The translations under genes were made by a program, and so were the position numbers. Under the pieces are notes generated by a model. It was given only the letters and a program-made list of their open reading frames with translations, did not search any database and was not told the origin of the DNA. DNA of 64,000 nucleotides from Candidatus Magasanikiibacteriota bacterium. GTDB lineage: Bacteria > Patescibacteriota > Patescibacteriia > Magasanikbacterales > GWA2-37-8. Below are positions 1 to 64,000 of the stretch, one piece after another (position 1 is the stretch's first letter; each line of letters starts with the position of its first letter). Location of the stretch: positions 10,507-74,506 of the forward strand of contig JACOYB010000008.1 in assembly GCA_016182085.1 (NCBI GenBank), given 5' to 3'.

Positions 1-180
1 GACCGTGCATACTCACTTTCACCTAAATCTCCGTTTATATTATTATCATCTTCATCTAAATCTATTCTTGATGTAAAAATACTTGCATCGCCCACTGGCA
101 TATCATCTGCTTCGGCCGGACCGATTCTCTCTCCTATTATTTCATCGTCTGGTCCAGGAAATCTTGGTTTATCTGGCATA
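1..180 (-). CDS. Partial ORF (N-terminal part; continues beyond window start), hypothetical acidic protein
   Basis: Minus-strand translation from ATG at 180-178 gives MPDKPRFPGPDDEIIGERIGPAEADD... with no stop before the window edge. No homology recognised. Confidence 0.3.
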
Positions 181-300
181 TAATTTTATGTATAAAAATA
201 TTTCATTTATCATAAGATAAACTGAGAAGTTTGTCCATTGGTTCTACTGGTCTTCCCAACATACCAAAAACACCACTGTTTAAGCGGTGTTTTATCGGTG

Positions 301-372
301 AGCAGGTAGCGGGAGTCGAACCCGCGTCACCAGTTTGGAAAACTGGGATAATAGCCGTTATATGATACCTGC
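301..372 (-). tRNA. tRNA-Gly (anticodon TCC)
   Basis: Reverse complement folds as acceptor GCAGGTA/TACCTGC, anticodon stem CCAGT/ACTGG with loop TTTCCAA, and T-arm GCGGG-TTCGACT-CCCGC. The D-arm is AT-rich and weak. Confidence 0.6.
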
Positions 373-496
373 AGCGCTTCGCATTATAGATACTGTAAAC
401 TGTAGATAATATTTTACTAAAATTTACAAAAAAGTCAACTGTAGGGTATACTACAAGACGGCAAGTGAAACTTCTTAATTTTTAATTATATACCAT

Positions 497-1297
497 ATGT
501 ATAAAAGAATTAGTGGTCTGGCGATGGTTATTGGGGCTGTTGTTCTTTTAGGCGCCGGTTGTTCCAAAGGTTCTTTACTATCAAATAAAGACAAACAGCC
601 AATAGAGCCGGCCATATCTGTTTCACCTCAAGCTTTGGAAGAAAATAACGAAATTCTTGTTAACGAGGCTTCGCTCCCGGAAGACGGCTGGATCGCCATC
701 CATACCAAAGAAAACGGACAGATGGGGGAAATAATTGGTTATACATTTTTGGCCGCTGGCAAGGATTCAAAGATAAAAATTACGGTAGATAGAAATAAAG
801 TAACGCCCTCACTGGTAGCCATGCTCCACTATGACCGCGACCCTAAAGGCACATTTGAATCACCGGGAAGCGACGGACCGGTAATTAAGGATCAGCAGGT
901 TATCCTGAAAGAATTTGCGATTTTAAACCAAAGCGAACTTATTAAAGAATTTGAGCTAAGCAAACCAACTTCCACGTCTAATGACGATACCCCAAAACCT
1001 ACACCACCGACCTCCCAAGGTACTCGCAAAGAATTTGTAATTACTGCCAAACAATGGTCTTTTTCTCCCGCCACTATAAAAGTTAAAAAAGGAGACAGGG
1101 TTGTACTCAAAGTTACCAGTACCGATGTAAGCCATGGCCTCAACTTACCTGCCTTTAATATTAATGAAACTTTAGAACCGGGCGTGACTAAAACGGTGGA
1201 ATTTGTTGCCGATAAAGTTGGCACCTTTACCTTTAGCTGCAGCGTAATGTGCGGCACGGGCCATAAGGCCATGACCGGAACTCTGGTGGTTGAATAA
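497..1297 (+). CDS. Lipoprotein with C-terminal CuA-type cupredoxin domain (COX2-like)
   Basis: N-terminal signal plus lipobox (LLGAGC). The C-terminal region contains the CuA ligand set: DVSHGLNLPAFN ... FSCSVMCGTGHKAM. This matches the COX subunit II/N2OR CuA motif H...C-x3-C-x3-H-x2-M. Confidence 0.7.
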   Translation: MYKRISGLAMVIGAVVLLGAGCSKGSLLSNKDKQPIEPAISVSPQALEENNEILVNEASLPEDGWIAIHTKENGQMGEIIGYTFLAAGKDSKIKITVDRNKVTPSLVAMLHYDRDPKGTFESPGSDGPVIKDQQVILKEFAILNQSELIKEFELSKPTSTSNDDTPKPTPPTSQGTRKEFVITAKQWSFSPATIKVKKGDRVVLKVTSTDVSHGLNLPAFNINETLEPGVTKTVEFVADKVGTFTFSCSVMCGTGHKAMTGTLVVE

Positions 1298-1299
1298 AC

Positions 1300-1348
1300 T
1301 TTAGATTAACAAAAAAGCCCTGATAAAAGGGCTCTTTTGTTTTATAAT
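1300..1348. terminator. Bidirectional rho-independent terminator between convergent cupredoxin and efp genes
   Basis: The sequence aaaagccctgataaaagggctcttttgtttt forms the hairpin agccc/gggct followed by a T-run. Confidence 0.55.
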
Positions 1349-1351
1349 TTT

Positions 1352-1918
1352 CTAGGAATTTGCTCTGGCGGAATAATCACCGGTTTCGGTATTTACGAGC
1401 ACTTCTTCACCTTCTTTGATAAATATCGGCGCTTGTACTTTTAATCCGTTATCCAAAGTAATTTCTTTGGTAACATTGCCGGTAGCGCTATCACCGCGCA
1501 CGGCTGGCGGCGCTTCCACAACTTTATATTTTATTTTCTTTGGCAATTCAATACTTACCGGACGGCCTTCATATAAACCAACAACCACATCCAAGCCTTC
1601 CTTCAAATATTTGGCATCATCGCCGACTAAATCACCATTCATCTCTATCTGCTCATACGTTTCCATATTCATGAACGCTAAATTGTCGCCGCTTTTATAT
1701 AAAAATTGCATGGTGCGAAAATCTACCTGTACAATATCCACGCTTTCGCTGGTTTTATAGGTTACTTCCAACACTTTGCCGCTGCTGAGACTTTTCATGC
1801 GCGCGCGCACAAATGCCGCGCCCTTACCCGGGTTTACATGTTGAAATTCAACGACTACAAATAAATCATTGGGTTGGCGAATGACTACGCCTTTACGAAC
1901 TTCTGAGGTTGAGGCCAT
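1352..1918 (-). CDS. efp: Elongation factor P
   Basis: MASTSEVRKGVVI...NPGKGAAFVRARMKSL...VDIVQVDFRTMQFLY matches EF-P over its full length. The start is taken at the internal Met (MASTSEV). Confidence 0.9.
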   Translation of the reverse strand: MASTSEVRKGVVIRQPNDLFVVVEFQHVNPGKGAAFVRARMKSLSSGKVLEVTYKTSESVDIVQVDFRTMQFLYKSGDNLAFMNMETYEQIEMNGDLVGDDAKYLKEGLDVVVGLYEGRPVSIELPKKIKYKVVEAPPAVRGDSATGNVTKEITLDNGLKVQAPIFIKEGEEVLVNTETGDYSARANS

Positions 1919-1955
1919 ATACGATGAATTAAGAATCAAGAATTATGAATTAAAA

Positions 1956-2987
1956 TTATGTACGCTGATCATTTACGGATTGAAAGATAACTTCATTTAT
2001 ATCTTTCGCTCCGGTAAACAATCCTACCATACGATCCACGCCCAAGGCAATACCCCCAGCCGGAGCCATACCGCTTTTTAGGGCAGCAATAAAATCCTTA
2101 TCAACCGGCCAAACTGGCTTGCCTAGCTGTTTTCTTTTCTCTTTATCTTCTTCTAATTTTTTTTCCTGTTCGGTTGCATCTGTTAATTCCCCAAAGGCGT
2201 TAGCCACCTCTAAACCACCCATATACAGCTCAAACCTTTCTGCATATCTATTATCATATTCGCATAATCTGGACAGCGAGGTCATTTGCACTGGATAATC
2301 ATAGATAAAAACCGGCTTGGCTACGCCCAAATGCGGTTCAATTTCATTCAAAAAAATTTTATAAAAAATATCTTCATAGGCATCTTCTTTTGATACAGTA
2401 CATCCTTTTGACTGCGCCAGCTCTGCTAATTTGTCGGTTTCTAAATAATTATCCAGATTAACGCCAATAAATTGTTGCCACACTTCTTTGACGCTTAAGC
2501 GATCCCATGCTGCAGAGATAGAAACGGTTTTATCTTTATATGTTAAGGAATTTACATTCAATTTTTCTCCAATAAACCTAAACAGGTTTTCCGTATCATC
2601 CATAATTTCCTGATAAGTTCCTGGTGCCCGATACCATTCCAACATCGTAAATTCAGTATTATGGTTGCCGCCGAAACTTTCATAGTCGCGGAAACATTTA
2701 CCAATCTCAAAAATTTTCTCATACCCCGCGGCTAGCAATTTTTTTAATGAATACTCCGGCGAAGTGCGCAGGTAAAAATTTTCCGCTTTGCCGTACGGAT
2801 CATGAATTGTTATGGGCAATGGATTAAGATACGGCTCTTGGCTGGCCAGTTTTACGGCAATCGGCGTATCTGTTTCCACAAAATTTTGCGACCAAAAAAA
2901 CTCGCGGATTAATTTTATAATTTCAATCCGGGTATTATATATTTTTTTTAATCTAGGGTTATTTTTTAATTCAGACCAATTGCTCAT
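1956..2987 (-). CDS. epmA: EF-P (R)-beta-lysine ligase EpmA/PoxA (class II LysRS catalytic-domain paralog)
   Basis: Class II aaRS motifs are present (FRDYESFGGNHNTEFTMLEWY; GMAPAGGIALGVDRMV). The protein is ~343 aa without an anticodon-binding domain and sits adjacent to efp. Confidence 0.8.
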   Translation of the reverse strand: MSNWSELKNNPRLKKIYNTRIEIIKLIREFFWSQNFVETDTPIAVKLASQEPYLNPLPITIHDPYGKAENFYLRTSPEYSLKKLLAAGYEKIFEIGKCFRDYESFGGNHNTEFTMLEWYRAPGTYQEIMDDTENLFRFIGEKLNVNSLTYKDKTVSISAAWDRLSVKEVWQQFIGVNLDNYLETDKLAELAQSKGCTVSKEDAYEDIFYKIFLNEIEPHLGVAKPVFIYDYPVQMTSLSRLCEYDNRYAERFELYMGGLEVANAFGELTDATEQEKKLEEDKEKRKQLGKPVWPVDKDFIAALKSGMAPAGGIALGVDRMVGLFTGAKDINEVIFQSVNDQRT

Positions 2988-3036
2988 AAATATTTCTGAA
3001 TTTAAGAAACCTCCTTGCGGAGGCTCTTACTTTTTC

Positions 3037-3276
3037 TTAGGCTGTGTATGGCATGAGTGATGCTTGTCTGGCTCTCTTTACAGCGCTGGCTACCTGACGT
3101 TGATGTTTGGCGCATAGTCCGCTGCGGCGGCGAGGAGCAATCTTCATGTAAGAAGAAACAAAGCGTCTTAGGGTGTTGAAATCTTTATAATCAACAACCA
3201 ATTTATTATTTACGCAGTAATAACAGGCTTTGTCTTTTTGAGCTTGTTCTTTGGAATTAGAATTTTGAATTGACAT
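3037..3276 (-). CDS. rpsR: 30S ribosomal protein S18
   Basis: YKDFNTLRRFVSSYMKIAPRRRSGLCAKHQRQVASAVKRAR is the S18 signature. Confidence 0.9.
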   Translation of the reverse strand: MSIQNSNSKEQAQKDKACYYCVNNKLVVDYKDFNTLRRFVSSYMKIAPRRRSGLCAKHQRQVASAVKRARQASLMPYTA

Positions 3277-3285
3277 AATTTAATA

Positions 3286-3726
3286 TTAAAACGGAATATC
3301 TTCTACTTTCACTTCTTCTTCAATTACTTCTTGCGGCGCTTCGGATCCAAAGGCGGTATCTGAAGGTCCGGATGAAGGGGCTGAAGTTGTGCCAGCAGAT
3401 TTGGAATCAAGCATGATCATGTTTTCACCCACAATTTCGGTACGGTATCTCTTTACGCCGTCTTGACCAGTCCATTCGCGAGTTTGCAATCTGCCTTCCA
3501 CATACATTTTACCGCCTTTTCGCAAATATTGACTGCAAATTTCGGCCAGCTTCCCCCACATTACCACATTATGGAACTCGGTCTGTTTTTGCTTTTGACC
3601 GTTTCCATCTATCCAGACTCGGTTGGTGGCAAGACCAATGGTGGCCACAGCTTTACCATTTGGAGTATTGCGGAGTTCAGGGTCTCGAGTAAGTCGTCCG
3701 ATGATCATTGCTTTATTTAAATCCAT
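3286..3726 (-). CDS. ssb: Single-stranded DNA-binding protein
   Basis: The OB-fold N-terminus (MIIGRLTRDPELRNTPNGKAVA...) and acidic C-terminal tail ending DIPF are present. It sits in the classic rpsF-ssb-rpsR arrangement. Confidence 0.9.
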   Translation of the reverse strand: MDLNKAMIIGRLTRDPELRNTPNGKAVATIGLATNRVWIDGNGQKQKQTEFHNVVMWGKLAEICSQYLRKGGKMYVEGRLQTREWTGQDGVKRYRTEIVGENMIMLDSKSAGTTSAPSSGPSDTAFGSEAPQEVIEEEVKVEDIPF

Positions 3727-3857
3727 ATGCGAAATGAATGAGGGAAATAGCCGATGAGATATTTATAACCGCTTGCGAGTTATAAATATTGAAGCTGGAT
3801 ATTTCCGAGTGAATGAGTATATATGGGCTTTAGCCCATATAAGTAAAATAATTTAAA

Positions 3858-4349
3858 TTAAACTCCTGGAATTATATTTTCGTTATCAAGGATAGCATTA
3901 AGCTTTTCGTCAATGTCCTTAAGATCTACTTTCTTTTCTTCGCTGATTTCTTTAACAACCGGAGAAGATTTCGGCTCTGCAACAGCGCTTTCTTCCTTCT
4001 CTATCATGGTGGTAACACCTACTTCGTTAGTGCTATAAACGATCTTTTTAGGAGTGGTTGCGTTGGTATTAAAAATTGTGATCATGCTGCGAAGTACATC
4101 TGATCGTAATTTCAATTTACCAGAGATAACACCTACTGCTTCCGGCTCGGCGTTAAAGACGAGTGTGTAATAATATCCGTATCGAATTTGTTTGATAGGA
4201 TAAGCTAACCTAACTTTACCAAGGTTGTTAAGTTCCACGTCTTGACCGCTGGAACTTACTAAATCTTTTATTTCTTGTACTTGTTTACCGGCTTCCTTTT
4301 CATCCAAAGTACCTGGCAAAACCAGTAATAGTTCGTATTTTTTCAACAT
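3858..4349 (-). CDS. rpsF: 30S ribosomal protein S6 (with C-terminal extension)
   Basis: MLKKYELLLVLPGTLDEKEA... is the S6 N-terminal signature, with operon context rpsF-ssb-rpsR. Confidence 0.85.
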   Translation of the reverse strand: MLKKYELLLVLPGTLDEKEAGKQVQEIKDLVSSSGQDVELNNLGKVRLAYPIKQIRYGYYYTLVFNAEPEAVGVISGKLKLRSDVLRSMITIFNTNATTPKKIVYSTNEVGVTTMIEKEESAVAEPKSSPVVKEISEEKKVDLKDIDEKLNAILDNENIIPGV

Positions 4350-4638
4350 AATGAATTACTAAACAATATATTATCAATTTCAAATACAGAAAATGACTAT
4401 CGATCTAACCATTTTCACTATTTGAATCATTTTATCTTAGATACCAAAGGTGCGACCATCATACCAATAAAGCTCGAAAAAGTCAAGGTGCGGATAATTT
4501 CAAAAAATTCATGTATTTTTGGCTTAACTGGCAATAAAAACAATATAACGACACCTCTTTATATTTTAACTTTATTTGAGATTAATTATATGTTCTGTAA
4601 ACCACAGAACTATGGTATAATTATTCGGTAAACATAGG

Positions 4639-6387
4639 TTGTTTCAATCTTGGTTATTTATGCTTTTACCAAAAACCCTCAAACTCATCTTAAAAAAATA
4701 TAAACTGGGCGATGCCGACAGCTTAAAGACTGCTGAAGCTAAGGCCGCAAAAATGAATAAAGATTTGGAAGAAGTCCTTATTGCTGATGGCGTGGTAAAC
4801 GAAACAGATCTATATGAAAAAGCGGCTGACTACCTAGAAATCCCTTATATTAGCCTAAAAGGTAAGGAAATTAAAAAAGAAATTCTCAATTTAATTCCCG
4901 GACCCGTAGCTGGCACCCATCAAGTCGTGGCTTTTGACACCGACAAAGACGAGGTTAAACTTGCCATGACCGACCCCACAGATATTCAAACCATAGAATT
5001 TTTACGCCGTAAAACTGGATTGGAACCCAAAGTCTTTATCACTTCTCCAGGTGACTTAAAAGAGGCCTTACACCGGTATCATGCTGAACTTGAAGATGAT
5101 TTACGCATCGTACAAGACGGTGGCAATGAAGTAAATGGCGGAGACCTGAAAAAAGCCGCTGAAGAAGTGCCGACTATCAATATCGTTAACACGGTGCTGG
5201 AGCACGCGGTGTACGAAGGCGCGTCCGATATTCATATTGAACCGGCTGAAAAGGAGCTGTCCGTACGCTATCGCATTGATGGTATCTTAAAACCGGTCAT
5301 GACCCTGCCCAAAAACGTACAAAGCGGTCTTATTGCTAGAATTAAAATTCTAGCCAATCTTAAAATAGACGAGCACATGGTGCCGCAGGATGGCCGTTTT
5401 AAAATTCAACTTCAGGATGAAAAACTGGCATTCCGCGTCTCTATTATTCCAGTTTATGATGGCGAAAAAATCGTCTTGCGCCTACTCCACGAAACTACAA
5501 AACCGCTAACCTTAGACCAACTTGGGTTTTTAGATGCCCCTAGAAAAATCCTGGAAACTGCCATCAAAAAACCGCACGGCATGATTCTGGTTACCGGCCC
5601 TACCGGATCCGGTAAAACTACCACCCTATACTCCGTCCTGGGAATTTTAAATCAACCCGGCGTAAATATCTGCACGATTGAAGACCCGATAGAATATCGT
5701 ATGCCGGGTGTTAACCAAAGCCAGATAAACGCTAAGGTTGGCTTTACCTTTGCGGCTGGCTTACGCTCCTTCTTGCGTCAAGATCCAAATATCATCATGG
5801 TAGGTGAAATCCGCGACCAAGAAACAGCCGAAATTGCTATTCATGCGGCCATGACCGGACACTTGGTGCTTTCCACCTTGCACACCAATAACGCCCCCAC
5901 TACCCTGCCTCGTTTGGTAGATATGGGTGTGGCGCCGTTTTTGGTGGCTTATACTACCAATATTGTCATGGCTCAGCGTTTGGTCCGCAAAATTTGCACC
6001 TATTGTAAAAAAGAATACAAACTTGATAAAACCGTTGGCAACGAACTAGGCCGCGTCTTTGACGTAAAAAAAATTTCATCTCTATTTAAAGATAATATTC
6101 CAAAAAACTACAAAGATGAAGGCAGTGATGTAGAAAAAATTACTTTCTATAAAGGCGAAGGTTGTAATCGCTGCGGACAAACCGGATATAAAGGCCGCAT
6201 GGGTATTTATGAAATTTTGGAAATGGATGAAGAGTTAATAAAAATGATCAACGCGCACGGCACCGCCGATGATATTAAAAAATACGCTCGTGAAAAAGGC
6301 ATGATTACCATGCTTGAAGACGGACTTATAAAAGCCAAGATGGGAATTACAACCATTAGCGAAGTTCTGCGCGTAACCAAAGAATAA
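4639..6387 (+). CDS. pilB: Type IV pilus assembly ATPase PilB (GspE family)
   Basis: Walker A VTGPTGSGKTTTLYS, tetracysteine motif CTYCKK...CNRCGQTGY, and a GspE N-terminal domain are present. The start may be 4639 or 4660. Confidence 0.9.
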   Translation: MFQSWLFMLLPKTLKLILKKYKLGDADSLKTAEAKAAKMNKDLEEVLIADGVVNETDLYEKAADYLEIPYISLKGKEIKKEILNLIPGPVAGTHQVVAFDTDKDEVKLAMTDPTDIQTIEFLRRKTGLEPKVFITSPGDLKEALHRYHAELEDDLRIVQDGGNEVNGGDLKKAAEEVPTINIVNTVLEHAVYEGASDIHIEPAEKELSVRYRIDGILKPVMTLPKNVQSGLIARIKILANLKIDEHMVPQDGRFKIQLQDEKLAFRVSIIPVYDGEKIVLRLLHETTKPLTLDQLGFLDAPRKILETAIKKPHGMILVTGPTGSGKTTTLYSVLGILNQPGVNICTIEDPIEYRMPGVNQSQINAKVGFTFAAGLRSFLRQDPNIIMVGEIRDQETAEIAIHAAMTGHLVLSTLHTNNAPTTLPRLVDMGVAPFLVAYTTNIVMAQRLVRKICTYCKKEYKLDKTVGNELGRVFDVKKISSLFKDNIPKNYKDEGSDVEKITFYKGEGCNRCGQTGYKGRMGIYEILEMDEELIKMINAHGTADDIKKYAREKGMITMLEDGLIKAKMGITTISEVLRVTKE

Positions 6388-6389
6388 AT

Positions 6390-7496
6390 ATGCCCAAAAA
6401 AGAACGGAAACTTTCTCCGCTTGAGATAAAAATCAATGCTTGGATAGAACATCACTTGCACCGCGTACCAATAATGCAAAAAATTCTTTTTGTCAGCCAT
6501 TTAAAGACTATGGTTAAGGCTGGTTTATCTCTGATTGATGCTTTGCGCATTTTGAGCCAGGAAGTTGAAAATAAAAAATTAAAAAATATTATTGCGGATA
6601 TTACCGAGGGTGTAGAGAAAGGCCAGCAATTCAGCGAGGTACTCGCGCGATACCCAAAAATTTTTCCTCCCGTATATGTCAGTATGATCGCGGCCGGAGA
6701 AACCGCGGGAAAAGTTGAAACGGCGCTTGAACAAGTTTCAATACAGATGAAAAAAAATCACGAGTTAACTTCTAGAATTAAAGGCGCCTTAATGTATCCG
6801 GCAGTGATTGTTATCGCTATGGTAGGCATTAGTATTGAAGTCGTGGTATTTATCCTGCCAAAATTACTGATAATGTTTAAAGAATTTGACGCGCAACTGC
6901 CGCTTCCAACCAGAATCCTCATTGGTATTACGGATTTTACCCAGAAATACGGATTGTGGATGGTTATAGTTTTAATTCTTCTAATCATCGGGGCCGTACA
7001 ACTGCTAAAACAATATAAAGTTAAACGGGTGGTACATACAATAAATTTAAAATTGCCCATTATTGGCAGTATTATTAAAAAAATAAATTTGGCTCGTTTT
7101 ACCCTTACCCTTTCATCCCTGCTAGAGAGCACCATTCCAATCATTGACGCCACTCGCATCTCCTCGGATGTATTAAATAACGTAATTTATAAAGAAAAAT
7201 TGATGGCAGTTTCTGAATCCCTTAAAAAAGGCGAGGCATTATCAGATATATTAAGACAGTCGCCGACAATCTTTCCTCCCATGGTAACCGAAATGATCAT
7301 GGTTGGAGAAAAAGCCGGAAAAAGTGAAAGCATGTTAAGAGAACTTTCTGAATACTACGGAAACGAAGTAGATACGACTATGAGGAATTTTACGACTATT
7401 ATTGAACCGATCATTATTTTAGTTATGGGTCTGGCGGTAGCTGGCATCGCTGTAGCAATCATTATGCCTCTATACTCTCTGGCGCAAAATATTTAA
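6390..7496 (+). CDS. pilC: Type IV pilus platform protein PilC (GspF family)
   Basis: Two GspF-type repeats with conserved TM topology (…AGE.AG..E..L…). It lies immediately downstream of pilB. Confidence 0.85.
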   Translation: MPKKERKLSPLEIKINAWIEHHLHRVPIMQKILFVSHLKTMVKAGLSLIDALRILSQEVENKKLKNIIADITEGVEKGQQFSEVLARYPKIFPPVYVSMIAAGETAGKVETALEQVSIQMKKNHELTSRIKGALMYPAVIVIAMVGISIEVVVFILPKLLIMFKEFDAQLPLPTRILIGITDFTQKYGLWMVIVLILLIIGAVQLLKQYKVKRVVHTINLKLPIIGSIIKKINLARFTLTLSSLLESTIPIIDATRISSDVLNNVIYKEKLMAVSESLKKGEALSDILRQSPTIFPPMVTEMIMVGEKAGKSESMLRELSEYYGNEVDTTMRNFTTIIEPIIILVMGLAVAGIAVAIIMPLYSLAQNI

Positions 7497-7499
7497 AGT

Positions 7500-8609
7500 A
7501 TGTTTTTGCACAATCCTTTCTACGATGCCTTTGGTCTGGATATTGGCGATCTGTCAATAAAACTTGTCCAGCTTGCTCCCGTGTCTTTTTACCACAAGCA
7601 GGTGTTTAAAATTAAAGAACTTCGCACGACGCCACTGCCACCGGGCCTGATTGTAAACGGCGAGATTCAGCAGCCGGAACCCGTACGTAAAAAAATTTTA
7701 CACCTACTTGGCAAAGAAGGCGAGGGTTTTAAACCAATCCGCTCGCCATGGGTGGTAGCCAGTCTTCCGGAACCAAAAACATTCTTCAAATTAATAGATG
7801 TTGATATTAATTATGAAGCGCTCACTTCCGTTGATATTGCCTACCAAGCCAAAAAGCATCTCCCCTATGAACTTGAGGACACATACTTGGATTGGCAAGT
7901 AATTACGGGAACCGTAAAAGAAAAAAATACACAGGTACTCATTTCCGCGACACCAAAAATAATAGCTGATTCGTACACTTACTTACTGGAAAGCACGGGC
8001 TTAAACCCGATAGTCTTGGAAGCGGAAGCCGTAGCTATTGCGAGAACCATGATTACCTATGACAAAGATTATACCGGTGAAGCGCGGGCGATTTTGGATC
8101 TGGGCGCTACCCGTTCTAATTTAACTATTTACGACAATAACAGCATTCAGTTCAGCACCACTCTAAACTTCTCCGGAGAAATAGTTACATCCGCAATCGC
8201 CCAAGAATTAAAAATAGAACACGCGCGGGCTGAAAGTTTAAAAATTAAAAACGGACTCACCTATGATGAAAAACATCCGAAATATTTAGCGGCGGTCTCG
8301 GGAATTGCCGACAAATTGATCGCTGAAATTAAAACAGCTCTAACTTTTTATAAAGAGCATTTTGATAATACAAATGACATAAACAGGATTACCCTCTGCG
8401 GAGGCACGGCAAATATGGAAAATATAGAAACTTTCCTTTCTAAAGAATTAAAAATACCAGCCCAGGCCGGTCATCCATGGAAAAACTTAGAAAATAAAAA
8501 ATTATACGAATTTGAACCAAAAAGGAGTCTTTCTCTGGCGAGCGCTATCGGCCTGGCGCTTCGCGCCACGCAGAATCCACTTTTAAACCACAGGCATGAA
8601 GACTTTTAA
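7500..8609 (+). CDS. pilM: Type IV pilus assembly protein PilM (actin-like ATPase fold)
   Basis: The N-terminus FGLDIGDLSIKLVQL and C-terminus RITLCGGTANMENIETFLSKEL are typical of PilM/FtsA-like proteins. It follows pilC. Confidence 0.8.
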   Translation: MFLHNPFYDAFGLDIGDLSIKLVQLAPVSFYHKQVFKIKELRTTPLPPGLIVNGEIQQPEPVRKKILHLLGKEGEGFKPIRSPWVVASLPEPKTFFKLIDVDINYEALTSVDIAYQAKKHLPYELEDTYLDWQVITGTVKEKNTQVLISATPKIIADSYTYLLESTGLNPIVLEAEAVAIARTMITYDKDYTGEARAILDLGATRSNLTIYDNNSIQFSTTLNFSGEIVTSAIAQELKIEHARAESLKIKNGLTYDEKHPKYLAAVSGIADKLIAEIKTALTFYKEHFDNTNDINRITLCGGTANMENIETFLSKELKIPAQAGHPWKNLENKKLYEFEPKRSLSLASAIGLALRATQNPLLNHRHEDF

Positions 8610-8632
8610 TTATGGTAAAGTGAGACAAAAAT

Positions 8633-9178
8633 ATGATGAACATAAACCTTAATTTACTTCCCAATACGAAAAAAGCTCGTCTGGAAACTACGATCAAGGT
8701 TTTATTTATTAAAAATATCTTGGAGTTATTTCTCTTAACCGCGGCCGTGGTGGGGGCAACTCTCGTATGGAGCTGGATTTTTCTGGAAAACGACTTTGCC
8801 AATCTGGCAGAAAACGCCAACCTTATCAATCGCGAGTATTATACATATAACCAGGACGCGAAAAATATAAATGGTTTAATTAAAAACATCAATTTATCCA
8901 GCCGAAAGTTTTCACCTCTCAGTCCGAAACTTAAAGATATCACTAGTTCCTTGCCGGCAGATATAAAAATTGGCTCTTTGCAAATAAATATGGCCGAACA
9001 GCAAATTATCATAAGTGGCACGGCACTCTCCCGATCTGCTTTGCTCAACTACCAAGCTGTCCTAAATGAAACGCCTTGGATAACTGCCGTGGAAACTCCG
9101 GTTTCACAGTTATTTCAGAAAGAAAATATCAACTTTGAATTTAAAGCCAAGTTAAAAAATTCATCCATAAAAAATTAG
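8633..9178 (+). CDS. pilN: PilN-like bitopic membrane protein
   Basis: A single N-terminal TM after a short basic segment (NLNLLP motif), about 180 aa, in the position downstream of pilM. Confidence 0.55.
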   Translation: MMNINLNLLPNTKKARLETTIKVLFIKNILELFLLTAAVVGATLVWSWIFLENDFANLAENANLINREYYTYNQDAKNINGLIKNINLSSRKFSPLSPKLKDITSSLPADIKIGSLQINMAEQQIIISGTALSRSALLNYQAVLNETPWITAVETPVSQLFQKENINFEFKAKLKNSSIKN

Positions 9179-9189
9179 GATAATTTTAT

Positions 9190-9732
9190 ATGACCGCCGA
9201 TCCAACCAAAAAAATAATCCTCACCGTGAGTTTTTTCTGCCTAATATTTTTAGGGATATTATTTGGTATTCTGGCCCCTACCCTGATCCGCATTAAAAAA
9301 ACTTCCCAAGAGAGCCTAAAATTAAGGATATTTCTAGAACAAAAATACCAAGAGTCTCTTAATTCACGCATTACCAGGAAAAAACTAAGCGAGATTAAAG
9401 AAGCCACGGCTGACTTTGATCGTTTTATTTTTAAACCCGGGGAAGAGTTGGAGCTCATTACTTTTTTGGAAACCTCGGCTGCCAAACATGATGTCGTTCA
9501 AACCATTACCGCCTCCAACCTAGATCAAATAAGCAATAATCGCCTAGCCACCATTTCCATAAATCTCAAAGGCAACTACTATGATATTTTAAATTATATT
9601 ACCGACCTGGAAACTTCCGATTATTTTATTAATATTGATCAGCTGCAAATCACGCCTGTTTTTTCCAAGGAAGGACAAGTTACGCAAACTGCCAACTTAA
9701 ACATTTCAACCGAATTATATGTTACTGAGTAA
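9190..9732 (+). CDS. pilO: PilO-like bitopic membrane protein
   Basis: N-terminal TM and coiled-coil, about 180 aa, immediately after the pilN-like gene. Confidence 0.45.
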   Translation: MTADPTKKIILTVSFFCLIFLGILFGILAPTLIRIKKTSQESLKLRIFLEQKYQESLNSRITRKKLSEIKEATADFDRFIFKPGEELELITFLETSAAKHDVVQTITASNLDQISNNRLATISINLKGNYYDILNYITDLETSDYFINIDQLQITPVFSKEGQVTQTANLNISTELYVTE

Positions 9733-10057
9733 AGACAAAATACTGCCATCGCTAAAAACGGAATACAGCCACTGGCGGCTTATTTATATTTTAATATTTG
9801 GTTTACTGGCTTCCGCTGTGGCCTTAACGTATTATTTCATTTATCAAAATGTGTATAGCGCGATTGCCAATGCCAACGCGATCATATCGCTACAATCAAG
9901 TTTAAACATCTACAACCTGGATATTCCAGCCTTTGAAAAAGCGACGGCGGCAATTGAAAAAAAACAAAAAATAGGAGGGTTTCCCTCAAACTCCAGAAAT
10001 ATTTTTTACTATAATTCTTCTACTTCCACCTATGGTAACTCCAGCACTTCTCGCTAA
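9719..10057 (+). CDS. Small membrane protein (possible PilP-like accessory), Ser/Thr-rich C-terminus
   Basis: A single TM (LIYILIFGLLASAVALTYYFI). The assignment is by operon position only. Confidence 0.35.
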   Translation: MLLSKDKILPSLKTEYSHWRLIYILIFGLLASAVALTYYFIYQNVYSAIANANAIISLQSSLNIYNLDIPAFEKATAAIEKKQKIGGFPSNSRNIFYYNSSTSTYGNSSTSR

Positions 10058-11270
10058 GCCAACGTATTGGTTTGTACTAGGAAGGGAATCAAAAATCGCT
10101 GCGGCTGAAATAGCCGCGATTTTAAATTTTAAAAAGCATACATACGCCTCAACAATATTAAAAATTCAAGACATATCATTTAGAGAACGCCTGTTTACAT
10201 CAGAAATGACACTGGACCCATCTCAGTTGATGCGCCGTTTGGGCGGTACGATTAAAATCGCGAAAGAATTGGCTGTAAATATCACCGAACAGCAAATGAA
10301 CAATCTGATCCGAGAAGAATTGAAAACTATTTCTGGAAAAATAAACTTTGGCATTAGTATTTACCGCGAAAACCAAGATAAGTATGCCGATTTAAAATTG
10401 GCAACCGATATTGGCAAGAAAATAAAAAGGTCTCTAAAAGACGAGGGGTTTTCCGTAAGATACGTAGAAAACCGCGAACCAATCTTATCTTCGGTTACAG
10501 TTGAAAAAAATAATTTGACTGGCCGAGGCCGAGAATTTTTAATTCAAAAAAATATAAACAATACGTTTTCCGTGGCCAAAACCGAGGCTGTCCAGCCATT
10601 TGAGGATTTCAGCGCGCGCGATTTTGGCCGGCCCGGACGCGATGATATAAGCGGCATGCTGCCTCCAAAACTAGCTATGATCATGATTAATCTTGCCCAA
10701 GCTCCTTTGGAGGCTGTAATTATGGATCCATTTTGCGGATCCGGCACGATACTGAGCGAGGCATTACTGATGGGATATACGAACGTAATTGGTACCGATA
10801 TTTCGAAAAAGGCAATTTTAGACACGAAAAAAAATATTGATTGGATAACTGCTAAATTTAATATTTCAACTAATGAGTCGCGTATAACAATTGAACAAAA
10901 AGACGCGGAAGAAATAGGAGCTTTTGTTCCGCCAGCTTCTGTCAGCAGCATTATCGCCGAACCTTATATGGGCAAACCGCTCAAAGGCCGCGAAACTAAA
11001 GAAGAGCTGCTGTTGCAAGCAAACGAACTTAAAAAATTATACGTTTCGGCTTTTGCGCAATTTTATAAAATACTACAACCGGGAGGCGTGGCTGTATTTT
11101 TAATCCCTCGTTTTAAGTATCAAAGTGAATGGATAACCATTAACTGCCAAAAAGAAATAGAGGGGCTTGGTTTTAAATTATTGCCATTTTTTGAAGACAA
11201 CATGCCTCTTATCTACGCCCGCCCCGACCAGAGAGTAGCTAGAGAAATTTGGAGATTTAAAAAAGTGTAA
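10032..11270 (+). CDS. Class I SAM-dependent methyltransferase, Trm11/RlmL-like (putative RNA guanine-N2 methyltransferase)
   Basis: Motif I VIMDPFCGSGTILSEA and motif IV-like IIAEPYMGKP (a D/NPPY variant) are present. Confidence 0.6.
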   Translation: MVTPALLAKPTYWFVLGRESKIAAAEIAAILNFKKHTYASTILKIQDISFRERLFTSEMTLDPSQLMRRLGGTIKIAKELAVNITEQQMNNLIREELKTISGKINFGISIYRENQDKYADLKLATDIGKKIKRSLKDEGFSVRYVENREPILSSVTVEKNNLTGRGREFLIQKNINNTFSVAKTEAVQPFEDFSARDFGRPGRDDISGMLPPKLAMIMINLAQAPLEAVIMDPFCGSGTILSEALLMGYTNVIGTDISKKAILDTKKNIDWITAKFNISTNESRITIEQKDAEEIGAFVPPASVSSIIAEPYMGKPLKGRETKEELLLQANELKKLYVSAFAQFYKILQPGGVAVFLIPRFKYQSEWITINCQKEIEGLGFKLLPFFEDNMPLIYARPDQRVAREIWRFKKV

Positions 11271-11280
11271 TCACACCTTC

Positions 11281-11730
11281 TATCACCCCATTTTGTCAGC
11301 AAAACGGGGTGATGCCCCAAAACTGCCTCGCGGATGAATATCTCACAGCCAGTTCGGATTAGAATTTTTCCTCTGGACGATACGTCCAGACACGGAAAAA
11401 CTAATCTCGAACTGCTTGGTTCAATATTCATATGCTCGGTTGGACACTTGGGTGTCTGTCGCTTGTCCGTACATTGTCCCGGCGAACATTGGAATTAAGA
11501 GGATAGCAGACAGAGATGAACCGGAACGGTTGCTCCGACGGAACGTCGGAGAATTTGTCCTGCTGTTTGAGCTCACCTGTTATATACAGGTGAGTGAGTT
11601 CAGGACAAAAGTGATGGTGAGTCCTGTCTGGCTCCGAATAATTCCACCGTGAGCGATTTCTTTCCACCCCCTTTCTTTTAAAAGAAAGGGGGTAAGGGAG
11701 GTGTGTTTTTGCTGACAAAATGAGGTGATA
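11281..11730. repeat. 450-bp non-coding element bounded by 24-bp terminal inverted repeats (MITE-like or structured RNA)
   Basis: tatcaccccattttgtcagcaaaa (11281-11304) is the reverse complement, with one mismatch, of ttttgctgacaaaatgaggtgata (11707-11730). The interior has at least five perfect short hairpins and a 26-nt perfect palindrome at 11667-11692. Confidence 0.5.
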
Positions 11731-11811
11731 AATGTTGGCAAGCGGTTTTCTACTAAGGAAAGCGGCTGTAAGGAATTACACAAGGTGGAAAGCCTAAGAT
11801 AAAAAGAAGAA

Positions 11812-12888
11812 TTAATTAGCTATATGAAAAAAACAAACATCCCCATCCTGCACCGCATAGTCTTTTCCTTCCAACCTCATCTTTCCTGTACTTCTAATTT
11901 TATTCCATCCCCCAGCTTCTACAAAATCCTTCCAGTTTACCACATCGGCTTTCACAAAACCTTTAATAAAATCCGTATGTATTACCCCGGCGGCTTCAGG
12001 CGCTTTAGCGCCATTTCTTACAGTCCAAGCCCTGGTTTCCTGCTCTCCGGAAGTAAAAAATGTAAGTAAATTTAATAATTTATAGCTAGCGGTAATCAAT
12101 TTATCTAATCCGGTTTCACTCATTCCCAATTCTTTTAAATAGTCTTTGGCTTCGGCTTCGGTTAGATCTGCCAGTTCTGCTTCTAGTTTTGCCGATATTT
12201 CTATCTGCGGTGTTGACTCGCTCACCTTTGGAACCTCGGCACTGGCAATATTTTCATCCATATTTACCACATAAAGCATTGGCTTCATGGTCAGTAGCTG
12301 CAATTCTTTCATCAAAATATTCTCATCTTCATTATATTCCAACTCACGAGCCGGCTTACCGGCTTGCAATTGCTGCTCCACTCTTTCCAAAACTGCGATT
12401 TGTTTTTCAAATTCTTTAGCTGACGCGCCTTTGGCAGATCGTTTGGTGTTATCTAATTTTTTGGAAACTGTTTGTAAGTCTGCAAGCGCTAACTCTAAAT
12501 TTATTACTTCTGCGTCATTTTTTGGATCAACTTTATTATGAACATGAATAACATCATGATCGGTAAACGAACGTACTACCTGAACAATTGCGTCCACTTC
12601 GCGGATGTGAGACAAAAATTTATTTCCCAAGCCTTCGCCTTCGGAAGCGCCTTTTACCAAACCAGCAATATCAACAAACTCTATTACTGTGGGGATAATT
12701 TTTAAAGAGGAAGAAGATTCGCTTAATTTTTGCAGCCTGTTATCAGGCACCTCAACTACGCCAACGTTTGGATCAATGGTACAAAAAGGATAATTTTGCG
12801 CGTTTGCCTGTTTACTGCGGGTAAGGGCATTAAACAGCGTAGATTTTCCAACATTTGGTAAACCAACTATACCAACAGATAATGACAT
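11812..12888 (-). CDS. ychF: Ribosome-binding ATPase YchF (Obg-family)
   Basis: G1 motif GIVGLPNVGKSTLFNALT and a C-terminal TGS domain (…VQDGDVCFFHI). Confidence 0.9.
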   Translation of the reverse strand: MSLSVGIVGLPNVGKSTLFNALTRSKQANAQNYPFCTIDPNVGVVEVPDNRLQKLSESSSSLKIIPTVIEFVDIAGLVKGASEGEGLGNKFLSHIREVDAIVQVVRSFTDHDVIHVHNKVDPKNDAEVINLELALADLQTVSKKLDNTKRSAKGASAKEFEKQIAVLERVEQQLQAGKPARELEYNEDENILMKELQLLTMKPMLYVVNMDENIASAEVPKVSESTPQIEISAKLEAELADLTEAEAKDYLKELGMSETGLDKLITASYKLLNLLTFFTSGEQETRAWTVRNGAKAPEAAGVIHTDFIKGFVKADVVNWKDFVEAGGWNKIRSTGKMRLEGKDYAVQDGDVCFFHIAN

Positions 12889-12895
12889 ATGATTG

Positions 12896-12968
12896 TGGAC
12901 CTGATGGGAATCGAACCCATAGTCTCTTCCATGCCATGGAAGCGCGATAGCCGTTACGCTACAGGCCC
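12896..12968 (-). tRNA. tRNA-Ala (anticodon GGC)
   Basis: Reverse complement GGGCCTGTAGCGTAACGGCTATCGCGCTTCCATGGCATGGAAG...GGGTTCGATTCCCATCAGGTCCA folds with acceptor GGGCCTG/CAGGTCC, the G3:U70 Ala identity pair, and anticodon loop ATGGCAT. Confidence 0.8.
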
Positions 12969-13031
12969 ATTATTTTTAAACTTGTTGCATTGTAAAACAA
13001 AACTACCGCCGTGTCAACCATGATAATGGGC

Positions 13032-16000
13032 CTAATTCTTCTTTAATTTCACATCAAGATTAATGGTTTCGGCATCCTTGCCTTCCAAATCAATAATGTC
13101 CGTTTTTTGCGGATGATACTCCTTATGTTCGTATGTAACATAATATTTTGCATCTCCGGCCAAGAAATAATACTTACCGCTACTATCGGTAATTTGCGTA
13201 TCTACCAGTTTATTGAACTGTGAATTAAACAGTCTGGCGACTACTCTGGAAACAGGGGTTTTGCTGGCATCATCATAAACAATACCCCAGTTTCTGGCCT
13301 TGGCAGGCATAGCTAATTTGCGGAAAACGAAGAATAATAAAATATGGGCAAATAACAAAACTGCGATATACCATTTAGGAGAGATAAATAAGGAAGCGAT
13401 TGTAACCAAAATGCCGACTACAGACAAAATATTCTGCAACCTGCGTCCAAATTTTTCCCAGGCCAAACGGCTTGGCTTTTTCTGCGCGCCTATTGGATCC
13501 AAAGGTATAGTGGCTGTAATACCGGCTGTACCTGTAACCTCAACTACCTCCCCATGGTAAATATCTACTTTCTGGCCATCGCTCTGGAAACCCTCCAAAA
13601 ACTTGGATGGGAAAATAAAATTACTCTTCTGTGCCTGCAGCCTATACTTTCCCGGGCCAACCATAAAAATAAAGCGGCCTTTTGAATCTGTCACTTTGGA
13701 TTGCATAACCCGTCCATTTTCCGCGTTGATGAGCCGCACCATTGCCAAATCAACCGGTAATTTATTTAATGAATTATATACCAAACCCCATTTTTCTCTT
13801 TTTCTCCAACCAAGAAGCATGAGCGGCTGCAAGAACAACAGTCGCAGGAAAGGCAAAAAATCCAACCACGAAATAAGCGGTACAGCACCGGCCACAACCA
13901 CGGTAATTACCGCGGGTGCTACTACTTGTTCATTTATTTTCTTTACCTCGGGATCCGAAACTACATCTTGAATTTTTTGTACGGCTACGGTTGTTAAAAC
14001 CTTTGTTTGACCGGCTAGCGCTCCAACAATATTTTGAATATTTTCCACGAGCGGAGCTTCCGGATCTATCTCTAAAATAAGTTCCGGTGGACGGGCAATG
14101 AGCGTGAATTCTGGGTTGATTACATTATTACCTACGTTATTTATACTGAGTGTACGGTTATAATACCCATCTTTCTCCAGGCTTATCCTAAAATTTCCGT
14201 TTGGCACCATCCAGCCAAAGCTGCCGTTGGCATCAGTTACAATTGGGTTTAATTCACCATAATTCCCCATGTTTATGGGTTCGTCATTTGCTCCATACAA
14301 CAAAACTAAAACTCCAACCAAACTTTGACGGTCATCATCTACCACCTGGCCCCATGGCAAACTGTTCAATCTAAATCCGACCGAATCACGCTGATTTGAT
14401 CCATAATCAATTTCCACAAATGCTTGGGTGAATCCGAGTTGATTAAAAAATAAGCTGGCATAGTACATCCGGTCGGTAGCATTATAGACAAACTGATGCG
14501 CGTCCGTATCCCCGACACGAAGCACCATACTTTCCGGCCGGCTATATAAAATTTCTTCAGGAATCGCTACGGTAAGATTTGCTCCCGATAAACCAGTTAC
14601 AACTTCGTCAACTGGAAGAAGCCGTATATTACGATTGCCTGCCAAAAATACTAGGCCGTTTAAATTTATTTGCACAAATTCCGGCACGGTAGGTTCGGGT
14701 GGATTATACTCGTCCGTATCACTGCCGCTTTCACACCCCGGGTCAGCGGGAAAATCAACTAAACTATCACCATCATCATCTGCTCCATTATTACAAGCAA
14801 CCAACTGACTTGGCGCGCAACTGCCAAAACCCGCGCAAGCGGTATCGGCGCAATCTACTTGTCCGTTGTTATTATCATCCAAACCATTATCGCATATTTC
14901 CGGACTAGGAGGTGTGGAGGTAGGCGGGGTTTGACCGCATTCGGGTAAAGAAGCGCAAGCGGTATCGGCGCAATCTACTTGTCCGTTGTTATTATCATCT
15001 ATATTATTTCCGCATATTTCTGTCGGAGTGGTGGCTGGTACGACTGCGCCGCTTCTAAAAATGCCCGGGCTGTTGTTACCCGACGTATCAAAGGAAAAAA
15101 TCGTATAAAAATAAGTAACATTTACAATTATATTCGTATCCGTAAATGTTCCATCGGTTCCGGCATATACAACTGTGCCATCGCTGGGATTATTTGAAGC
15201 TGAACCAATTTTTCGCACCACCCTCACCTGGGAAAAATCCGGAGTTCCGGCTATGCTGGGATTTGTCCATGACAATACAATGGAATTACTGGTTGTAACC
15301 AAAACAAAATTAGAAACATCTGGTGGCGGAGTTGTGTCCGCGCCTGTAGTAAATGTCGCGTCGGTTGTGCTGGCGCTATTGCCGCTACTATCTGTGGAAA
15401 TAATTCTAAAATGATAGGTAGTATTAGGGCTTAAATTAAACAACAATGCGGTGTGCGATAAAACTCCGGCGGAATCAAAATAATTACTGCCGTAGACTGC
15501 GGTTGGCCCGTAAATTATTTGCGTGTCAGCTGACTCATTTGTATCCCACCGTATACTGCTTGTAGTTACTCCGGTTGAAATTTGAATACTACTGATAACC
15601 GGCGGCGTAGTATCCGGTGGTTCGGGGGAAGTAGAAAAAGTGCCGGTAAATTCGGTGGTCTGCGGCTTAGTATCAACAACTGAAATTTTAAAATAATATA
15701 AAGTGCCGGTAGCCAAACCGGTTAAACTGGTCTGATAATTTCCCGTAACTGTGCCAGAGTTTCCATAACTAGTATTTAGACCATACACAAAAGTTACACT
15801 GGAAATACCCAAGTCGTCGGTAGCACTCCAACTAATACCGGCCGTAGTAAAGGAAGTGGAAGAAGCGACGTTAAAAATTACTGCCGGCACATCCGATCCG
15901 CCGGGGCCGCCACCGGTTCCGCCACCGCCTCCTCCGCCACCGGAAGGCACGGTAGCATTTACAGTTATGCCCTGATTTACTTCTGCGGCGTGCGCACGCT

Positions 16001-16094
16001 CTCCCTGTTCAGTGTGAATTCCAAACCAAAAAAAGCTGCTAAAAATAACAGCTGCAAATAATATAATTTTTTTTAATTCTTTTGCCATACACAA
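13032..16094 (-). CDS. Large secreted/membrane protein (1020 aa)
   Basis: Signal peptide, poly-Gly tract, and a duplicated Cys-rich module (ICGNNIDDNNNGQVDCADTACA ×2). Three carboxypeptidase-regulatory-like beta-sandwich segments follow, interspersed with TM helices. It lies 32 bp downstream of the giant gene. Confidence 0.7.
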   Translation of the reverse strand: MCMAKELKKIILFAAVIFSSFFWFGIHTEQGERAHAAEVNQGITVNATVPSGGGGGGGGTGGGPGGSDVPAVIFNVASSTSFTTAGISWSATDDLGISSVTFVYGLNTSYGNSGTVTGNYQTSLTGLATGTLYYFKISVVDTKPQTTEFTGTFSTSPEPPDTTPPVISSIQISTGVTTSSIRWDTNESADTQIIYGPTAVYGSNYFDSAGVLSHTALLFNLSPNTTYHFRIISTDSSGNSASTTDATFTTGADTTPPPDVSNFVLVTTSNSIVLSWTNPSIAGTPDFSQVRVVRKIGSASNNPSDGTVVYAGTDGTFTDTNIIVNVTYFYTIFSFDTSGNNSPGIFRSGAVVPATTPTEICGNNIDDNNNGQVDCADTACASLPECGQTPPTSTPPSPEICDNGLDDNNNGQVDCADTACAGFGSCAPSQLVACNNGADDDGDSLVDFPADPGCESGSDTDEYNPPEPTVPEFVQINLNGLVFLAGNRNIRLLPVDEVVTGLSGANLTVAIPEEILYSRPESMVLRVGDTDAHQFVYNATDRMYYASLFFNQLGFTQAFVEIDYGSNQRDSVGFRLNSLPWGQVVDDDRQSLVGVLVLLYGANDEPINMGNYGELNPIVTDANGSFGWMVPNGNFRISLEKDGYYNRTLSINNVGNNVINPEFTLIARPPELILEIDPEAPLVENIQNIVGALAGQTKVLTTVAVQKIQDVVSDPEVKKINEQVVAPAVITVVVAGAVPLISWLDFLPFLRLLFLQPLMLLGWRKREKWGLVYNSLNKLPVDLAMVRLINAENGRVMQSKVTDSKGRFIFMVGPGKYRLQAQKSNFIFPSKFLEGFQSDGQKVDIYHGEVVEVTGTAGITATIPLDPIGAQKKPSRLAWEKFGRRLQNILSVVGILVTIASLFISPKWYIAVLLFAHILLFFVFRKLAMPAKARNWGIVYDDASKTPVSRVVARLFNSQFNKLVDTQITDSSGKYYFLAGDAKYYVTYEHKEYHPQKTDIIDLEGKDAETINLDVKLKKN
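14826..15000. repeat. Intragenic direct repeat encoding the duplicated Cys-rich module
   Basis: gcaagcggtatcggcgcaatctacttgtccgttgttattatcatc occurs twice, about 125 bp apart. Confidence 0.7.
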
Positions 16095-16125
16095 AACGGC
16101 CTATTTCTGAAAAACTATTTTAATA

Positions 16126-19100
16126 TTATTCTGCGGCTGTGCTGGTGTTAACAATATTTTCGGCGGGAGGCTGTTCCAAAACAACCGGTTCCGTGCTGCT
16201 GGCAACCGGCTCAATGGTTTCCGATACGGTAGAGGTGGAGGGGTCTGTAGTAGTAGAAGTTGTTGAACTTGGGCTTTCTTGAGAAACTTCTGGAGTTTCT
16301 GGAATACCTGCACCCCCGGATGATTCATTTATAGCTTCCGGAACAACTTCTTCGGGCTGTAATACTTTGGCAATCACCGTCCAATCAAACGCAGCATTGC
16401 TTTGGCCGTTTTCATTTTCTTTCACTACAAAGCTGTCATAATTTCTTTCTGATACATACACGCCTTTGGTGTCGCCAGACATCGTAATTTGAATATTAAG
16501 CGGTACGGATCTATCTATAATTGCCTGATCAAGATCGGTTAAAACTACTCGTCTTGTCCCATTTTCCAAAGTGCTGGTGCCGGAAATTACGATTTCCTGT
16601 TTACCAGCGCTTTGCAAACCATAAATTTCTTTGTCGCCAACCGCGGTTGTGATTTTTTGTATTAAGTTGCCAAACTCATCAATTTTCCATTTATCATCTT
16701 TGCCAATAATACCGGCCACGTTAATAATGGAATTATTTTGCAAATCAAGATTGCCGCCGGAATATACTAATTGATTATTATTACTTTCCACGCTTAATGT
16801 ACCTGGGTTAGCTCCTGGAGAAAGATTTATACCTTGAGCTATTGCCAACTGTTCTATATTATTATGCAAATTATCTATATCTTTATCTCTGTTATACACC
16901 CAACCGGTTCTAATTAACGCTAAAATTTTACCGGTTGAAGAAGCTGGCAATGGCTCAAGCGCCACCCCAATTATACCTACAACTTTATTATTCTTGTCCT
17001 TGGTCGGATCATATTTCATGGCAAATCCGGCAGTTGACGCGCTCACAAGCAAGTCACCTCTGGCAATGGCGCCATTTTCAGCAGAAACTTTTACCGGCAC
17101 GCGGCCCACCATGGCTAGTACGGCCGTGTAATCTGTCTTGCCATTCCCAACTACGATAGTTGGGTTGGTAGAAATTACACCAGCCACCGATTGTTCGTAA
17201 GCAGAATTGCTACGACGGTATGTATCTGGCGAATTTGGATCTACCATCATTACATCTCCAGCTTCAGCCGTATCGTCAATGGCAATATCTACTCGTTCGG
17301 CTAAATCTCCCGGATTAGTGGAAGTGCCCAAGACCGCGCTTGCGCCATAGTAATTGCCGGAAGTATGAACATCACCATTGGCAGCCACAGAGAATACTGA
17401 ATTATTATTAGCTCGCAGAGAAATAATATAATTATCGGCCAGAGGCGAAGTAAAATTGGCGGCATTAAAGGTAAAGGCTCTTGACCCGGCAAAACTACCA
17501 ACATTAGATTCAAACAATGTGGAGGTGGCAAATGAAAGCTTGTTGACTATGCTGTTATTGGCAAAGGAAATATTGCCGGAAATGATAAGATCAAAAGGAT
17601 TGGTAGAATCGCCAACGGTAATGGTGCTGCTGGTAGTATCTATCGTTAAAGGCGACTGTCCCGGCGCCCAAGAAGGCGAAATAAAGACTTCAATGACGCC
17701 AGTGCCGCTGCCAGCAAACGATTCCAGCGCCCGACCGACAATTACTCCGTCTTTTTTAGCTTTCATACCAACGCCGGGCAACGAGGAAGCGGCAATGGGG
17801 TCGCCAGCCAGGATGGGGCCATTTTCATCGGAGACTTTGGTCGGCACGCGACCCGACAGAGTGACAAGACGCCCATCTTCGCTGCTCGTCCAATCGGAGA
17901 GCCGGATACCGGGGTTCGTGGAAATTACACCAACTACCCCATCATAGGCGCCGGTTGTTTTTTCCACGGTTGGTCTAACGCCGGAAGAAGAAGTGGCTAT
18001 CCGTACGAGGTCGCCGGCCGTGATTGAAAGGTCATCCACACGGTATGACTCGGCCAAGTCAAAGCCTTCAATCTGGAACTGCTTTCCCCAGAAGCTATTG
18101 GCATAGACGTTCATAAAGAAAGCGCCAAGAGAACCGATATTTGAGCCGCCGGTAAAAGAGCCGCCGGTGGTATTTTTACAGCCGGGGGTCGCGCATTTTG
18201 CCGCTCTCAAATCAAGATCTGTGACGTTGTAATAACTAATTACCGGCAAGCCATCCGTGCCAATGGCGATGGAGGTGAACTGGCCCTGATTTCCGGTGCT
18301 GTCAATGGTGGTGGTAACATTACCCGATGAGCAGGAGGCGTTGCCGCATTTTGCTACCCTCAGATCAAGATCTGTACCGTTGTAATAACTAATTACCGGC
18401 AAACCATCTGTGCCAATGGCGATGGAAGAGAGTTGGCCTTGATCTCCGGCGCTGTCAATCGTAGTGGTAACATTACCCGATGAGCAGAACGAGTTGCCAC
18501 ATTTTACTACCCTCAGATCGCCATCTGTACCGTTGTAATAACTAATTACCGGCAAGCCATCTGTGCCAATGGCGATGGAGGTGTCCTGGCCCTGATCTCC
18601 GGTGCTGTCAATCGTAGTGGTCACATTACCCGATGAGCAGGAGGCGTTGCCGCATTTGGCTACCCTAAGATCGCCATTTGTCGCATTGTAATAACTAATT
18701 ACCGGCAAGCCATCTGTGCCAATGGCGATGGAGGTGTCCGTGCCCTGACTTCCAGTGCTGTCAATCGTAGTGGTCACATTACCCGATGAGCAAGAGGCGT
18801 TGCCGCATTTTGCTACCCTAAGATCAAGATCTGTGACGTTGTAATAACTAATTACCGGCAAGCCATCTGTGCCAATGGCAATGGAGGTTTCCTGGCCCTG
18901 ATCTCCGGTGCTGTCAATGGTGGTGGTAACATTACCCGATGAGCAGGAGGCGTTGCCGCATTTGGCTACCCTAAGATCGCCATTTGTCGCATTGTAATAA
19001 CTAATTACCGGCAAGCCATCTGCGCCAATGGCAATGGAGGAATTCGAACCCTGATCTCCGGCGCTGTCAATCGTAGTGGTCACATTACCCGATGAGCAGG

Positions 19101-22100
19101 AGGCGTTGCCGCATTTGACCACTCTCAAATCAAGATCTGTGACGTTGTAATAACTAATTACCGGCAAGCCATCTGCGCCAATGGCGATGGAGGAGTATGA
19201 ACCCTGATCTCCGGCGCTGTCAATGGTGGTGGTCACTTGAGTAGATGCGCCAGCGGTCGGCGAGGCATTTGGCAAGACATTACCATCAAAGGTGGATGTG
19301 CCAACCACGGAAAATATAGAAACTGGCGAAGAGGAATTAACCCCAATATTTCCATTTGCCAGCACTCTTAACATACTAGCACCAGTAGATGAGGCAATAT
19401 CAAATAATGGAGTGCTGGTAGGAGTGCTGAAAATGTTAAATGTCGCTCTTTGCGACGTGGTATTTATACCAACTCTACCAAGAGCATCTATTCTTATTCT
19501 TTCAGTTCCAGCTGTCCAAAAAGCCATGCTGTCAGCACTAAGTTGAGACCCACCAGCAAATGTATATCTAATTACACCTCTATTTTGTGCCGTGGTATCA
19601 AAGAATATATCGCTGGTTCCGTTAGTAGCCGCCGTAATGGCAATAAGTCCTTGCGTTTCTGTAGTATTACCTACTTGTAAATCCGCATTTGGAGCATCCG
19701 TACCAATACCAACATTACCATTTTGTAAAATTCTAAACATGCTGGAGCCGGTAGATGATGCAATTTCCAAAGGATTTGCACTGGCTGCTCCTTGCAAAGC
19801 CAGGCTGGCTATTGGCGAAGTTGTGTTAATGCCAATACGCCCATCGTGTAATATTCTTAAGTAGCTAGCACCGGAAGAAGAAGCCACCTCAAAAATAGAG
19901 TTCCCTCCATTTGTAGATGAAGCTGCAATAGTAAAGAATGCCAAAGGAGTAGTTGTACCGATACCTACTCTACCGGCATTAGTAATAGCCATTTTTTGGA
20001 AAGCCGAACCATTGCCGCCGGTTTCAAACTTTATTCCACCTGCATTTGCATTAAAAACTAACCCACCCGAGATATTAGATTGTGAAGACAAAATTCCGGC
20101 ATCCTGCCAGCCTGTAACAGCTGTATAGCCAGTTCCTGCGGTAAGCAATAAAACTCGATCATCAGTTCCTAAACCTCCATTTCTAAAATCAAATCCCGCA
20201 GAGGCGCTAGATCCAGAATTGTTATTATCAATTCTAAGACCAGACTGAGCAGATTGATCTAGGCGGGCATGGATTAATTCACTTGGTGTAGTCACTCTAA
20301 CTCCAAGGTTGCCAGTCATTACACCCACATCGCCATTTGTTAAAACACGGAATAAACTGGCGCCAGTAGATGAGGCAATTTCCACAGGATCTGCGCTACC
20401 TGTTCCTTGTAAAGCCAGAGTGGCTATTGGCGAAGTTGTGTTTATGCCAACTCTGCCATTTTTATCTATAACAAACAAAGATGTATGATTGCCAGCGCCG
20501 TTTGCCAAAGCATTGGTACCTACATCAAATAAATAAGCATTTGTTGAAGACATGGCCGTGACTAAAGGAGAAACACGCAGAGCGGAAATATATTGACCGT
20601 TATATGATGGGGATGTTGAAACAGTGGGGGCAACATCAAGCCCGATAAAATTTCCTGTACCAGAACCAGGATTAAACGTTCCTCTAACTTGCGCCATAGT
20701 AGAAGTCCCTGAGGTAGCTTGACGTTGGTTGTCATCATTAAAGAATACTGAAACACCGGATAAATTAGTTGCAAGGTTTCCCGCCACACCCATACCGGTA
20801 TTAGTATAGGCACGGATATATGGGTTTGTGCCTGCAAAGAAATACTTACCAAAGCTGGAGGTAAATATAAGCCCGGCGCTTTCTGAGAACTGGAAGCTAT
20901 GACTTCCGCCAGAGCTTTTTAAAGTTAGATCGCCAATTGAATCTGTGCTTAGAACAGAAACTGATGATGTTACTATATTTATAAGAGGAACTCCTCCTTG
21001 ACCGGTAAGCGCAAACGAAGCGACTGGAGTTGATGTGTTTATACCAACCCTGCCATTTGCCACCACCTTTAATATATTTGATCTTTCCGCAGTATCAATA
21101 CTAAATAGAGAAGAACTTGCTCCGGTAGACGAAGCAAAAACAGATATTGATCCTTGCGACATTATGCCTCCGGTTCCAACATTTAATCCTGTGCCGGCCA
21201 TAATGTTGCCCTGAGCAAAAATATCATTTCTGGATTGAATGTTTCCGACTTCGGCGCTGTGGGCGATAAGGCTGGTAACTTCCGTGCCGGAGATATCAAT
21301 AACAAACATAGAATTTAAACCACTGCTTACTGCATAGAGATAACGACCAGAGACAAAAATGGAGTTAGAACCGGCGTTTGTACCTAAAGCAAGCGTGGTA
21401 ATAAGAGTCGGCGCCGAAGAGCTAGAAACATCAACAACAGCAATGGTTTGATTTGATTGATTTGCCACATACGCATAGCGGCCGGAGACAAAGATGGAAG
21501 CAGGACCTGAACTCGCACCCACAGAAGTGGTGGCAATCTGTGTTGGCGCAGACGCATTTGAAATATCAATAACAGAAATACTATCAGATGTGTCGTTGGC
21601 TGTATAAGCGTAACGACCGGAGACATAAATGGACATTGGTCTTGCATCCACAACAGTGCTAGAAACTTGAACGGGGATTGATGGATTGGAAATATCTACA
21701 ACAGAAACAGTATTGGCGGAAAAATTAGTTACATAAGCATATTGGCCGGAAACATAAACTGAGTTTGCCCCATCACCAACAGAAGTGGTGGCAATTTGCA
21801 CTGGCGCTAACGGGTTGGATATATCAACAACAGACATGCTATCTGAAGTAAAGTTCGCCACATAAGCATAGCGGCCGGAGACATAAATTGATCTTGGGCT
21901 TGAACCAACCGCAACGGTAGAAATTTGTCTTGGAACTGCGGCGTTAGAAATATCTATAATTGATATGTTATTACTACCCTGATTTACTGTATAAGCGTAA
22001 CGACCGGAGACAAAAATTGACCGTGGATTTGTGCCAACGGAAGTGGTGGCAATTTGCACTGGCGCTGCCGGGTTGGATATATCAACAACAGATATTGTGC

Positions 22101-25100
22101 TGGAATTATAATTACCAACATAAGCGTAGCGGCCGGAGACAAAAATTGATTGGGGGCTATTTTCCACAGAGGTGGTAGAAATCCTGGAAATAACGGTATT
22201 AGCATCCGTAATGTTGGAAATATTTCCGACTACGGATAATTTTTGGGTTGGGGTAGTCGTGCCAACACCTACATTGCCATTTGCATTTATTCTAAAAATG
22301 TTTGTTGAAGGAGAAGAAGATACTATATCTAAAATAGGATTGCCACTGGCGGCAGCTTGCATGGTGATAAATGCGTTGGCAGAGGTGGTGTTAAATCCAA
22401 AATATGGAGCTTCGCCAATATTAAAGACGGTGTTATTAGAGCCATTTAAAACTTGAAATTCATTTATACCATTGCCATTAGCATCAATTCTCATAAAAAT
22501 TGAGTTATCAGAATTGATATTGAATCCATTATCCCCTTGTCCGTAAATTTCTACGCCTCCCGCGCTATTTACCAAGTTAACAATAGCGCTATCACTGGCA
22601 GTGCTGTGCACTATATCTCCGTTTGTTAAAATTCTAAATAAATCCGCCCCGCTAGAAGATACAACGGCAAAAGGATTTGTTCCGGCCGTACCTTGCAAAG
22701 CAAGGCTAGCAACCGGTGAAGAAGAGTTTATGCCAACTCTGCCATTTGTCAAAATCGTAAACATAGAAGAGGCGGCGGCAGTGTTAGTGACAACCGAGAA
22801 AGGATTTACAGATCCAGATCCTTGGACTGCCAAACTTGCCGACTGAATAGTAGTAGTGCCGACAAATATTCCGGTTTTGGCAAAAATGTAGCGCGGATTT
22901 CTCGTGCCGCCGCCTATATCAAAAGTATTATCGGTGCTAAAACCAACATCGCTGCCGAACAATGTAGCGCCGGTACTATTGCCAACTATGGTTTGATTAG
23001 AAGAATTAAGGCTAATTAAATTTAGATCTCCGGTGTTGGCGGCGTTTCTTATATTTATGCCTGTATTGGTTGAGAGCCGGATAGCGCCGGCGGTGGCTGG
23101 AACATTGCCAATACTTAACGCGCCGTTTCCGCCAATAGTTAACGCGTTGGTTGGAGTGCTTGTACCAATACCGATATTTCCATTGGATAAAACTTTTATA
23201 ATACTGGAAGAGGCGGCGCTATCAATACTAAATATGGAAGATGTGGAGCCTGTAGAAGATGCAAATATAGACAAACCGCCTTGAGAAAAAATTCCTCCAG
23301 CGCCAACATTTAACGATGTCCCAGCCATGATATTGCCTTGAGCAAAAACATCGTTTCTGGATTGAATATTCCCGACTTCGGCAGAGTGAGCAATAAGACT
23401 GGTAACTTCCGTGCCGGAAATATCAATGATGGAAAAGTTGGATGAAGTGTAATTAGCCGTATACGCATAGCGGCCGGAGACATAGACCGATTTAGGAGCC
23501 GAACCAACAGTGACACTGGTTAATAGGGCAGGATTCGTTGAGCTGGCAACATCAATTATAGACATGTTAGTTGAAGCGCTATTAGCCACATAGGCGTAGC
23601 GCCCTGACACATAGATATCTGTAGGGTCGCCTGCGGAAACAGTACCGACTGTTACGGGATTTGATGAACTGGATATATCAACAACAGAAACAGTATTTGC
23701 GGCATCATTTGCCGTATACGCATAGCGGCCGGAAACATAAATAGATGCTGGGCCTGTGCCCACAGAAGTAGAGGCTATAAATACTGGGGCCTGAGGATCG
23801 GAAACATCAATTACCGATACACTGGCTTCGTTATAATTGGCTGTATAAGCAAACCGGCCCGAGACAAAAACACCGTTAGGCTGAGAACCCACGGTAGTAG
23901 TAGAAATTCTTACCGGAGATAAAGGATTAGAAATATCAATAATGGTCATGGTAGTTGCACTGCCATTAACTACATAGAGATAGCGACCGGACACATATGG
24001 TGATTTAGGGCCGCCACCTACAGTTATGGTAGAAACTTGTCTTGGGGCAGACGGATTGGAAATATCAACTATAGAAACATTAGCGCCGTTACCATTTGTT
24101 ACATAAGCATACCGACCGGAGATGTATAAATCATTTGGGTTAGTACCAACTGAAGTGCTGGCAACAAATCTCGGGTACGCTGGGTTAGAAACATCAACAA
24201 TCGATATGCTATTTTCAACTTGATTGGCTGTATAAGCATATTTACCTGAAACAAAAATTCCAAGTGGGTTTGACCCAACCGAACCAGTACCAACTACAGA
24301 AACAGCAGTGCTTGGATCTGTAATATTAGAAATATTTCCCACCACGGATAATTTTTGCGCCGGGGTACTTGTGCTAATACCAACATTGCCATTTGTTAAA
24401 ATGGTAAACATAGAAGTAGCGGCGGCAGTTGAACTTACAACCGAGAAAGGATTGGCTGTGCCCGTTCCTTGGATAGTTAATTTTGCTTGCGGCGTAGTGG
24501 TGCCGATTCCAATTAAACTGGTTGGTAAAATAAACAAAGTGGAAGTGCCAACCAAGGTTGTTCCATTGGAAGCATAATAAGAAAACTGTCCGGCGGTGCC
24601 GCTACTGACCGTGCCGCTGCCACCTATACCCAAAGAAGACGTGGAAACCCAAGTAACTACCGAACCATTACTTTGAAGAAGATAACCATTTACTCCCAGA
24701 CTGGAAACACTATCATAAATTCCACCCGTTAATGCTAAATCGCCTTGAACTGAAAGAGTGGCTATCGGAGAAGAGGAATTTATACCCACTCGGCCATTTG
24801 TCAGAATAGACAACAAAGAAGCTCCTGTAGAAGAGTTTATACTAAAAGGATTAACCCCGGCCGTACCTTGCAATGCCAAACTGGCTATTGGCGAGGAAGA
24901 ATTTATGCCTACTCGGCCATTTGTTAAAATCGTAAACATAGAAGACGCGGCCGCGCTGGAAGATACAATTGAAAACGGATTTTCTGTTCCACTTCCTTGA
25001 ATTGTAAATTTAGCAGACAGGGTAGATGTGCCTATGCCGATTCTTCCGTTGGCAAGGGCTCTAAATATATATGGCGTCTGAACAGAGCCAATGTTAAAAA

Positions 25101-27564
25101 TAGATGAAGTAGCACCGGTAGAAGAAGCAAAAACAGACAACGCTCCTTGCGATTGAATACCGCCGGCCCCAACAAAAAGCGATGTTCCGACCATTACATT
25201 TCCCTGGGCAAAAATATCATTTCTAGATTGAATGTTTCCGACTTCGGCGCTGTGAGCAATAAGACTGGTAACTTCGGTACCGGAAATATCAAGAACTATC
25301 AGGCCGTTGCTTTGATAATTGGCCATGTAAAGATAGCGGCCGGAGACAAAAACATAACTAGGATAATTAAAACCAGCCCCCAAAAAAGTATTAAGCACAG
25401 CCGGAGCTAAAGGATTAGAAAAATCTACGATAGAAATACTATTGTCGGTGGTATTAGCCGTATAACCATAACGACCGGAGATATGTATTGAAAATATTCC
25501 CGCAATAACAGAGCTTGTCGCCACCGGAACCGGGGCTGCCGGATTCTTAACATCTACGACAGAAATAGTTTCAGATCCACTATTTACCACATAGGCATAG
25601 CGTCCGGATACAGAAATAGAAGATGGATTAGTGCCAAGGCTGGTAGTAGCTATGCGAACCGGATTAAGCGGGTTGGAAATATCAATTACAGAAATACTAC
25701 CGCCGCCATAGTTGGCGGTATACGCATAACGACCGGAGACATATATGGAATAAGGACCTAGGCCCTCCATAGTAGTGGTAGCTACTTTAGTTGGGCGCAA
25801 TGGATTAGAGATGTCTACAACCGAAACGCTATCGCCGCCATAGTTTGCAATATAGGCGTACTGACCGGAAATATAAATTGATCTAGGACCTGTGCCGACT
25901 GAAGTAGTGGCCACTTGCCGAGGGGAAGATGGATTAGAAATATCTACAATTGACATGCTATCTTCACCTTGATTGGCGGTATAGGCATAACGGCCGGAAA
26001 TATATACAGAAGCCGGATTAGACCCTGTGTTGCCTATGGAAGTGCTGGCCACATGCGTCGGAGATGATGGATCAGAAACATCAATTATAGACAAACTTCC
26101 GCTATCAAAATTTGTCATATACACATAACGGCCGGAAACAAAAGGAAACCAAGCGCCGACCTCCATAGTCGTAGAAGCAACTTTAGAAATAGTAGTACTA
26201 ACATCGGTAATGTTGGAAATATTTCCTACGACCGATAATCTTTGAGCCGGAGTAGTGGTGCCAATACCTACATTTCCATTTGTATTTATTCTTAACAAAC
26301 TGGCGCCGGTAGATGAAGTAATATCAAAAGGATTAACACCGGCTGTACCTTGCAAAGCAAGACTAGCAATTGGCGAAGAAGAGTTTATGCCAACACGGCC
26401 ATTTGTAAGCACCGTAAACATAGAACTAGCGGCCGCGGTTGAAGTAAGAATTGAAAACGGATTTGCCGAACCAGTTCCTTGGATAGTCAATTTTGCCTGT
26501 GGAGTGCTGGTGCCAATACCAATTAAACTGGTGGGTAATATGAACAAGGTGGAAGTGCCAACCAAGGTTGCTCCACTAGAAGCATAATAAGAAAACTGTC
26601 CGGCGGTGCCGCTACTAATTGTACCGGTACCAAAGGTAGTGCTATTTATCCAAACCGGTCTGCCTGCGCCAGCTGACATGAGCAAGTAACCAAGTGTTCC
26701 AACTTCGGTGGCGTTGTATCTGGTACCATCTGAATAAATTACCGAACCGTTGGCTGCCAAAGTAGAAGAATTAGTGCCGCCATTAGCAATAGATAAAACA
26801 CCCGTAACATCTGAGGCGGAAGCTAAATTGACGGTGGAAGTTGCCCAATTTCCGGCTGTGACGCGAACCAAACCAGTCCAAGCTTGCGAGTTTTGTCCGG
26901 TACCGCCATATGTAGATGAGATTACCGTTCCGTTCCAAATTCCGGCGGTAATAGTGGCAAAACTAGATCCACCAAAAACATTCAAACTGCCAAGGATGGT
27001 GGAAGTAGAAACCGTAGTGCTGTTAAACGTAAAATTGCCACTACTATCTGATCTGGGAATATAGGGGGTAGTAGAGAGAGTATTTACACCGTAACCGTCC
27101 AAGTATTTTGAATTAAATGCATACGGTGTAGCGGTAATTCTTTTTCTTGGAGTCAAGGTATCGGAACCAATTCTGACTTCTAAATATACGGAACTGTTAT
27201 TTTGAAAAATTGCCGGTTCTAATGAATTTGTGCCAGTATCGCCCAAATTTATACTAAACAAACCTTGGGATGGAGTTGTGCTAACAGCCACAGGAGTGCC
27301 AATCGTACCGCTGGCGGTATATAAAACATTCCCACCACTTGAAGCATCGTACAAAATAAAATACATGTTTTGGCTGGTCGTGGCCAAACGATTACTTATT
27401 AAAAGTTTACCCTGATAGGTAATAATTGATGGAGCAACGGCCGCATTGGCTTTATTTGAAACAAAACCAATAATTGCAAAAAGCAAAACTAGCCCAAATA
27501 TCAAAAAAATGGGAAGGTTTTTCGCATTTCTGCCGCTTCTACGTGGCGTTTCCTCCATAATCAT
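16126..27564 (-). CDS. Giant cell-surface protein (3812 aa)
   Basis: N-terminal signal anchor. Three paralogous ~700-aa modules follow, each with IGTSTPQAKLTIQG-type tail-fibre-like repeats. Each module also has a run of ~8 YVTN/LVIVD blades (VSGRYAYTAN...SVVDISNP) and a conserved ISGTEVTSLIAHSAEVGNIQSRND segment. Seven 51-aa tandem repeats (CGNASCSSGNVTTTIDS...DGLPVISYYN) follow. The C-terminus is Ser/Thr-rich. Confidence 0.85.
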   Translation of the reverse strand: MIMEETPRRSGRNAKNLPIFLIFGLVLLFAIIGFVSNKANAAVAPSIITYQGKLLISNRLATTSQNMYFILYDASSGGNVLYTASGTIGTPVAVSTTPSQGLFSINLGDTGTNSLEPAIFQNNSSVYLEVRIGSDTLTPRKRITATPYAFNSKYLDGYGVNTLSTTPYIPRSDSSGNFTFNSTTVSTSTILGSLNVFGGSSFATITAGIWNGTVISSTYGGTGQNSQAWTGLVRVTAGNWATSTVNLASASDVTGVLSIANGGTNSSTLAANGSVIYSDGTRYNATEVGTLGYLLMSAGAGRPVWINSTTFGTGTISSGTAGQFSYYASSGATLVGTSTLFILPTSLIGIGTSTPQAKLTIQGTGSANPFSILTSTAAASSMFTVLTNGRVGINSSSPIASLALQGTAGVNPFDITSSTGASLLRINTNGNVGIGTTTPAQRLSVVGNISNITDVSTTISKVASTTMEVGAWFPFVSGRYVYMTNFDSGSLSIIDVSDPSSPTHVASTSIGNTGSNPASVYISGRYAYTANQGEDSMSIVDISNPSSPRQVATTSVGTGPRSIYISGQYAYIANYGGDSVSVVDISNPLRPTKVATTTMEGLGPYSIYVSGRYAYTANYGGGSISVIDISNPLNPVRIATTSLGTNPSSISVSGRYAYVVNSGSETISVVDVKNPAAPVPVATSSVIAGIFSIHISGRYGYTANTTDNSISIVDFSNPLAPAVLNTFLGAGFNYPSYVFVSGRYLYMANYQSNGLIVLDISGTEVTSLIAHSAEVGNIQSRNDIFAQGNVMVGTSLFVGAGGIQSQGALSVFASSTGATSSIFNIGSVQTPYIFRALANGRIGIGTSTLSAKFTIQGSGTENPFSIVSSSAAASSMFTILTNGRVGINSSSPIASLALQGTAGVNPFSINSSTGASLLSILTNGRVGINSSSPIATLSVQGDLALTGGIYDSVSSLGVNGYLLQSNGSVVTWVSTSSLGIGGSGTVSSGTAGQFSYYASNGTTLVGTSTLFILPTSLIGIGTTTPQAKLTIQGTGTANPFSVVSSTAAATSMFTILTNGNVGISTSTPAQKLSVVGNISNITDPSTAVSVVGTGSVGSNPLGIFVSGKYAYTANQVENSISIVDVSNPAYPRFVASTSVGTNPNDLYISGRYAYVTNGNGANVSIVDISNPSAPRQVSTITVGGGPKSPYVSGRYLYVVNGSATTMTIIDISNPLSPVRISTTTVGSQPNGVFVSGRFAYTANYNEASVSVIDVSDPQAPVFIASTSVGTGPASIYVSGRYAYTANDAANTVSVVDISSSSNPVTVGTVSAGDPTDIYVSGRYAYVANSASTNMSIIDVASSTNPALLTSVTVGSAPKSVYVSGRYAYTANYTSSNFSIIDISGTEVTSLIAHSAEVGNIQSRNDVFAQGNIMAGTSLNVGAGGIFSQGGLSIFASSTGSTSSIFSIDSAASSSIIKVLSNGNIGIGTSTPTNALTIGGNGALSIGNVPATAGAIRLSTNTGINIRNAANTGDLNLISLNSSNQTIVGNSTGATLFGSDVGFSTDNTFDIGGGTRNPRYIFAKTGIFVGTTTIQSASLAVQGSGSVNPFSVVTNTAAASSMFTILTNGRVGINSSSPVASLALQGTAGTNPFAVVSSSGADLFRILTNGDIVHSTASDSAIVNLVNSAGGVEIYGQGDNGFNINSDNSIFMRIDANGNGINEFQVLNGSNNTVFNIGEAPYFGFNTTSANAFITMQAAASGNPILDIVSSSPSTNIFRINANGNVGVGTTTPTQKLSVVGNISNITDANTVISRISTTSVENSPQSIFVSGRYAYVGNYNSSTISVVDISNPAAPVQIATTSVGTNPRSIFVSGRYAYTVNQGSNNISIIDISNAAVPRQISTVAVGSSPRSIYVSGRYAYVANFTSDSMSVVDISNPLAPVQIATTSVGDGANSVYVSGQYAYVTNFSANTVSVVDISNPSIPVQVSSTVVDARPMSIYVSGRYAYTANDTSDSISVIDISNASAPTQIATTSVGASSGPASIFVSGRYAYVANQSNQTIAVVDVSSSSAPTLITTLALGTNAGSNSIFVSGRYLYAVSSGLNSMFVIDISGTEVTSLIAHSAEVGNIQSRNDIFAQGNIMAGTGLNVGTGGIMSQGSISVFASSTGASSSLFSIDTAERSNILKVVANGRVGINTSTPVASFALTGQGGVPLINIVTSSVSVLSTDSIGDLTLKSSGGSHSFQFSESAGLIFTSSFGKYFFAGTNPYIRAYTNTGMGVAGNLATNLSGVSVFFNDDNQRQATSGTSTMAQVRGTFNPGSGTGNFIGLDVAPTVSTSPSYNGQYISALRVSPLVTAMSSTNAYLFDVGTNALANGAGNHTSLFVIDKNGRVGINTTSPIATLALQGTGSADPVEIASSTGASLFRVLTNGDVGVMTGNLGVRVTTPSELIHARLDQSAQSGLRIDNNNSGSSASAGFDFRNGGLGTDDRVLLLTAGTGYTAVTGWQDAGILSSQSNISGGLVFNANAGGIKFETGGNGSAFQKMAITNAGRVGIGTTTPLAFFTIAASSTNGGNSIFEVASSSGASYLRILHDGRIGINTTSPIASLALQGAASANPLEIASSTGSSMFRILQNGNVGIGTDAPNADLQVGNTTETQGLIAITAATNGTSDIFFDTTAQNRGVIRYTFAGGSQLSADSMAFWTAGTERIRIDALGRVGINTTSQRATFNIFSTPTSTPLFDIASSTGASMLRVLANGNIGVNSSSPVSIFSVVGTSTFDGNVLPNASPTAGASTQVTTTIDSAGDQGSYSSIAIGADGLPVISYYNVTDLDLRVVKCGNASCSSGNVTTTIDSAGDQGSNSSIAIGADGLPVISYYNATNGDLRVAKCGNASCSSGNVTTTIDSTGDQGQETSIAIGTDGLPVISYYNVTDLDLRVAKCGNASCSSGNVTTTIDSTGSQGTDTSIAIGTDGLPVISYYNATNGDLRVAKCGNASCSSGNVTTTIDSTGDQGQDTSIAIGTDGLPVISYYNGTDGDLRVVKCGNSFCSSGNVTTTIDSAGDQGQLSSIAIGTDGLPVISYYNGTDLDLRVAKCGNASCSSGNVTTTIDSTGNQGQFTSIAIGTDGLPVISYYNVTDLDLRAAKCATPGCKNTTGGSFTGGSNIGSLGAFFMNVYANSFWGKQFQIEGFDLAESYRVDDLSITAGDLVRIATSSSGVRPTVEKTTGAYDGVVGVISTNPGIRLSDWTSSEDGRLVTLSGRVPTKVSDENGPILAGDPIAASSLPGVGMKAKKDGVIVGRALESFAGSGTGVIEVFISPSWAPGQSPLTIDTTSSTITVGDSTNPFDLIISGNISFANNSIVNKLSFATSTLFESNVGSFAGSRAFTFNAANFTSPLADNYIISLRANNNSVFSVAANGDVHTSGNYYGASAVLGTSTNPGDLAERVDIAIDDTAEAGDVMMVDPNSPDTYRRSNSAYEQSVAGVISTNPTIVVGNGKTDYTAVLAMVGRVPVKVSAENGAIARGDLLVSASTAGFAMKYDPTKDKNNKVVGIIGVALEPLPASSTGKILALIRTGWVYNRDKDIDNLHNNIEQLAIAQGINLSPGANPGTLSVESNNNQLVYSGGNLDLQNNSIINVAGIIGKDDKWKIDEFGNLIQKITTAVGDKEIYGLQSAGKQEIVISGTSTLENGTRRVVLTDLDQAIIDRSVPLNIQITMSGDTKGVYVSERNYDSFVVKENENGQSNAAFDWTVIAKVLQPEEVVPEAINESSGGAGIPETPEVSQESPSSTTSTTTDPSTSTVSETIEPVASSTEPVVLEQPPAENIVNTSTAAE
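18190..19260. repeat. Seven tandem 153-bp coding repeats inside the giant gene
   Basis: A repeat of period 153 nt with sequence ...gcattttgc..ccctcagatcaagatctgt...ggcaagccatctgtgccaatggcgatgga... is visible in the DNA. Confidence 0.8.
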
Positions 27565-27574
27565 GCGTCTTCTT

Positions 27575-27638
27575 TATAATTACAGTAAAGTGAGAAAAAA
27601 GGTCGCTTGCGAACTTTTCCGAACGCACTGTAATTATA
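27575..27638. promoter_or_regulatory. 12-bp inverted repeat in the 5' leader/promoter of the giant gene
   Basis: tataattacagt (27575-27586) and actgtaattata (27627-27638) flank 40 nt immediately upstream of the ATG at 27564. Confidence 0.35.
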
Positions 27639-27855
27639 TCTATTATATATATACATTATACAACTTTTTTATCGCCATTTCTATCAAAATTAGAGGCTTT
27701 AGATGTGGATAAGTAGGCAGAAAAATGATAAACAAAAAATTCTGCTATTTTCTACTAAAAAAACACAAAAAATCATCGTAATTTTGAAACTAAAAACATG
27801 GAATTTTGATCCAAATTCCAAATAATTCTCTAATTTAGAGAAACAGGGTCTTTCG

Positions 27856-28734
27856 TTAACTTTTTCTCAATTTTTTTATCAACAAAAATACGAGAAAAGC
27901 CATACATAAACCACCTGCCGCCAAAACAACCTTGCTCCAAATTGGGAAATACCAAATATAATCAATCGCGGATACTGCCTGATTCGTGCGGCCGTAGTTT
28001 ACCTGTATCTGTGCCTGATAAATGCCCGGCAGGCTAATATTATTTTTTAAACTAATTTCCGGTGAAAGTACGCGCCGAGAACCGGCAAGCAACGTGTTGC
28101 CCAAAACTACTGGTTCTATAAATATTTCTTCTCCCCGCCAATTTTTAATAGCTGCCGTACCTTTAAGCGGCACTTCCACAGTGCCATTATTTTGCAAACC
28201 TAAGGCAAATTTCCAACTTTTATTTCCAACAGATCCTTTTATAACATCCCACTTTTCTATTATCACTGATTCTTGCACCAAACCTTTTACCTGCAAAGTA
28301 AGCAGGGAAAGCAACCGTGAAGTTATTGCGTTTTGATTTGTATTTTTTAATGCCGGCTCAACCGCAAGCCCCACATAATGCGAACCGGCGGAAGCGTTTT
28401 CCGGAACTCTAATGATAAAATTAACCGCTCTCGTCTCTCCGGGTTTTAATGTTACCAAACTCTCTTCTGGAAAAATCCAAGCTTCAGCTTCATCAACCCC
28501 TCGCTCAAAAACAGGCAGCCCCATTTCGTCTTGCTTTGTCCCTAAAACGCTTAATTTAAACGTCAAATTTGTTTTGTCTGAATTGTTTATTCTTACCACT
28601 ACGGTTTGACTTGTGGCCGGGTCGGCAGTTACGAGCATTTTTACCGGTGTAATACCAAAGGCATGCACCGGAGAAATTGCGATAAAAAGAATAAAAATCA
28701 TTGATAAAAAAAATGTTTTAGCGAAAAATTGCAT
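27856..28734 (-). CDS. Secreted protein with C-terminal TM anchor (cell-surface; DUF916-like architecture is speculative)
   Basis: Signal peptide (…ISPVHAFG) and a C-terminal TM plus basic tail (VVLAAGGLCMAFLVFLLIKKLRKS). Confidence 0.6.
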   Translation of the reverse strand: MQFFAKTFFLSMIFILFIAISPVHAFGITPVKMLVTADPATSQTVVVRINNSDKTNLTFKLSVLGTKQDEMGLPVFERGVDEAEAWIFPEESLVTLKPGETRAVNFIIRVPENASAGSHYVGLAVEPALKNTNQNAITSRLLSLLTLQVKGLVQESVIIEKWDVIKGSVGNKSWKFALGLQNNGTVEVPLKGTAAIKNWRGEEIFIEPVVLGNTLLAGSRRVLSPEISLKNNISLPGIYQAQIQVNYGRTNQAVSAIDYIWYFPIWSKVVLAAGGLCMAFLVFLLIKKLRKS

Positions 28735-28740
28735 ACAAAA

Positions 28741-29376
28741 TTAAATATTTGTTGAAGCTGAAATGGTCACCGTTTGACTGCGAGAACCTGCGGTGGTTGC
28801 CGAACTAATCGCCGCCTTAAATGTTAAGGTTGTTTCCGCGCTTACAACCGCCGTACTGGATGAAGACAAATTCAAACCTGCGGCTATTCCCCTATCATCA
28901 CTAAAGGCCCTATCAACTCCGCTCACCGCCACACCATACTCTTGTGATCCGGCAGTTACCGTTCCATCCGTAACTGCGGTTAAACTCGTCCCACTTACAC
29001 TGCCAACGGACAACACATAACCGGTGCTCGCGTCCGCGGTAACGGAAAATATGGTCGAGGTGCTCTCCACAGTTAAAACACTTAACGTACCCAGGTCTAG
29101 AGTCGTACTGCTTACTTCCACGACGAGCACACTCCAATCCATTGCCTGATACCCTCCAAGCACTTCATATACGCCACCGGTAGAAGTTCCGGCCGGAGAC
29201 TCGCCTAATGTATCTTCCAAACTATATGTACCGCTGGTACTTAAAATTCCTCCCGCATCTATACTATCGGAAAAAATCGTGTAATTGGTAGAAGACATTA
29301 CACCAAAAGATACGGAAGGAAAAGCAAAAATCCCCACGAGCAGCACTATCACAAACAGACTCAGTGTACGGCGCAT
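28741..29376 (-). CDS. Secreted Ser/Thr/Gly-rich protein with SxNYxI N-terminal motif
   Basis: Signal peptide, then SSTNYTIFSDSIDAGG...GTYSLEDTLGESPAG. No recognised domain. Confidence 0.55.
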   Translation of the reverse strand: MRRTLSLFVIVLLVGIFAFPSVSFGVMSSTNYTIFSDSIDAGGILSTSGTYSLEDTLGESPAGTSTGGVYEVLGGYQAMDWSVLVVEVSSTTLDLGTLSVLTVESTSTIFSVTADASTGYVLSVGSVSGTSLTAVTDGTVTAGSQEYGVAVSGVDRAFSDDRGIAAGLNLSSSSTAVVSAETTLTFKAAISSATTAGSRSQTVTISASTNI

Positions 29377-29394
29377 AATTTATTTGGAATTTTA

Positions 29395-31677
29395 CTAATT
29401 CACCCCAGCCAACAATGATTTTATCTTATCAATTATATCCTTGTTATTTGGATTTAGATCTTTCACTTTATAATAATATTCCAAAGCTTTGGCCTTATCG
29501 CCTCTATTTTCATATAACAAACCAAGACTGTATAACGCATTGGAGTAACTTGGTTGCAATTTTACTGCTTCCAACCATAATTTTTCCGCGTCGTTTTTGT
29601 CGGCTCTGGTGCCACGGTTGTACAGCAGTCTTCCAAAGTTGAACAAAATTTCCGGATTATTTCCCGCGCCGGATTGCAATAAATTTTTATATACCTCTAT
29701 CGCCTTATCTGTTTCCTTGTTTAATTCATACGCGCTGCTGAGCGTTACATATGCGCCCAGATAATCTCTTTTTAGAGAAACCGCTTTTTCATAATATTCA
29801 ATGGCTTTGGGAATATTTTTTTGCAGCATATAATTATTTCCCAAGCGCCACATAAGAATTGGGTTGGTAGGTTCTAGCTCGCTTGCTTTATCCAAAGATT
29901 TTATTGCCCAATCGGTGGCTTCAGGAATTAAGGCTGATGTATTTTCATACATCGTAGCCAAATTTTCCCAAATAGCCACGCTGTTTGGAGAAAGTTCAGT
30001 TGCCACCCTAGCTTCATTTACAGCCCTGGATAATAAATCCGTAACAGCCTGCACATTGGGATTGTTTTCTTTTGAAAGCTGGCTTGCCTGTACTAAATAG
30101 GCGCTCGCAATCGCGGTATGATAAATGTCCGAACTGCGACGCAAGGACAACGCTTTTTGTAAACTCATTTCTGTTTGCTCATAACCGCTTTCCTGCAAAC
30201 CGCGAGCAAACACGCGATCGGCCACATAAAATCTTGCGCCAAGAATTCCCACCATTACTACCATCGCCATTACCACGATCGCGCTAAAAGAAAATACCAA
30301 ATTGTACTGAGGCGTATCTTCCAAAGTCCAGTGTTTTTCTTTCACCATATTATGACCAAGGAGTGACAAGCCGGAGATTACAATTCCAAGCAACAACCAC
30401 CAAAAAACCCACAACGAAACACTGTAAAAATTAGTTATAAGTCCTACACATAAAACTACCCAGGCGACTACAACTAAAAATACATCCAACCGAATATTGG
30501 TCTTGGTTAAATGCAAACTATGTGAAATACCAAAGGCCGAGCCCCTGGCTTTAAACCAAGTGCTAAACACATGTCCTAAAACAAAAAGCAGTATAAATAC
30601 AAACCCTAATACTACAAGCACCCCGCCTTCAGCCAGCATCGCGAAGAATGAATTAAGCGGCTGCGTGAATCGCAAAGACCAGGCCGTCGGGTGATAATTA
30701 AAATCCGTTGTTCTAAACTTAGAAAAATCAGATGCGAATGTGCCAAGCCCGCTGCCAACCAAAAAATTCTTGGCGCCGGAAAATAATACATTTTTAGTTA
30801 TTGCCCAAGAAGGAGCCATATCAAGAGAAATTTCTGCCGGCACTATGGACTGCAAAGATTTTGGACTGCCAAAAATTATAAAAATACAAGACAGGATTAG
30901 TAGCGCGAATAATGCCGAAAGCCATCCAAGTCTGGCATCCTGCAAAAAACTTACACCGAGCAGCAATAATAAAATTAAACCGATGAGCATTACCCACCAG
31001 AAAAATCCAAAACCCATAATAAGCAATACTCCTAAGCACAAGATCATTACGAAAAAATAAAACAAGGCGCGGCCAACTTCCACATTCTTTTTTATAAGCG
31101 ATCCGGCCGCGATTATAAATACCGGCATAATCCACAAACCAAACGAGCTATTAATTCCGTCTACCGTATTCCAGAATTGATTTATAAACGGCAAGTCCAA
31201 ACCAAAAGCGGTTTTTAAAATAAATAAAATTGAAGCAAATCCCCCTACTCCGAGTATGGCATCTAGAACTCCGCGCCACCTATCGGGCGTATGCAATAAA
31301 TTGACAAGAATAAAATAAAATAAAACTAAAAAAACAAAAAAACTAAAGTTAAAGACAAAATATTCCGTGCGACCCAAAAAGCTGTCATAAATACTAGCTG
31401 AAAAGAGAGATGATACAAGCGCGACAGATAAAAATATGAGAAGCGGTACATCTAAAATTGACTTACGATAGTGCACTTTCTTGGAAAGAATTGTCTTTAA
31501 GGCAAATAGCAAAAGATTAACCAACAGAAATCCTGAAAAGATATATTGTTTAGGAAGCGCGTACGCGTTAAGCAAATTTCTATCCACAAACAACGGCACG
31601 ACAATAATATTTAACAGAACTAAACCATACGAAAACCAGTCAAAAAATTTAATAGCTTTTTCATTCTGACTAAGCAT
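29395..31677 (-). CDS. O-antigen ligase-like polytopic membrane protein with C-terminal TPR repeats
   Basis: More than 10 TM helices (Wzy_C-like), then about 6 TPR repeats (…AIEYYEKAVSLKRDYLGAYVTLSSAYE…ALEYYYKVKDLNPNN). Confidence 0.7.
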   Translation of the reverse strand: MLSQNEKAIKFFDWFSYGLVLLNIIVVPLFVDRNLLNAYALPKQYIFSGFLLVNLLLFALKTILSKKVHYRKSILDVPLLIFLSVALVSSLFSASIYDSFLGRTEYFVFNFSFFVFLVLFYFILVNLLHTPDRWRGVLDAILGVGGFASILFILKTAFGLDLPFINQFWNTVDGINSSFGLWIMPVFIIAAGSLIKKNVEVGRALFYFFVMILCLGVLLIMGFGFFWWVMLIGLILLLLLGVSFLQDARLGWLSALFALLILSCIFIIFGSPKSLQSIVPAEISLDMAPSWAITKNVLFSGAKNFLVGSGLGTFASDFSKFRTTDFNYHPTAWSLRFTQPLNSFFAMLAEGGVLVVLGFVFILLFVLGHVFSTWFKARGSAFGISHSLHLTKTNIRLDVFLVVVAWVVLCVGLITNFYSVSLWVFWWLLLGIVISGLSLLGHNMVKEKHWTLEDTPQYNLVFSFSAIVVMAMVVMVGILGARFYVADRVFARGLQESGYEQTEMSLQKALSLRRSSDIYHTAIASAYLVQASQLSKENNPNVQAVTDLLSRAVNEARVATELSPNSVAIWENLATMYENTSALIPEATDWAIKSLDKASELEPTNPILMWRLGNNYMLQKNIPKAIEYYEKAVSLKRDYLGAYVTLSSAYELNKETDKAIEVYKNLLQSGAGNNPEILFNFGRLLYNRGTRADKNDAEKLWLEAVKLQPSYSNALYSLGLLYENRGDKAKALEYYYKVKDLNPNNKDIIDKIKSLLAGVN

Positions 31678-31921
31678 AGATAAAAATATGAATTAACGTA
31701 TTGATTATATCACAGTTATAGAAACCGGCAAAAATATTATCCTCTTTTGCTCTTGGCTATCTGGTTTCTAGTTTTTCTAGGCTTCTACAATTAAAAATTA
31801 AACCACAGTTTATAATAATATAAATTATTTTAATTTTATTGATTTGACATTGAACTTAAAAATATTTATAATAAGTATGTTCCTTTTAACAACATAATGT
31901 TACATGTGAAACATATATATT

Positions 31922-32287
31922 ATGAATTCTTTAATATCTCCTTCTTTAGACTTTATAGCCGGTTTCTTTAGCACAGGCGCTACCTTTATGTGGGTAAAGC
32001 AAAAAAACTTAAAGGTTCCCGTATTCCAAATAAAAATGCAGATTTCGGACCGAGACTTGCTTGAAACGGTAAAATTAAAACTCGGTCTTAAGGAAAAAAT
32101 ATATGAATATAAGTATAAAAATACAAATTATCTTCTTTTACTAGTCCGAAAACGATCAAGTATAGAAAATGTCATAATTCCAACTTTTGACGGGAGATTA
32201 TTTGGAAATAAAGCAATTCAATTTGAAAACTGGAAAAATAAGTATTATCAAGAGAAGCTTAACTTTGTTTATAAACACTATAGATAG
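31922..32287 (+). CDS. Free-standing LAGLIDADG-type homing-endonuclease-like ORF (degenerate motif)
   Basis: SLDFIAGFFSTGATFMWV follows the LAGLIDADG dodecapeptide pattern, but the acidic residues are replaced by S/A. A downstream …DRDLLETVKLKLGLKEKIY… segment is typical of this family. It lies in a very AT-rich (~25% GC) patch. Confidence 0.5.
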   Translation: MNSLISPSLDFIAGFFSTGATFMWVKQKNLKVPVFQIKMQISDRDLLETVKLKLGLKEKIYEYKYKNTNYLLLLVRKRSSIENVIIPTFDGRLFGNKAIQFENWKNKYYQEKLNFVYKHYR

Positions 32288-32528
32288 ATACAAAATGTTT
32301 CACGGGAAACTTTTGTAGGAATAAGTTCTATTTATAGCTACTTTAGTTAACAAAGTTACTAATAGTAGTAGTTACACAAATTCAAGTTTAATATAGTTAA
32401 AAATCTTCTAAAATTAGCCACTATTTATAATTAAAGTGTATAAATTTGTATAGACTAATGTATACAAATATCCCCATATCCACCTAGTTATACACAGACT
32501 TATCCACTTATTTTTTACCTTAAAACCA

Positions 32529-32557
32529 TTGACAAATGGCCTATTTTAAGGTATATG
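32529..32557 (+). promoter_or_regulatory. Sigma70-like promoter for the metalloprotease gene
   Basis: TTGACA, a 17-bp spacer, then TATATG. The SD AAGGAG sits 7 nt before the ATG at 32587. Confidence 0.5.
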
Positions 32558-32586
32558 TACCTTCATTAACCGCCAAGGAGATACAC

Positions 32587-33558
32587 ATGCCCAGAACTTT
32601 CTGGCTAGTCGTTGCCTTTCTGGTGGTTTTGTCCACCACTGGCTGCACCAAGTGCTCCCAATCAAATGGGACACCGACTTCCACAGATCCGTGTGCGGAT
32701 CAAGGAGAGCGGGATGCCCTCCTGACCATGTGGGAGTCCGACATGGCAACCGCCCAAGTGGAGTTTGGCCTCTCACAGGCCTGGACCAACTGGGTCAACG
32801 AACACAAAGGTTCCTACCAGAATCCCTACATCCACACTCGCTGCCGAGACAAGGCCGCGGAAATTCTGGTCCTTCTAACCTATTATGGAGGAGCTGGACG
32901 AAAGCCGACCTTCTTCAGAGATGGGTGGACGCAGGAAAAAGAAGATCACTTCCGTGACCTTATGGAAAGGTACATGGAAAAGGTCTTTTCAGGCTTTGAC
33001 TTTTATCTCACCTTCAACTCTGAGGGTTCCAGATGGGTCAACGCCGAAGAAGCTCGTTTGATTTTGGCTGTCGGATACAACGGACCAGCGTCGTTTGCAA
33101 CAGACAAGTACCTCTACCTCATTTATCCGGCTATCGTTGGACATGAGGCGGCACACTTGTGCCCTCAACCTTATGACCAGAATGGCTGGTGTATGGGGTA
33201 CGACCACCATTACTGCAATGACGAAATAGACAATCATGAGCGTTGCGCGCCACCAGGTGAATTTGAAGTAGGCTGCATCATGCACCGCAACGCCCTAACA
33301 TTCGGACCAATGGAGCAAAAGATCTCCGGACTTGATTATCCTTTCTCGCCAGAAGCCCGACAAGCGCTGGAAGACGAGATTGAGGGTATAGGACTGGAGA
33401 TCAAAACCATGTTGCCCGAAGAAATGGTTGCTCGCGGCGAAGCCGAACTTGAAGCGCCACTCAACCACGGTCTTGAGCTGACACCGCAGCAGCGACAAGA
33501 CCACATTGCTCACAAGCAACTTCTCCAGAATGGCCAGTACTGGCTTTCTGGAGAGTAG
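32587..33558 (+). CDS. Lipoprotein zinc metalloprotease (HExxH) encoded in a GC-rich island
   Basis: Signal plus lipobox (LVVLSTTGC) and HEAAH in …AIVGHEAAHLCPQ…. Local GC is about 55-58%, against about 40% nearby. The start is reassigned to the Met preceded by AAGGAG. Confidence 0.65.
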   Translation: MPRTFWLVVAFLVVLSTTGCTKCSQSNGTPTSTDPCADQGERDALLTMWESDMATAQVEFGLSQAWTNWVNEHKGSYQNPYIHTRCRDKAAEILVLLTYYGGAGRKPTFFRDGWTQEKEDHFRDLMERYMEKVFSGFDFYLTFNSEGSRWVNAEEARLILAVGYNGPASFATDKYLYLIYPAIVGHEAAHLCPQPYDQNGWCMGYDHHYCNDEIDNHERCAPPGEFEVGCIMHRNALTFGPMEQKISGLDYPFSPEARQALEDEIEGIGLEIKTMLPEEMVARGEAELEAPLNHGLELTPQQRQDHIAHKQLLQNGQYWLSGE

Positions 33559-33592
33559 GCGAGCAATCAAGGAAGCCACCGGCTTCCGTCGT

Positions 33593-33624
33593 CCACCACC
33601 CTAAAAGGTGGTGTTTTGTTTTTT
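33593..33624 (+). terminator. Rho-independent terminator
   Basis: ccaccacc-ctaaaa-ggtggtg followed by ttttgtttttt. Confidence 0.7.
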
Positions 33625-33664
33625 ACAAAAGTTTCTTAACTAGAATAATCTTGGATCGCTGTGC

Positions 33665-33693
33665 ATATCCTACTACATAGTGTAGTAGGATAT
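33665..33693. promoter_or_regulatory. Perfect 13-bp-arm palindrome containing the TACTACA-N3-TGTAGTA motif
   Basis: atatcctactaca-tag-tgtagtaggatat. The core is shared with the sites at 38203 and 39777. Confidence 0.5.
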
Positions 33694-33750
33694 GAGTTTG
33701 CTTATTAAAATACAAAAGCCGCCAAAATTTACACACATCTTGACGGCGCC

Positions 33751-34035
33751 TCACCATACACAATATGCAATAGTGAAAACAACTGAACCTCCAATCCACA
33801 ACCGGGTTGTCCATGAAATCTTTCTACGCTCTTGCCAATCCCGAATCATTTTCCCGAATACACGACTGTTTAAGAGCCGCTTGTGGAATTTTTCCGATCC
33901 CTTGTTGTAACAACCGGCTGCCAGAAACGCAAACAGGGCGGCCGGCACATGCGGCAATACTAACCCCAGAAAGGCGAGGATTGCTGCCAAATGCCCGGCA
34001 AAAACAAAAAGCCATTTCGGGACTTTGACCTTCAT
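33751..34035 (-). CDS. YbaN/DUF454-family inner-membrane protein
   Basis: LGLVLPHVPAALFAFLAAGCYNKGSEKFHKRLLNSRVFG matches the YbaN pattern (LPxxPxxxFxLLAAxCxxxxSxRFHxWLL). The region is GC-rich. Confidence 0.65.
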   Translation of the reverse strand: MKVKVPKWLFVFAGHLAAILAFLGLVLPHVPAALFAFLAAGCYNKGSEKFHKRLLNSRVFGKMIRDWQERRKISWTTRLWIGGSVVFTIAYCVW

Positions 34036-34089
34036 TACTTTCTCCTTTAGTTCCCTTAGCCAAACTACTTTTTCGTTTAAGTTTCTTTG

Positions 34090-34160
34090 TGGACCTGGCG
34101 AGAATCGAACTCGCGTCTGAGCAATGCGAATGCCCTATACTACCACTGTAATACAGGCCC
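34090..34160 (-). tRNA. tRNA-Ala (anticodon CGC)
   Basis: Reverse complement GGGCCTGTATTACAGTGGTAGTATAGGGCATTCGCATTGCTCAGACGCGAGTTCGATTCTCGCCAGGTCCA. It has the G3:U70 pair and anticodon loop TTCGCAT. Confidence 0.7.
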
Positions 34161-34168
34161 TAATATTT

Positions 34169-34188
34169 TGTGCCCCCAGCATGAATTG
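34169..34188. repeat. Direct repeat of the 3' 20 nt of tRNA-Arg (possible att remnant)
   Basis: tgtgcccccagcatgaattg occurs at 34169-34188 and again at 34319-34338, inside the tRNA. The two copies are separated by 130 nt of GC-rich sequence. Confidence 0.6.
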
Positions 34189-34320
34189 GCTTCGGCTCTT
34201 ACTCGCTTCCACTCATTCGGCCTAGCCACCGCCTCGCGGCCGCACTCGCCAGCCTGCGTCGTGCGACATCACTCCGGCGTTCAATTCATATCGCAACACA
34301 CGCAGGTGTGTTGCGCTTTG

Positions 34321-34392
34321 TGCCCCCAGCATGAATTGAACACACATCTTACCCTTAGGACGGGTCTGTTCTATCCGTTGAACTATGGGGGC
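34321..34392 (-). tRNA. tRNA-Arg (anticodon CCT)
   Basis: Reverse complement GCCCCCATAGTTCAACGGATAGAACAGACCCGTCCTAAGGGTAAGATGTGTGTTCAATTCATGCTGGGGGCA. The fold has acceptor GCCCCCA/TGGGGGC, D-stem GTTC/GAAC and anticodon loop GTCCTAA. The T-stem is weak, with two G·U pairs. Confidence 0.6.
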
Positions 34393-34456
34393 AAATTGAA
34401 TTGATAAATGAAACTATATAGGAAAAATGTTGTTTTGACAATGAGCCTATCCCGAT

Positions 34457-35575
34457 TTGAAACTTTCCTTGTTCAAGGCTATAATTGCAAGTGCTATGCA
34501 AACCATTCTCTTCATATTTCTAATCATACTTTCACTTGGCTTGGCCGCGGCGGTTTTTTTACTTATCAAAAAACAAGGAACTAAACCAAACGACGGCGAA
34601 CAAAATCTTTTCTTAATGCTGCAAAACCAAATCCAGGATTTAAATAGGCTGGTAGAACAAAAGATTACCGACACGCATAAAGTAATGAGCGATACTCAGG
34701 CAAATTTAAACAAAACTATCCAATCGCAATTTGGCCAAAGCATGAAAATAATTACCGATGTCACGGAACGCCTGGCCAAACTGGACGAAACTAATCGCCA
34801 GGTTATCAGTTTCACCGACCAGTTACAAAATTTGCAAGATATTTTAAAAAATCCAAAGCAGAGAGGGATTTTGGGGGAATATTATCTGGAAACACTCCTC
34901 AAAAATGTCTTGGCTCCTAGCCAATACCAAATGCAATACGGATTTAAAAACGGCGAAATTGTGGACGCGGTTGTATTTGTAAAGGATAAAATTATTCCGG
35001 TTGATTCTAAATTTTCTTTAGAAAATTATAATAGAATGATTGAAACAACTGATGCGACAGAGAAATCCAGATTAGAAAAACTTTTTGTAAATGATCTGAA
35101 ATTGCGCATTACCGAAACCGCCAAATATATCAGGCCCGAAGAGGGGACAATGGAATTTGCTTTTATGTTCATTCCTCATGAGGCTATATATTACGATCTT
35201 CTTATAAATAAAATTGGCGCCATCACCGAAGATACCGAAAACCTGATCCAGCGCGCCGCCGGTAAGTATAAAGTTATAATTGTTTCACCCACCTCATTTT
35301 TGGCATACTTACAAACTGTCTTGCAGGGCCTAAAAGCCATGCAGATAGAAGAAACAACCAAAGATATCATAAAGCGCGTTGGGGAAATTGGCACCCACTT
35401 AAAAAAATATGAAGAGTACCATAATAAGTTAGGCAGCTCTCTCGGCACGACAGTCAACCATTTCAATAGTTCAAGCAAGGAATTCAAAAAGATAGATAAA
35501 GATGTGGTTCGTATTACCGGTGGTTCGGCCGGTTTTGAAATTGCCCTCATAGACAAGCCGGACTCTGAAGAATAG
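34457..35575 (+). CDS. rmuC: DNA recombination protein RmuC
   Basis: N-terminal TM, coiled-coil, then RmuC core motifs (GEYYLETLL…FAFMFIPHEAIYY…VIIVSPTSFLAYLQTV). Confidence 0.85.
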   Translation: MKLSLFKAIIASAMQTILFIFLIILSLGLAAAVFLLIKKQGTKPNDGEQNLFLMLQNQIQDLNRLVEQKITDTHKVMSDTQANLNKTIQSQFGQSMKIITDVTERLAKLDETNRQVISFTDQLQNLQDILKNPKQRGILGEYYLETLLKNVLAPSQYQMQYGFKNGEIVDAVVFVKDKIIPVDSKFSLENYNRMIETTDATEKSRLEKLFVNDLKLRITETAKYIRPEEGTMEFAFMFIPHEAIYYDLLINKIGAITEDTENLIQRAAGKYKVIIVSPTSFLAYLQTVLQGLKAMQIEETTKDIIKRVGEIGTHLKKYEEYHNKLGSSLGTTVNHFNSSSKEFKKIDKDVVRITGGSAGFEIALIDKPDSEE

Positions 35576-35681
35576 CAACCCTTGACTTTTACTGTAAAAA
35601 GTAGTACTGTATGCAAGTTGGAATTAATAAACTTCACTCTCATTTTTATTTATTCTGCCTTAAATCAACATTTTAAACACT

Positions 35682-35927
35682 ATGCCTAATATTCAAAGTG
35701 CGAGAAAAGAACTTCGTAAAGCCAAAAAACGCGCCGCCTTAAATAAATTGCGCCGCGATACATATAAAAATTTGCTAAAAACCGCCGTGGTTTCCAAATC
35801 TGCAGATGCAGTCAAGGCCGCTCAAAAAGCCCTAGACAAAGCCGCTAAAAACGGTGTTATCAAAAAGAACACCGCCGCCCGCAAATTGTCCCGCTTGATG
35901 AAAAAATTGAATAAGACCAAAAAATAA
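35682..35927 (+). CDS. rpsT: 30S ribosomal protein S20
   Basis: MPNIQSARKELRKAKKRAALNK… is an S20 signature. Confidence 0.9.
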   Translation: MPNIQSARKELRKAKKRAALNKLRRDTYKNLLKTAVVSKSADAVKAAQKALDKAAKNGVIKKNTAARKLSRLMKKLNKTKK

Positions 35928-35946
35928 AGCTTAGTATAAATTAAAA

Positions 35947-36051
35947 TAGGTATTGTATTTTGCAACACACCGGAGGCCGATTCGCATCGGCCGAGGTCTG
36001 AAGCGACCAGTCGCCACAGCGACTGGGACGCTGTTTGCAAAAGACAATACC
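35947..36051. ncRNA. Structured element copy A (long outer stem enclosing two hairpins); strand unresolved
   Basis: Outer stem ggtattgtattttgcaa/ttgcaaaagacaatacc, with inner hairpins ggccga-ttcgca-tcggcc and agtcgc-caca-gcgact. The core is about 90% identical to the copy at 54707-54825. Confidence 0.45.
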
Positions 36052-36093
36052 TGTTTTATTTATGTTTGCTAAATATAGCTTCCTCTTTTTAAT

Positions 36094-37059
36094 TTAACTC
36101 AATCTCGCTACAAACAAATCAATAAGCCAAGACTGGTCCGCAAGACCGGTCTTTGTTTTTATATCTATTTCCAAAAGCTGATTATAAATATCTTTTAATT
36201 TATCAAGCGAATATCTTTTAATAAGCGGTAATGATTTTTTTACCACAAACGGATGAAGCCCGAGCATTTTTGCCATCTGGTCGCTGGAAATATTTTCTTC
36301 TCTATTAAATAAATCACGAAGTGAAATAAGAATTCTAAACTGGCGCAAAATCATACTAAATAAATATCCGTCGTCTTGTCCCAAGCGCCTCTGATCTTCA
36401 ATTAGTTTGAACGCCAACTTTTGATTGCCGGCGACGATCGCATCAACCATATTAAAGATATTATCATCGGATTTTTCTTCCAAAAACAACTGTACATCAG
36501 AAAGAGCGATCTCTTTTGTGCCAGCATACGCCACCAGCTGATCAATGAGCGAACTGGCATGCCACATATCGCTCCCCGCGTGCTCTGCCAAATAATTTAA
36601 CGCGGCGGCGGAAATTGTACCACCGCGCGCAACAACTTCATTTTTTATCCAAGAAGTAAGTGCTGCGCCGCTAAGCAATGCAAATTCTTTAGCCCATGTT
36701 GCTTTAGCCAATATTTTATGCAATTCCTGAACGACCTTGGATTTTCCCATTGGCTCGGATTGGTAAAAAATTACAACGTTTTTTTCGGGGATTTTATTCT
36801 CTTTCACTCCTTGGATAAAGGACTCCAGTGTATCTGCATCTTTAGTAGATAAAATATTTTGAATAACTACAAGTCTTTTCTCCGCCAAAAATGGCATGGC
36901 AGTTATTTCATTCCACAAACGGCTGCTTTCTTCCTTTTGCCCATTCAAAATCACCACATTCATGCCTTGCGGGTCTCTTTCTTTTTTAAATCTTTCTATC
37001 TGTAATTTTAGATAGTTGTGGCTGGAAAATGTATCTTCGCCGTAAATATATATAATCAT
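36094..37059 (-). CDS. holA: DNA polymerase III delta subunit
   Basis: N-terminal IYIYGEDTF and the HolA clamp-loader delta fold pattern. The start is moved to the internal Met (MIIYIYG). Confidence 0.75.
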   Translation of the reverse strand: MIIYIYGEDTFSSHNYLKLQIERFKKERDPQGMNVVILNGQKEESSRLWNEITAMPFLAEKRLVVIQNILSTKDADTLESFIQGVKENKIPEKNVVIFYQSEPMGKSKVVQELHKILAKATWAKEFALLSGAALTSWIKNEVVARGGTISAAALNYLAEHAGSDMWHASSLIDQLVAYAGTKEIALSDVQLFLEEKSDDNIFNMVDAIVAGNQKLAFKLIEDQRRLGQDDGYLFSMILRQFRILISLRDLFNREENISSDQMAKMLGLHPFVVKKSLPLIKRYSLDKLKDIYNQLLEIDIKTKTGLADQSWLIDLFVARLS

Positions 37060-37241
37060 AATAATTAGCTTTCCAATAAGCATTACAATTTTAATGCTTA
37101 TCTTCTTTTTTAGCAATATTTTACATTGACAAAATCAAAAAAATATAGTAGTGTGGGTCTCACCCATATATGGTGATTCCTTCGGCGGAACTAATATCCG
37201 CCAGCACCTAACAGGGCTTTTCCCTTCCGAAACGGAGCATC

Positions 37242-37631
37242 ATGAACAACCCCGATCCTTTCGATCCGCCCGATGAACTGGACCAGACGCTGCACGGCGA
37301 CGAGGTGCCGCCGACAACTACGACCAGCGACGAGACTGGCGAAGACGATGAGTCCACGGCCGATACCATGGACCGGAACCGACCCCCGTCCGACGGCTCC
37401 CCGCTTGCAGATGAGGCCGTGTTCATTGAGCTCGGCGAGATCGCCGATGCCATTGACGAGGTGATTGATGACGATCTGAAGTTTGATCGTAATCAGCCCG
37501 TCACCATGAGCGGTCAAATCGGCACTGCCAAGTCCAGTCCGGCCCATGACGCCAGGCTTCACCAATGGAAAGCCATTAACGTGGACGCTTCCATTGGCGG
37601 CGGTACGGATGCGAGTAATCGCCTTCCCTAG
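37242..37631 (+). CDS. Acidic hypothetical protein encoded in a GC-rich island (~60% GC)
   Basis: A GGAG SD sits 6 nt upstream of the ATG. The ORF is highly acidic and low-complexity (DPPDELDQTLHGDEVPPTTTTSDETGEDDEST…), with strong terminators immediately after it. Confidence 0.5.
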   Translation: MNNPDPFDPPDELDQTLHGDEVPPTTTTSDETGEDDESTADTMDRNRPPSDGSPLADEAVFIELGEIADAIDEVIDDDLKFDRNQPVTMSGQIGTAKSSPAHDARLHQWKAINVDASIGGGTDASNRLP

Positions 37632-37650
37632 CGAGGGCGAACAAGGAGAA

Positions 37651-37725
37651 TATGGTAGCTGTTCTGAGGAAACAGAACAGCTACCACCTATAAATTAAAG
37701 CATCGCGCCTCAAGCGCGTTTTTTT
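37651..37725 (+). terminator. Two hairpins, the second a canonical rho-independent terminator
   Basis: gtagctgttctg-aggaaa-cagaacagctac is a perfect 12-bp stem. gcgcctcaagcgcg followed by ttttttt is the second hairpin. Confidence 0.7.
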
Positions 37726-37831
37726 AATGGTCCCAGACCATAGAGGGGTTGACTAACCCCTCAAAATATGGTAAGTTATCTTCGCCCTAGCGACAGCCTG
37801 CAAGGCTTTCCCGCTAGCGCACAGGAACTAC

Positions 37832-37942
37832 ATGCAGAAGAACAACATCGCCAACCCCCGCGGTCGTCCGACCAGCAACACGGAGGCCCTCGTTCATAGC
37901 GATCGCAAGAATCTCGACAACACCGGCGCCGGCGCCAACTGA
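37832..37942 (+). CDS. Small ORF (36 aa) in GC-rich island, SD-preceded
   Basis: AGGA 6 nt before the ATG. The product is MQKNNIANPRGRPTSNTEALVHSDRKNLDNTGAGAN. A TTGACT-N17-TAAGTT promoter-like sequence lies at 37749-37777. Confidence 0.3.
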   Translation: MQKNNIANPRGRPTSNTEALVHSDRKNLDNTGAGAN

Positions 37943-38033
37943 TCCCAGCTCGACGCCGACGACAACGGTCTCGCGACCTGAATCCTCATCCTGAGGAGCC
38001 GGGCCGGGGCCGATCCTCCGCGCTGCGGGAGAG

Positions 38034-38144
38034 CATCATGGAGAACTTCCTGACAACAGGATGTTCCACCTGGCTCAAGCAGCCACCGGAAGGGCGGCGG
38101 CACCAAGTCTTCGGACACGGTGCCGCCGCCCACTCCGTCTATAA
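38034..38144 (+). CDS. Small ORF (36 aa) in GC-rich island, SD-preceded
   Basis: GGAGAG 5 nt before the ATG. The product is MENFLTTGCSTWLKQPPEGRRHQVFGHGAAAHSVYN. Coordinates are approximate. Confidence 0.25.
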   Translation, partial: HHGELPDNRMFHLAQAATGRAAAPSLRTRCRRPLRL

Positions 38145-38202
38145 TTAACTCAGCCATTACTTAGCTCACGCATACCTTGCGGGCTTTTTTTGTTTTATGC
38201 TA

Positions 38203-38219
38203 TACTACACATTGTAGTA
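38203..38219. promoter_or_regulatory. Candidate BlaI-family operator TACTACA-cat-TGTAGTA overlapping the promoter of the repressor gene
   Basis: A perfect palindrome 23 bp upstream of the ATG at 38242. BlaI/MecI/CopY repressors bind TACA/TGTA dyads. Confidence 0.6.
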
Positions 38220-38241
38220 AATTTTTTATCCTAAAAAATAT

Positions 38242-38628
38242 ATGCGATATAACGCTACCACTTCTTCCTTAGGAAGTTTGGAAGAAGAAATCATGCAAAT
38301 AATTTGGAAAGAGCCCGCGGCTTCGGTGCGTTTGGTTTTTGAAAAAATAAAAAAAAGACGCGAGATTGCCTATACTACCGTTATGACCATTATGTCCCGC
38401 TTGCACGCCAAAGGCATACTAAACCGCAAACAAAAAGACGGCGGCGCTTATGTTTACGCCCCGGCGCAAAGCAAAGAAAAATTCTTGGAACAAATTTCCG
38501 AACGGGTAATAAAAAACTTAATAAAAAATTGCGGCGAGGTAGCCGTGGCCAGATTTATAGATATAGTGGAAGCGGGTAATTTTAAAAAATCAGCTCAGTG
38601 GAGAAAAAAACTGAAAAAGATTAAATGA
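38242..38628 (+). CDS. BlaI/MecI/CopY-family winged-helix transcriptional repressor
   Basis: …EEEIMQIIWKEPAASVRLVFEKI…YTTVMTIMSRLHAKGILNRKQKDGGAYVY matches the penicillinase-repressor fold. There is no C-terminal CxCx4CxC motif, so it is not CopY-like. Confidence 0.8.
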   Translation: MRYNATTSSLGSLEEEIMQIIWKEPAASVRLVFEKIKKRREIAYTTVMTIMSRLHAKGILNRKQKDGGAYVYAPAQSKEKFLEQISERVIKNLIKNCGEVAVARFIDIVEAGNFKKSAQWRKKLKKIK

Positions 38629-38643
38629 TTCCGGTTTTAAATT

Positions 38644-39702
38644 ATGATTTTTAACATGCGGCAAAAATCCAACTGGCTGTTTGCTCAAATTATAATCTTG
38701 GGAACGATTATAACTATTCTTATCGCCGGTTTATTTTATAAAATTTATAATTTCACATTCGGCGCTTTAGGCAATATTACTCTAAACCGCATACAAAATG
38801 CTTGCGGCTGCCAAATACCTTCATCCGCCAACAACTCTGTCCTTACGGGGTTTGCTGTTCTGCTGGGATCGGCTATAGTCATATCTTTTATTTTTGCCTT
38901 ATCCAAAATAATTATTTCTTTAATAAAAACCAAAAAATTTATAAGCCTGCAAAAAATAAACTTCGTTAAAAGCTCTAAAAAATTAACCCAGGTAGCGGCC
39001 ACCATCGGCATCCAAAATCAGGTGGTAGAAATAAATACAACCCAACCCCTTATTTTTTGCCACGGACTAAAAAGCGAAAAAATATACATATCATCTACGG
39101 TAGTAAAAGCTTTGAGTTTTGCCCAGTTACAAACAGCTCTGCTACACGAGACCCATCATTTGCTTACAAAAGAGCCGGCTCGATTATTAATCCTAAAACT
39201 CATCGGGGTATTTGGTTTTATCCCGGGCATCAATAGTTTAATAAAAAAATATTTGTCTTTTTCGGAGATCGCGGCCGACGAACTGGCTACAGATAACTTT
39301 AAAGAAAAAAACCATCTGGCCGCGGCTATGGCCAAAATTTTGGAACTGGAAGAAAAAAACATTATCCAAAAAGAGTTAGCCGTATCTTTCTTCAGCCAGA
39401 TGACAGAAGAACGAGTTGTAAATTTAAGCGAAGCTGGTTATAAACCAACATTTAAAACAGAGCTGCTAAAAGCAGCTTTTGGCATAGCTGGTGCAGCTAT
39501 ATTTATTTTATTTTTTAGCTCCAACCTAAATGTTCAACAGTCCAAGGCCCAAGAAATATATACAAAATCCGGCTGCGCCGAACAAATTTATAAAATTGAA
39601 AAATGCCAAAACGGCTGGACAAAATGCGCCGAACAAAATTATCATCAAGAAAAAACCAATTGTCAAAAATCTATCAAATACTTTGATAAGTTAAAAAATT
39701 AA
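38644..39702 (+). CDS. BlaR1/MecR1-like M56-family signal-transducing metalloprotease with a novel Cys-rich C-terminal domain
   Basis: Multiple TM helices, zinc site LLHETHHLLTKEPARL (HExxH), then a C-terminal CAEQIYKIEKCQNGWTKCAEQNYHQEKTNC with four Cys. There is no penicillin-binding domain. Confidence 0.7.
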   Translation: MIFNMRQKSNWLFAQIIILGTIITILIAGLFYKIYNFTFGALGNITLNRIQNACGCQIPSSANNSVLTGFAVLLGSAIVISFIFALSKIIISLIKTKKFISLQKINFVKSSKKLTQVAATIGIQNQVVEINTTQPLIFCHGLKSEKIYISSTVVKALSFAQLQTALLHETHHLLTKEPARLLILKLIGVFGFIPGINSLIKKYLSFSEIAADELATDNFKEKNHLAAAMAKILELEEKNIIQKELAVSFFSQMTEERVVNLSEAGYKPTFKTELLKAAFGIAGAAIFILFFSSNLNVQQSKAQEIYTKSGCAEQIYKIEKCQNGWTKCAEQNYHQEKTNCQKSIKYFDKLKN

Positions 39703-39776
39703 TTACTTGCCTGCAGGGTAGTGAGTTTAACTCTACTGCCCTGTGGATAAATAAATTTTACAATTAAAGCCATACC

Positions 39777-39793
39777 TACTACAATATGTAGTA
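39777..39793. promoter_or_regulatory. Second candidate BlaI-family operator TACTACA-ata-TGTAGTA
   Basis: A perfect dyad 20 bp upstream of the ATG at 39813. Confidence 0.55.
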
Positions 39794-39812
39794 ATAAATA
39801 ATTATATCACTT

Positions 39813-40562
39813 ATGCAAATAAACAAAGGCTGGTTAAAAAATAATCTAAACACGCTTCTCCTGGTGCTGCTTACCGTTTCGGTGGCTTCCAACCAGTTTA
39901 TCTTGGCAAAAACACAAAAAGTAGTCGGTATAAAAAATAATACCGCTCTCAGCTCTCTTACCGTGCGATTCCAAAAAATTATTAAGGGCGGCGTGGGTCT
40001 TTCCGGAAATCTGGGCGAAGATGCGGTAAAATTGGCCTTTATACAGGGCATACCGGAGGTATACGGCGCTGAATTAAATGTTAATTTTGACCAGCCGGCA
40101 GAATCAATGGGGGCGCTCAAACAATTTGATCTGGGTTATGGAAGAAATAAGCCCGACCTTTCCGCAGAAGAAAAAAAGCGATATACGGATATAAACTTGA
40201 AAATTTCTTGCGAATTTTGCTGTGGAGCAAAGGCGATAGTTTTTGAAAATGGCGAACCTTCCTGCGGCTGCGCCCATTCGCAGGCCATGAGAGGACTAAC
40301 TGCTTATTTAATAAAAAACCATGGGACCGAATATTCCGATGATCAAATTTTAAGAGAGCTGGCCAGTTGGAAAAGCCGCTGGTATCCAAAACAGATGGTG
40401 CAAAAAATGTCGGACCAATTAAAAAGCGGCAGCTACACCCCAGATATTGCCTCCTTGCTTCTGGATGTAAAATTGCCAAAATACGATGGAGCCGCCCACA
40501 GCGGAGCCGCGCCTTTGCCATCAGACATACAAAACGCGCCTAGTATGGTAGGCGGATGCTAG
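39813..40562 (+). CDS. Membrane-anchored Cys-rich protein with C-terminal PSMVGGC tag
   Basis: N-terminal TM, then CEFCCGAKAIVFENGEPSCGCAHS. The C-terminus is …AHSGAAPLPSDIQNAPSMVGGC. Confidence 0.6.
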   Translation: MQINKGWLKNNLNTLLLVLLTVSVASNQFILAKTQKVVGIKNNTALSSLTVRFQKIIKGGVGLSGNLGEDAVKLAFIQGIPEVYGAELNVNFDQPAESMGALKQFDLGYGRNKPDLSAEEKKRYTDINLKISCEFCCGAKAIVFENGEPSCGCAHSQAMRGLTAYLIKNHGTEYSDDQILRELASWKSRWYPKQMVQKMSDQLKSGSYTPDIASLLLDVKLPKYDGAAHSGAAPLPSDIQNAPSMVGGC

Positions 40563-40633
40563 ATTGAAAGTTAAAAGTTTAAAGTAGAAAGTTATAAAGT
40601 TAAAAAATAAAATTATTTAATAAATATAATTAT

Positions 40634-40900
40634 ATGGATGAACAAAAAAATTCCAGCGGGCTGGAATCTATAAAAAACGAAATTATCACTAAACTAAACG
40701 ACCAAAATAAAAAATCTTTGTCTTGGAATAATATGGTGGTAACGGCCGTTTTAGCGGTACTGACCATTGTCTCTCTTTCGCAAATGGCCGCTTCTATTAC
40801 TATTTTTAACAAACTAAAAACCGGCGATGTCCAAGCCGCTTCCGGAGCGCCTCAAAATAACTCTCTGCAAAGCTTGCCGGATATGGTGGGCGGATGCTAA
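40634..40900 (+). CDS. Small membrane protein with C-terminal PDMVGGC tag (paralogous tail to the previous gene)
   Basis: One TM (VVTAVLAVLTIVSL). The C-terminus is …AASGAPQNNSLQSLPDMVGGC. The DNA for the two tails is also near-identical (atggtaggcggatgcta versus atggtgggcggatgcta). Confidence 0.55.
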   Translation: MDEQKNSSGLESIKNEIITKLNDQNKKSLSWNNMVVTAVLAVLTIVSLSQMAASITIFNKLKTGDVQAASGAPQNNSLQSLPDMVGGC

Positions 40901-41742
40901 ATCGTATGAATGAACAACAAAACAATTTAAAAGTTAATTACTGGTTTTTAATGGCTGCTTCCGGGTTTATACTTATTGGCGGCATTGTTTCTACCGCGTT
41001 CTTCTTAAAAACCAACTCTCTGGCGAACAAAAATATCACGGCCGCAACCGAAACCAAACGTCCGGCTAATTTGGAATGGATAGCTATTCTAGACGAATCT
41101 TGCAAAGATTGTTTTGATATAAATCCGGTCTTTGATTACCTTAAAAAAGAAAATGTAAATTTTACTTCTCAAAAAAATCTGGATAAAAACAGCGAGGAAG
41201 GCAAAAATTTAATTGAAAAATATTCCATAAAAAAACTACCGACCTTTATTCTAAAGGGCGAGCTGCAAAAAAACTCCGTCCTGGCCCAATTTTTTTCTAA
41301 AACCGGAGATACCGAAGAAAACACTTTTGTTTTTAGGCAAGTAGGCGCTCCATATAGTTTAGCTGCTACTGGAGAAGTAAAGGGCCAAGTAAACTTTACC
41401 ATGATTACTGACACTTCCTGTACCGAGTGCTATGACGTAACCCAACACGAAATAATTTTACAGCAGTTTGGTATTGCGAGTCCGGGCACCGTAATTGATG
41501 CCAAATCCGCGGCTGGCCAAGCGCTCATTAAAAAATATAGAATAACTCTTGTACCAACATTTATTCTATCCGGAGACATGAACGAGTATCCAAGTCTTAA
41601 GCCGGTCTGGGCACAGGTTGGCGTGATAGCCAGTGATGGCACGTATGTATTTACCTCTGGCACGCCATTTATGGGAACATACAAAAACCTAACGACCAAC
41701 AAAGTAATTTCTCCTCCGGTTCAAAATAGTTCACAGCAATAA
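40894..41742 (+). CDS. Membrane-anchored tandem thioredoxin-fold protein with two CxxC motifs
   Basis: N-terminal TM. Domain 1 has CKDC with a cis-Pro motif KLPTFIL. Domain 2 has CTEC with LVPTFIL. Confidence 0.65.
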   Translation: MLNRMNEQQNNLKVNYWFLMAASGFILIGGIVSTAFFLKTNSLANKNITAATETKRPANLEWIAILDESCKDCFDINPVFDYLKKENVNFTSQKNLDKNSEEGKNLIEKYSIKKLPTFILKGELQKNSVLAQFFSKTGDTEENTFVFRQVGAPYSLAATGEVKGQVNFTMITDTSCTECYDVTQHEIILQQFGIASPGTVIDAKSAAGQALIKKYRITLVPTFILSGDMNEYPSLKPVWAQVGVIASDGTYVFTSGTPFMGTYKNLTTNKVISPPVQNSSQQ

Positions 41743-41743
41743 T

Positions 41744-42208
41744 ATGCTTAAAAACATTGCCCTAATAATACTAGTTGCAGGCGCAGCCACGGCCATGGTC
41801 TGGGCTATCATAAAACAGCCCTCGGCCACAACAGTTTCTCCGGCCACCGAAAATTACACTATATCTAAAACCGGCATCCATTATCATCCAAAGTTGGATA
41901 TTTATATCAAAGGCCAGTTGCAAACTATTCCGACTAATATTGGCATAGGCGCGGTGCACCTGCCAATACATACTCACGCGGCAGATCATATAATTCACTT
42001 GGAATTCTCTCGGTTAGTAACTCTGGACGATACAAGACTGCAGGAATTCTTCAAAATCTGGAATAAAAAATTTGACGCTAATTGTATTTTTGATAATTGC
42101 AATGGACCAAGCGGAACGGTAAAAATGTTTGTCAACGGCCAGCCGAATAGTGAGTTTGAAAAATACCCAATGAAAAATGATGATAGAATTGAAATTCGCT
42201 ACGAATAA
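41744..42208 (+). CDS. Membrane-anchored His-rich protein (possible metal-binding)
   Basis: N-terminal TM, then GIHYHPKLDIY…AVHLPIHTHAADHIIHLEF. No recognised domain. Confidence 0.55.
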   Translation: MLKNIALIILVAGAATAMVWAIIKQPSATTVSPATENYTISKTGIHYHPKLDIYIKGQLQTIPTNIGIGAVHLPIHTHAADHIIHLEFSRLVTLDDTRLQEFFKIWNKKFDANCIFDNCNGPSGTVKMFVNGQPNSEFEKYPMKNDDRIEIRYE

Positions 42209-42213
42209 CTTGC

Positions 42214-42411
42214 ATGATTAAAGAAATAACTATTCCAATTTTAAAAAGAAAAAAATACGCTCTTGTTGCCCTAGCCGCGGCTATTATAATGGCTGGCCTT
42301 TCTTATTACCTCACGATTGTTAATGTGGCCTTTCACAGTTTTTTTGTTCTTATCCAAATGGACGGCTGGGCCTTTACCACCGTTTCCTTAGGGCTTTCTT
42401 TGATTATTTAG
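42214..42411 (+). CDS. Small two-TM membrane protein
   Basis: 65 aa, hydrophobic, the last gene of the co-directional cluster. Confidence 0.35.
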   Translation: MIKEITIPILKRKKYALVALAAAIIMAGLSYYLTIVNVAFHSFFVLIQMDGWAFTTVSLGLSLII

Positions 42412-43671
42412 CATGAATTTGGCGGAGTCGCTGATTTTGAATCCTGCCTTTACTAACTCTGCCTCCAGTTGTTTGGCAGTTTTACCGCCGATCTCTACGG
42501 TTCCACGGCGGATTTTGCCTTCGGGGAACCAAAACTCGGAATAAATATGATTGATTATATCGGGTAGGGTTTTAAAAATACCAGGATACAAGGGGCCGAT
42601 ATATATTTTGGTACCTCTGTTTACTTCATTTTCTTTTTGCGCTATTTCCTCCGGTTTCACTTTAATGCCAATAAAAATTTGTGCGATTTTGGCAACATCT
42701 ATTTTGGACAACCCTTCCAGTGGCATGGCGCCCGCTTTTAAATACGGGGATTCGGTATTCGGGTTAAAATCTCGATAATGCACCTCGCCATTTTCAGTTA
42801 AAAGATGCTGGTCTTTGACTTCAATATCATCGAGTTCGTCGGGTGAAATATTGGAAAAATCTCTCGGTTCGCCAGTGTCAGTGGTAGTTTTTCCAACTTG
42901 CTTTATAACGCCAAACAAATCAAGGCCTGCAATATCTTGATTGGTAATCAAATCATCATTGGCTTTTTTTATTTGTATAACTATCTTGTTTTTTGGATCA
43001 TATTCAATAGTCAAAATCGGACTGTCTCCTTCCAGCTCACCCATTTGACCTAGTTTTTCATTAAATACGGGCACGGTACGCAGAGAAAATATCTCAATTT
43101 CACCTCTCTTCATTCTGTTTATATACGAATCACTCGTGCCAACACAGTGCCCCATATAATCAGATTCTTTTTCTAAATGCGGCATATTAAGAAGTTTGGC
43201 CAGATAAAATTTGCCGGAATTAGTGGTAAAAAAAGCCTCGTACGGATTAAGTTCTTGGTTGCCGGTAATTTCGGCGCGTCGTTTGCGTATCTCGGCAATT
43301 TTATACAGGGTTTTTTGTTCGTGAATTTTAAGCAAACGATGCAATCCGCCTTTTTCAATAGAAATAAAATTTGGCGTTTCAATAATGGCATCAAAAAGAG
43401 TATTTTCATCAACAGTGTTTTCTCTCTGAAAATATCGCGCTAATTTTAATTTTAAAATTGCCTGTTCTTGCTCGCCAAATAAAAACCCTTCCTGTCTGGA
43501 AAGACGCGCTTGCAAAGTATTAAAAGCAGCGGAAATAAGAGGTTCTTTTTGCGAACGTACATCTTCCGAAAAGATGGCGAGAGTATCTTGGTATAATTTT
43601 TCTACACTCGCTTTAGCGGGGCTGGCTGCTTCGGCTTTGGCATAGTCGTGCCGGATTCTTTCTGGGGTCAT
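42388..43671 (-). CDS. Hypothetical protein (427 aa)
   Basis: A long ORF with coding-like composition and no recognised motifs. Confidence 0.5.
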   Translation of the reverse strand: MTPERIRHDYAKAEAASPAKASVEKLYQDTLAIFSEDVRSQKEPLISAAFNTLQARLSRQEGFLFGEQEQAILKLKLARYFQRENTVDENTLFDAIIETPNFISIEKGGLHRLLKIHEQKTLYKIAEIRKRRAEITGNQELNPYEAFFTTNSGKFYLAKLLNMPHLEKESDYMGHCVGTSDSYINRMKRGEIEIFSLRTVPVFNEKLGQMGELEGDSPILTIEYDPKNKIVIQIKKANDDLITNQDIAGLDLFGVIKQVGKTTTDTGEPRDFSNISPDELDDIEVKDQHLLTENGEVHYRDFNPNTESPYLKAGAMPLEGLSKIDVAKIAQIFIGIKVKPEEIAQKENEVNRGTKIYIGPLYPGIFKTLPDIINHIYSEFWFPEGKIRRGTVEIGGKTAKQLEAELVKAGFKISDSAKFMLNNQRKP

Positions 43672-43782
43672 ATTTAATAGTGGTTTATTTAAATATTAAG
43701 AGAGGGATCCTTCAATTCGCTCAGCTCGCTCAGAGCCTGCCCCGAGCTTGTCGAAGGGATGACGCAACATGCGAACATTGCG

Positions 43783-46506
43783 TCACTTCATTTCGCCCCA
43801 GCTGCGATTGATGCTCAACCCAACTTTTACCGGTACGCGCAGAGTAACCACATTTTCCATTATATTTTTTACAAGATTGGCCACTTCTTCGGCCAATTCT
43901 TTTTTTACTTCCAAAACCAATTCATCATGCACCTGCAAAAGTATTTTTGGGCAATTGTCATTCCCGCCAAAGCGGGAATCCAGTCGATTGAATACTGGAT
44001 CCCCGTTTTTACGGGGATGGCAAAAAGCATCCTTGATGCCTTTTGCCACTTCTATCATGGCCATCTTCATCAAGTCGGCAGCCGTGCCCTGAATAGGATG
44101 ATTTACAGCCATACGTTCGGCAGCGGCGCGCATCTGAAAATTAGACGCATTTAATTCCGGCAAATAACGTCTGCGGCCAAACAGAGTTTCGCAATATCCT
44201 TCTTTTTTTGTAAATTCCAATGTCCGATCTATATATTCCCGCACTCCGCTAAACGCTTCAAAATATTTTTTAATAAAATCTCTGGCTTCAAATTGGGAAA
44301 TGCCGGCACGCCAGCTTAGTCCATACGAACCCATGCCATAGAGCACGCCAAAATTTACTTCTTTGGCCGCATAACGCATCTCTTTGGTAACTTCCGATAA
44401 TGGCACATTGTTTATAGCGGCGGCGGTGGCCTTATGAATATCTTCATCTTTATTAAAAATCTCTATCATGCGTTTATCTTGGGCCAGCGAGGCTACAATA
44501 CGCAATTCAATCTGCGAATAATCGGCGCTTACCAGAGTGTTTCCCGGTTCGGCTATAAAGGCTTTGCGTATTTCCCGTCCCAATTCACTGCGGATAGGAA
44601 TGTTTTGTAAATTTGGATCCAAACTAGACAAGCGTCCGGTAGCCGCCACCGTCTGATTAAAATGAGAATGAATTCTACCGGTTTTTTTGTTTACCAAATC
44701 CGGCAAAACATCTATGTAGGTATTTTGCAGTTTGGCTAATTCGCGATAAGCAGAAATCTCTTCTATTATTGGATGCAAGCCATGTAATTTTTCCAGTTCT
44801 TCGGCCGAAGTAGATAGGCCCGTCTTGCCTTTTTTTATACCGGCTGCAGACAAGTCTAATTTATCAAATAAAACTTCCCGCAGCTGAACTGGTGAAGCGA
44901 TATTAAATTCCATGCCGGCCAGTTTATAAATCTTTTTGGTTAATTTTTCCAAACTCTCTTTCGCTTCCACAGATAATTTCTTAAACATCGCTTTGTCTAC
45001 CGCAATACCGTTTAATTCCATCTCGGCCAAAACATATTCTAGCTGCATTTCCATTTTTTGAAACAAACCAAAATTACCGGCTTTTTCCAAATCGGTTTTT
45101 AATTTTTCTTTGGCCTGATTTATCAAAAATAATTCCTCGGCCAGACTCTTTTTATCTATGCCAAACAAACTTGTCTGGGCCGTATTTTGTGGCAAAATCT
45201 TACCCAAAACTTTTAGTAATATGCTGGTAATATCGTGCGCTCTGGTACCGGAGCTAAGCAGATACGAAGCTACCATCACATCAAACAGTGCATTTTCCGG
45301 CACTACATTAAAATTGTATTGCAAAGCTTTTATAAGCTCCTTTAGGTCATGCCCCACCAACTCTATATCTTTATCGGCAAACAACGGTAAAACTTTTTTT
45401 GTTATTTTGGCATCAACAAAAAATACTTGATGGCCCACAACAATCATAAGCCCCAGAAATTCGCTGTCCAAAACTTCTTTACCGCTTAACACCGCCCGAC
45501 AAGCAAACGATTTTTTCTCCTTTACTAATTTAAATAATTTTTCCAATTCACTTTCTTTGTCTATTTCAGAAAAAATCATCTTCTCGGTGTTTTTATGCTT
45601 CTCTGTTTTTTCTTCCTCTGCTTGAAACCCTGGTATTCTTTTTAATAATGAAACAAATTCAAACTTTTGAAACAGATGACTTATTTTTTCTTTATCAAAT
45701 TCACCAATTTCACAATGTTTAAAATCAAATTTCAGATCCGGCACATCGCAATCTATAGTAGAAAGTTCTTTACTCATCTTGGCGCTGTCTTCTCCTTCTA
45801 CCAGCTTGGCAATTACGCCCGGTTTTAATTCCTTAGCAATTTTTTCTCTGTTTTTTAATTGTTTGTAGATATTTTCTACACTGCCAAATTTTAAAATTAA
45901 TTCCAAAGCGGTTTTTTCGCCAATGCCGGGCACGCCGGGAATGTTATCTGAAGCATCACCGCGCAAAGCTTTGTAATCAATCATTTTTTCCGGCCCAAAC
46001 CCAAACCTGGCTTTTACGCCCGCCACATCATAAATCACAATATCGCTTATGCCTTTTCGCAAGGTGTAAACTTTTACATTATCGCGTACCAGCTGCAGAG
46101 TATCCATATCGCCGGTAACGATAAACACTTCTGCATCTTTCTTTTTTTCAAAATGTTTGGCAATGGTGCCGATTACATCATCAGCTTCGTAGCCTTTTTT
46201 TTCATAAATCGGCAAACCAAAAGCTTCTACCACTTCGTGTACCAAGGGAATTTGGTCGTATAGTGCCTGGTCGGCTTTTACGCGAGTGGCTTTATACTCT
46301 TTGTACTGCACATGCCGGAATGTCGGCCCGGCCATATCAAAAGTAACGGCAATACAGTCCGGTTTTAAATCTTTCCAAACTTTGAGCAGCATGGAAGTAA
46401 ATCCATACACAGCATTTACCATAACTCCGTCTTTGGTAGTAAGCGGAGGGATAGCATGGTACGCGCGATGGATAATGGCATTACCGTCAAAAATAACAAG
46501 TTTTTG
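43783..46506 (-). CDS. polA: DNA polymerase I (5'-3' exonuclease plus polymerase domains)
   Basis: The N-terminus (FDGNAIIHRAYHA…) marks the 5'-nuclease domain. Polymerase motifs are …RRAAKEVNFGVLYGMGSYGLS… and QVHDELVLEV. The start is trimmed to the internal Met because the upstream stretch overlaps tRNA-Cys. Confidence 0.9.
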   Translation of the reverse strand, partial: QKLVIFDGNAIIHRAYHAIPPLTTKDGVMVNAVYGFTSMLLKVWKDLKPDCIAVTFDMAGPTFRHVQYKEYKATRVKADQALYDQIPLVHEVVEAFGLPIYEKKGYEADDVIGTIAKHFEKKKDAEVFIVTGDMDTLQLVRDNVKVYTLRKGISDIVIYDVAGVKARFGFGPEKMIDYKALRGDASDNIPGVPGIGEKTALELILKFGSVENIYKQLKNREKIAKELKPGVIAKLVEGEDSAKMSKELSTIDCDVPDLKFDFKHCEIGEFDKEKISHLFQKFEFVSLLKRIPGFQAEEEKTEKHKNTEKMIFSEIDKESELEKLFKLVKEKKSFACRAVLSGKEVLDSEFLGLMIVVGHQVFFVDAKITKKVLPLFADKDIELVGHDLKELIKALQYNFNVVPENALFDVMVASYLLSSGTRAHDITSILLKVLGKILPQNTAQTSLFGIDKKSLAEELFLINQAKEKLKTDLEKAGNFGLFQKMEMQLEYVLAEMELNGIAVDKAMFKKLSVEAKESLEKLTKKIYKLAGMEFNIASPVQLREVLFDKLDLSAAGIKKGKTGLSTSAEELEKLHGLHPIIEEISAYRELAKLQNTYIDVLPDLVNKKTGRIHSHFNQTVAATGRLSSLDPNLQNIPIRSELGREIRKAFIAEPGNTLVSADYSQIELRIVASLAQDKRMIEIFNKDEDIHKATAAAINNVPLSEVTKEMRYAAKEVNFGVLYGMGSYGLSWRAGISQFEARDFIKKYFEAFSGVREYIDRTLEFTKKEGYCETLFGRRRYLPELNASNFQMRAAAERMAVNHPIQGTAADLMKMAMIEVAKGIKDAFCHPRKNGDPVFNRLDSRFGGNDNCPKILLQVHDELVLEVKKELAEEVANLVKNIMENVVTLRVPVKVGLSINRSWGEMK
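43956..44030. repeat. GTCATTCCC…GGGAATC palindromic-unit repeat located inside the polA reading frame
   Basis: gtcattcccgccaaagcgggaatccagtcga… is almost identical to the intergenic copies at 54231 and 50652. On the minus strand it reads in frame as [21 protein letters not shown], inserted just before motif C (QVHDEL). Confidence 0.6.
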
Positions 46507-46542
46507 CATATAGTTTGAGGTGCCGGCCAAAAATGAGTATTG

Positions 46543-46614
46543 AGGTCGGGATGGGAATCGCACCCACGCATAAGAGTTTTGCAGACTCCTGCCTTACTGC
46601 TTGGCTACCCGACC
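46543..46614 (-). tRNA. tRNA-Cys (anticodon GCA)
   Basis: Reverse complement GGTCGGGTAGCCAAGCAGTAAGGCAGGAGTCTGCAAAACTCTTATGCGTGGGTGCGATTCCCATCCCGACCT. Acceptor GGTCGGG/CCCGACC and anticodon loop CTGCAAA fit, but the D-loop and T-loop (TGCGATT) are atypical. Confidence 0.6.
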
Positions 46615-46662
46615 ATGGAAGTGATAAAACAATATCACTTCACGCCTATTTTTTCAACCCCT

Positions 46663-47979
46663 TTATTTAACAAACCTAAACGGATTAGTGCGAACGCCGT
46701 TTACCCATACTTCAAAGTGAATATGGATACCGGTACGACCGCGAACATTGCCAGTGTTGCCCATCAAACCAATTGTCTGTCCGGTTTCCACACGATCACC
46801 GGCGCTCACAAGCAAGCGAGAATTGTGGCCATAGAGCGTCTTGATACCACCGCCATGATCAATAATGATTACGCAGCCATAGCCCGAATTCCAACCACAC
46901 TGTGATTTCTCTACCACACCGGCTTTAGCCGCATAGTTAGGCGTAGACAAGCTTCCGCCCGCAATATCAAGACCATGATGCTTCCAAGTAAAGTACTGGG
47001 TAATAAGCCGAACCGCGGTTGGCCATACATAACCGGAAACCGTTGGGATTTGTCTGGATGCCGCTGGCTTGGCAATTTGACTTACGGCCCGAGATGGCGA
47101 TACCGGAACTCTAACCGCAACTTTTACGCCATTTGGAATCAAAATCTTTTCTCCAATTACCAAATCCGAACCATCCGTCTTTAGTTTATTGTATTTTACA
47201 ATGTCTTCAACTGTAGCCGAATATGCCGCGGCGATCTTTTTAAGCGTATCACCCCTCTTTACCGCATGAATTACGCCGTTTATTGGTAAAATTCTTAATT
47301 TATCCCCTGGTTGCAGATAGGATCTGATACTTAAATTATTCTCCCAGAGAATTGTATTGACGCTAATTTGAAATTTGCCGGCAATACTTCCAAGCGAATC
47401 GCCTGATTGAACTATATATTCTATAATTCTATCTCTACCTCCGCTTACCGTTGCTCCAGATAAAATAGTGGGTTTAGATAAAGCCGTACCCCCAGCCACT
47501 ACCGTGCCAAGTTCCACGGTTTCAAACCCGCTATGAGTAAATTGATCGGGGCTTAATGCGCCGGTTTTCCAATCCGGAGTTACCGTATTATCAAAATTCG
47601 TAGCTACCGTGGCAGTGATTTCCTCTACGCTATAGTCTTCCTCATCGGAAGGCGTTAGAGAATAGGCCACGGTCTGTCTGCCGGGGACATCAAGTTCTTT
47701 TTTGGCATACAGCTTGGTCTGGGGCAAAGCCACCACAAACAAAACCACAAATATTATGACTTGCAGGTTGTCTCGTTTTACCAGCTGGCCATCCAGCCCG
47801 GCTGCGCCCAGGATCCTCTTTATAAAGTAGTTTATTTTATAGTGTAATAACCCTATAAAACGTAAGGGCAGAACAAATATTTTGGCTAAAACAAAAAAAA
47901 TTTTGGCTCCAGTCCACCAAAACAGTCTTTTCAGGTATATCAACCCTTTCAGGCTTTTTAACAGAATTTTATAGCGCAT
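46663..47979 (-). CDS. M23-family metallopeptidase with two LysM domains
   Basis: LysM segments (GDSLGSIAGKFQISVNTILWENNL; GDTLKKIAAAYSATVEDIVKYNKL). The C-terminal M23 core is HHGLDIAG…IIDHGGGIKTLYGHNS…GNTGNVRGRTGIHIHFEV. Confidence 0.85.
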   Translation of the reverse strand: MRYKILLKSLKGLIYLKRLFWWTGAKIFFVLAKIFVLPLRFIGLLHYKINYFIKRILGAAGLDGQLVKRDNLQVIIFVVLFVVALPQTKLYAKKELDVPGRQTVAYSLTPSDEEDYSVEEITATVATNFDNTVTPDWKTGALSPDQFTHSGFETVELGTVVAGGTALSKPTILSGATVSGGRDRIIEYIVQSGDSLGSIAGKFQISVNTILWENNLSIRSYLQPGDKLRILPINGVIHAVKRGDTLKKIAAAYSATVEDIVKYNKLKTDGSDLVIGEKILIPNGVKVAVRVPVSPSRAVSQIAKPAASRQIPTVSGYVWPTAVRLITQYFTWKHHGLDIAGGSLSTPNYAAKAGVVEKSQCGWNSGYGCVIIIDHGGGIKTLYGHNSRLLVSAGDRVETGQTIGLMGNTGNVRGRTGIHIHFEVWVNGVRTNPFRFVK

Positions 47980-48124
47980 ACAGCTTGACGTAGAACGTAT
48001 CTTAACATATCATACTGTTTAAAACAACCGACCGGTATGTTCCGGTTAATGCCTAATTACAGCCATTATACCAACCGTTTTTCATCAAAATTTATCGTTT
48101 TAATCATTTTTAACTTAGGAATCT

Positions 48125-50110
48125 ATGACCGTAGTTCTCTACGCAATATTGCCGGCAGTTTTGGCAATAGTTTATGGTGTAATTTTAATTGGCTGGATCA
48201 ACAAACAGCCATCGGGCGATGACCGCATGAAGGCTATTGCTAAAGCTATTCAGGAAGGAGCCAATGCCTACCTTGGCAGACAGTATAAAACTATTGCCTT
48301 GGTTGCGGCGGCAGTATTTGTGTTAATAGCTGTTAAGGTAAATTTGGTCACTGGTCTTGGATTCTTAACCGGAGCCGTACTATCCGGACTCGCCGGCATC
48401 ATTGGCATGAACGTATGCGTACGAGCCAATATCCGCACGGCTGAAGCTGCCAAAAAGGGCATGGCTGAAGCGTTAAACGTTGCCGTACGCGGCGGTGCAA
48501 CTACTGGATTACTGGTTGTCGGTTTAGGATTACTCGGTGTCGCCGGTTTTTATATTATTACTAAAGATTTATCTGCTTTAATCGGCCTGGCTTTTGGCGG
48601 CAGTTTGATTTCAGTTTTTGCCAGAATTGGCGGCGGCATTTTCACCAAAGCTGCGGATGTGGGCGCGGATTTGGTTGGCAAGGTGGAAAAAGGTATTCCT
48701 GAAGACGATCCTCGCAACCCGGCCGTAATTGCCGATAATGTGGGCGATAATGTTGGCGATGATGCTGGTATGGCTGCTGACCTATTTGAAACATACGCCG
48801 TAACCGCAATCGCAGCTATGGTACTGGCCGGATTACTATTTGTGGGCAACGAAAAAGCTATCATCTACCCACTGGTTTTAGGTGGCGTATCTGTTGTTGC
48901 TTCAATTGTCGGAACATTCTTTATCCGCTTAGGTAAAAAACAAAATATCATGCATGCTTTATACAAAGGTTTGGTTGCGGCTGGTGTTCTATCGGCAATT
49001 GCCTTTTATCCGGTTACCAAATGGCTCATGAGCGGATTAAATGGTTATAGTGTAACTAATATTTACCTCTCCGCCTTGGTTGGCTTGGTATTATCCGGCC
49101 TTATGGTTTGGATTACTGAATATTACACTTCTACCGAATATGCTCCGGTAAAACAAATTGCCAAAGCCAGCGAAACCGGCCACGGCACCAATGTTATTGC
49201 CGGTTTGGCAGTTTCCATGAAATCCACCGCTTGGCCAGTGTTATTTATCGTGGCTGCTATCCTTACTACTTATTGGCTGGCCGGATTATACGGTGTGGCT
49301 GTAGCTGCCATGAGCATGTTATCTCTGGCTGGAATTATTGTAACCATTGATGCCTACGGCCCAATTACCGATAATGCGGGCGGTATCGCAGAAATGAGCG
49401 AGCTTCCAGAAAATGTTCGTGAAATTACCGACAAATTAGACGCGGTTGGCAATACCACCAAAGCCGTTACCAAAGGTTATGCAATTGCCAGCGCGGCACT
49501 AGCATCACTTGTGCTATTTGCCGACTTCACCCATAAACTTCCAGATTCCGTACAATTCTTAATCAATGATCCAAAAGTGCTTGCCGGTCTATTTATCGGC
49601 GGATTATTGCCATATTTATTTGGCTCTCTGCTTATGGAATCCGTTGGCAAGGTAGCTGGAAAGGTTGTAGAAGAAGTTCGTAGACAATTTAGAGAAATCC
49701 CAGGAATCATGGAACGCACCAACAAACCGGATTACGGTAAAGCCGTAGATATTGTTACCAAAGGCGCAATTAACCAGATGGTCTTACCGGCTGTTATTCC
49801 TGTACTTGCACCAATATTAGTTGGTTGGTTATTGGGCGTAGAGGCTTTGGGCGGATTATTGCTTGGTACAATCATTACCGGTTTGTTTGTAGCAATTTCC
49901 ATGACTACCGGCGGCGGCGCTTGGGATAATGCTAAAAAATATATTGAAAAAGGAAACTACGGCGGCAAGGGTTCTTTTGCCCACCAGGCCGCGGTAACCG
50001 GCGATACGGTTGGCGATCCATACAAAGATACTGCCGGCCCAGCCATTAACCCGATGATTAAAGTGGCAAATATTGTGGCGCTACTAATAGTGGGATTACT
50101 AATAAAATAA
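48125..50110 (+). CDS. hppA: Membrane-bound proton/sodium-translocating pyrophosphatase
   Basis: H+-PPase signatures are present: [19 protein letters not shown] and [21 protein letters not shown]. It is polytopic. Confidence 0.9.
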
Positions 50111-50126
50111 AATTTTACATTAACTT

Positions 50127-50190
50127 ACTGTCATCCTGAACTTGTTTCAGGATCTAAAAGAAGGTTACTAAACACGACCTTCTTTTTGTT
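50127..50190 (+). terminator. Palindromic unit plus rho-independent terminator after hppA
   Basis: atcctgaa-cttgtt-tcaggat is a repeat-family unit also found at 61795. It is followed by aagaaggt…accttct and tttttgtt. Confidence 0.6.
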
Positions 50191-50263
50191 AATTAAAAAA
50201 GTCCCGGGCAGAAACTTGTTCTGCGACAGGACTTGGACCGTGGTAACCGAGGTACGCGCCGAG

Positions 50264-50518
50264 CTACCTCGCCAGGTTTCTCTCATGCTCCTCCTTGGTC
50301 ATGCACCCGCATTCGCCTCGCTTACACTCCTCCTTGTAGGCAGAACGCAACCGATTGGCGAGATCCTGGAGACACGTTGGACACTCCTGGACGGGAATGC
50401 CCAAGGCGTCGAGGAAACCGTCCTTCTCGCGCTGAATGCACTGCTTCTCCAGATCGCTTCCGGGTTGTGCCGTGTGCACATGACCGGACGGACATTGAAC
50501 ATTGTATTTGGTCTCCAT
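50264..50518 (-). CDS. Cys-rich small protein (84 aa) in a GC-rich island
   Basis: METKYNVQCPSGH…CPTC…C..GECGC contains seven Cys. A minus-strand TTGACT-N17-TAGACT promoter at 50538-50565 and a GGGGA SD precede it. A terminator hairpin plus T6 lies at 50195-50236. Confidence 0.55.
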   Translation of the reverse strand: METKYNVQCPSGHVHTAQPGSDLEKQCIQREKDGFLDALGIPVQECPTCLQDLANRLRSAYKEECKRGECGCMTKEEHERNLAR

Positions 50519-50651
50519 GGATTCCCCTTTGAAACGAGTCTAGCATAAAATATCTCTAAAGTCAATGTATCCCGTATCTAAACATGATTACCCGTTGCCT
50601 TGACATTTTACTATTTTTCCATTAAAATTAGCGGGTAATAAACTCATTTTT

Positions 50652-50800
50652 GTCATTCCCGCCACAAGCGGGAATCCAAACAATTAATTGTACACTGAAT
50701 TCCCAATCAAGCCTGCCTGTAGGCAGACAGGTTGGGATGACAGACAGAGATCCCTCGTCATCCCGAGTACTCGGGACTCGCTCGGGATGACAAATCCGCG
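50652..50800. repeat. Cluster of about 4 palindromic units of the GTCATCC…GGATGAC family
   Basis: The units are gtcattcccgccacaagcgggaatcc, gggatgac…gtcatccc and gtcatcccgag-tactcgggactcg-ctcgggatgac. Confidence 0.65.
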
Positions 50801-50833
50801 TAATCCACACTTTAAATCTGTGTAATCAATAAT

Positions 50834-52120
50834 ATGAAATACGAACTCAAAACCATAGAAAAATCCCAAGTGGAACTAACCATTACCGTGGAACCAAATG
50901 ATTATAAAAAGAATCTTGAAGACGCGGCTGTGCGCATTTCTGAGCGGGCCGCTATTGCCGGTTTCCGCCCGGGCAAAGCCCCTTATGACAAAGTAAAACA
51001 ACAGGTCGGTGAAATCCGCATTATTGAAGAAGCTATGCAGAGCATTGTGGAAAAGAATTTTTTCCACGCTGCCAAAGAAGCCAAAATTGATACGGTGGGT
51101 ATGCCGCAAATTACCATCACCAAAATCGCTCCGGGCAATGACTTGGTTTTCACTGCCACTGTGGCCTTACTCCCTAAAATTACCTTGGGTGATTTGGCAA
51201 CTGTAAAAGTAAAACATCAAGCCAAGGAAATTACTGATGCTGAAGTTGATACGGTTTTAAACGATTTGAAAAAAATGCAGACCAAAGAAATTCTTAAATC
51301 CGGCCCGGCTGCCAAAGAAGACAAACTGATAGTAAACCTGGAAATGTTTTTGGACAAAGTTCCGGTTGAAGGCGGACAAGCTCCAAACCACCAAGTATAC
51401 TTAAACGAACCCCACTATATTCCCGGCCTCGCCGAACAACTGATCGGCCTGCAAAAAGATGATACCAAAGAATTTTCTTTGAAATTTCCCAAAGATCATT
51501 ACCAAAAACATTTAGCTGGCAAAGACACGGATTTTAAAGTAAGAGTAAACGATGTGTTTGAATTGCAATACCCGGAACTTAATGACGAGTTTGCCAAATC
51601 TTTGGGTCAAAAAAACATGGAAAAACTAAAAAATATCATTAAAGAAAACTTGGTTCAGGAAGCTAAACAAAAAGACGACCAAAAAATTGAAATAGAAATT
51701 TTGGATCAAATGATTGAAGCGAGCGCTATTTCCGAAATTCCAGATGTGCTTATTAACACCGAAAAGAATAAAATCTTCCAGGAACTTAAACGCAGTTTGG
51801 AAACCCAGGGCATTGAAATGGAAAAATACCTAAATGACTTAAAGAAAACCGAAGAGGATATTTATAAGGACTTCACCGAGCAAGCTACTCGTCGTGTTAA
51901 AGCCGCGCTGGTTTCTCGCCAAGTAGCTTTGGATAATAATATCAAAGCTGAAAAAACGGATATTGATGAAGAGGTAAAACAAATTAAAGCCGCTTATCCG
52001 GATAATAAAAATGTGGAAGAGAACCTAAAAAAACCGGAAGTAATTGACACCTTGGCTCTCACTATACAGAATAGAAAAGTAATGGCTTGGCTAAAGGAAA
52101 AAATTGCGGGGGAAAAATAA
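50834..52120 (+). CDS. tig: Trigger factor
   Basis: The N-terminal ribosome-binding domain (MKYELKTIEKSQVELTITVEP…AGFRPGKAPYDKV) and overall length match Tig. Confidence 0.9.
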   Translation: MKYELKTIEKSQVELTITVEPNDYKKNLEDAAVRISERAAIAGFRPGKAPYDKVKQQVGEIRIIEEAMQSIVEKNFFHAAKEAKIDTVGMPQITITKIAPGNDLVFTATVALLPKITLGDLATVKVKHQAKEITDAEVDTVLNDLKKMQTKEILKSGPAAKEDKLIVNLEMFLDKVPVEGGQAPNHQVYLNEPHYIPGLAEQLIGLQKDDTKEFSLKFPKDHYQKHLAGKDTDFKVRVNDVFELQYPELNDEFAKSLGQKNMEKLKNIIKENLVQEAKQKDDQKIEIEILDQMIEASAISEIPDVLINTEKNKIFQELKRSLETQGIEMEKYLNDLKKTEEDIYKDFTEQATRRVKAALVSRQVALDNNIKAEKTDIDEEVKQIKAAYPDNKNVEENLKKPEVIDTLALTIQNRKVMAWLKEKIAGEK

Positions 52121-52204
52121 AGGCACTATATTTACTTCTATAAAAAAATAATATACCATTACCTGGTATATTATTTTTTAACTGTCATTTTAATACTTTA
52201 ACGT

Positions 52205-53050
52205 ATGTACTTCGGCGCGCACGTCTCTATTGCCGGCGGACTGCCCAATGCCCCTATTAACGCGGCTGCAATCGGCTGTGAGGTTTTTCAGATGTTTTCC
52301 CGCTCTCCCCGTGGCGGCTGGGTAGCTCCGCTAGACAAAAAAATTGCCAAGCAATTTAAAGATAACTGCAAAGCCAATAACCAAAAAGAGTGGTATATTC
52401 ACGCGCCCTACTTTATCAATTTTGCTTCTATAAATCCCAAAATAAAATACGGATCTGTATCTGTCTTAAAGCAAGAATTGGAACGCGGCTCCATGCTCGG
52501 CGCTACCTATGTTATGACCCACCTGGGCAGTTATAAAGATGTGGGAAAAGAGGAAGGATATAAACAGTTGGCCGAGGGATTAGAACAAGTAATGAAAGGA
52601 TACAAAGGCTCAACTCAATTTTTAATTGAAATTTCTGCCGGCGCAGGCACGGTTATTGGCGATACATTTGATGAAGTTGGCAAAGCATTGCACCATAAAA
52701 AAATAGAAAAATATAATATTGGTGTTTGTTACGATACACAGCATGCGTTTGCCAGCGGCTATGATTGCCGCACTCCAGAGGTTTTTAAAAAAACATTAAA
52801 CGAGTTTGATAAATACATTGGGCTGGACAGGCTAAAAATGTTCCACTGCAACGACTCCAAGACTGAGCTGGGTTCTCATAAAGATAGGCATGAACATATC
52901 GGCAAAGGCAATATCGGCTTAGCCGGTTTTAAAACTATTTTATCCGACAAAAGATTACAAAATATAAACTTCATTGCCGAAACCGAACATGATGAAATTG
53001 TGGAGGATTTAAAAATCCTCAAAAAAATAAGACAGAAATCCCTGAACTAA
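52205..53050 (+). CDS. nfo: Endonuclease IV (AP endonuclease family 2)
   Basis: MYFGAHVSIAGG…HAPYFINFAS…VMTHLGS…GVCYDTQHAFASGYD…HCNDSK…HEHIGKG are the metal-ligand motifs of Nfo. Confidence 0.9.
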   Translation: MYFGAHVSIAGGLPNAPINAAAIGCEVFQMFSRSPRGGWVAPLDKKIAKQFKDNCKANNQKEWYIHAPYFINFASINPKIKYGSVSVLKQELERGSMLGATYVMTHLGSYKDVGKEEGYKQLAEGLEQVMKGYKGSTQFLIEISAGAGTVIGDTFDEVGKALHHKKIEKYNIGVCYDTQHAFASGYDCRTPEVFKKTLNEFDKYIGLDRLKMFHCNDSKTELGSHKDRHEHIGKGNIGLAGFKTILSDKRLQNINFIAETEHDEIVEDLKILKKIRQKSLN

Positions 53051-53716
53051 TTATTGCCTCAAATTTCTCGCAGTAGCCTTATATGCTTTATTTAATATTT
53101 GAAATAAATAATTAACACCGGCTACATAATTTCCGCCATCAGCAGCATTCAAAGCGTCCAAATATTTATCCTTGTTTTTATTTATAATAGAATTTATCAT
53201 AACTGGGTATGTCAATTCTGACAGGTGCTCAAAGCGTAAAACCAAGCACATTAATAATCTTGCCATTTTACCATTTCCATCAGTAAATGGATGGATTATA
53301 ACGAACTTATGGTGAATATACCAAGCAATAAATAATTTAATAGTTAATTCCCTATCAATCTTTTTTGTTGGTTTATTTACTACATATTTCAAAAATGCTT
53401 TTTTATACATTGGCGCCCATCTACGCTTATTATTAATAAATTCAATTAAATTTAAAATCTCGGCTTGTATAAGCCACGGCTCACTTGGATTAAAAGTTTT
53501 TCCCTCTATTTTCAATTCGTGCAAAGCTGTTCTGTATTTTCCTGCTTCCTTTATATTGTGCGCTAAAAGAATTTTATGTATGCCTAGAAAAAAACTCCCT
53601 GGTAATTGGAGTTTTTTTCGTTCAATTTTATCAAGCTGCCCTGCGGCTGCTGAAGTAGCACGCCGAAGATCATTTATTTTGCGCCGCATGCTTGGTATCA
53701 TATTTAACATGGGCAA
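53051..53716 (-). CDS. Fic/Doc (Fido) family protein
   Basis: The Fic motif HPFTDGNGKMARLLM, matching HPFx[DE]GNG[RK], is present. Confidence 0.8.
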   Translation of the reverse strand: MPMLNMIPSMRRKINDLRRATSAAAGQLDKIERKKLQLPGSFFLGIHKILLAHNIKEAGKYRTALHELKIEGKTFNPSEPWLIQAEILNLIEFINNKRRWAPMYKKAFLKYVVNKPTKKIDRELTIKLFIAWYIHHKFVIIHPFTDGNGKMARLLMCLVLRFEHLSELTYPVMINSIINKNKDKYLDALNAADGGNYVAGVNYLFQILNKAYKATARNLRQ

Positions 53717-53895
53717 AATTTATGTTTTTCTTCTATTTCTACTGAGCTTTGACTTTCTGCGTCAATCAACCTATTAGTTATTTCCTTTCTATCATTCTCG
53801 TTTAATTTTTTGAATTCGCCAAAAGAATCCCTATATATTCTTATAGCACCATGCAAGCCCTTTAGTTGTTTTGTATCAATTTTTAATTTTTTCAT
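53704..53895 (-). CDS. Small ORF (63 aa) overlapping the Fic start by 13 nt, a possible antitoxin-like partner
   Basis: It overlaps the Fic gene and is charged, helical and ends …HKFCPC. There is no clear [ST]xxxE[GN] inhibitory motif. Confidence 0.35.
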   Translation of the reverse strand: MKKLKIDTKQLKGLHGAIRIYRDSFGEFKKLNENDRKEITNRLIDAESQSSVEIEEKHKFCPC

Positions 53896-53953
53896 ACTAT
53901 ATCACCTTACAGTTATTATATTACTATAAAAAATCTAATTTTGCAACCTACTT

Positions 53954-54226
53954 TTACGGAAGATCCTCTCCACCCTTACCCCATGGATTACAACGCAAAA
54001 TCCTCCAAGCTGCCTTAAAACCGCCTACCACTAGGCCGTTTTTTTTTATTGTTTGGTAGCCATACTCGCTGCAAGTGGGATAAAACCGGCAATACCCATA
54101 AGGAAACGCCCGTTTAAATAGGCCGTGGTCAGGAGAAATAGTTTTTTGATAAAGTTTTATTAATAATAAAATAGGCATTCTTGGCAGAAATAAGAGAAAA
54201 TTTATTATTCTTTTAATCATAATCAT
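53954..54226 (-). CDS. yidD: Membrane protein insertion efficiency factor YidD
   Basis: …[61 protein letters not shown] is the YidD signature. The start is trimmed out of the upstream palindrome. Confidence 0.8.
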
Positions 54227-54229
54227 CTT

Positions 54230-54296
54230 TGTCATTCCCGCCAAAGCGGGAATCTAGTCGACAATTGTCTGGATTCCCGCTTTGGCGGGAATGACA
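54230..54296. repeat. 67-bp near-perfect palindrome made of two inverted GTCATTCCCGCCAAAGCGGGAATC units
   Basis: tgtcattcccgccaaagcgggaatc-tagtcgacaattgtctg-gattcccgctttggcgggaatgaca lies between rnpA and yidD. Confidence 0.8.
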
Positions 54297-54302
54297 ATAA
54301 AA

Positions 54303-54698
54303 CTAAACTTTTAAAACCTTCGCTTTAGATAATAATACTTTTATTTCTTGGCTAATCTCTGGGTAATTTTTATTCAAAATATCTTTTTTTGCTACCACAA
54401 GTATATAGTAGCCATTTTTTATGGCCCCATCCTTAATTAACAGCCGAACAGCCTCACGGATCTGTCTGCGAACTCGGTTGCGCTTCACGGCGCTTTTATG
54501 CACTTTTAATCCCGTAGAAATTGCTAGCTTTAGCTGATTTTTAAAACTTTCCGGATCCTCTTTTTTTGGAAAAAAGTTTTGATTTTTGGCTAATTCTAGG
54601 GCCTTTATATCCAAAAACTGGCCATTTACCCAGCGACCATGCTTTAAAATTAAATTAAAATCCCTAACTTTTCTTAAACGATTGTCTTGTTGCAGCAT
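54303..54698 (-). CDS. rnpA: RNase P protein component
   Basis: The RNR motif KSAVKRNRVRRQIREA is present, in rpmH-rnpA-yidD context. Confidence 0.85.
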   Translation of the reverse strand: MLQQDNRLRKVRDFNLILKHGRWVNGQFLDIKALELAKNQNFFPKKEDPESFKNQLKLAISTGLKVHKSAVKRNRVRRQIREAVRLLIKDGAIKNGYYILVVAKKDILNKNYPEISQEIKVLLSKAKVLKV

Positions 54699-54706
54699 AA
54701 TAAAAA

Positions 54707-54825
54707 TATTATATCAGGATACCACCTTTTTGTCTTGGCAACACACCGCGGGCCAATTCGCATCGGCCGAGGTCTGAAGCGGCCAATCGCCACAGCGATT
54801 GGAACGCTGTTTGCCGAGATAAATA
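54707..54825. ncRNA. Structured element copy B, in the rpmH-rnpA intergenic spacer
   Basis: Outer stem ggataccacct…aggtggtatc. The core gcaacacaccgcgggccaattcgcatcggccgaggtctgaagcggccaatcgccacagcgattggaacgctgtttgc is homologous to copy A. It carries a compensatory change in hairpin 2 (aatcgc/gcgatt versus agtcgc/gcgact). Confidence 0.5.
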
Positions 54826-54878
54826 GGTGGTATCTAAATTAAACATAAAACCCGCGTTTCTAGCGGGTTTTATGTTTA

Positions 54879-55059
54879 ATTACCAGGTTTTTCTTGTTCT
54901 CTTGCCCTTGCGTTCGTCTGAAACCGTGAGCTTCTTTCTACCCTTAGCGCGTCTGCGGCTTAGTACCGCACGTCCACCCTTGGTTGCCATTCTGGATCGA
55001 AAACCATGGGATTTTGCTCTCTTTCTTTTTTTAGGTTGATAAGTTCTTTTTGTTGCCAT
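54879..55059 (-). CDS. rpmH: 50S ribosomal protein L34, apparently interrupted by a 1-nt frameshift near an A7 run
   Basis: Frame 1 from the ATG at 55059 gives [14 protein letters not shown] second frame gives [46 protein letters not shown] through to the stop. Together they reconstruct a typical L34. This is a manual translation. Confidence 0.55.
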
Positions 55060-55276
55060 AAACTAGCATTAAAAGTTTAAATTAAGTACCCTCATTATAG
55101 GGTTTATTTTAACAATTGTCAAGTTATACCCTGACACCAAATGGTTTAGTATGGGTTATACAGTTTGTCCACAACTTGTCCCCAGTCTTTCCCCCACCCA
55201 TTTTTAGCTAACTATTGGTCAGTTTATCTTCTTGTGATAAGATTAAAAACACTTATCATAATAAGCTCTTTATCGT

Positions 55277-56671
55277 ATGTCTAACCACGAAATATGGCAG
55301 GCCGTCCTAGCTGAACTTGAGCTTTCCATTTCCAAACCAAACTTTGTTACCTGGTTTAAAAATACAGATATCTTGTCCTATCAGGATAATTATGTTGTTT
55401 TGTGCGTCCCAAATGACTTTTACCGCGCTTGGATAGAAAAAAACTACCACCAAACCATCGTAAAATCTTTAGAGAGGGTTACCGAAAAGCCTGTAAAAAA
55501 ACTGGAATATAAAATTTTCAACATTAAAAACATTGTTCCTCAAACTCATGAGGTAAAAACTGAAAACCCCGTTCCCGAAACAAATTTAAGCACACCCGAC
55601 TTTTCTTCAAGCGAGGGTAAAATACCGCCTCGTGTCGGTGAGTTTGGCTTAAACCCAAAGTATAATTTTGAAACCTTTGTGGTTGGTGGCGGTTCAGAGC
55701 TGGCTTTTGCCGCAGCCCAGGCTGTGGTAAATAAACCCGGTGAAGCCTATAACCCACTATTTATTTATGGCGGCGTAGGGCTTGGCAAAACCCACTTGGT
55801 CCAGGCTATTGGCAACCACTTGTTAAAGGCCAGACCCAACATTAGCATCATGTATGCCAGCGCCGAGAAATTTTCCAATGATTATATTGCCTCGGTTAGA
55901 GATGGTAATGCCAAAAACTTTCAAAATCGCTATCGCAATATTGATGTGCTTTTAATTGATGATATCCAATTTATCTCGGGCAAAGACAAAACCCAAGAAT
56001 CTTTTTTCCACACCTTCAACGAACTCCACCAGCAAAACAAGCAAGTAGTAATGACCTCTGACCGCCCGCCAAAAGCTATCCCGGCCCTGGAAGACCGCTT
56101 AAAATCCCGTTTTGAATGGGGTATGATTGTGGATGTGGCTCCACCAGACCTGGAAACCAGAATCGCGATTTTGCAAAAAAAATGTGTAGAGAAGAATTTT
56201 CCGCTTAACCAAGAAATTTTACAGCTGGTTGCTACCACTATTTTCCGCAATATCCGCGAACTAGAGGGGGCTTTAAACAAAATTATCGCCCTACATCAGC
56301 TCAAAAACATGGAACCAACTGTGGAATCGGTAAAATCTCTCCTAGCTAACTCCGAGGTCAGGACTACCTACAAATCCATCACCCCCCAACAAATTATTGA
56401 AGCTGCCAGCGAATTCTTTACCATCAACATTGCTGACTTACTTGGCCAAAGCCGAGAAAAAAAATTCTCCTATCCACGCCAAATTATCATGCATCTCATG
56501 CGTAAAGAGCTGAACATGTCGTATCCGGCAATTGGCAACGAACTCGGTGGCCGCGACCACACCACCGCCATGCATGCCGACAACAAAATTAGCAATGATA
56601 TTGAACGAGACAACAAATTAAAACAAGAGATTGAACTGATTAAACAAAAATTGTATATCAATATTACCTAG
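55277..56671 (+). CDS. dnaA: Chromosomal replication initiator DnaA
   Basis: The AAA+ Walker A (GGVGLGKTHLVQAIGN), sensor motifs, and a C-terminal DNA-binding domain (…HTTAMHADNKI…) are present. Confidence 0.95.
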   Translation: MSNHEIWQAVLAELELSISKPNFVTWFKNTDILSYQDNYVVLCVPNDFYRAWIEKNYHQTIVKSLERVTEKPVKKLEYKIFNIKNIVPQTHEVKTENPVPETNLSTPDFSSSEGKIPPRVGEFGLNPKYNFETFVVGGGSELAFAAAQAVVNKPGEAYNPLFIYGGVGLGKTHLVQAIGNHLLKARPNISIMYASAEKFSNDYIASVRDGNAKNFQNRYRNIDVLLIDDIQFISGKDKTQESFFHTFNELHQQNKQVVMTSDRPPKAIPALEDRLKSRFEWGMIVDVAPPDLETRIAILQKKCVEKNFPLNQEILQLVATTIFRNIRELEGALNKIIALHQLKNMEPTVESVKSLLANSEVRTTYKSITPQQIIEAASEFFTINIADLLGQSREKKFSYPRQIIMHLMRKELNMSYPAIGNELGGRDHTTAMHADNKISNDIERDNKLKQEIELIKQKLYINIT

Positions 56672-56689
56672 CAAATATAAAAATACCTG

Positions 56690-57060
56690 AGCATAAGTTG
56701 TGGATAAGGGAGGTAAAAACAACACTTCTTACACACTCTTTATTAACACTACCAAACACTTATAAACAGATAAAATAAATTCCGAAAAATCCGCCCACAC
56801 TTTATTAGTCCAGTCCGCACAATTTACCAACAGCTATAATTAAGAAAGGTTTGCTAGATATAACGCTTTTTCCGACTTATCCACCCTTATCCACCGCATT
56901 ATAGTAACGATTGTAATTTATTTATAAATAAATCGATATACAATAATAGACAATAAAAATTTACCCACGGTTTTTAATAAAATTTTATAGGGGCTAAAGC
57001 CGCATATATACTCGTTCGCTCATATAAAGTTAAAAACATTTAACTTTATATTCACTCATT
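56690..57060. promoter_or_regulatory. Candidate oriC, a DnaA-box cluster plus an AT-rich unwinding region
   Basis: DnaA boxes TTGTGGATAA (56698-56707), CTTATCCACC ×2 (56876-56896) and TTTACCCACG (56961). An AT-rich tract lies at 56920-57000, between dnaA and dnaN. Confidence 0.6.
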
Positions 57061-57066
57061 TCGCAT

Positions 57067-58194
57067 ATGAAATTCTTTTGCACAAAGGAGAACTTGTCAA
57101 AAGCTTTGGCGCTGGTAATTGGGGTGGCCGGTAAAAATATTAACCTGCCAATACTTGGCAATGTCCTTATCAAGGCGACTGAACAAAAAGTAGAATTTAT
57201 GGCCACTAATTTAGAGTTGGCTATAACTTCCAATCTACGAGCCAAGGTAGAAGTTCCGGGTGTGTTTACGGTACCGGCCAGAACCCTCAATGACTTTGTG
57301 AATTTATTATCTGAAGAAAAAGTTGAGTTAACCCTAAAAGATAACGAGTTAGAGGTGGTGTGTGGGAGGTCTTCAACCAAGATAAAAGGCGCGCCAGCCG
57401 ATGAGTTCCCGGTTGTGCCGGTGGTAGGCGAAGGAAAGGGTTATTTAATAGAGGTAGAGGCCCTTAAGAGCGGTTTAGGACAGGTTTTTCAGGCGGCGTC
57501 AAAGAATGAAATTAGGCCAGAGCTCGCCGGTGTTTTGTTTAATTTCAATGATCAACCAGGGGTGCTTACTTTGGCCGCAACTGACAGTTATAGGTTGGCA
57601 GAAAAGAAGGTAAAAGTGCTGCAAGGAGAAGATAAGGCACGGATAATTATTCCAGCTCGCACGGCGCAGGAAATGAACCACATTTTAATAATTTCCCTAT
57701 CCAAAGGAGCAGAAAGCGAAAAAAACATCCGACTGCTGGTAACCGAAAATCAAATAGTTTTGCGCTGCAATGATGTGGAACTCGTGTCTCGCCTGGTAGA
57801 CGGCCAATATCCGGATTATACCCAGATTATTCCAACCAGCTTTAAAACCGAGGCGGACTTCTCTACAAACCAGATAACCAAGGAAATAAAGGCTGCTAGT
57901 TTGTTCACCACAACTGGTGTAAATGCTGTAAGTTTTGAGTTTGACCCCACAGCCGGGGTTATTCATTTGTCTTCGGTTTCCACCCAGACCGGTGAGTACA
58001 AATCCGAAGTTTCGGCAGATGTTAAGGGTGAAAAGAATAATACGCTTTTGAACCACCGGTATATTTTAGACGGTCTTTCAAATATCAACACCGAGAACGC
58101 GGTGTTAAAGGTAATAAATGCGGACAGCCCGTGCGTGCTTGCGCCAAAGGGCGATCAAAGCTTTGTTTATATTGTGATGCCTATAAGACAATAA
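57067..58194 (+). CDS. dnaN: DNA polymerase III beta sliding clamp
   Basis: N-terminus MKFFCTKENLSKAL…, three-domain length (375 aa), position after dnaA. Confidence 0.9.
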   Translation: MKFFCTKENLSKALALVIGVAGKNINLPILGNVLIKATEQKVEFMATNLELAITSNLRAKVEVPGVFTVPARTLNDFVNLLSEEKVELTLKDNELEVVCGRSSTKIKGAPADEFPVVPVVGEGKGYLIEVEALKSGLGQVFQAASKNEIRPELAGVLFNFNDQPGVLTLAATDSYRLAEKKVKVLQGEDKARIIIPARTAQEMNHILIISLSKGAESEKNIRLLVTENQIVLRCNDVELVSRLVDGQYPDYTQIIPTSFKTEADFSTNQITKEIKAASLFTTTGVNAVSFEFDPTAGVIHLSSVSTQTGEYKSEVSADVKGEKNNTLLNHRYILDGLSNINTENAVLKVINADSPCVLAPKGDQSFVYIVMPIRQ

Positions 58195-58239
58195 AAATTC
58201 AAATAAAAAATATCCGACGTAACGTCGAATATTTTTTAT

Positions 58240-60921
58240 TTATTCTATATTCACCTGTAAAGTCTTCTCAACCGTATTACCAAAATTATCCAATAGTACT
58301 GCCTTGAGCGAATGTTCTCCAGCGCCCGGACTATTTTTCCAGGTAAATGTGAGCATGTTGTTAAACAATTTATCTTCTTGATGGTTAAAGTTATAAATCA
58401 ACCTCTGGCTGCCGCCGTTTGAAGACAGATAAATATCAATTTTTTTCATATCATCCCATCTAAACGGTACGATATTAAACACGCGTGGATAATCATCTGG
58501 CCGTAAGGTAAGCGGGCCAGAATCAAACCACTCAAAGTTTGGCGGATCAAAATCCGCCTGCATCGCAAAAGTAATGCTCTTTTGTGAACTGTGTCCCGCG
58601 TCATCAACAGCTACGGCGCTTAGGGTGTGCGGACCTTTTGAAAGTTTTTGCGCGTAGTAATTTAAAGTAAATGGGAATTCCGTAGCTGTGCCAATCGGTT
58701 GGTTATCTATTTGATAGATTATTTTGCTAACCCCGCCCGGAGCCGTGGCGCGCGTTTCAATATTCATTTCTCTGGAAGTAAGCACCACGCCTTCAACCGG
58801 AGAAATAAATTCTATCTTTGGAGCCAGTTCAGCCGCAAGTTCGCTGTCATATTCGGTTGGCGGTTCTAGGAAAGTTACATTTTCGCTGGATTGTAGCTTT
58901 ACCACCCAAACTTGTAATGCTTGCTCCCAATTTAAATATTGCGGATCATCGGCCGGAAATGGCGGCGCAGGTCCGCGCGGATCTTCTCTATCTACATAAT
59001 GAAGAATATCGTGTGGAGGCAGATAAGTGCGTTCTGTAATTAAATTTTCTGGAGTGGAGCTGGAAGCAATTTTACCGGTTTCAGAATTAATTTTTAAGGT
59101 AATACCGTTGTTGCCGCCGCGCAGTACGGGTTTCTGCGCGTCATTTGGTGGTGGGGCCGGGAAATATTCTACAGGAGTTCCTTTTACCGCTTCCTTCATG
59201 AACTTATTCCAAATCGTACCGGCCAAGGCATTGCCGCCGGCTTTCATTGAAGTTGGTACGGTATTGCCTACCCAAACACCCGCAACTATTGATGGGGTAT
59301 TTTGTCCTTCATTTTCCTCCGGTTTCCATTCATACAATACTTCTCCAGTCGGGTCTGTAACTTTCAAAATACTAACCGGTTTATTATATACGCCGTTATT
59401 TGCCAGTGTGGCATAACCATTGGTATGTTCCAGCAAATTTACCTCACCACCGCCAAGCACAAGACTTAAGCCATAGTCACCGGTAAAGGTGGTGTAGCCA
59501 AACCGTTTGGCAAAATCTATCGTGTTTTTTGTGCCAACCAAATACATAGTCTTTACTGCTGGAATATTTAATGATCCTTGCAAGGCTCGGCGGATTGTAA
59601 CTAGCCCATGTTCTTTGCCGTCAAAATTTTTGGGCGTATAGTTTGCGCCCGCACGCGCATCAAAATTAGTGGTGACATCATATAGCACAGTATCTGGTGT
59701 ATAACCTTTTTCAAAAGCCAACGTATAGACAAATGGTTTAAACGAAGAACCAGGCTGGCGTTTCCCCAAAGTGGCCACGTCAAACTGGCCATTAATTTCA
59801 TCATTGTTATAATCGCGTGAACCGACCAGGGTTAGGATTTGGCCGGTTTTTGGATCAATGGCCACTAGCGCGGCGTTATTGGCATTGGCGGTTTTGGCAT
59901 TTTTATCTCCCAGTTCTTTTACAATTGCTTCCGCGGCTTTTTGTTTATCATAATCTAATGAGGTGATAATTTTTAATCCGCCCCCATCTACAGTTTTTTC
60001 ACCAAATTCTTCGGCCAAAAGTTGTTTTACATATAATACGAAATGCGGCGCTTCCATTGGTCCGCCAGATTTGAAAATTCGCAGCGCCACTCCTTGCGCT
60101 TCTTTTTTTTGTTCCTCGGTTATCATTCCTTGGTCATACATGAGCGCGAGTACCACATCTCGTCTATCTCGCAGCGCGTCTAAATTTTTTAAGAAACGAC
60201 TAGGAGACGGCAAAATGGCCGCCAGCGTAGCTGCTTCGGCCAGGGTTAAGTCTTTAGCGCTTTTTTGAAAATATGATTGACTGGCAGACTCAATACCATA
60301 ATTGGTAGAGCCGTATGGAATCTCATTTAAATACAGTTTTAAAATTTCATCCTTGGTATATTTTTTTTCCAGACGCACCGCCAGAATTGCTTCCTTTATT
60401 TTTCTAAAATAACCCCAGATGCCGCGGCGTTCATCTCCGACAATAGTATTTTTAATTACTTGTTGAGTAATAGTGGAAGCGCCGCCTGAACCGCTTTTAC
60501 GGCCGATTAGGTTGTTGAATCCAGCTCTAATGATACTGACCACACGTACGCCGCTATGTTCATAGAAGTGTTTATCTTCAATGGCCACGGTAGCTTGTTT
60601 GGCATAATCCGAAATCTGATCCAGGTTAACCAGGGTACGTTTTTGGTTGTGGTAGACCTCATACAGCAGATGTTCGCCCGTACGATCGTAGATTTTGGTG
60701 CTTTGCGATACGCGACGATCGTTTAATTTGTTTGGGTCTGGGAGGTCGCGACTAATGATTGCTATGGTAATCGTGCCAATAATAAAAGAAGCGCAAAAAA
60801 TAGCGGCCGCGGCCAGACCAGCAGTTTTAAGGAGTTTTTTTCTTTTTTCCGGAGATGACCAGGGTTCACTGCCGGGAATATGGCCATATTGCCGTCTTTG
60901 GTTAAGTTGAGGGATGGGCAT
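58240..60921 (-). CDS. Class A penicillin-binding protein (PBP1A-type) with a ~300-aa C-terminal extension
   Basis: Glycosyltransferase GT51 motifs (…EDKHFYEHSGV…RKSGSGGASTITQQV…) and transpeptidase SxxK/SxN/KTG-type motifs (…GSSFKPF…). The start is set at an internal Met (MPIPQLNQ…); the ORF could extend to 61071. Confidence 0.8.
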   Translation of the reverse strand: MPIPQLNQRRQYGHIPGSEPWSSPEKRKKLLKTAGLAAAAIFCASFIIGTITIAIISRDLPDPNKLNDRRVSQSTKIYDRTGEHLLYEVYHNQKRTLVNLDQISDYAKQATVAIEDKHFYEHSGVRVVSIIRAGFNNLIGRKSGSGGASTITQQVIKNTIVGDERRGIWGYFRKIKEAILAVRLEKKYTKDEILKLYLNEIPYGSTNYGIESASQSYFQKSAKDLTLAEAATLAAILPSPSRFLKNLDALRDRRDVVLALMYDQGMITEEQKKEAQGVALRIFKSGGPMEAPHFVLYVKQLLAEEFGEKTVDGGGLKIITSLDYDKQKAAEAIVKELGDKNAKTANANNAALVAIDPKTGQILTLVGSRDYNNDEINGQFDVATLGKRQPGSSFKPFVYTLAFEKGYTPDTVLYDVTTNFDARAGANYTPKNFDGKEHGLVTIRRALQGSLNIPAVKTMYLVGTKNTIDFAKRFGYTTFTGDYGLSLVLGGGEVNLLEHTNGYATLANNGVYNKPVSILKVTDPTGEVLYEWKPEENEGQNTPSIVAGVWVGNTVPTSMKAGGNALAGTIWNKFMKEAVKGTPVEYFPAPPPNDAQKPVLRGGNNGITLKINSETGKIASSSTPENLITERTYLPPHDILHYVDREDPRGPAPPFPADDPQYLNWEQALQVWVVKLQSSENVTFLEPPTEYDSELAAELAPKIEFISPVEGVVLTSREMNIETRATAPGGVSKIIYQIDNQPIGTATEFPFTLNYYAQKLSKGPHTLSAVAVDDAGHSSQKSITFAMQADFDPPNFEWFDSGPLTLRPDDYPRVFNIVPFRWDDMKKIDIYLSSNGGSQRLIYNFNHQEDKLFNNMLTFTWKNSPGAGEHSLKAVLLDNFGNTVEKTLQVNIE

Positions 60922-61137
60922 ATTTGTTGACTCAGAAACGATATTATTAGCACAGCCAGTTGGTTTTGTAAATGTAGGCAAGTTCACGCAGAGCTTTTGA
61001 TATTTTATATCATTTTTTTGTTTTTTACCACCCGGCAAAATGACAGGCGGAAGGGTTGACAAAAATGGCAATTTGTGATATATTATGCCGTTAACAAAGC
61101 AGGGGTACCTTAAGGGTATCTTTTAATTTTAACAAAT

Positions 61138-61701
61138 ATGCGCTTAGTTAAGAGAAATTTGACCGTTAAAGGCTTAGAAATAGCCCTGCATACAGTGGTA
61201 GGAATCGCTTTAATTAGCCAAATTACCTTGCCAATGACTGCGAAAGCCCTAATGGGCCAAGAAATGGCTAATTCTACACAAAAAATAGCTTTAGAGGTGG
61301 CAAAACCAGCCACTAAACCGCAAGATAGCATAAAATTGGCTATCGCGGATAAAGAAGAACGGGAAGAAAAGCCGGATAGAGTAATGAATGCGGTAATTAC
61401 TGCTTATACCAGTACCCCAGATCAAACCGATGACAGCCCATTTATTGCGGCTTCCGGTAAAAGGGTGCATGACGGTATGATTGCGGCCAATGGCTTGCCA
61501 TTTGGTACCAGAATCAAGATCCCGGCTTTATATGGAGATAAGATCTTCTATGTAGAAGACCGCATGAATTCCAGATACGGCCTGGGTCGTATGGATATCT
61601 GGTTGGATACTACCAGAGCCGAAGCCAGAAAGTTTGGTGTTAAGCGAGTAGAGGTAGAAATCTTTTACCCGGAAAAGAAAGCTCTTACTAGAGCTAGATA
61701 A
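61138..61701 (+). CDS. 3D-domain (MltA-like) cell-wall protein
   Basis: AVITAYTSTPDQTDDSPFIAASGKRVHDGMIAANGLPFGTRIKIP…GDKIFYVEDRMNSRYGLGRMDIWLDT is a 3D domain with the three conserved Asp. Confidence 0.75.
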   Translation: MRLVKRNLTVKGLEIALHTVVGIALISQITLPMTAKALMGQEMANSTQKIALEVAKPATKPQDSIKLAIADKEEREEKPDRVMNAVITAYTSTPDQTDDSPFIAASGKRVHDGMIAANGLPFGTRIKIPALYGDKIFYVEDRMNSRYGLGRMDIWLDTTRAEARKFGVKRVEVEIFYPEKKALTRAR

Positions 61702-61715
61702 GCACTCAAAAAAAC

Positions 61716-61752
61716 AAAAAGGCCCTTTAATTGGGGCCTTTTTGTTTTTGGT
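61716..61752 (+). terminator. Rho-independent terminator
   Basis: aaaaaggcccc-ttaatt-ggggcc followed by tttttgttttt. Confidence 0.75.
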
Positions 61753-61753
61753 T

Positions 61754-61820
61754 GTCATGCTGAACAGGTTTTCAGCATCTCGTCAATATAATTAGATCCT
61801 GAAACAAGTTCAGGATGACA
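61754..61820. repeat. Two tandem palindromic units of the GTCAT…GATGAC family between convergent genes
   Basis: The units are gtcatgctgaa-caggttt-tcagcatc and gatcctgaa-acaagt-tcaggatgaca. The second is the exact reverse complement of the copy at 50127-50152. Confidence 0.7.
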
Positions 61821-61822
61821 AA

Positions 61823-62548
61823 CTATTTCTCTACGATCTCTACCGATAAAATTTTTACCGGGTTAACTGGTTTTGACATAGCCCCATCCGCGCCAAGCGT
61901 AGTTTCGGCTTCAGCAATTTTATCAACCGCATCTAGTCCGGCAGTGACTCGGCCGAAGATCACATAGTTTGGCGGCAAAGGATATTCTTGGTGCATGATG
62001 AAAAATTGACTGCCATTGGTGTTGGCTCCGGAATTGGCCATGGCAATTGTGCCGCGCAAGTATTCTCCGGTAAATGGTTCATCGTCAAACTTGTATCCTG
62101 GGCCGCCGCTGCCAGTGCCGGTCGGGTCGCCGCCTTGGATCATAAACCCTTTTATCACACGATGAAAAATCACATTTTCATAAAAACCCTTTTTAGATAA
62201 GAAAACAAAATTGTTTACCGTAATTGGCGTGGCGGCCGCGTTTAGAGAAATTTCTATGTCTCCAGCCGTAGTTTTCATTTTGGCTGTGTAGGTTTTATTT
62301 TTGTCTACTATCATAATTGGTGTTTTGTATTGCGATAAGTCTAAGGGCTTATCTGAATTAGGTTTGTTATTTTCCTGCTCTTCAACAATCATTTCTGTGG
62401 TGGTTGTTCCAGGCACCGGCATTGTATTGGTTATCTCTGGTTGGGAGTTCTCTACTTCAGTTATAGGTGTTGATGTTGTTTTGACGCAACCAGCGCCAGC
62501 TAGTACAACTATTGATAAAAGTACGGCGAGAAAAGAAACTTTTTGCAT
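61823..62548 (-). CDS. Cyclophilin-type peptidyl-prolyl isomerase, lipoprotein
   Basis: Lipobox LAGAGC. Cyclophilin core FHRVIKGFMIQGGDPTGTGSGGPGYKFDDE…GTIAMANSGANTNGSQFFI. The start is set at MQKVSFLAV. Confidence 0.85.
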   Translation of the reverse strand: MQKVSFLAVLLSIVVLAGAGCVKTTSTPITEVENSQPEITNTMPVPGTTTTEMIVEEQENNKPNSDKPLDLSQYKTPIMIVDKNKTYTAKMKTTAGDIEISLNAAATPITVNNFVFLSKKGFYENVIFHRVIKGFMIQGGDPTGTGSGGPGYKFDDEPFTGEYLRGTIAMANSGANTNGSQFFIMHQEYPLPPNYVIFGRVTAGLDAVDKIAEAETTLGADGAMSKPVNPVKILSVEIVEK

Positions 62549-62612
62549 AGCAAAAAAATTAATTTTAAGTGTTAGAATTGTAACAGAACTATAAATTATA
62601 GACAAGTTTTTA

Positions 62613-63149
62613 TTAAATTCCTTTTATTTTTTTCCATGCATTTACAAACTCTCCTGATTCTGCAAGTTCTTGCAACTTTTCCCACTGTATAATGAATTCG
62701 CGGGAATTTTGAGGATTTGTCTCTAAAGCCAAATGCTCATATAATTTTTTTAGGCCCGGGCTACCTCCGCGAAAAATTATATTTATAGGCCTAGGGATTT
62801 TACCAGTTTTTAACATGGTTAATAAATCTTGGCGTTCATAAATTTTTCCCGATTCCTGAGTCATTATTTTATTGTAAGCTTTAATTGTTTCTCCCCAACT
62901 TTCCATTCTTTTTAACTTTTCATCCAGCTCTACATTTTTATTTTCAGTGACAAACATGTGCATGATAGCATTATCGGTTGAATTATCTACGCCCCAAAAA
63001 TCCAACATGATTTTATTCATTTCTAGGTATAAATCGTCTTTAGTTAAGTTTGCTGTTAATTTTTTTTGACCCCCCTCTATATCTAAATTAACAACAAAAT
63101 GTTCTTGTATTTTTTCTTTTTCAGGATAAAATGGCATTTCTTTTTTCAT
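62613..63149 (-). CDS. Hypothetical protein (178 aa)
   Basis: An ORF with coding-like composition, adjacent to comM, with no recognised motifs. Confidence 0.45.
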   Translation of the reverse strand: MKKEMPFYPEKEKIQEHFVVNLDIEGGQKKLTANLTKDDLYLEMNKIMLDFWGVDNSTDNAIMHMFVTENKNVELDEKLKRMESWGETIKAYNKIMTQESGKIYERQDLLTMLKTGKIPRPINIIFRGGSPGLKKLYEHLALETNPQNSREFIIQWEKLQELAESGEFVNAWKKIKGI

Positions 63150-63151
63150 AT

Positions 63152-64000
63152 TTATTCTATTTTAGCACGGAACTGTAATGCTTCGGCGACGTGACTTAAT
63201 TCAATATTATCACTCTTGCCTAAATCGGCAATAGTGCGAGAAAGTTTTAAGATGCGGTTATAGGCTCGGGCGGACAAATGCATCTGGGTTACAGCCGCGC
63301 GCAACAGGTCTGCAGATTCGTCATTTAGTTTACAAAACTCTCTTATCTCGGCATTGCGCATTTCGCTATTGGCGTGAATGTTACAATTTTTAAATCTTTT
63401 TGTTTGAATATTTCTAGCATCTTCCACTCGTTCGCGAATACTTTTTGATGACTCGGCCAACGTTTCGGAAGATAATTTTTCAAACTGCACCCTCGGCACT
63501 TCTACATGCAAATCAATACGGTCTAGCAGCGGCCCGCTGATTCTTTTTTGATACCGAATAATTTGGCTTGGCCCGCAGACACATTGTCTGTCGGGGTCGC
63601 TGCTAAGTCCGCAGGGACAAGGGTTTTGGCTGGCGACCAAAATAAATCTTGCCGGAAATTTTAAGACGCTTTGAATTCTAGAAATTGTAATCACTCCATC
63701 TTCCAAAGGTTGGCGAAGGCTTTCTAAAACCGAACGGGGAAATTCCGGAAATTCATCAAGGAATAATACGCCACGATGAGCCAAGGAAATTTCTCCGGGT
63801 CGCGGATATTTGCCACCGCCAACCAGCGATACTCCCGAAGCTGTATGATGCGGCGAACGGAACGGGCGTTCTTTGATAAAGCCGTTTTGGAGCAGTCCGG
63901 CTACTGAATATATTTTAGTAACTTCCAAAGCTTCTTCAGCCGTAAGTTTTGGCAGGATTGACGAGAAGCTTCGGGCCAGCAAGGTTTTGCCCGATCCAGG
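63152..64000 (-). CDS. comM: Mg-chelatase-like AAA+ ATPase YifB/ComM family (C-terminal part; continues past window end)
   Basis: …VLFLDEFPEF…, the zinc-finger-like CPCGLSSDPDRQCVC, and the C-terminal SARAYNRILKLSRTIADL. Walker A (…DPGSGKTLLAR…) is readable at the window edge. Confidence 0.8.
   Translation of the reverse strand, partial: PGSGKTLLARSFSSILPKLTAEEALEVTKIYSVAGLLQNGFIKERPFRSPHHTASGVSLVGGGKYPRPGEISLAHRGVLFLDEFPEFPRSVLESLRQPLEDGVITISRIQSVLKFPARFILVASQNPCPCGLSSDPDRQCVCGPSQIIRYQKRISGPLLDRIDLHVEVPRVQFEKLSSETLAESSKSIRERVEDARNIQTKRFKNCNIHANSEMRNAEIREFCKLNDESADLLRAAVTQMHLSARAYNRILKLSRTIADLGKSDNIELSHVAEALQFRAKIE

Follow-up and report, generated by a model that had tools for sequence, protein, structure and literature searches.

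The closest described systems are the BlaI/BlaR1 and MecI/MecR1 pairs of S. aureus, in which a winged-helix repressor of family PF03965 is encoded beside an M56 membrane metalloprotease and the palindromic operator lies over the promoters of the regulators and of the target. A second relative is BlaI of M. tuberculosis, whose regulon reaches beyond β-lactamase; its partner BlaR (Rv1845c), like the protease described below, is not known to have a penicillin-binding domain. Repressors of PF03965 bind TACA/TGTA dyads of 24–30 bp (PMC1935004, PMC7253601). CopY, TcrY and CopR belong to the same family and recognize the same TACA/TGTA core, in the form of the cop box TACANNTGTA, refined to RNYKACANNYGTMRNY (PMC7253601). 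DAP-seq in C. thermocellum has defined small, self-contained, autoregulated regulons for BlaI_0696 and BlaI_1845, with GTCTAT-N5-ATAGAC as operator, an inverted repeat whose halves are 5 nt apart (PMC8457756). BlaR/BlaI pairs without a β-lactam sensor are common and their signals are a puzzle, one example being CenIR of C. difficile, which combines a BlaI-like repressor with a BlaR-like protease that has no β-lactam-binding domain and whose short, poorly structured C-terminal tail has been proposed as the sensor (PMC13492132).

The 64-kb stretch of DNA analyzed here (the window) contains a locus of this general type. A gene for a BlaI/MecI-type winged-helix repressor of 128 aa (38242–38628, + strand) is followed after 16 bp by one for a BlaR1-like M56 membrane zinc metalloprotease of 352 aa (38644–39702, +), and perfect copies of the palindrome TACTACA-N3-TGTAGTA lie at 33671–33687 (site 1), 38203–38219 (site 2) and 39777–39793 (site 3). 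The half-site ACTACA is almost the mecA half-operator ...GACTACAT (PMC1935004), whereas TACA-N3-TGTA exceeds by one bp the spacing of the canonical N2 form TACANNTGTA of BlaI, MecI and CopY. The half-site is unlike that of C. thermocellum, and each promoter here carries one dyad rather than the two repeat pairs needed there. Regulatory and target units are arranged in tandem, in contrast to the divergent bla and mec units of S. aureus, and the targets are thiol- and metal-related envelope proteins rather than a β-lactamase or PBP2a. That these 17-bp palindromes are operators of the adjacent repressor, as the preliminary description had proposed from the BlaI/MecI/CopY-type dyad, is well supported by their footprint in 33 loci, by the promoter register at sites 2 and 3, and by a half-site of a known type.

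The palindrome and its promoters

All three perfect copies were recovered at the positions first reported. Dinucleotide shuffles gave an expectation of 0.00 copies for the window, so chance was excluded as their source, and no copy with one or two mismatches was found elsewhere in the 64 kb. A comparison set of 33 loci orthologous to this one, 350,544 bp in all, came from Candidatus Magasanikbacteria and further CPR members, whose BlaI proteins share 48–93% identity. Alignment of the orthologous sites defined the constrained core as TACTA-Y-N5-R-TAGTA, a slightly different unit from the motif originally given, and this core is usually embedded in a longer imperfect palindrome. It occurred 67 times, against 0.245 expected. 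Of these sites, 30 immediately precede blaI and 31 immediately follow the blaR-like gene; 5 more correspond in position to site 1 and 1 precedes the downstream gene c249, and no copy in the 33 loci lies outside these positions. The concern that the motif might be common at random positions was thus not borne out in either the 64 kb or the 350 kb. Conservation ahead of orthologous repressor genes, the second expectation of the preliminary description, was evident from a perfect core upstream of blaI in 30 of the 33 loci and from a match with at most two mismatches to the full motif in 31. The half-site bases were invariant over all 67 sites, while the loop varied; dyad positions 7 and 11 were unconstrained in the autoregulatory (UP) sites. 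Among 120 metagenome stretches carrying CTACTACA-N3-TGTAGTAG, 32 contained blaI or blaR and a further 10 contained target families only; 18 of the stretches had DsbA-like genes and 12 had HMA-DsbD-cupredoxin genes. More than 60 genomes gave a readable operator.

Site 2, the predicted autoregulatory operator (38198–38219, +, with the dyad at 38203–38219), overlaps the extended −10 element TGcTATACT (38198–38206) of the blaI-blaR promoter and ends 22 nt before the blaI ATG (38242). The same arrangement, TGnTATACT, recurred at the UP sites, where T(−4), G(−3), T(−1) and A(0) ahead of the dyad were found in 22–30 of 32 cases. The overlap with the extended −10 upstream of blaI bears out the autoregulatory position assigned to this copy earlier. 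A dyad over the repressor's own promoter is the autoregulatory-operator trait of PF03965 repressors and is predicted here with N3 spacing, N2 being canonical.

Site 3 is the predicted operator of the target promoter (39757–39793, +). Its −35 hexamer TTTACA (39757–39762) is followed, after a 17-bp spacer, by the −10 hexamer TACAAT (39780–39785), which lies inside the dyad. The dyad ends 19 nt before the ATG of c249 (39813); this distance and that of site 2 from blaI agree with the initial description. Across loci, a −35 element (TTGACA or TTTACA) stood at exactly 17 bp upstream in 32/32 sites, with a mean match of 5.4 of 6 positions compared with 2.46 for the background, and all 32 sites reached at least 4 of 6, as opposed to 12.6% of background positions. 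Positions A7 and T9 of the dyad were invariant at the sites corresponding to site 3 (DN sites), giving a −10 of the form TAYAMT. The predicted site 3 promoter has the features of the sigma-70 type. One locus (L009) has no DN site and its c249 begins ~60 bp after blaR, so that c249 is probably co-transcribed there from the autoregulated promoter.

A predicted DnaA box, TGTGGATAA (39742–39750, +), the reverse complement of the DnaA-box consensus TTATCCACA, is located 6 nt upstream of the target −35. In ~28 of 32 CPR loci, GTGGATAA or a one-mismatch variant was found 5–8 nt upstream of the −35, and the 9-mer was kept by the −35 whether inside or outside the blaR coding sequence. Identical or near-identical 9-mers occur three times in the dnaA-dnaN spacer of the window.

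Site 1 (33671–33687, no strand assigned) is a perfect dyad within a palindrome with arms of 13–14 bp (33664–33694). As first described, it lies in a GC-rich spacer (49% GC) between convergent genes, those for a 340-aa HExxH lipoprotein (p340, +) and a DUF454/YbaN-like protein (−). A terminator scan placed terminators on both sides, at 33594–33613 (+) and 33747–33718 (−), and site 1 is an orphan BlaI box between them. No conserved −35 was found at site 1 in either orientation and no gene lies downstream of it, so it is not yet countable as a regulated target. The three-site regulon suggested at the outset was therefore upheld for the promoter copies, sites 2 and 3, whereas site 1 is conserved but without a promoter.

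In a comparison of six genomes, site 1 was the sole invariant block of an otherwise divergent spacer; it was also present in one metagenome locus (L118), and the perfect dyad is kept in at least seven genomes. For this site only, we considered that it might do no regulatory work and be a relic of, or mark recombination or insertion in, a variable GC-rich segment by tRNA genes. The region between p121 and tRNA-Ala is variable, the p340, TfoX-like and DUF454 genes come and go there between genomes, the site has no promoter, and it is missing from L013, L015 and L027, three loci without the segment. However, the dyad stayed perfect in at least seven genomes while the surrounding spacer diverged beyond alignment, and its C...G flanks were kept, as is typical of DN-type operators. 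We regard a non-working site of this kind as unlikely. Site 1 probably binds the same repressor as sites 2 and 3, and it would then represent an additional conserved box of high affinity, located in the untranscribed stretch that separates the two terminators.

The repressor and the protease

The repressor matched PF03965 with 89.6 bits (cut-off 22.6; E = 2.4e-25). With an orthologue profile, its nearest solved relatives were M. tuberculosis Rv1846c (2g9w), MecI and BlaI, the best structural match being M. tuberculosis BlaI (E = 6e-13), whose recognition helix AYTTVM is nearly identical to that of the repressor here and whose targets are other genes. In the repressor described here the helix reads AYTT[VI]MT and was invariant in 33/33 orthologues, matching the invariant half-sites of the dyad. 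The segment ...VLNF... of MecI aligned with ...VA[R/Q]F... of the repressor, which places [R/Q]104-F105 on N101-F102 of MecI and the conserved Phe on F102 of the MecI cleavage site; F105 was invariant, and the residue before it was R or Q where MecI has N. The best NCBIfam match of the repressor was CopY/TcrY (TIGR02698), at 48.5 bits with a cut-off of 121.95, and no CxC motif was found in the protein, so that assignment as a CopY/TcrY equivalog was rejected.

The protease gene follows blaI in 33/33 loci. Its product alone scored 26.2 bits against PF05569, below the cut-off of 31; the family matched 22/22 protease orthologues (best E-value 2.2e-17), and the orthologue profile matched the protease domain of S. 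aureus BlaR1 (8exs; E = 6e-4). The invariant residues were C54-G-C56, C139, H168-E169-x-x-H172, E208 and C311, and they include the M56 trait of an HExxH motif with a downstream Glu ligand (E208). Two further cysteines, C328 and C340, were conserved in 28–31 of 34 sequences. Searches of Pfam, NCBIfam and PDB detected no penicillin-binding (transpeptidase-like) domain. The protein ends ~55 aa past its last membrane helix in a tail with four Cys, or two in several orthologues. Where BlaR1 and MecR1 carry a penicillin-binding sensor domain, this protease thus has a Cys tail and a CGC loop, and by analogy with BlaR1 topology the CGC-containing first loop and the tail would both face outwards. A more distant protease clade has no CGC motif and a different tail, ELHExGxD...C...CxxxC. 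Unlike CenIR, the system described here has conserved Cys in the tail and first loop, and its regulon, read from more than 60 genomes, points to a specific class of signal.

These features bear on the idea that the repressor acts in the manner of CopY, sensing metal directly and leaving DNA without proteolysis, while the adjacent protease does something else. CopY/TcrY being the best NCBIfam match, CopY binding the closely related cop box, and HMA, CsoR and cupredoxin genes lying under the dyad in sister loci would all fit such a repressor. Nevertheless, the match falls far below its cut-off, the C-terminal CxC...CxC of CopY (its CxCx4CxC metal site) is missing, and the single Cys of the repressor, C97, is Tyr in several orthologues. 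The conserved Cys sit in the protease and are absent from the repressor, the protease gene is in an operon with blaI in every locus, and the operator is one bp wider than that of CopY. Direct metal sensing of this kind is improbable.

The target operon

The first gene of the target operon, c249 (39813–40562, +), encodes a membrane-anchored Cys-rich protein (CEFCCG...CGCAHS) with the C-terminus ...MVGGC. It has more than 543 homologues, in which no Pfam domain was found and which invariably retain the Cys residues and the VGGC at the C-terminus; a search of the PDB by sequence and by fold (AF2 model, pLDDT 77) gave no match. The next gene, c88 (40634–40900, +), is an ORF for a small membrane protein also ending in ...MVGGC, and c282 (40894–41742, +) encodes a membrane-anchored protein with two thioredoxin-like CxxC modules (CKDC and CTEC) and weak thioredoxin and glutaredoxin-like matches; both show conserved synteny. 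The ORF c154 (41744–42208, +), for a membrane-anchored His-rich protein (HYHP...HTH...H) with no family or structure match, is syntenic in six of the compared loci (L011, L012, L015, L027, L029 and L031) and in metagenome loci L071 and L110. The last gene, c65 (42214–42411, +), is the truncated 5′ part of a membrane-protein gene, c160, whose full-length versions of 160–166 aa occur in L001, L003, L005 and L015. Only residues 1–70 of the 160-aa L003 protein align with c65 (74% identity), and the CPTCG motif of c160 is in the missing portion.

The order blaI-blaR-[dyad]-c249-c88-c282-(c154)-c160 is syntenic in Magasanikbacteria, Buchananbacteria and Parcubacteria, and the genes that follow the dyad in more distant loci are those for CsoR, HMA-DsbD_2-cupredoxin, HMA and DsbA. 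By this synteny, c249-c88-c282-(c154)-c160 is the conserved predicted target operon. The preliminary description had extended the regulon through site 3 into a horizontally acquired island. The extension was upheld, in that a second operator copy lies at the cluster promoter, but the island was not: c249-c88-c282-(c154)-c160 keep their synteny with blaI-blaR in most of the 33 loci, and the GC content of these genes is ordinary. The piece that does look foreign is the PcfJ-like gene (42388–43671, −), which cuts the last operon gene. No CopA or CopZ gene was found in the window. On present sequence comparisons of these uncultured bacteria, the palindromes are almost certainly binding sites of the adjacent repressor, and the predicted regulated set consists of the repressor's own gene and conserved membrane thiol- and metal-handling genes, and includes no antibiotic-resistance gene.

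A candidate envelope thiol or metal switch

We also considered whether the palindromes serve as structural hairpins in RNA or DNA (intrinsic terminators or REP-like elements, for instance) that lie beside blaI only incidentally. The site 1 palindrome folds at −21.9 kcal/mol (z = −5.3) and passes a loose terminator scan. At many DN sites and at site 1, the flanks lengthen the palindrome with covarying bases, up to 10 bp at DN sites and with T-runs after some, so a hairpin role is possible for those copies. For the palindromes as a whole, such an origin is highly improbable. The stem sequence was invariant over the 67 sites while the loop varied, which is the signature of sequence-specific recognition; UP sites had no flank extension, and sites 2 and 3 fold weakly (−5.6 and −5.8 kcal/mol, respectively). 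In addition, the dyad has a constant position relative to the −35 and −10, the motif is confined to its four positions in the 350 kb, and site 1 is not needed as a terminator, having a separate canonical one on either side. Binding by another regulator, whether an unlinked factor or the CsoR-type protein that some loci encode, with the blaI linkage reflecting co-regulation, can practically be dismissed: a CsoR-like gene directly follows the dyad in some loci, and the flanks ATACC...GGTAT may loosely resemble CsoR-type GC-containing palindromes, but most loci, the window among them, have the dyad and no CsoR gene, the dyad lies upstream of blaI itself in 30–31 of 33 loci, its half-site is of the known BlaI/MecI type, and the recognition helix is as invariant as the half-site.

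We therefore return to the repressor operator as the preferred reading, and a complete account that joins autoregulation, control of the target operon, relief by the protease and a thiol or metal signal is likely the best explanation of the sequence data. A repressor dimer would bind the dyad. At site 2, overlap with the extended −10 of blaI-blaR would result in negative autoregulation; at site 3, the operator would enclose the −10 of a strong sigma-70-type promoter driving c249-c88-c282-c154-c160. With operators over both promoters, RNA polymerase would be excluded from both while the repressor is intact. Derepression may proceed as in BlaR1/BlaI, with the co-transcribed M56 protease taking the outside signal and cleaving the repressor, likely at the [R/Q]104-F105 bond. 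The products of the controlled genes are thioredoxin/DsbA-like, DsbD-like, HMA, cupredoxin and novel Cys-rich membrane proteins. Because the target genes are related to thiols and metals, and the protease has Cys motifs and no penicillin-binding domain, the likeliest signal would be a disturbance of envelope thiols and disulfides or a thiophilic metal, for example copper; this trigger is the least certain step.

More broadly, we suggest tentatively that a proteolytic BlaR/BlaI switch found across the CPR, and apparently in other phyla, may have been re-tooled to sense the thiol/disulfide state of the envelope or thiophilic metals, copper for example, through the CGC loop and Cys-rich tail of the protease, driving Dsb-like, HMA and cupredoxin genes together with c249/c88 (MVGGC) and c160 (CPTCG), with the DnaA box of one clade adding a tie to replication. 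As traced by its operator through more than 60 genomes, the regulon is small and coherent and is made up of envelope thiol and metal proteins. The cysteines are the only conserved features of the sensor predicted to face outwards, which leads to a directly testable hypothesis about its signal. Clear promoter/operator architectures from CPR bacteria are few, and this locus provides one; it also gives a regulatory context to several large, uncharacterized families of CPR membrane proteins.

Placement and conservation of the dyad

Scanning the 64-kb window, from a Candidatus Magasanikbacteria bacterium of the CPR (Patescibacteria), for TACTACA-N3-TGTAGTA returned exactly three perfect matches, at 33671-33687 (site 1), 38203-38219 (site 2) and 39777-39793 (site 3), against an expectation of 0.00 in dinucleotide-preserving shuffles, confirming the three copies of the preliminary description. 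No copies with one or two mismatches were found in the window, and the three copies with three mismatches matched the shuffle level. The distances claimed for sites 2 and 3 were also right: 22 nt separate the end of site 2 from the ATG (38242) of the 128-aa ORF, the repressor gene blaI (38242-38628, + strand), and 19 nt separate site 3 from the ATG (39813) of a 249-aa ORF, c249, the first of the target-operon genes, which are named here by protein length. A near-match to the degenerate dyad at 35590 (35581-35606) was rejected as an operator. It is the rpsT (S20) promoter TTGACT-N17-TAGTAC, whose -10 TAGTAC mimics a half-site and leaves a single mismatch; because relatives do not conserve the left half, we regard it as a chance look-alike. 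The near-matches at 15833 and 25437 each have the core broken at one position.

As a comparative test of the operator proposal, 34 loci were drawn from reference genomes with an alignment of 30 repressor orthologues. The 33 CPR loci among them (L001-L033; repressor identity 48-93%) comprise about 12 kb per relative and 350,544 bp in total. Within these, the degenerate core TACTAY-N5-RTAGTA occurred 67 times versus 0.245 expected: 30 copies just 5′ of blaI, 31 just 3′ of the protease gene (blaR-like), five at the site-1 position and one directly 5′ of c249; this last copy is in L003, which has an additional DsbA-like gene inserted there. The core was found at no other position in the 350,544 bp. 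In these loci the motif is thus confined to four positions rather than being common at random ones, and orthologous repressor genes carry it on their 5′ side (30 copies in 33 loci), so that the operator proposal withstood both refuting conditions of the preliminary description. Across 64 sites, dyad positions 1-5 (TACTA) and 13-17 (TAGTA) were essentially invariant, position 6 was C or T, and position 12 was almost always G.

Promoters, repressor and protease

Constraint outside the core differed between the dyads upstream of blaI (UP sites) and those downstream of the blaR-like gene (DN sites), revealing promoters. At UP sites, T(-4)G(-3)nT(-1)A(0) lies directly 5′ and, with the TACT of the dyad, forms an extended -10, TGnTATACT; the centres of these sites are free. 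At DN sites, A7 and T9 are invariant, positions 4-9 read TACAAT, TACACT or TATACT, and TTGACA or TTTACA lies exactly 17 bp upstream in 32/32 cases. The mean match of this -35 was 5.4/6 compared with a background of 2.46, and 100% of sites matched at ≥4/6 compared with 12.6% of background positions. In the window, the DN promoter consists of TTTACA (39757), 17 bp and TACAAT (39780) on the + strand, in agreement with a promoter scan. With a repressor dimer bound, the -10 would be covered at the blaI promoter and at the target-operon promoter alike. Placement, conservation and promoter overlap argue for the dyad as a BlaI-family operator, as initially proposed; the added suggestion of a regulon reaching into a horizontally acquired island did not stand.

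Two other readings of the dyad are disfavoured. Binding by a different regulator fits poorly with the dyad preceding blaI itself and with most loci having no other regulator gene. A purely structural hairpin does not account for a stem of invariant sequence around a varying loop, for UP sites that have no palindrome extensions, or for the fixed register of the dyad with the promoter hexamers.

The 128-aa protein that would bind this operator matched PF03965, "penicillinase repressor", at 89.6 bits (cut-off 22.6). Its best solved relative is M. tuberculosis BlaI (2g9w), which has the same recognition-helix sequence, followed by MecI and BlaI. No departure from the recognition helix AYTT[VI]MT[IV]M occurs among the 33 repressor orthologues, a constancy that parallels that of the half-sites. 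Members of PF03965 bind imperfect dyads of 24-30 bp with a TACANNTGTA core (PMC1935004; PMC7253601), and the half-site (T)ACTACA resembles the mecA half-operator ATAAGACTACAT (PMC1935004), so we assign the half-site to the mec type. Compared with the TACA/TGTA operators of the family, however, the two elements are one bp further apart here (N3). Spacer variation is already known in the family, since C. thermocellum BlaI_0696 binds GTCTAT-N5-ATAGAC (PMC8457756). The best NCBIfam match was CopY/TcrY, at 48.5 bits with a cut-off of 121.95. The repressor contains no CxC motif, the defining feature of CopY, which speaks against direct metal sensing by the repressor; its single Cys is not conserved among orthologues.

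The gene next after blaI (38644-39702, + strand) encodes a membrane protein with an HExxH motif and a weak M56 match. PF05569 was matched by 22/22 of its orthologues (best 2.2e-17), and their profile matched the protease domain of S. aureus BlaR1 (8exs) with the HExxH and E..AD motifs aligned. In addition, the N101-F102 cleavage site of MecI aligns with [R/Q]104-F105 of the repressor, where the Phe is invariant. Because of the M56 partner, the BlaR1 match and this alignment, proteolysis at the putative cleavage site appears the likeliest means of repressor inactivation.

The protease has no penicillin-binding domain and ends about 55 residues past its last membrane helix. Its conservation outside the catalytic residues lies in cysteines: the first-loop C54-G-C56 and C139 (each in 34/34 sequences), and C311 (34/34), C328 (31/34) and C340 (28/34) in the tail. 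The tail is otherwise unalignable; counted by eye, 24/33 tails have four Cys and most others two. A distant metagenome clade of dyad-associated BlaR-like proteases (L055, L067, L081, L089, L135, L143 and L152) is without the CGC loop and has a conserved tail motif rich in His, Glu, Asp and Cys, PV[NH]A[IV]ELHExGxDV..LC....C.S.C; the first target gene in this clade is usually DsbA-like.

Site 1 and the DnaA-box-like element

A palindrome with 13-14 bp arms is centred on site 1. The spacer that holds its dyad cannot otherwise be aligned across the window, L001, L004, L005, L006 and L010; the dyad is the sole invariant block in it and recurs in metagenome locus L118. In every case the dyad is flanked by convergent genes whose 3′ ends face it: on one flank p340, GC-rich and encoding an HExxH lipoprotein, and on the other a TfoX-like gene or, in the window and L001, DUF454. 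DUF454 and then a TfoX-like gene precede site 1 in L118 (4710-6245), only DUF454 is found in the window (33751-34035) and L001, and only the TfoX-like gene adjoins site 1 in L004-L006 and L010. Since L118 has both, the window has lost TfoX. Gene gain and loss is concentrated in this segment, which adjoins tRNA-Ala and tRNA-Arg.

No conserved -35 was found at site 1 in either orientation, and a promoter there was rejected, the promoter-like match at 33622-33649 not exceeding the shuffle expectation. The site also sits between the terminators of its two flanking genes (33594-33613 and 33747-33718), and we do not count it as extending the regulon. Its hairpin is strong (-21.9 kcal/mol), unlike those of sites 2 and 3. 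Site 1 matches the DN sites in sequence and in its C...G flanks, so a genuine repressor box is the likeliest reading of it; such a box may act as a roadblock, by titration or in some other way.

GC-rich segments (49-56% GC versus about 40% for the genome) lie around site 1 (32536-34035) and between holA and blaI (37117-38200). Segments at the same positions were present in L001, L003-L006, L009, L010 and L013 and absent from L008, L011, L015 and L027. They contain promoter-like sites, perfect hairpins and terminators of their own, and encode small acidic or AT-hook-like ORFs (e.g. ...NPRGRP...); the equivalent spacer of L003 has a strong A-over-T skew. L003 also carries a one-mismatch dyad, TTCTACATATTGTAGTA (3820-3836), between a TTTACA -35 and a TAGTAT -10, 5′ of the GC-rich small genes adjoining blaI. 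Such a dyad was rejected as a general feature, being found neither in the window nor in 11 other loci; all that the window keeps of it is a half-site-like ATAGTAG near 37145.

A perfect DnaA-box 9-mer, TGTGGATAA (the reverse complement of TTATCCACA), is located at 39742-39750. This element or a one-mismatch variant lies 5-8 nt 5′ of the target-promoter -35, about 33-37 bp 5′ of the DN dyad, in about 28/32 CPR loci (within L001-L033), inside the blaR coding sequence in some loci and outside it in others. It was absent from the more distant metagenome loci. A role in a blaR terminator hairpin was rejected, as folding of 19 loci gave no consistent hairpin. The spacer (56672-57066) between dnaA (55277-56671) and dnaN (57067-58194) holds a copy of TGTGGATAA (56699) along with a pair of TTATCCACC boxes (56877-56895). 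These boxes, with a minimum of cumulative GC skew near 57 kb, indicate that the window contains the replication origin.

The target operon and its wider occurrence

Five same-strand genes follow the blaR-like gene in the window. The order c249-c88-c282-(c154)-c160 follows blaI-blaR in most of the 33 loci, the loci with this arrangement span Magasanikbacteria, Buchananbacteria and Parcubacteria, and the GC content of the operon is that of the genome. The genes therefore form a conserved target operon, not the horizontally acquired island of cargo genes previously suggested.

The c249 and c88 products are membrane-anchored and end in ...[SD]MVGGC (40542-40562 and 40880-40900); the V-G-G-C terminus is invariant in 38 c249 homologues. 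A DsbA/GILT-like protein of related loci (L003, 7559-8389) ends in ...GGCGG, and an extra gene of this kind directly follows the dyad in many relatives. The shared C-terminal Gly-Gly-Cys tag may serve to bind a metal, or as a signal for processing or anchoring. The c282 product has two thioredoxin-like CxxC modules and that of c154 is His-rich. The last gene (42214-43671 region) is a 65-aa fragment, broken off after about 65-70 codons by an oppositely oriented PcfJ-like gene (PF14284) that looks like a foreign-DNA insertion; full-length relatives (160-166 aa) carry a CPTCG motif within a membrane helix. Natural fusions of a c160-like membrane domain (GCPICG motif) with a c249-like Cys-rich domain in L029 (8977-10293) and L031 (same region) suggest that these proteins act together.

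In loci at about 50% repressor identity, the dyad precedes four genes, which encode a CsoR-type repressor, an HMA-DsbD_2-cupredoxin membrane protein, an HMA chaperone and a DsbA-like protein. When metagenomes were scanned for CTACTACA-N3-TGTAGTAG, at least 120 stretches were returned. Among the matches listed, 32 had blaI or blaR homologues and 10 more only target families, with DsbA-like (18), HMA-DsbD-cupredoxin (12), c160 (7), c249 (6) and CsoR (5) represented. GC-rich or triplet-repeat DNA seems to have produced the other 78 of those listed by chance; the -35 was in register in only 2.6% of them.

Literature searches found no paper on the operator, on the MVGGC terminus or on BlaIR systems of CPR bacteria; TrcR was rejected as a match, being an unrelated RHH repressor. 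Systems that pair a BlaI-type repressor with an M56 protease, and in which the autoregulated promoter carries a palindromic operator, are already known. The operator geometry is new, and so, as read from sequence comparison, would be the conserved DnaA-box-like element adjoining the target promoter, a candidate sensor with cysteines as its conserved features, and a putative regulon of thiol/metal envelope genes that is CPR-wide, probably extends to other phyla and counts several uncharacterised families among its members; the literature searches gave no account of any of these four. The coherent theme of the targets is envelope thiol/disulfide and thiophilic-metal handling, and for this reason we propose that the signal may be an envelope thiol or metal.

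Follow-up and report, generated by a model that had tools for sequence, protein, structure and literature searches.

A previously undescribed structured repeat at gene ends in a few Candidatus Magasanikbacteria genomes

Two copies of a branched repeat and their gene neighbours

The window, that is, the whole 64-kb stretch of DNA analysed, belongs to a Candidatus Magasanikbacteria (CPR) genome and contains on its + strand two copies of a 73-nt, G+C-rich core, at 35964-36036 (copy A) and 54740-54812 (copy B), which are 90% identical as the initial annotation had estimated. A repeat search of the window returned them as an 80-nt pair (35959-36038 / 54735-54814, 90% identity), and the 26-mer ATTCGCATCGGCCGAGGTCTGAAGCG has two occurrences on the + strand (35980 and 54756) and no others, with 0 matches expected by chance (100 shuffles). 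No third copy was detected in the 64-kb window by pattern search or by the covariance model described below. On either strand, both copies fold into a long stem that carries two G+C-rich hairpins; compared with dinucleotide shuffles, their z-scores range from -6 to -9 (for copy A about -8 to -9, whichever strand is folded), and they match the covariance model on the - strand with 103 bits (A) and 96.6 bits (B). In copy A the core consists of the hairpins P2 and P3 plus the junction, and reads AAACAGC...UUCAGACCUCG...GCGA...CGGUGUGUU on the - strand. The A+T-rich closing stems of the two copies are mutually unrelated while each is self-complementary, and the helices quoted in the annotation (ggtattgt/acaatacc in A, ggataccacct/aggtggtatc in B) were found as given. 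The compensatory swap described for hairpin 2 (agtcgc/gcgact versus aatcgc/gcgatt) is likewise real, and in hairpin 1 of copy B (GGCCAAT/ATCGGCC) the mismatch is indeed an A.C on the + strand that becomes a G.U on the - strand. The location assigned to the copies stood, but their extents had to be redrawn: copy B occupies 54717-54834 rather than 54707-54825, and copy A with its full stem covers 35943-36057. In + strand numbering, the 5' and 3' arms lie at 35943-35963 and 36037-36057 in copy A, whose stem is lengthened on both sides by an A-tract and a T-tract, and at 54717-54739 and 54813-54834 in copy B. Both copies recur in an independent Logan assembly of SRR12113430, and other genomes assembled at NCBI, ENA and JGI contain homologous copies. 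In view of the null chance expectation, the independent assembly and the homologues found elsewhere, it is practically out of the question that two palindromes resemble each other by chance or that the assembly created them.

Copy A lies between two convergent genes, rpsT (S20, PF01649; 35682-35927, + strand) and holA (DNA polymerase III delta; 36094-37116, - strand, with an uncertain start codon). The stop codons of this gene pair overlap in relatives, as opposed to the 166 nt that separate them in the window, where TAA is found on both sides; in L029 the two stops overlap as TTAA, and a second relative has a 0-nt gap. The extra DNA at this junction (35934-36093, 160 nt), absent from the orthologous junction of relatives, is bounded in the - strand reading by TAA at 36094-36096 and at 35931-35933. 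On the holA side it continues for about 32 nt past the palindrome and includes ATGTTTGCTAAA (36062-36073), an echo of the core start. This site provides the one clean filled/empty pair with a possible target duplication (TAA; n=1, copy A site only). Insertion into the loop of an existing terminator was considered here and rejected, since the relatives with overlapping stops have no hairpin.

Copy B is placed between rpmH (L34; 54880-55059, - strand; orthologue PF00468), which lies upstream, and rnpA (54303-54698, - strand), so that the gene neighbours originally reported for both copies are correct. The intrinsic terminator hairpin of rpmH (AAAACCCGC-loop-GCGGGUUUU; 54841-54877, - strand) stands between rpmH and copy B, outside the repeat. 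Its loop is inverted between the window genome and its closest relative, which implies that hairpin template-switching operates in these genomes. On the rnpA side there is a promoter-like site (54708-54736, - strand; 10/12 matches, extended -10), in which a -35-like AAGACA inside the 3' proximal arm of copy B precedes TG-n-TATAAT by 17 nt; the same AAGACA-17 nt-TATACT layout can be read in the sequence of L014. With a real terminator on one side and the -10 box of rnpA on the other, copy B occupies a stretch that a sense transcript is not expected to cover. The insertion at this site fits a TTT(T) duplication with an ambiguous boundary.

One fold in related genomes

Searches of related genomes and metagenomes, as the initial annotation had proposed, added eight copies from relatives, which brings the family to 10 distinct copies at five kinds of site: rpmH-rnpA, the yidD 3' end, the polA 3' end, ndk-gpsA and holA/rpsT. 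These represent about 5 genome types, and all of the copies are either near the replication origin or of unknown position. A covariance model built on 7 copies retrieved from 315 kb the 10 distinct copies and nothing else. Every copy adopts the same three-way-junction fold. In a manual alignment 91.5% of cells are paired, compared with 34-44% in slid controls, and 28/42 pairs show changes on both sides; an alignment made by the model gives 93.8% and 29/43, respectively, and none of 500 shuffles equalled the real values in any of five measures. The earlier argument against a chance palindrome therefore gains much strength from the eight further copies, with the caution that compensatory change within a DNA palindrome is by itself no proof of RNA selection.

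The complete unit measures about 125 nt. Its G+C-rich core of 73-77 nt, with two hairpins at the three-way junction, contains about 40 invariant positions, including unpaired bases of the junction and the internal loop. It is flanked by a semi-conserved proximal stem of about 10 bp (UAUCUUUGGC / GCCAAAGACAA on the window - strand) in which an A.C mismatch recurs, and by an A+T-rich distal stem of 10-15 bp that is locus-specific and usually extended by an A-tract and a T-tract; the distal arms of different copies share 46-71% identity, the background level of A+T-rich sequence. Cores are closer within a genome than between orthologous sites. In addition to the 90% identity of the window copies, the L014 copy at the rpmH-rnpA site and the L025 ndk copy share 96% of their cores, compared with 66% between window copy B and its positional orthologue in L012, where the adjoining rnpA DNA is 93% identical. 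A small protein encoded across the core was rejected: reading of the sequences revealed no open frame conserved between the two core types, and the lengths differ by 3 nt with shifted content.

Comparison with Rfam, also advised at the outset, produced no matching family. The whole window scanned against Rfam 15 at gathering thresholds gave just 5 tRNAs, and the two copies at E up to 10 gave only sub-threshold chance or terminator matches. None of the self-cleaving ribozymes searched (hammerhead, twister, twister-sister, pistol, hatchet and HDV-like) matched at E up to 10 on either strand, and the junction strands read from the sequences (AC, (A)UU and none) are unlike the hammerhead core. In viral contigs the 17-mer GGCCGAGGTCTGAAGCG had 7 matches, all to unrelated G+C-rich sequence and attributable to chance, and the family pattern had 0. 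In GTDB species genomes the pattern GCAACACACCG..GGTCTGAAGCG, specific to the core type of the window, hit two coding-like stretches of Natronomonas, again by chance. A first pattern for the window core type gave 0 matches in JGI metagenomes, and a second one, made of motifs that the relatives have in common, retrieved 4 loci, including 2 new sites. Plasmid and phage collections contained no match, and literature searches returned no description of such repeats in CPR/Patescibacteria. Judged from sequence, this is a previously undescribed repeat with real copies in a few Magasanikbacteria genomes.

Distribution, gain and loss, and strand signals

Each of the seven loci is either the 3' end of a gene or a spacer between two genes, with copies after rpmH, yidD (three genomes), polA and ndk, and at holA/rpsT; in L012 the arm of the element even overlaps the yidD stop codon. 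New copies arise at or directly past stop codons, and the arms and core afterwards stay paired through compensatory change. The distribution of the copies is patchy. The L012/L029 genome has 3 copies in about 28 kb and the window 2 in 64 kb, and a search with filters off detected no core-bearing copies in about 93 kb of sequence from five related genomes. L012 carries copies after yidD and polA, the window lacks both, and no remnant of the polA-3' copy was detected in it (42190-42400 and 43600-43850). The natural terminator of the yidD site (AAAAATACACC...) is unrelated to the element arms, which leaves insertion into an existing terminator loop without support there. At rpmH-rnpA the element is present in the window, L012 and L013-L018; four relatives have an empty site and a fifth has a different insert there (loci without the element: L019-L021, L022, L024 and L030), and the empty sites consist of just the terminator and a TATAAT box or promoter. 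Between the empty L030 and the filled L014, RnpA identity is 91%, and gain and loss of the element are clear between close relatives.

This pattern bears directly on the suggestion that the ribosome and RNase P context of the two window copies was meaningful. That suggestion did not hold, because other copies follow ndk, polA and yidD and the rpmH-rnpA site is empty in four relatives. For the same reasons a leader or regulator of rnpA, or another link to RNase P or ribosomal proteins, was rejected: the element does not keep a conserved position upstream of a regulated gene. Its presence in some genomes and absence from the same sites in close relatives is the behaviour of a small mobile or duplicating element, and the ribosome/RNase P context is incidental. 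Apart from the TAA pair at the copy A site, the evidence for mobility consists of this presence and absence. No transposase, reverse transcriptase or integrase was found in the 64-kb window, and neither it nor the examined flanks of the copies contain a transposase of the HUH, RAYT or any other type. Sites A and B have unlike insert ends and the arms vary from copy to copy, so a classical transposon with fixed termini is unsupported.

The strand on which the element would act was approached through several signals, and these conflict. A T-tract follows the stem at 6/7 loci on the window - strand and at 3/7 on the + strand, and is absent at rpmH-rnpA. The - strand is also favoured by the loops, with GCGA (GNRA-type) in 10/10 copies and UUCG or UGCG in two. 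The arm mismatches point to the + strand: in the - strand reading there are 10 A.C and 0 G.U, which become wobble pairs when the + strand is read. In natural terminators that separate co-directional genes, the wobble pairs lie on the sense strand (5/5), and the arms of the rpmH-rnpA copies are in this respect unlike a sense-strand terminator stem. A mutational bias behind the A.C excess was rejected, since a genome-wide control in the leading-strand reading gave 43 G.T versus 34 A.C, a tendency in the opposite direction, so that a simple replication bias does not explain the excess. A simple terminator scan left the element sites uncalled.

Nature of the element and relation to known repeats

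The initial annotation had left the choice between a functional RNA and a structured mobile element. The mobile option fits best, given the filled and empty sites, the five kinds of site and the patchiness, and the functional RNA ranks lower. The element is probably a family of non-autonomous, insertion-polymorphic structured repeats with terminator-like hairpins, patchy among the sampled Candidatus Magasanikbacteria. Cores might be homogenised or overwritten within a genome, and a unit in place would form the transcribed end of one or more neighbouring genes, where it may act as a large hairpin of the terminator-like or transcript-end type, or be tolerated as such; at rpmH-rnpA its arm may also provide rnpA with a -35-like box.

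Part of the evidence could also be claimed for a genuine structured non-coding RNA, be it a cis-acting 3'-end module or a small RNA that partners with a protein or another RNA, whose fold is kept by selection on the RNA and whose copies are paralogues produced by duplication rather than selfish spread. The very strong covariation of all helices, the invariant core positions (unpaired ones included), the GCGA, UUCG and UGCG loops that all fall on one strand, and arm mismatches of nearly all one wobble type, a single-strand signature, speak in its favour. So does site B, where the + strand presents the element followed by the bidirectional rpmH terminator with its U-tract, in the layout of a small-RNA gene. 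However, no conserved promoter accompanies the copies, the strand indicators disagree, the genes adjoining the copies have no common function, and absence from many close relatives and orthologous sites would be unusual for a needed RNA. Besides, hairpin template-switching of the kind seen in the rpmH loop can yield compensatory changes without RNA selection, and we regard this explanation as unlikely, although it comes next after the mobile repeat. Slightly less likely still is an element that works at the DNA level, whose single-stranded or cruciform hairpins would serve as substrate for a recombinase or transposase with its gene elsewhere (e.g., HUH/Y1, as for REP-RAYT or derivatives of IS200/IS605) or for replication template-switching, with transcription irrelevant. 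Miniature elements derived from IS200/IS605 carry left-end and right-end hairpins, to which the two different core hairpins may by analogy correspond. Homogenised cores within genomes, active template switching in the neighbouring hairpin and a mismatch asymmetry that single-stranded DNA could also explain are consistent with it, as is the shared orientation relative to replication (GC skew, dnaA) of the copies of known position, although at these loci it is inseparable from gene orientation. The unconserved insert ends, the lack of a fixed target tetranucleotide and the absence of a candidate transposase from the window and examined flanks argue against it; moreover, the lagging template expected to be single-stranded is the window - strand, which bears the destabilising A.C mismatches. 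Finally, it is improbable, yet worth stating, that the core is an active RNA module (a protein docking site, or a catalytic or self-priming fold) that propagates through an RNA intermediate. Transcript 3' ends comprising stem, core and U-tract would then be copied back into A/T-rich sites beside stop codons, which would explain the one-sided extra sequence, the unconserved insert ends, the locus-specific stems and the genome-wide homogenisation of the cores; if true, this would be a 'retro-mobile terminator' in bacteria whose genomes are very small.

Whichever its origin, the element is a strongly covarying three-way junction absent from Rfam in the small, streamlined genomes of CPR/Patescibacteria. 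As a practical caution, covariation-based RNA discovery will flag such elements as RNA genes, although palindrome repair and mobility can give the same signal. If the core is recognised by a specific enzyme, or is active at the RNA level, it may help to trace how these uncultivated bacteria create and exchange gene ends and terminators.

With its conserved interior and locus-specific closing stems, this 'inside-out' architecture misfits the standard definitions of MITE and REP. Bacterial MITE-type repeats are non-coding sequences of 100-150 bp, insertion-polymorphic, with a short insertion duplication; they form long RNA hairpins if co-transcribed and may carry promoter or terminator activity. 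The element, small, non-coding and present in several copies, resembles in size and polymorphism, and perhaps in the duplication, the Correia/CREE elements of Neisseria, ERIC/IRU of enterobacteria, RUP/BOX of pneumococcus and the Rickettsia palindromic elements. In MITEs, however, the terminal inverted repeats are conserved and the interior is freer, whereas here the interior is conserved, insert ends are not, and only the 10 bp or so beside the core are semi-conserved. The REP/BIME/REPIN sequences of Proteobacteria, mobilised by RAYT, are also short, non-coding intergenic palindromes at gene 3' ends, several per genome and patchy. Their stems are the conserved part, in contrast to the variable outer stem described here. 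PMC3733652 presents REPs as single imperfect palindromes of 20-40 bp, most of them tagged at one end with GTAG or CGTC, and with hypothesised roles in transcription termination and mRNA stabilisation. Our element is longer and branched, two hairpins being mounted on a long stem, and reading of the aligned copies revealed no conserved GTAG/CGTC tag, which sets it apart from REP/REPIN.

Double-hairpin elements of fungal mitochondria also show compensatory base changes. The G+C-rich clusters of these organelles are, like the repeat, intergenic one- or two-hairpin modules in an A+T-rich genome, and those of yeast are mobile (PMC4478555). The fungal clusters are organellar and shorter, lack a long locus-specific closing stem and have no sequence relationship to the element. 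As for intrinsic terminators, the succession of A-tract, stem and T-tract directly past stop codons, often between convergent genes, is a close likeness, but a conserved 73-nt three-way junction replaces the 3-8-nt loop and the stem on the T-tract side is A+T-rich. Long palindromes extended by A/T also form the natural terminators of these genomes.

Copies in the window and in related genomes

The two structured copies described in the initial annotation are real. A core 26-mer occurs exactly twice over the 64 kb, against a chance expectation of zero, and a repeat search pairs 35959-36038 with 54735-54814, an 80-nt match of 90% identity. Both had been placed at the right sites and in the right gene context. 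Copy A (35943-36057) is flanked by rpsT and holA, which converge on it, and copy B by rpmH and rnpA, adjoining dnaA; the full span of copy B, 54717-54834, is shifted some 10 nt rightward from the coordinates first assigned. The fold of either copy is a long stem bearing two G+C-rich hairpins, with a folding energy 6-9 standard deviations under shuffled controls on either strand. The outer helices of the two copies have no sequence relation and each is self-complementary, as originally noted. The suggested comparison with Rfam yielded no family for either copy: Rfam 15 found only five tRNAs in the window, and a permissive search of both copies gave sub-threshold matches only, mostly to the ordinary terminator hairpin after rpmH. 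Exact patterns taken from the window's own sequence likewise returned nothing real from viral contigs, GTDB genomes or JGI metagenomes.

The decisive step was to obtain orthologous rpmH-rnpA spacers through RnpA homologues, which also identified the host lineage as Candidatus Magasanikbacteria (CPR/Patescibacteria); the window sequences recur in run SRR12113430, which was assembled independently. The closest relative (locus L012, RnpA 93%) and a second lineage (L013-L018, RnpA ~84%) have a homologous element in the corresponding position, which keeps the architecture of the window's element and differs from it in sequence in every helix. A second search pattern, built on the constant motifs AAACAGC, UUCAGAYCUCG and CGRUGUGUU (window minus strand), revealed two more sites among JGI metagenomes, one following ndk and one following rnpA-yidD. 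A covariance model, one of the checks recommended, added three copies, two of them in L012, downstream of yidD and of polA, and the third in L031, a locus of another relative, bringing the total to ten distinct copies at seven loci and five kinds of site. The ribosome and RNase P context that had been pointed out is coincidental, since further copies follow ndk, yidD and polA and the rpmH-rnpA site is empty in some relatives.

A conserved core on a locus-specific stem

Every copy has a core of 73-77 nt, comprising hairpins P2 and P3, on a semi-conserved proximal stem of ~10 bp. The distal stem (10-15 bp) is A+T-rich and locus-specific, one side usually being extended by an A-tract and the other by a T-tract. 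In a hand-made structural alignment, checked base for base against the source sequences, 91.5% of cells hold standard pairs and 28 of 42 pairs have changed on both sides; none of 500 shuffles reached any of the five measures used, and sliding the partners by 1-3 columns lowers pairing to 34-44%. The model-made alignment agrees (93.8% paired, both-side changes in 29 of 43 pairs). Both alignments were fitted to the structure and are thus biased towards it, although the margin is still very large. The covariation seen between copies A and B is far stronger once the relatives' copies are added, and compensatory changes occur even among copies of a single genome.

Cores and arms appear to have different histories. 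The cores of A and B are 90% identical, and that of B shares 66% with its positional orthologue in L012, where the adjoining rnpA is 93% identical at the DNA level; the core of L014 (rpmH-rnpA site) is 96% identical to that of L025 (ndk site). The B-site arms of the window and L014 are recognisably orthologous, with the same insertion point and a common TACCA...ATTTATCT, and the yidD-site arms of L012 and L027 are orthologous with compensated differences. We infer from these comparisons that copies in one genome exchange or overwrite their cores, through gene conversion or renewed copying, and that arms evolve in place.

Strand signals and the level of action

The strand signals of the element conflict. 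In favor of the minus strand, a T-tract follows the stem in six of seven loci, the P3 loop is GCGA in all ten copies, with UUCG and UGCG among the P2 loops, and every locus has a gene of that strand ending just upstream. Arm mismatches point to the plus strand: read on the minus strand they comprise 10 A.C and 0 G.U, and hence form wobble pairs on the plus strand, whereas core mismatches are about evenly A.C and G.U. As a control, natural terminators between co-directional genes carry the wobble pair on the sense strand in 5/5 cases. Replication bias is not the cause of the A.C excess, since the leading strand shows 43 G.T and 34 A.C over all hairpins. Most arm mismatches belong to B-site copies, which are bounded by a real terminator and by the -10 box of rnpA, a position in which sense transcription would not be expected. 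GC skew places the replication origin near 56-58 kb of the window, so that all positioned copies share one orientation both to replication and to genes, and the two are inseparable here.

Compensatory change also has a possible source in DNA. With the flanking genes as reference, the rpmH terminator loop of the window (54841-54877, TAGAAAC) is the exact inverse of that in L012 (~1870-1905, GTTTCTA), and the stems are unchanged. Such an inversion is of the kind made by template switching in hairpins, so this process occurs in these genomes, and it can give rise to "compensatory" changes in DNA palindromes without RNA selection. The 3' proximal arm of copy B also supplies a -35-like AAGACA 17 nt upstream of the rnpA TG-TATAAT, an arrangement that can be read from the sequence of L014 as well.

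Gain and loss at gene ends

Orthologous sites are found both filled and empty. At the site of copy A, the holA and rpsT stop codons overlap (TTAA) in L029, from the same genome as L012, and the two genes have a 0-nt gap in a second relative; the window has 166 nt here, the extra DNA being bordered by TAA on both sides. In L019-L021, L022, L024 and L030, nothing but the rpmH terminator and a TATAAT box occupies the rpmH-rnpA site; the RnpA of L030 shares 91% identity with that of L014, in which the site is filled. Conversely, the window lacks the copies that L012 carries downstream of yidD and of polA. Across five related genomes (93 kb, covariance model, filters off) no core-bearing copy was detected, the matches being only ordinary A/T-extended terminator hairpins.

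The copies are best taken as members of a new family of short, structured repeats that are non-autonomous, lie between genes, and are gained or lost where genes end in a subset of Magasanikbacteria. By analogy, the element would work most like REP/BIME and MITE-type (Correia, ERIC) repeats that form RNA hairpins at transcript ends, but it departs from the definition of REPs in size and tag, and from that of classical MITEs in having no conserved terminal repeats. A further likeness is to the G+C-rich hairpin elements found in A+T-rich genomes of mitochondria. The inside-out design of the element, in which the branched core is conserved and the stem closing it is specific to the locus, is apparently new. 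Fixed transposon termini are not supported, because the DNA inserted at site A extends ~32 nt past the palindrome on one side only and the insert ends at A and B are unlike. No transposase, reverse transcriptase or integrase gene is present in the window or adjoins the copies in the relatives' fetched loci. Insertion into the loop of a pre-existing terminator was rejected for copy A, since the unoccupied holA/rpsT junction has no hairpin, and finds no support at the yidD site, whose natural terminator bears no relation to the element's arms.

Several other features accompany these sites. At 36062-36073, ATGTTTGCTAAA (minus strand: TTTAGCAAACAT) echoes the element's stem/core boundary UUUUGCAAACAG, ~10 nt outside copy A and inside DNA absent from relatives. 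In L031, the place of copy B in the rpmH-rnpA spacer is taken by a different G+C-rich structured insert (9858-9945), whose opposite strand reads AAACAGC followed directly by UUUCAG and GCGAG; it received no score from the covariance model and may be a degenerate relative of the element in inverted orientation. The window's polA has its own hairpin 3' of the gene (GACGCAA...TTGCGTC) and is followed on the same strand by a 427-aa ORF with no Pfam match (42388-43671), a place taken in L012 by the element and a 160-aa gene in convergent orientation. Between yidD and the AP-endonuclease gene, the window has a Fic-domain gene together with a small ORF (53051-53895), both missing there from L012, L014 and L031.

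Farther from the copies, a free-standing LAGLIDADG endonuclease gene (31922-32287) recurs in the syntenic regions of L029 and of the P0127 contig, which has an IS1595-type transposase near it. A 3812-aa ORF on the minus strand (16126-27564) is full of 129-nt and 153-nt tandem and dispersed repeats (families D1-D13). A 35-nt direct repeat, CAAAACGCGCCTAGTATGGTAGGCGGATGCTAGAT (40530-40564 and 40868-40902, 77% identity), marks the ends of two neighbouring ORFs without a Pfam match, with a weaker third copy at 26794, and a type IV pilus or type II secretion cluster (PilB-like ATPase, PilC-like protein, PilM) occupies 4639-9732.

Follow-up and report, generated by a model that had tools for sequence, protein, structure and literature searches.

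A conserved gene module of CPR bacteria and DPANN archaea, pairing a BlaI-family repressor and a membrane protease with Cys/His-rich surface proteins, probably serves in copper or thiol stress

The DNA analysed here, a window of 64,000 nucleotides from a Candidatus Magasanikbacteria genome, carries between positions 38242 and 42411 of the + strand two regulatory genes, g1 and g2, followed by five co-directional cargo genes, g3 to g7. A first-pass annotation had described seven open reading frames as one regulated module; all seven are present on this strand at the positions it gave, and its overall observation is confirmed and extended here. The first gene, g1 (38242..38628, + strand), encodes a winged-helix repressor of the BlaI/MecI/CopY family, 128 aa in length, and by its match to Penicillinase_R (PF03965; E 2.4e-25 in a Pfam search) it is a BlaI-family repressor, as had been proposed. 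Among solved structures the nearest to it are M. tuberculosis 2g9w and MecI, and its F104 aligns with the Phe of the MecI 'LVLNF' motif, the scissile-site Phe. The sole cysteine is C97, the CopY Cys motif being absent, and the best NCBIfam match, CopY_TcrY at 48.5 bits, falls far under the cut-off of 122.

The second gene, g2 (38644..39702, + strand), encodes an M48/M56 membrane metalloprotease of 352 aa, predicted to have three membrane helices and annotated at first pass as a BlaR1-like M56 (HExxH) protein with four C-terminal cysteines in place of a penicillin-binding domain. Each part of this description holds. A HETHH motif lies at nt 39145-39159; g2 itself scores 26.2 bits on Peptidase_M56, under the Pfam cut-off of 31, and within its family M56 is matched by 41/41 aligned members (best E 4e-17) and M48 by 40/41, with H168, E169, H172 and E208 invariant across the 41. 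Judged by these matches and motifs, g2 is an M48/M56 zinc protease. It has no penicillin-binding domain, and its last 60 residues contain C311, C321, C328 and C340, arranged as Cx9C and Cx11C (nt 39574-39663) in a C-terminal outer domain. A conserved CGC, of which C56 is invariant (nt 38803-38811), falls in a predicted outer loop. The topology, which rests on a crude hydropathy and charge analysis, is predicted to place the catalytic domain in the cytoplasm and both the CGC loop and the four-Cys tail domain outside.

The regulatory link between these genes and the cargo, initially guessed from gene order, gains direct support in the sequence from a perfect 17-bp palindrome, TACTACA-N3-TGTAGTA. 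One copy stands 5' of g1 and another overlaps the g3 -10 box; many CPR relatives have it in both positions, and archaeal loci have an equivalent site. Two of the 3 perfect copies in the window lie in the locus, and a scan of the window allowing up to 3 mismatches finds 6 sites where 1.8 are expected. Operator O1 (TACTACAcatTGTAGTA, 38203..38219, no strand assigned) is located 23 bp 5' of the g1 start codon and is kept upstream of g1 in five related loci (L002, L003, L004, L005 and L011). Operator O2 (TACTACAataTGTAGTA, 39777-39793) overlaps the -10 box of the predicted g3 (cargo) promoter, TTTACA-17-TACAAT (39757-39785, + strand; 39757..39793 together with O2), and at least 10 CPR loci retain it, 27-61 bp ahead of g3. 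Woesearchaeota loci have the palindrome TGTAAAgcTTTACA between the TATA boxes of divergent archaeal promoters, between divergent g1 and g3. The 17-bp palindromes are likely operators of g1, one at the promoter of g1 itself and one across the cargo -10 box. The third perfect copy, TACTACAtagTGTAGTA (33671..33687, no strand assigned), is embedded in a 29-bp palindrome (33665-33693) 4.5 kb away and has no obvious target gene; the same arrangement is seen in L003 and L005, and L007 likewise has a distal copy. Downstream of g2, a stable hairpin followed by an A/T-rich run (39711..39746, + strand; -23.5 kcal/mol, z -5.6, matched by 0/200 shuffles) is a probable terminator between the regulator and cargo units. 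Because of this hairpin, and because each unit has its own operator copy, we read regulators and cargo as two transcription units, which corrects the first description, as does the truncation of g7.

The first cargo gene, g3 (39813..40562, + strand), encodes an N-terminally anchored protein of 249 aa with an invariant Cys/His cluster, CExCCG...CGCxHS (nt 40209-40280), and a flexible linker before the C-terminal tail APSMVGGC (nt 40536-40559). It has 543 homologues and no match in Pfam or NCBIfam; in its AF2 model (pLDDT 76) the tail is disordered, and its best structural match is the thiol oxidoreductase CcmH, with weak similarity. The product of g4 (40634..40900, + strand) is an 88-aa 'mini-g3' of membrane anchor, low-complexity linker and tail (LPDMVGGC, nt 40874-40897), whose alignment to the g3 profile is confined to the anchor and the last 20-35 positions. 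The near-identity of the two tails had been recognized from the start, together with a conservation of the DNA encoding them; 19 of the 24 final bases do agree, but this is no more than the shared peptide demands. Far from being missing in homologues, the tail, as [MQ]VGGC, ends 118 of the 120 best g3 homologues, which is far beyond chance, and nearly all g3 and g4 proteins have it in the form [MQ][VA]GGC-COOH. Among ORFs ending in GGC in 80 related loci, 156/157 are g3 or the adjacent small g4, and in a metagenome tail scan 76 of 89 in-frame matches are g3/g4, the other 13 being spurious ORFs of 5-77 aa. Neither the related loci nor the metagenome scan yielded [MQ][VA]GGC-COOH in further protein families, and since the tail is confined to g3/g4 it is probably not a general sorting signal. 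No NCBIfam model matches it, in a library that presumably includes curated C-terminal sorting-signal models. The variants QVGGC and MAGGC are always common to the g3 and g4 of one locus, which points to one common partner for the two tails.

The remaining cargo begins with g5 (40894..41742, + strand), a membrane-anchored protein for which an alternative gene call exists and three start codons come into question (40894, 40906 or 40951). Its two thioredoxin-like domains carry CKDC (nt 41101-41112) and CTEC (nt 41419-41430), the latter within a conserved CxxCYDVxxH; thioredoxin matches are weak in the window copy, and an archaeal homologue scores above the Pfam thioredoxin cut-off, in agreement with the tandem-thioredoxin CxxC protein originally proposed. 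Next to it, g6 (41744..42208, + strand) encodes a membrane-anchored beta-grasp domain with a Cys pair and an invariant His/Glu cluster (H46, H76, H78, H85 and E87; nt 41879-42004), and is probably metal (copper) binding. It has no sequence match in Pfam or PDB, and its anchor, its own His/Glu cluster and its Cys pair set it apart from transcobalamin-like beta-grasp domains (DUF4430; 3u7z, a 'putative metal binding protein'). The last gene, g7 (42214..42411, + strand), is not the small membrane protein it was taken for but what is left of a four-helix membrane protein of 160 aa, its initial ~65-70 codons, without the conserved GCPTCGAP (CPTCG) motif and the C-terminal Cys. In tblastn its alignment is limited to residues 1-70 of full-length homologues, and the truncation is repeated in an independent contig/assembly (L081).

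Genomes of 356 species, spanning the ultra-small CPR bacteria and DPANN archaea, contain relatives of g3. In the 41 loci with at least 4 kb of flank on either side of g3, its neighbours are g4, which adjoins it, in 41/41, g5 in 31/41, g1 and g2 in 29/41 each and g7 in 19/41. Rather than being unrelated in other genomes, the genes form a set kept together across two domains of life. Copper genes, counted as HMA (CopZ-like) chaperones, cupredoxins, an HMA-DsbD_2-cupredoxin fusion and CopA-type P-type ATPases (signatures CPC / YN / MxxSS), are present in 19 of 44 related loci of at least 14 kb, and five of the 10 long g6-family members contain cupredoxin domains and one an HMBD. At L028, a series of 17 genes in one direction starts with g1 and g2, continues through g3-g7 and reaches a CsoR-family repressor and a CopA-type ATPase; the CopA genes there have their own CsoR-type repressor, so the neighbourhood is no proof of a shared regulon. 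This window has no copper gene in or beside the module, and the sole cupredoxin lies 37 kb off. The g6 domain fusions, the copper genes of related loci and the precedent of PetR/PetP strengthen the first-pass reading of a 'redox or metal cue' and likely narrow it towards copper, although both the cue and the biochemical function are inferred.

That precedent is a copper-responsive BlaI/BlaR pair without a sensor domain, which governs the plastocyanin / cytochrome c6 switch in Synechocystis, and a metal-sensing rewired BlaI circuit is therefore not itself new. Like the module, it comprises a BlaI/CopY-family regulator without the CopY copper-binding cysteines, directly followed by an M48/M56 membrane protease that lacks a penicillin-binding sensor domain and is proposed to sense through a loop that joins membrane helices and faces outward; the BlaI cleavage-site Phe is conserved, as reported for PetR in a preprint. 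The two differ in that a pair of conserved Met is proposed to serve PetP where g2 has the conserved CGC and an extra four-Cys C-terminal domain, in their sites (GAC-N5-GTC for PetR, TACTACA-N3-TGTAGTA here), in their targets (plastocyanin, cytochrome c6 and two small proteins, against a Cys/His-rich surface gene set) and in their distribution, PetRP being cyanobacterial and the module belonging to CPR and DPANN. With BlaI/BlaR1 and MecI/MecR1 of staphylococci and bacilli the module shares the winged-helix repressor (as in M. tuberculosis BlaI, 2g9w), a TACA/TGTA palindromic operator, an HExxH...E protease and autoregulation plus a second regulated promoter, but it lacks their acyl-enzyme sensor domain, has cargo unrelated to antibiotics and includes archaeal members. 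The CopY/TcrY copper repressors, whose cop box is TACAnnTGTA, are of the same family as g1 but carry a C-terminal CxCxxxxCxC metal site; g1 has only C97, and sensing would therefore be delegated to the protease. For the cargo, one close parallel is the Scs system, in which copper stress induces envelope thiol oxidoreductases and copper and thiol homeostasis are linked (PMC10907172). Salmonella ScsABCD is a copper-induced envelope operon in which proteins of the thioredoxin fold are encoded alongside a reductase anchored in the membrane and a small membrane protein that has CxxC and an unknown fold (PMC10907172), but beyond the thioredoxin fold there is no detectable homology, Scs is under CpxRA control rather than the proposed repressor proteolysis, and its proteins lack the C-terminal Cys tails of g3/g4. 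No ScsB/DsbD homologue was found in the window, DsbD_2 fusions occurring in some relatives only. The thiol-reducing arm of cytochrome c maturation (CcdA/DsbD -> CcmG -> CcmH) was compared as well: hhalign was not significant, Foldseek returned nothing, Pfam gave no CcmH match, and no ccm genes were seen in related loci.

We propose, at about even odds of being right, that the module is an inducible envelope system for copper stress or copper-linked thiol stress, switched by repressor proteolysis. By analogy with BlaR1/BlaI and with PetP/PetR, which senses copper, the outer cysteines of g2 would respond to a thiophilic cue, most probably Cu(I)/Cu(II) or thiol oxidation driven by copper; g2 would then cut g1 near R103-F104 and so derepress both promoters. 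The cargo proteins are predicted to lie outside the membrane, and we infer their roles as follows: g5, with its two CxxC domains, and the Cys-cluster protein g3 may maintain or mend thiols at the surface, bind Cu(I), or do both; g6 would bind metal through its His/Glu cluster; and full-length g7, lost in this genome, may offer a membrane-embedded CPxC site through which metal or electrons pass. In g3 and its stripped-down paralogue g4, the LPxMVGGC-COOH ends would be tethered mobile thiolates on flexible linkers, delivering either Cu(I) or reducing equivalents to one partner site that both share. Against the copper reading, the outer loop of g2 has Cys where PetP has Met, and Cys-rich sensors could equally report redox state.

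Another reading, which we consider unlikely, is that of general surface thiol/disulfide management in quinone-less cells, as an oxidative-folding or reducing pathway in which g2 senses the redox state of surface cysteines, copper is an occasional neighbour and the tails are resolving or shuttle cysteines among g5, g3 and g7. Electron-transport chains are ancestrally absent from Patescibacteria and DPANN (PMC7507113), which by our reasoning makes quinone-dependent DsbB or VKOR routes unlikely. Conserved cysteines define all cargo proteins except g6, and the Cys-rich sensor, the paired CxxC domains of g5, the CcmH match of g3 and a GILT/DsbA-like gene directly behind the operator in some relatives all fit; yet the CcmH similarity is weak, a dedicated repressor is not expected for a housekeeping folding pathway, and the cupredoxin/HMBD fusions of g6 and the strong copper-gene enrichment are left unexplained. 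It is quite doubtful, too, that the module serves copper acquisition or copper-protein maturation rather than defence, with copper inducing chaperones g3, g4 and g6 and reductase g5 to load proteins of the cupredoxin type. Parallels would be the Sco/TlpA/PCuAC route and the PetRP switch, under which copper derepresses a cupredoxin gene, plastocyanin; cupredoxin genes and g6-cupredoxin fusions are frequent, and the window genome encodes a cupredoxin, but the conserved core has none, and the commonest neighbours, efflux-type CopA ATPases and a CsoR-family repressor, fit detoxification better. That LPxMVGGC is a processing or sorting signal for a dedicated protease or transpeptidase, possibly g2, which anchors g3/g4 or frees a small thiol peptide, we hold to be improbable: the motif is invariant at the extreme C-terminus with LP before it as in LPXTG, g4 is anchor and tail with no other domain, and the module encodes a protease, but the motif has neither a membrane helix nor a basic stretch behind it, two protein families only carry it, no NCBIfam model matches it, it is kept where g1 and g2 are missing from the locus, g2 is predicted to have its catalytic domain on the cytoplasmic side, and the conserved neighbour families examined, five of them without a Pfam match, include no sortase-, exosortase- or rhombosortase-like gene. 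A classical sensor of beta-lactams or cell-wall antibiotics like BlaR1/MecR1, suggested by the shared protein families, has next to no probability, as the penicillin-binding sensor domain is absent, the cargo includes no beta-lactamase or PBP, and the module is found also in archaea, without peptidoglycan.

What CPR bacteria and DPANN archaea share is thus a conserved and hitherto undescribed gene module, in which a repressor and a membrane protease are likely to control a set of Cys/His-rich surface proteins, and whose role is probably in copper or thiol stress.

The seven plus-strand ORFs at 38242-42411 have the layout described in the first-pass annotation, with a BlaI-family repressor (g1), a membrane protease (g2) and five co-directional cargo genes (g3 to g7). 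The repressor matches the Penicillinase_R winged-helix family PF03965 at 89.6 bits (E 2.4e-25; Pfam cut-off 22.6), and its PDB matches are 2g9w, MecI and BlaI. Its best NCBIfam match, the CopY/TcrY model TIGR02698, reaches 48.5 bits, far under the model cut-off of 121.95; since g1 has a single cysteine, C97, and lacks the C-terminal CxCxxxxCxC metal site of CopY, direct metal sensing of the CopY type is rejected. In alignment, AVARF of g1 pairs with LVLNF of MecI, a position that we take to be the N101-F102 cleavage site in the dimerisation helix, and the cleavage-site Phe is kept in at least 85% of 51 family members. The same Phe is kept in PetR, the repressor of the copper-responsive BlaI/BlaR-type pair PetR/PetP of Synechocystis (PetRP preprint).

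The second gene had been described as a BlaR1-like M56 (HExxH) protease with four cysteines in place of a penicillin-binding domain, and this description stands. The window protein, which carries HETHH, scores weakly by itself on Peptidase_M56 (26.2 against a cut-off of 31) and on M48, and among 41 aligned relatives all match M56 (best E 4e-17) and 40 match M48; the protease assignment therefore stands at the family level. Residues H168, E169, H172, E208 and D212 are invariant among these relatives, as is C56 within a CGC motif. Pfam finds no penicillin-binding (class D beta-lactamase-like) domain in g2, nor is there a PDB sequence match, and the C-terminus is instead a 60-residue segment with four cysteines (Cx9C, Cx11C); sequence searches against solved structures with g2, g3 and g6 gave nothing useful. 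From a crude analysis of hydropathy and charge, the catalytic domain is predicted to be cytoplasmic, and the CGC loop and the C-terminal 60 residues to lie outside the membrane. Archaeal g2 proteins are shorter and without the C-terminal Cys domain, their Cys pairs being found at the N-terminus and in a loop.

The perfect palindrome TACTACA-N3-TGTAGTA occurs in three copies within the 64-kb window, one at 38203-38219, 23 bp upstream of g1, and another at 39777-39793, covering the -10 hexamer of a promoter-like sequence (TTTACA-17-TACAAT) that precedes g3. Both module promoters thus carry a putative operator of the TACA/TGTA type, as in the BlaI/MecI/CopY family, and the same palindrome, with the consensus CTACTACA-N3-TGTAGTAG, is found upstream of g1, g3 or both in many CPR relatives. 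Directly 3' of g2 there is a stable hairpin (-23.5 kcal/mol, z -5.6), and the locus therefore consists of two transcription units with a single operator type. Across g3 to g7 the intergenic gaps range from -7 to 71 bp, and no plus-strand terminator-like site separates the genes. The sequence shows repressor, protease and putative operators placed so as to allow autoregulation together with control of the cargo.

The third operator copy (33671-33687, the core of 33665-33693) lies 64 bp past the stop of a minus-strand DUF454 gene and 113 bp past the stop of a 340-aa plus-strand ORF (32536-33558); no plus-strand gene lies downstream and no target gene was found. A TTTACA-16-AATAAT site (33622-33649) would make this copy a downstream roadblock on an antisense transcript. 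The arrangement is kept in the related loci L003 and L005, and a distal copy is present in a further locus, L007. The 340-aa ORF (GC 0.52, against a genome GC of 0.39) encodes a Cys-rich HExxH protein with a lipoprotein-like N-terminus, an HEAAH motif and no Pfam match, and has homologues in L003 (57% identity) and L005 (44%); upstream of it, at about 32436-32466, is a different conserved palindrome of the TGTATACA-N4-TGTATACA type, seen also in L005 and L010. Between holA and g1 there are two high-GC islands, at 37150-37700 (0.56) and 37740-38160 (0.60), which may be genes, RNAs or imported DNA; either island comes with a promoter-like site and an intrinsic terminator of its own. The former, 91% identical to L003 over 509 nt, contains a 129-aa ORF for an acidic product; at this position L005 likewise shows high-GC islands, but unrelated ones. 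Rfam detects only tRNAs in the window, with no match in the islands. Also present are a free-standing LAGLIDADG endonuclease ORF (31922-32287, plus strand) and a giant 3812-aa ORF (16126-27564, minus strand).

The cargo proteins are rich in conserved Cys and His and have N-terminal anchors. A Cys/His-cluster protein (g3), its smaller companion (g4), a His-rich beta-grasp protein (g6) and g7 match no family in Pfam or NCBIfam, and g5 gives weak thioredoxin and glutaredoxin matches around its two CxxC motifs. The best structural hit of g3 is CcmH, of the CcmH/NrfF thiol oxidoreductases (three-helix bundles with an LRCxxC motif), but the similarity is weak: hhalign is not significant, and neither Foldseek nor the Pfam CcmH model gives a match. 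The last gene had been taken for a small membrane protein; it does encode a membrane protein, but it is not a complete gene, stopping here after about 65 codons. In its full-length form g7 has 160 aa and four membrane helices, and it bears a conserved GCPTCGAP as well as a Cys at the C-terminus. A PcfJ-like gene (42388-43671, minus strand, 427 aa) converges on and overlaps the truncated g7 and probably marks the insertion or recombination that removed its 3' part; the identical junction and truncation are found in an independent Logan contig, L081.

The C-terminal tail of g3 and g4, LPxMVGGC-COOH, is retained by homologues elsewhere, with an [MQ]VGGC end in 118 of the 120 best g3 homologues. 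Within the window only g3 and g4 have MVGGC-type ends. Among 8912 ORFs in 80 loci, 157 are GGC-terminal, and all but one of these (156/157) are g3 or its one or two small neighbours, with the consensus LPxMVGGC. Scanning metagenomes with a degenerate DNA search for PxMVGGC followed by a stop codon returned 89 in-frame matches, 76 of them g3-like (28) or g4-like (48) and the remaining 13 spurious ORFs of 5-77 aa. The match of g4 to the g3 profile is confined to the membrane anchor and the final 20-35 positions; judged by its sequence, g4 is g3 minus the central domain. The tail reads QVGGC in six loci, one of them archaeal, and MAGGC in one, and the variant is always identical between g3 and g4 of one locus, which suggests one common recognition partner. 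Its Cys is the last residue, and the AF2 model renders the tail as disordered. A GG carrier of the ThiS/MoaD/SAMP type, including precursors with residues beyond the GG, was considered and rejected, as the tail follows a disordered linker and not a beta-grasp domain; g6, which does have a beta-grasp fold, terminates in IEIRYE and lacks the GG. A literature search on 'MVGGC' gave nothing relevant, and neither the motif nor the module is mentioned by any paper in the library searched, work on CPR/DPANN, copper and thiols included.

The window belongs to a Candidatus Magasanikbacteria (CPR) genome, its g3 being 100% identical to protein HYT15_04520. Relatives of g3 are confirmed in at least 356 species-representative genomes, among them CPR bacteria and DPANN archaea, the DPANN hosts being Woesearchaeota, Micrarchaeota, Iainarchaeum, Pacearchaeota and Diapherotrites. 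Among the 41 loci in which g3 is flanked by 4 kb or more on either side, g4 is always adjacent (41/41), g5 is present in 31, g1 and g2 in 29 each, g7 in 19, all within the 25 CPR-group loci, and g6 in eight. The Woesearchaeota have the order g6-g2-g1, divergent from g3-g4-g5, with a perfect TTGTAAAGCTTTACAA palindrome in the intergenic region and TATA-box-like sequences flanking it on both sides; the regulatory logic is thus retained on archaeal promoters.

Several further genes accompany the module in other genomes. An extra 276-aa GILT/DsbA-like protein, with CPYG in place of CxxC and a Gly/Cys-rich C-terminus (TAGGCGG), is encoded between g3 and the cargo operator, which it follows directly, in locus L002 (9013-9843) and in L004, L005, L006, L009 and L010, and is absent from the window. 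Twelve mostly archaeal loci, among them L072 (1613-2161), encode a membrane protein of about 180 aa without a Pfam match, in which HCPLCTG comes right after the signal peptide; it may be what archaea have in place of the g7 motif CPTCG. A further protein, conserved and helical, 160-180 aa long and also without a Pfam match, has the motif DLSxDEDLSIAVMNLISLEEHFFFT and occurs in L040 (8467-8973) and 17 other CPR and DPANN loci; the L040 copy, the one full sequence inspected, ends in DCCGE. Adjoining g3 in L059 (9300-9839, minus strand), which has no detectable g1 or g2, and in 12 other archaeal loci is a membrane-anchored HTH protein of the DUF7343/MarR type, whose outer segment contains Cys/His; in L059 it may be an alternative one-component sensor.

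A link to copper is suggested by the relatives. The g6 family comprises 1135 representative clusters, and among ten long members five have cupredoxin domains and one a heavy-metal-binding HMBD. Near g3-g4-g5 in related loci are HMA (CopZ-like) proteins, cupredoxins, an HMA-DsbD_2-cupredoxin fusion and P-type ATPases, the last with HMA domains and the CPC, YN and MxxSS signatures that we take to be those of Cu(I) pumps. At least one such copper-type gene is present in 19 of the 44 loci of 14 kb or more; for 20 kb taken at random from a genome of about 1 Mb, roughly a few per cent would be expected. Locus L028 has a row of 17 genes in one direction, which begins with g1 and g2, continues with g3-g7 and ends with a CsoR-family repressor, the DsbD_2 fusion and a CopA-type ATPase. 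What speaks against copper is that no copper gene adjoins the module in the window itself; the sole copper-type protein found in the window is a DUF7282 and cupredoxin (COX2-like) protein at 497-1297 (plus strand), 37 kb away.

The best explanation of the module as a whole, and one that we consider about evenly poised between right and wrong, is a system switched by copper or thiol stress. The outer cysteines of g2 would be acted on by a thiophilic cue, which is most probably copper itself or thiol oxidation driven by it, and g2 would then cut g1 and so open both promoters; g5 and g3 would buffer or repair thiols and bind Cu(I), g6 would be a metal binder, and g3 and g4 may use their tethered C-terminal cysteines to carry metal or electrons to a common site. 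A thiol-redox system independent of copper is a rather unlikely alternative, and copper-protein maturation a somewhat less probable one. That the tail is a processing or sorting signal we judge decidedly unlikely: known C-terminal signals have a motif followed by a hydrophobic helix and basic tail, several carrier families and a cognate enzyme, but this tail lacks a trailing helix, is matched by no NCBIfam model and has two carrier families only, in agreement with the earlier failure to recognise it as LPXTG, PEP-CTERM, GlyGly-CTERM or PGF-CTERM, and no sortase-like gene is among the conserved neighbour families examined. Beta-lactam or other antibiotic sensing is rejected because g2, although it shares with BlaR1/MecR1 the HExxH and downstream Glu of the M48/M56 domain, is missing their C-terminal extracellular penicillin-binding sensor domain, and because the module is present in archaea.

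Besides PetR, the BlaI family has a copper precedent in CopY. In the PetR/PetP system the repressor is broken down in the presence of copper by an M48/M56 protease that has no sensor domain (PetRP preprint), and the window likewise has a sensor-less M48/M56 protease adjoining a BlaI-type regulator without the CopY cysteines; the outer loop of PetP, however, has a conserved Met pair where the equivalent loop of g2 has CGC, with C56 invariant. The Salmonella copper-tolerance operon Scs, in which copper stress induces envelope thiol oxidoreductases (PMC10907172), encodes the DsbD-like ScsB and the thioredoxin-fold ScsC and ScsD; the module has the thioredoxin-like g5, but no DsbD homologue is found in the window, DsbD_2 fusions occurring in relatives. 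Both regulators come from known families and would work as PetRP does, so that there is nothing new in a BlaI circuit that senses a metal. What is new is the putative Cys-based sensor, the four unmodelled cargo families (g3, g4, g6 and g7), the obligate pairing of g3 with g4 and the invariant Cys tail at their C-termini, and the occurrence of the entire circuit in CPR as well as DPANN.

We also put forward, tentatively and as improbable in its entirety, a more far-reaching hypothesis in which the working part of g3 and g4 would be the single C-terminal cysteine on its long flexible tether, taking the place, in protein-bound form, of small-molecule thiols and quinone-driven Dsb systems. It would relay Cu(I) or reducing equivalents across the ultra-small CPR/DPANN cell surface, the Cys-rich M56 protease would sense the loading state of the tail and destroy the repressor, and the circuit, including repressor and protease, would have passed from one of the two domains, Bacteria and Archaea, to the other and been adapted to archaeal promoters. 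We see a modest chance that the tail mechanism is categorically new.

To our knowledge there is no account of how CPR and DPANN organisms protect or oxidise surface cysteines, or of how they handle copper. Together these bacteria and archaea account for much of microbial diversity. They are without respiratory chains (PMC7507113). After PetRP, the module would be the second independent instance in which a BlaR-type protease senses a non-antibiotic cue, here with a sensor built on cysteine, and it is a rare example of a full repressor, protease and operator circuit common to bacteria and archaea. Its tail is a simple peptide motif whose chemistry is open to direct testing, and, if the copper reading is true, the palindrome and the g1/g2 pair would be a practical marker of envelope copper stress in uncultured groundwater organisms.
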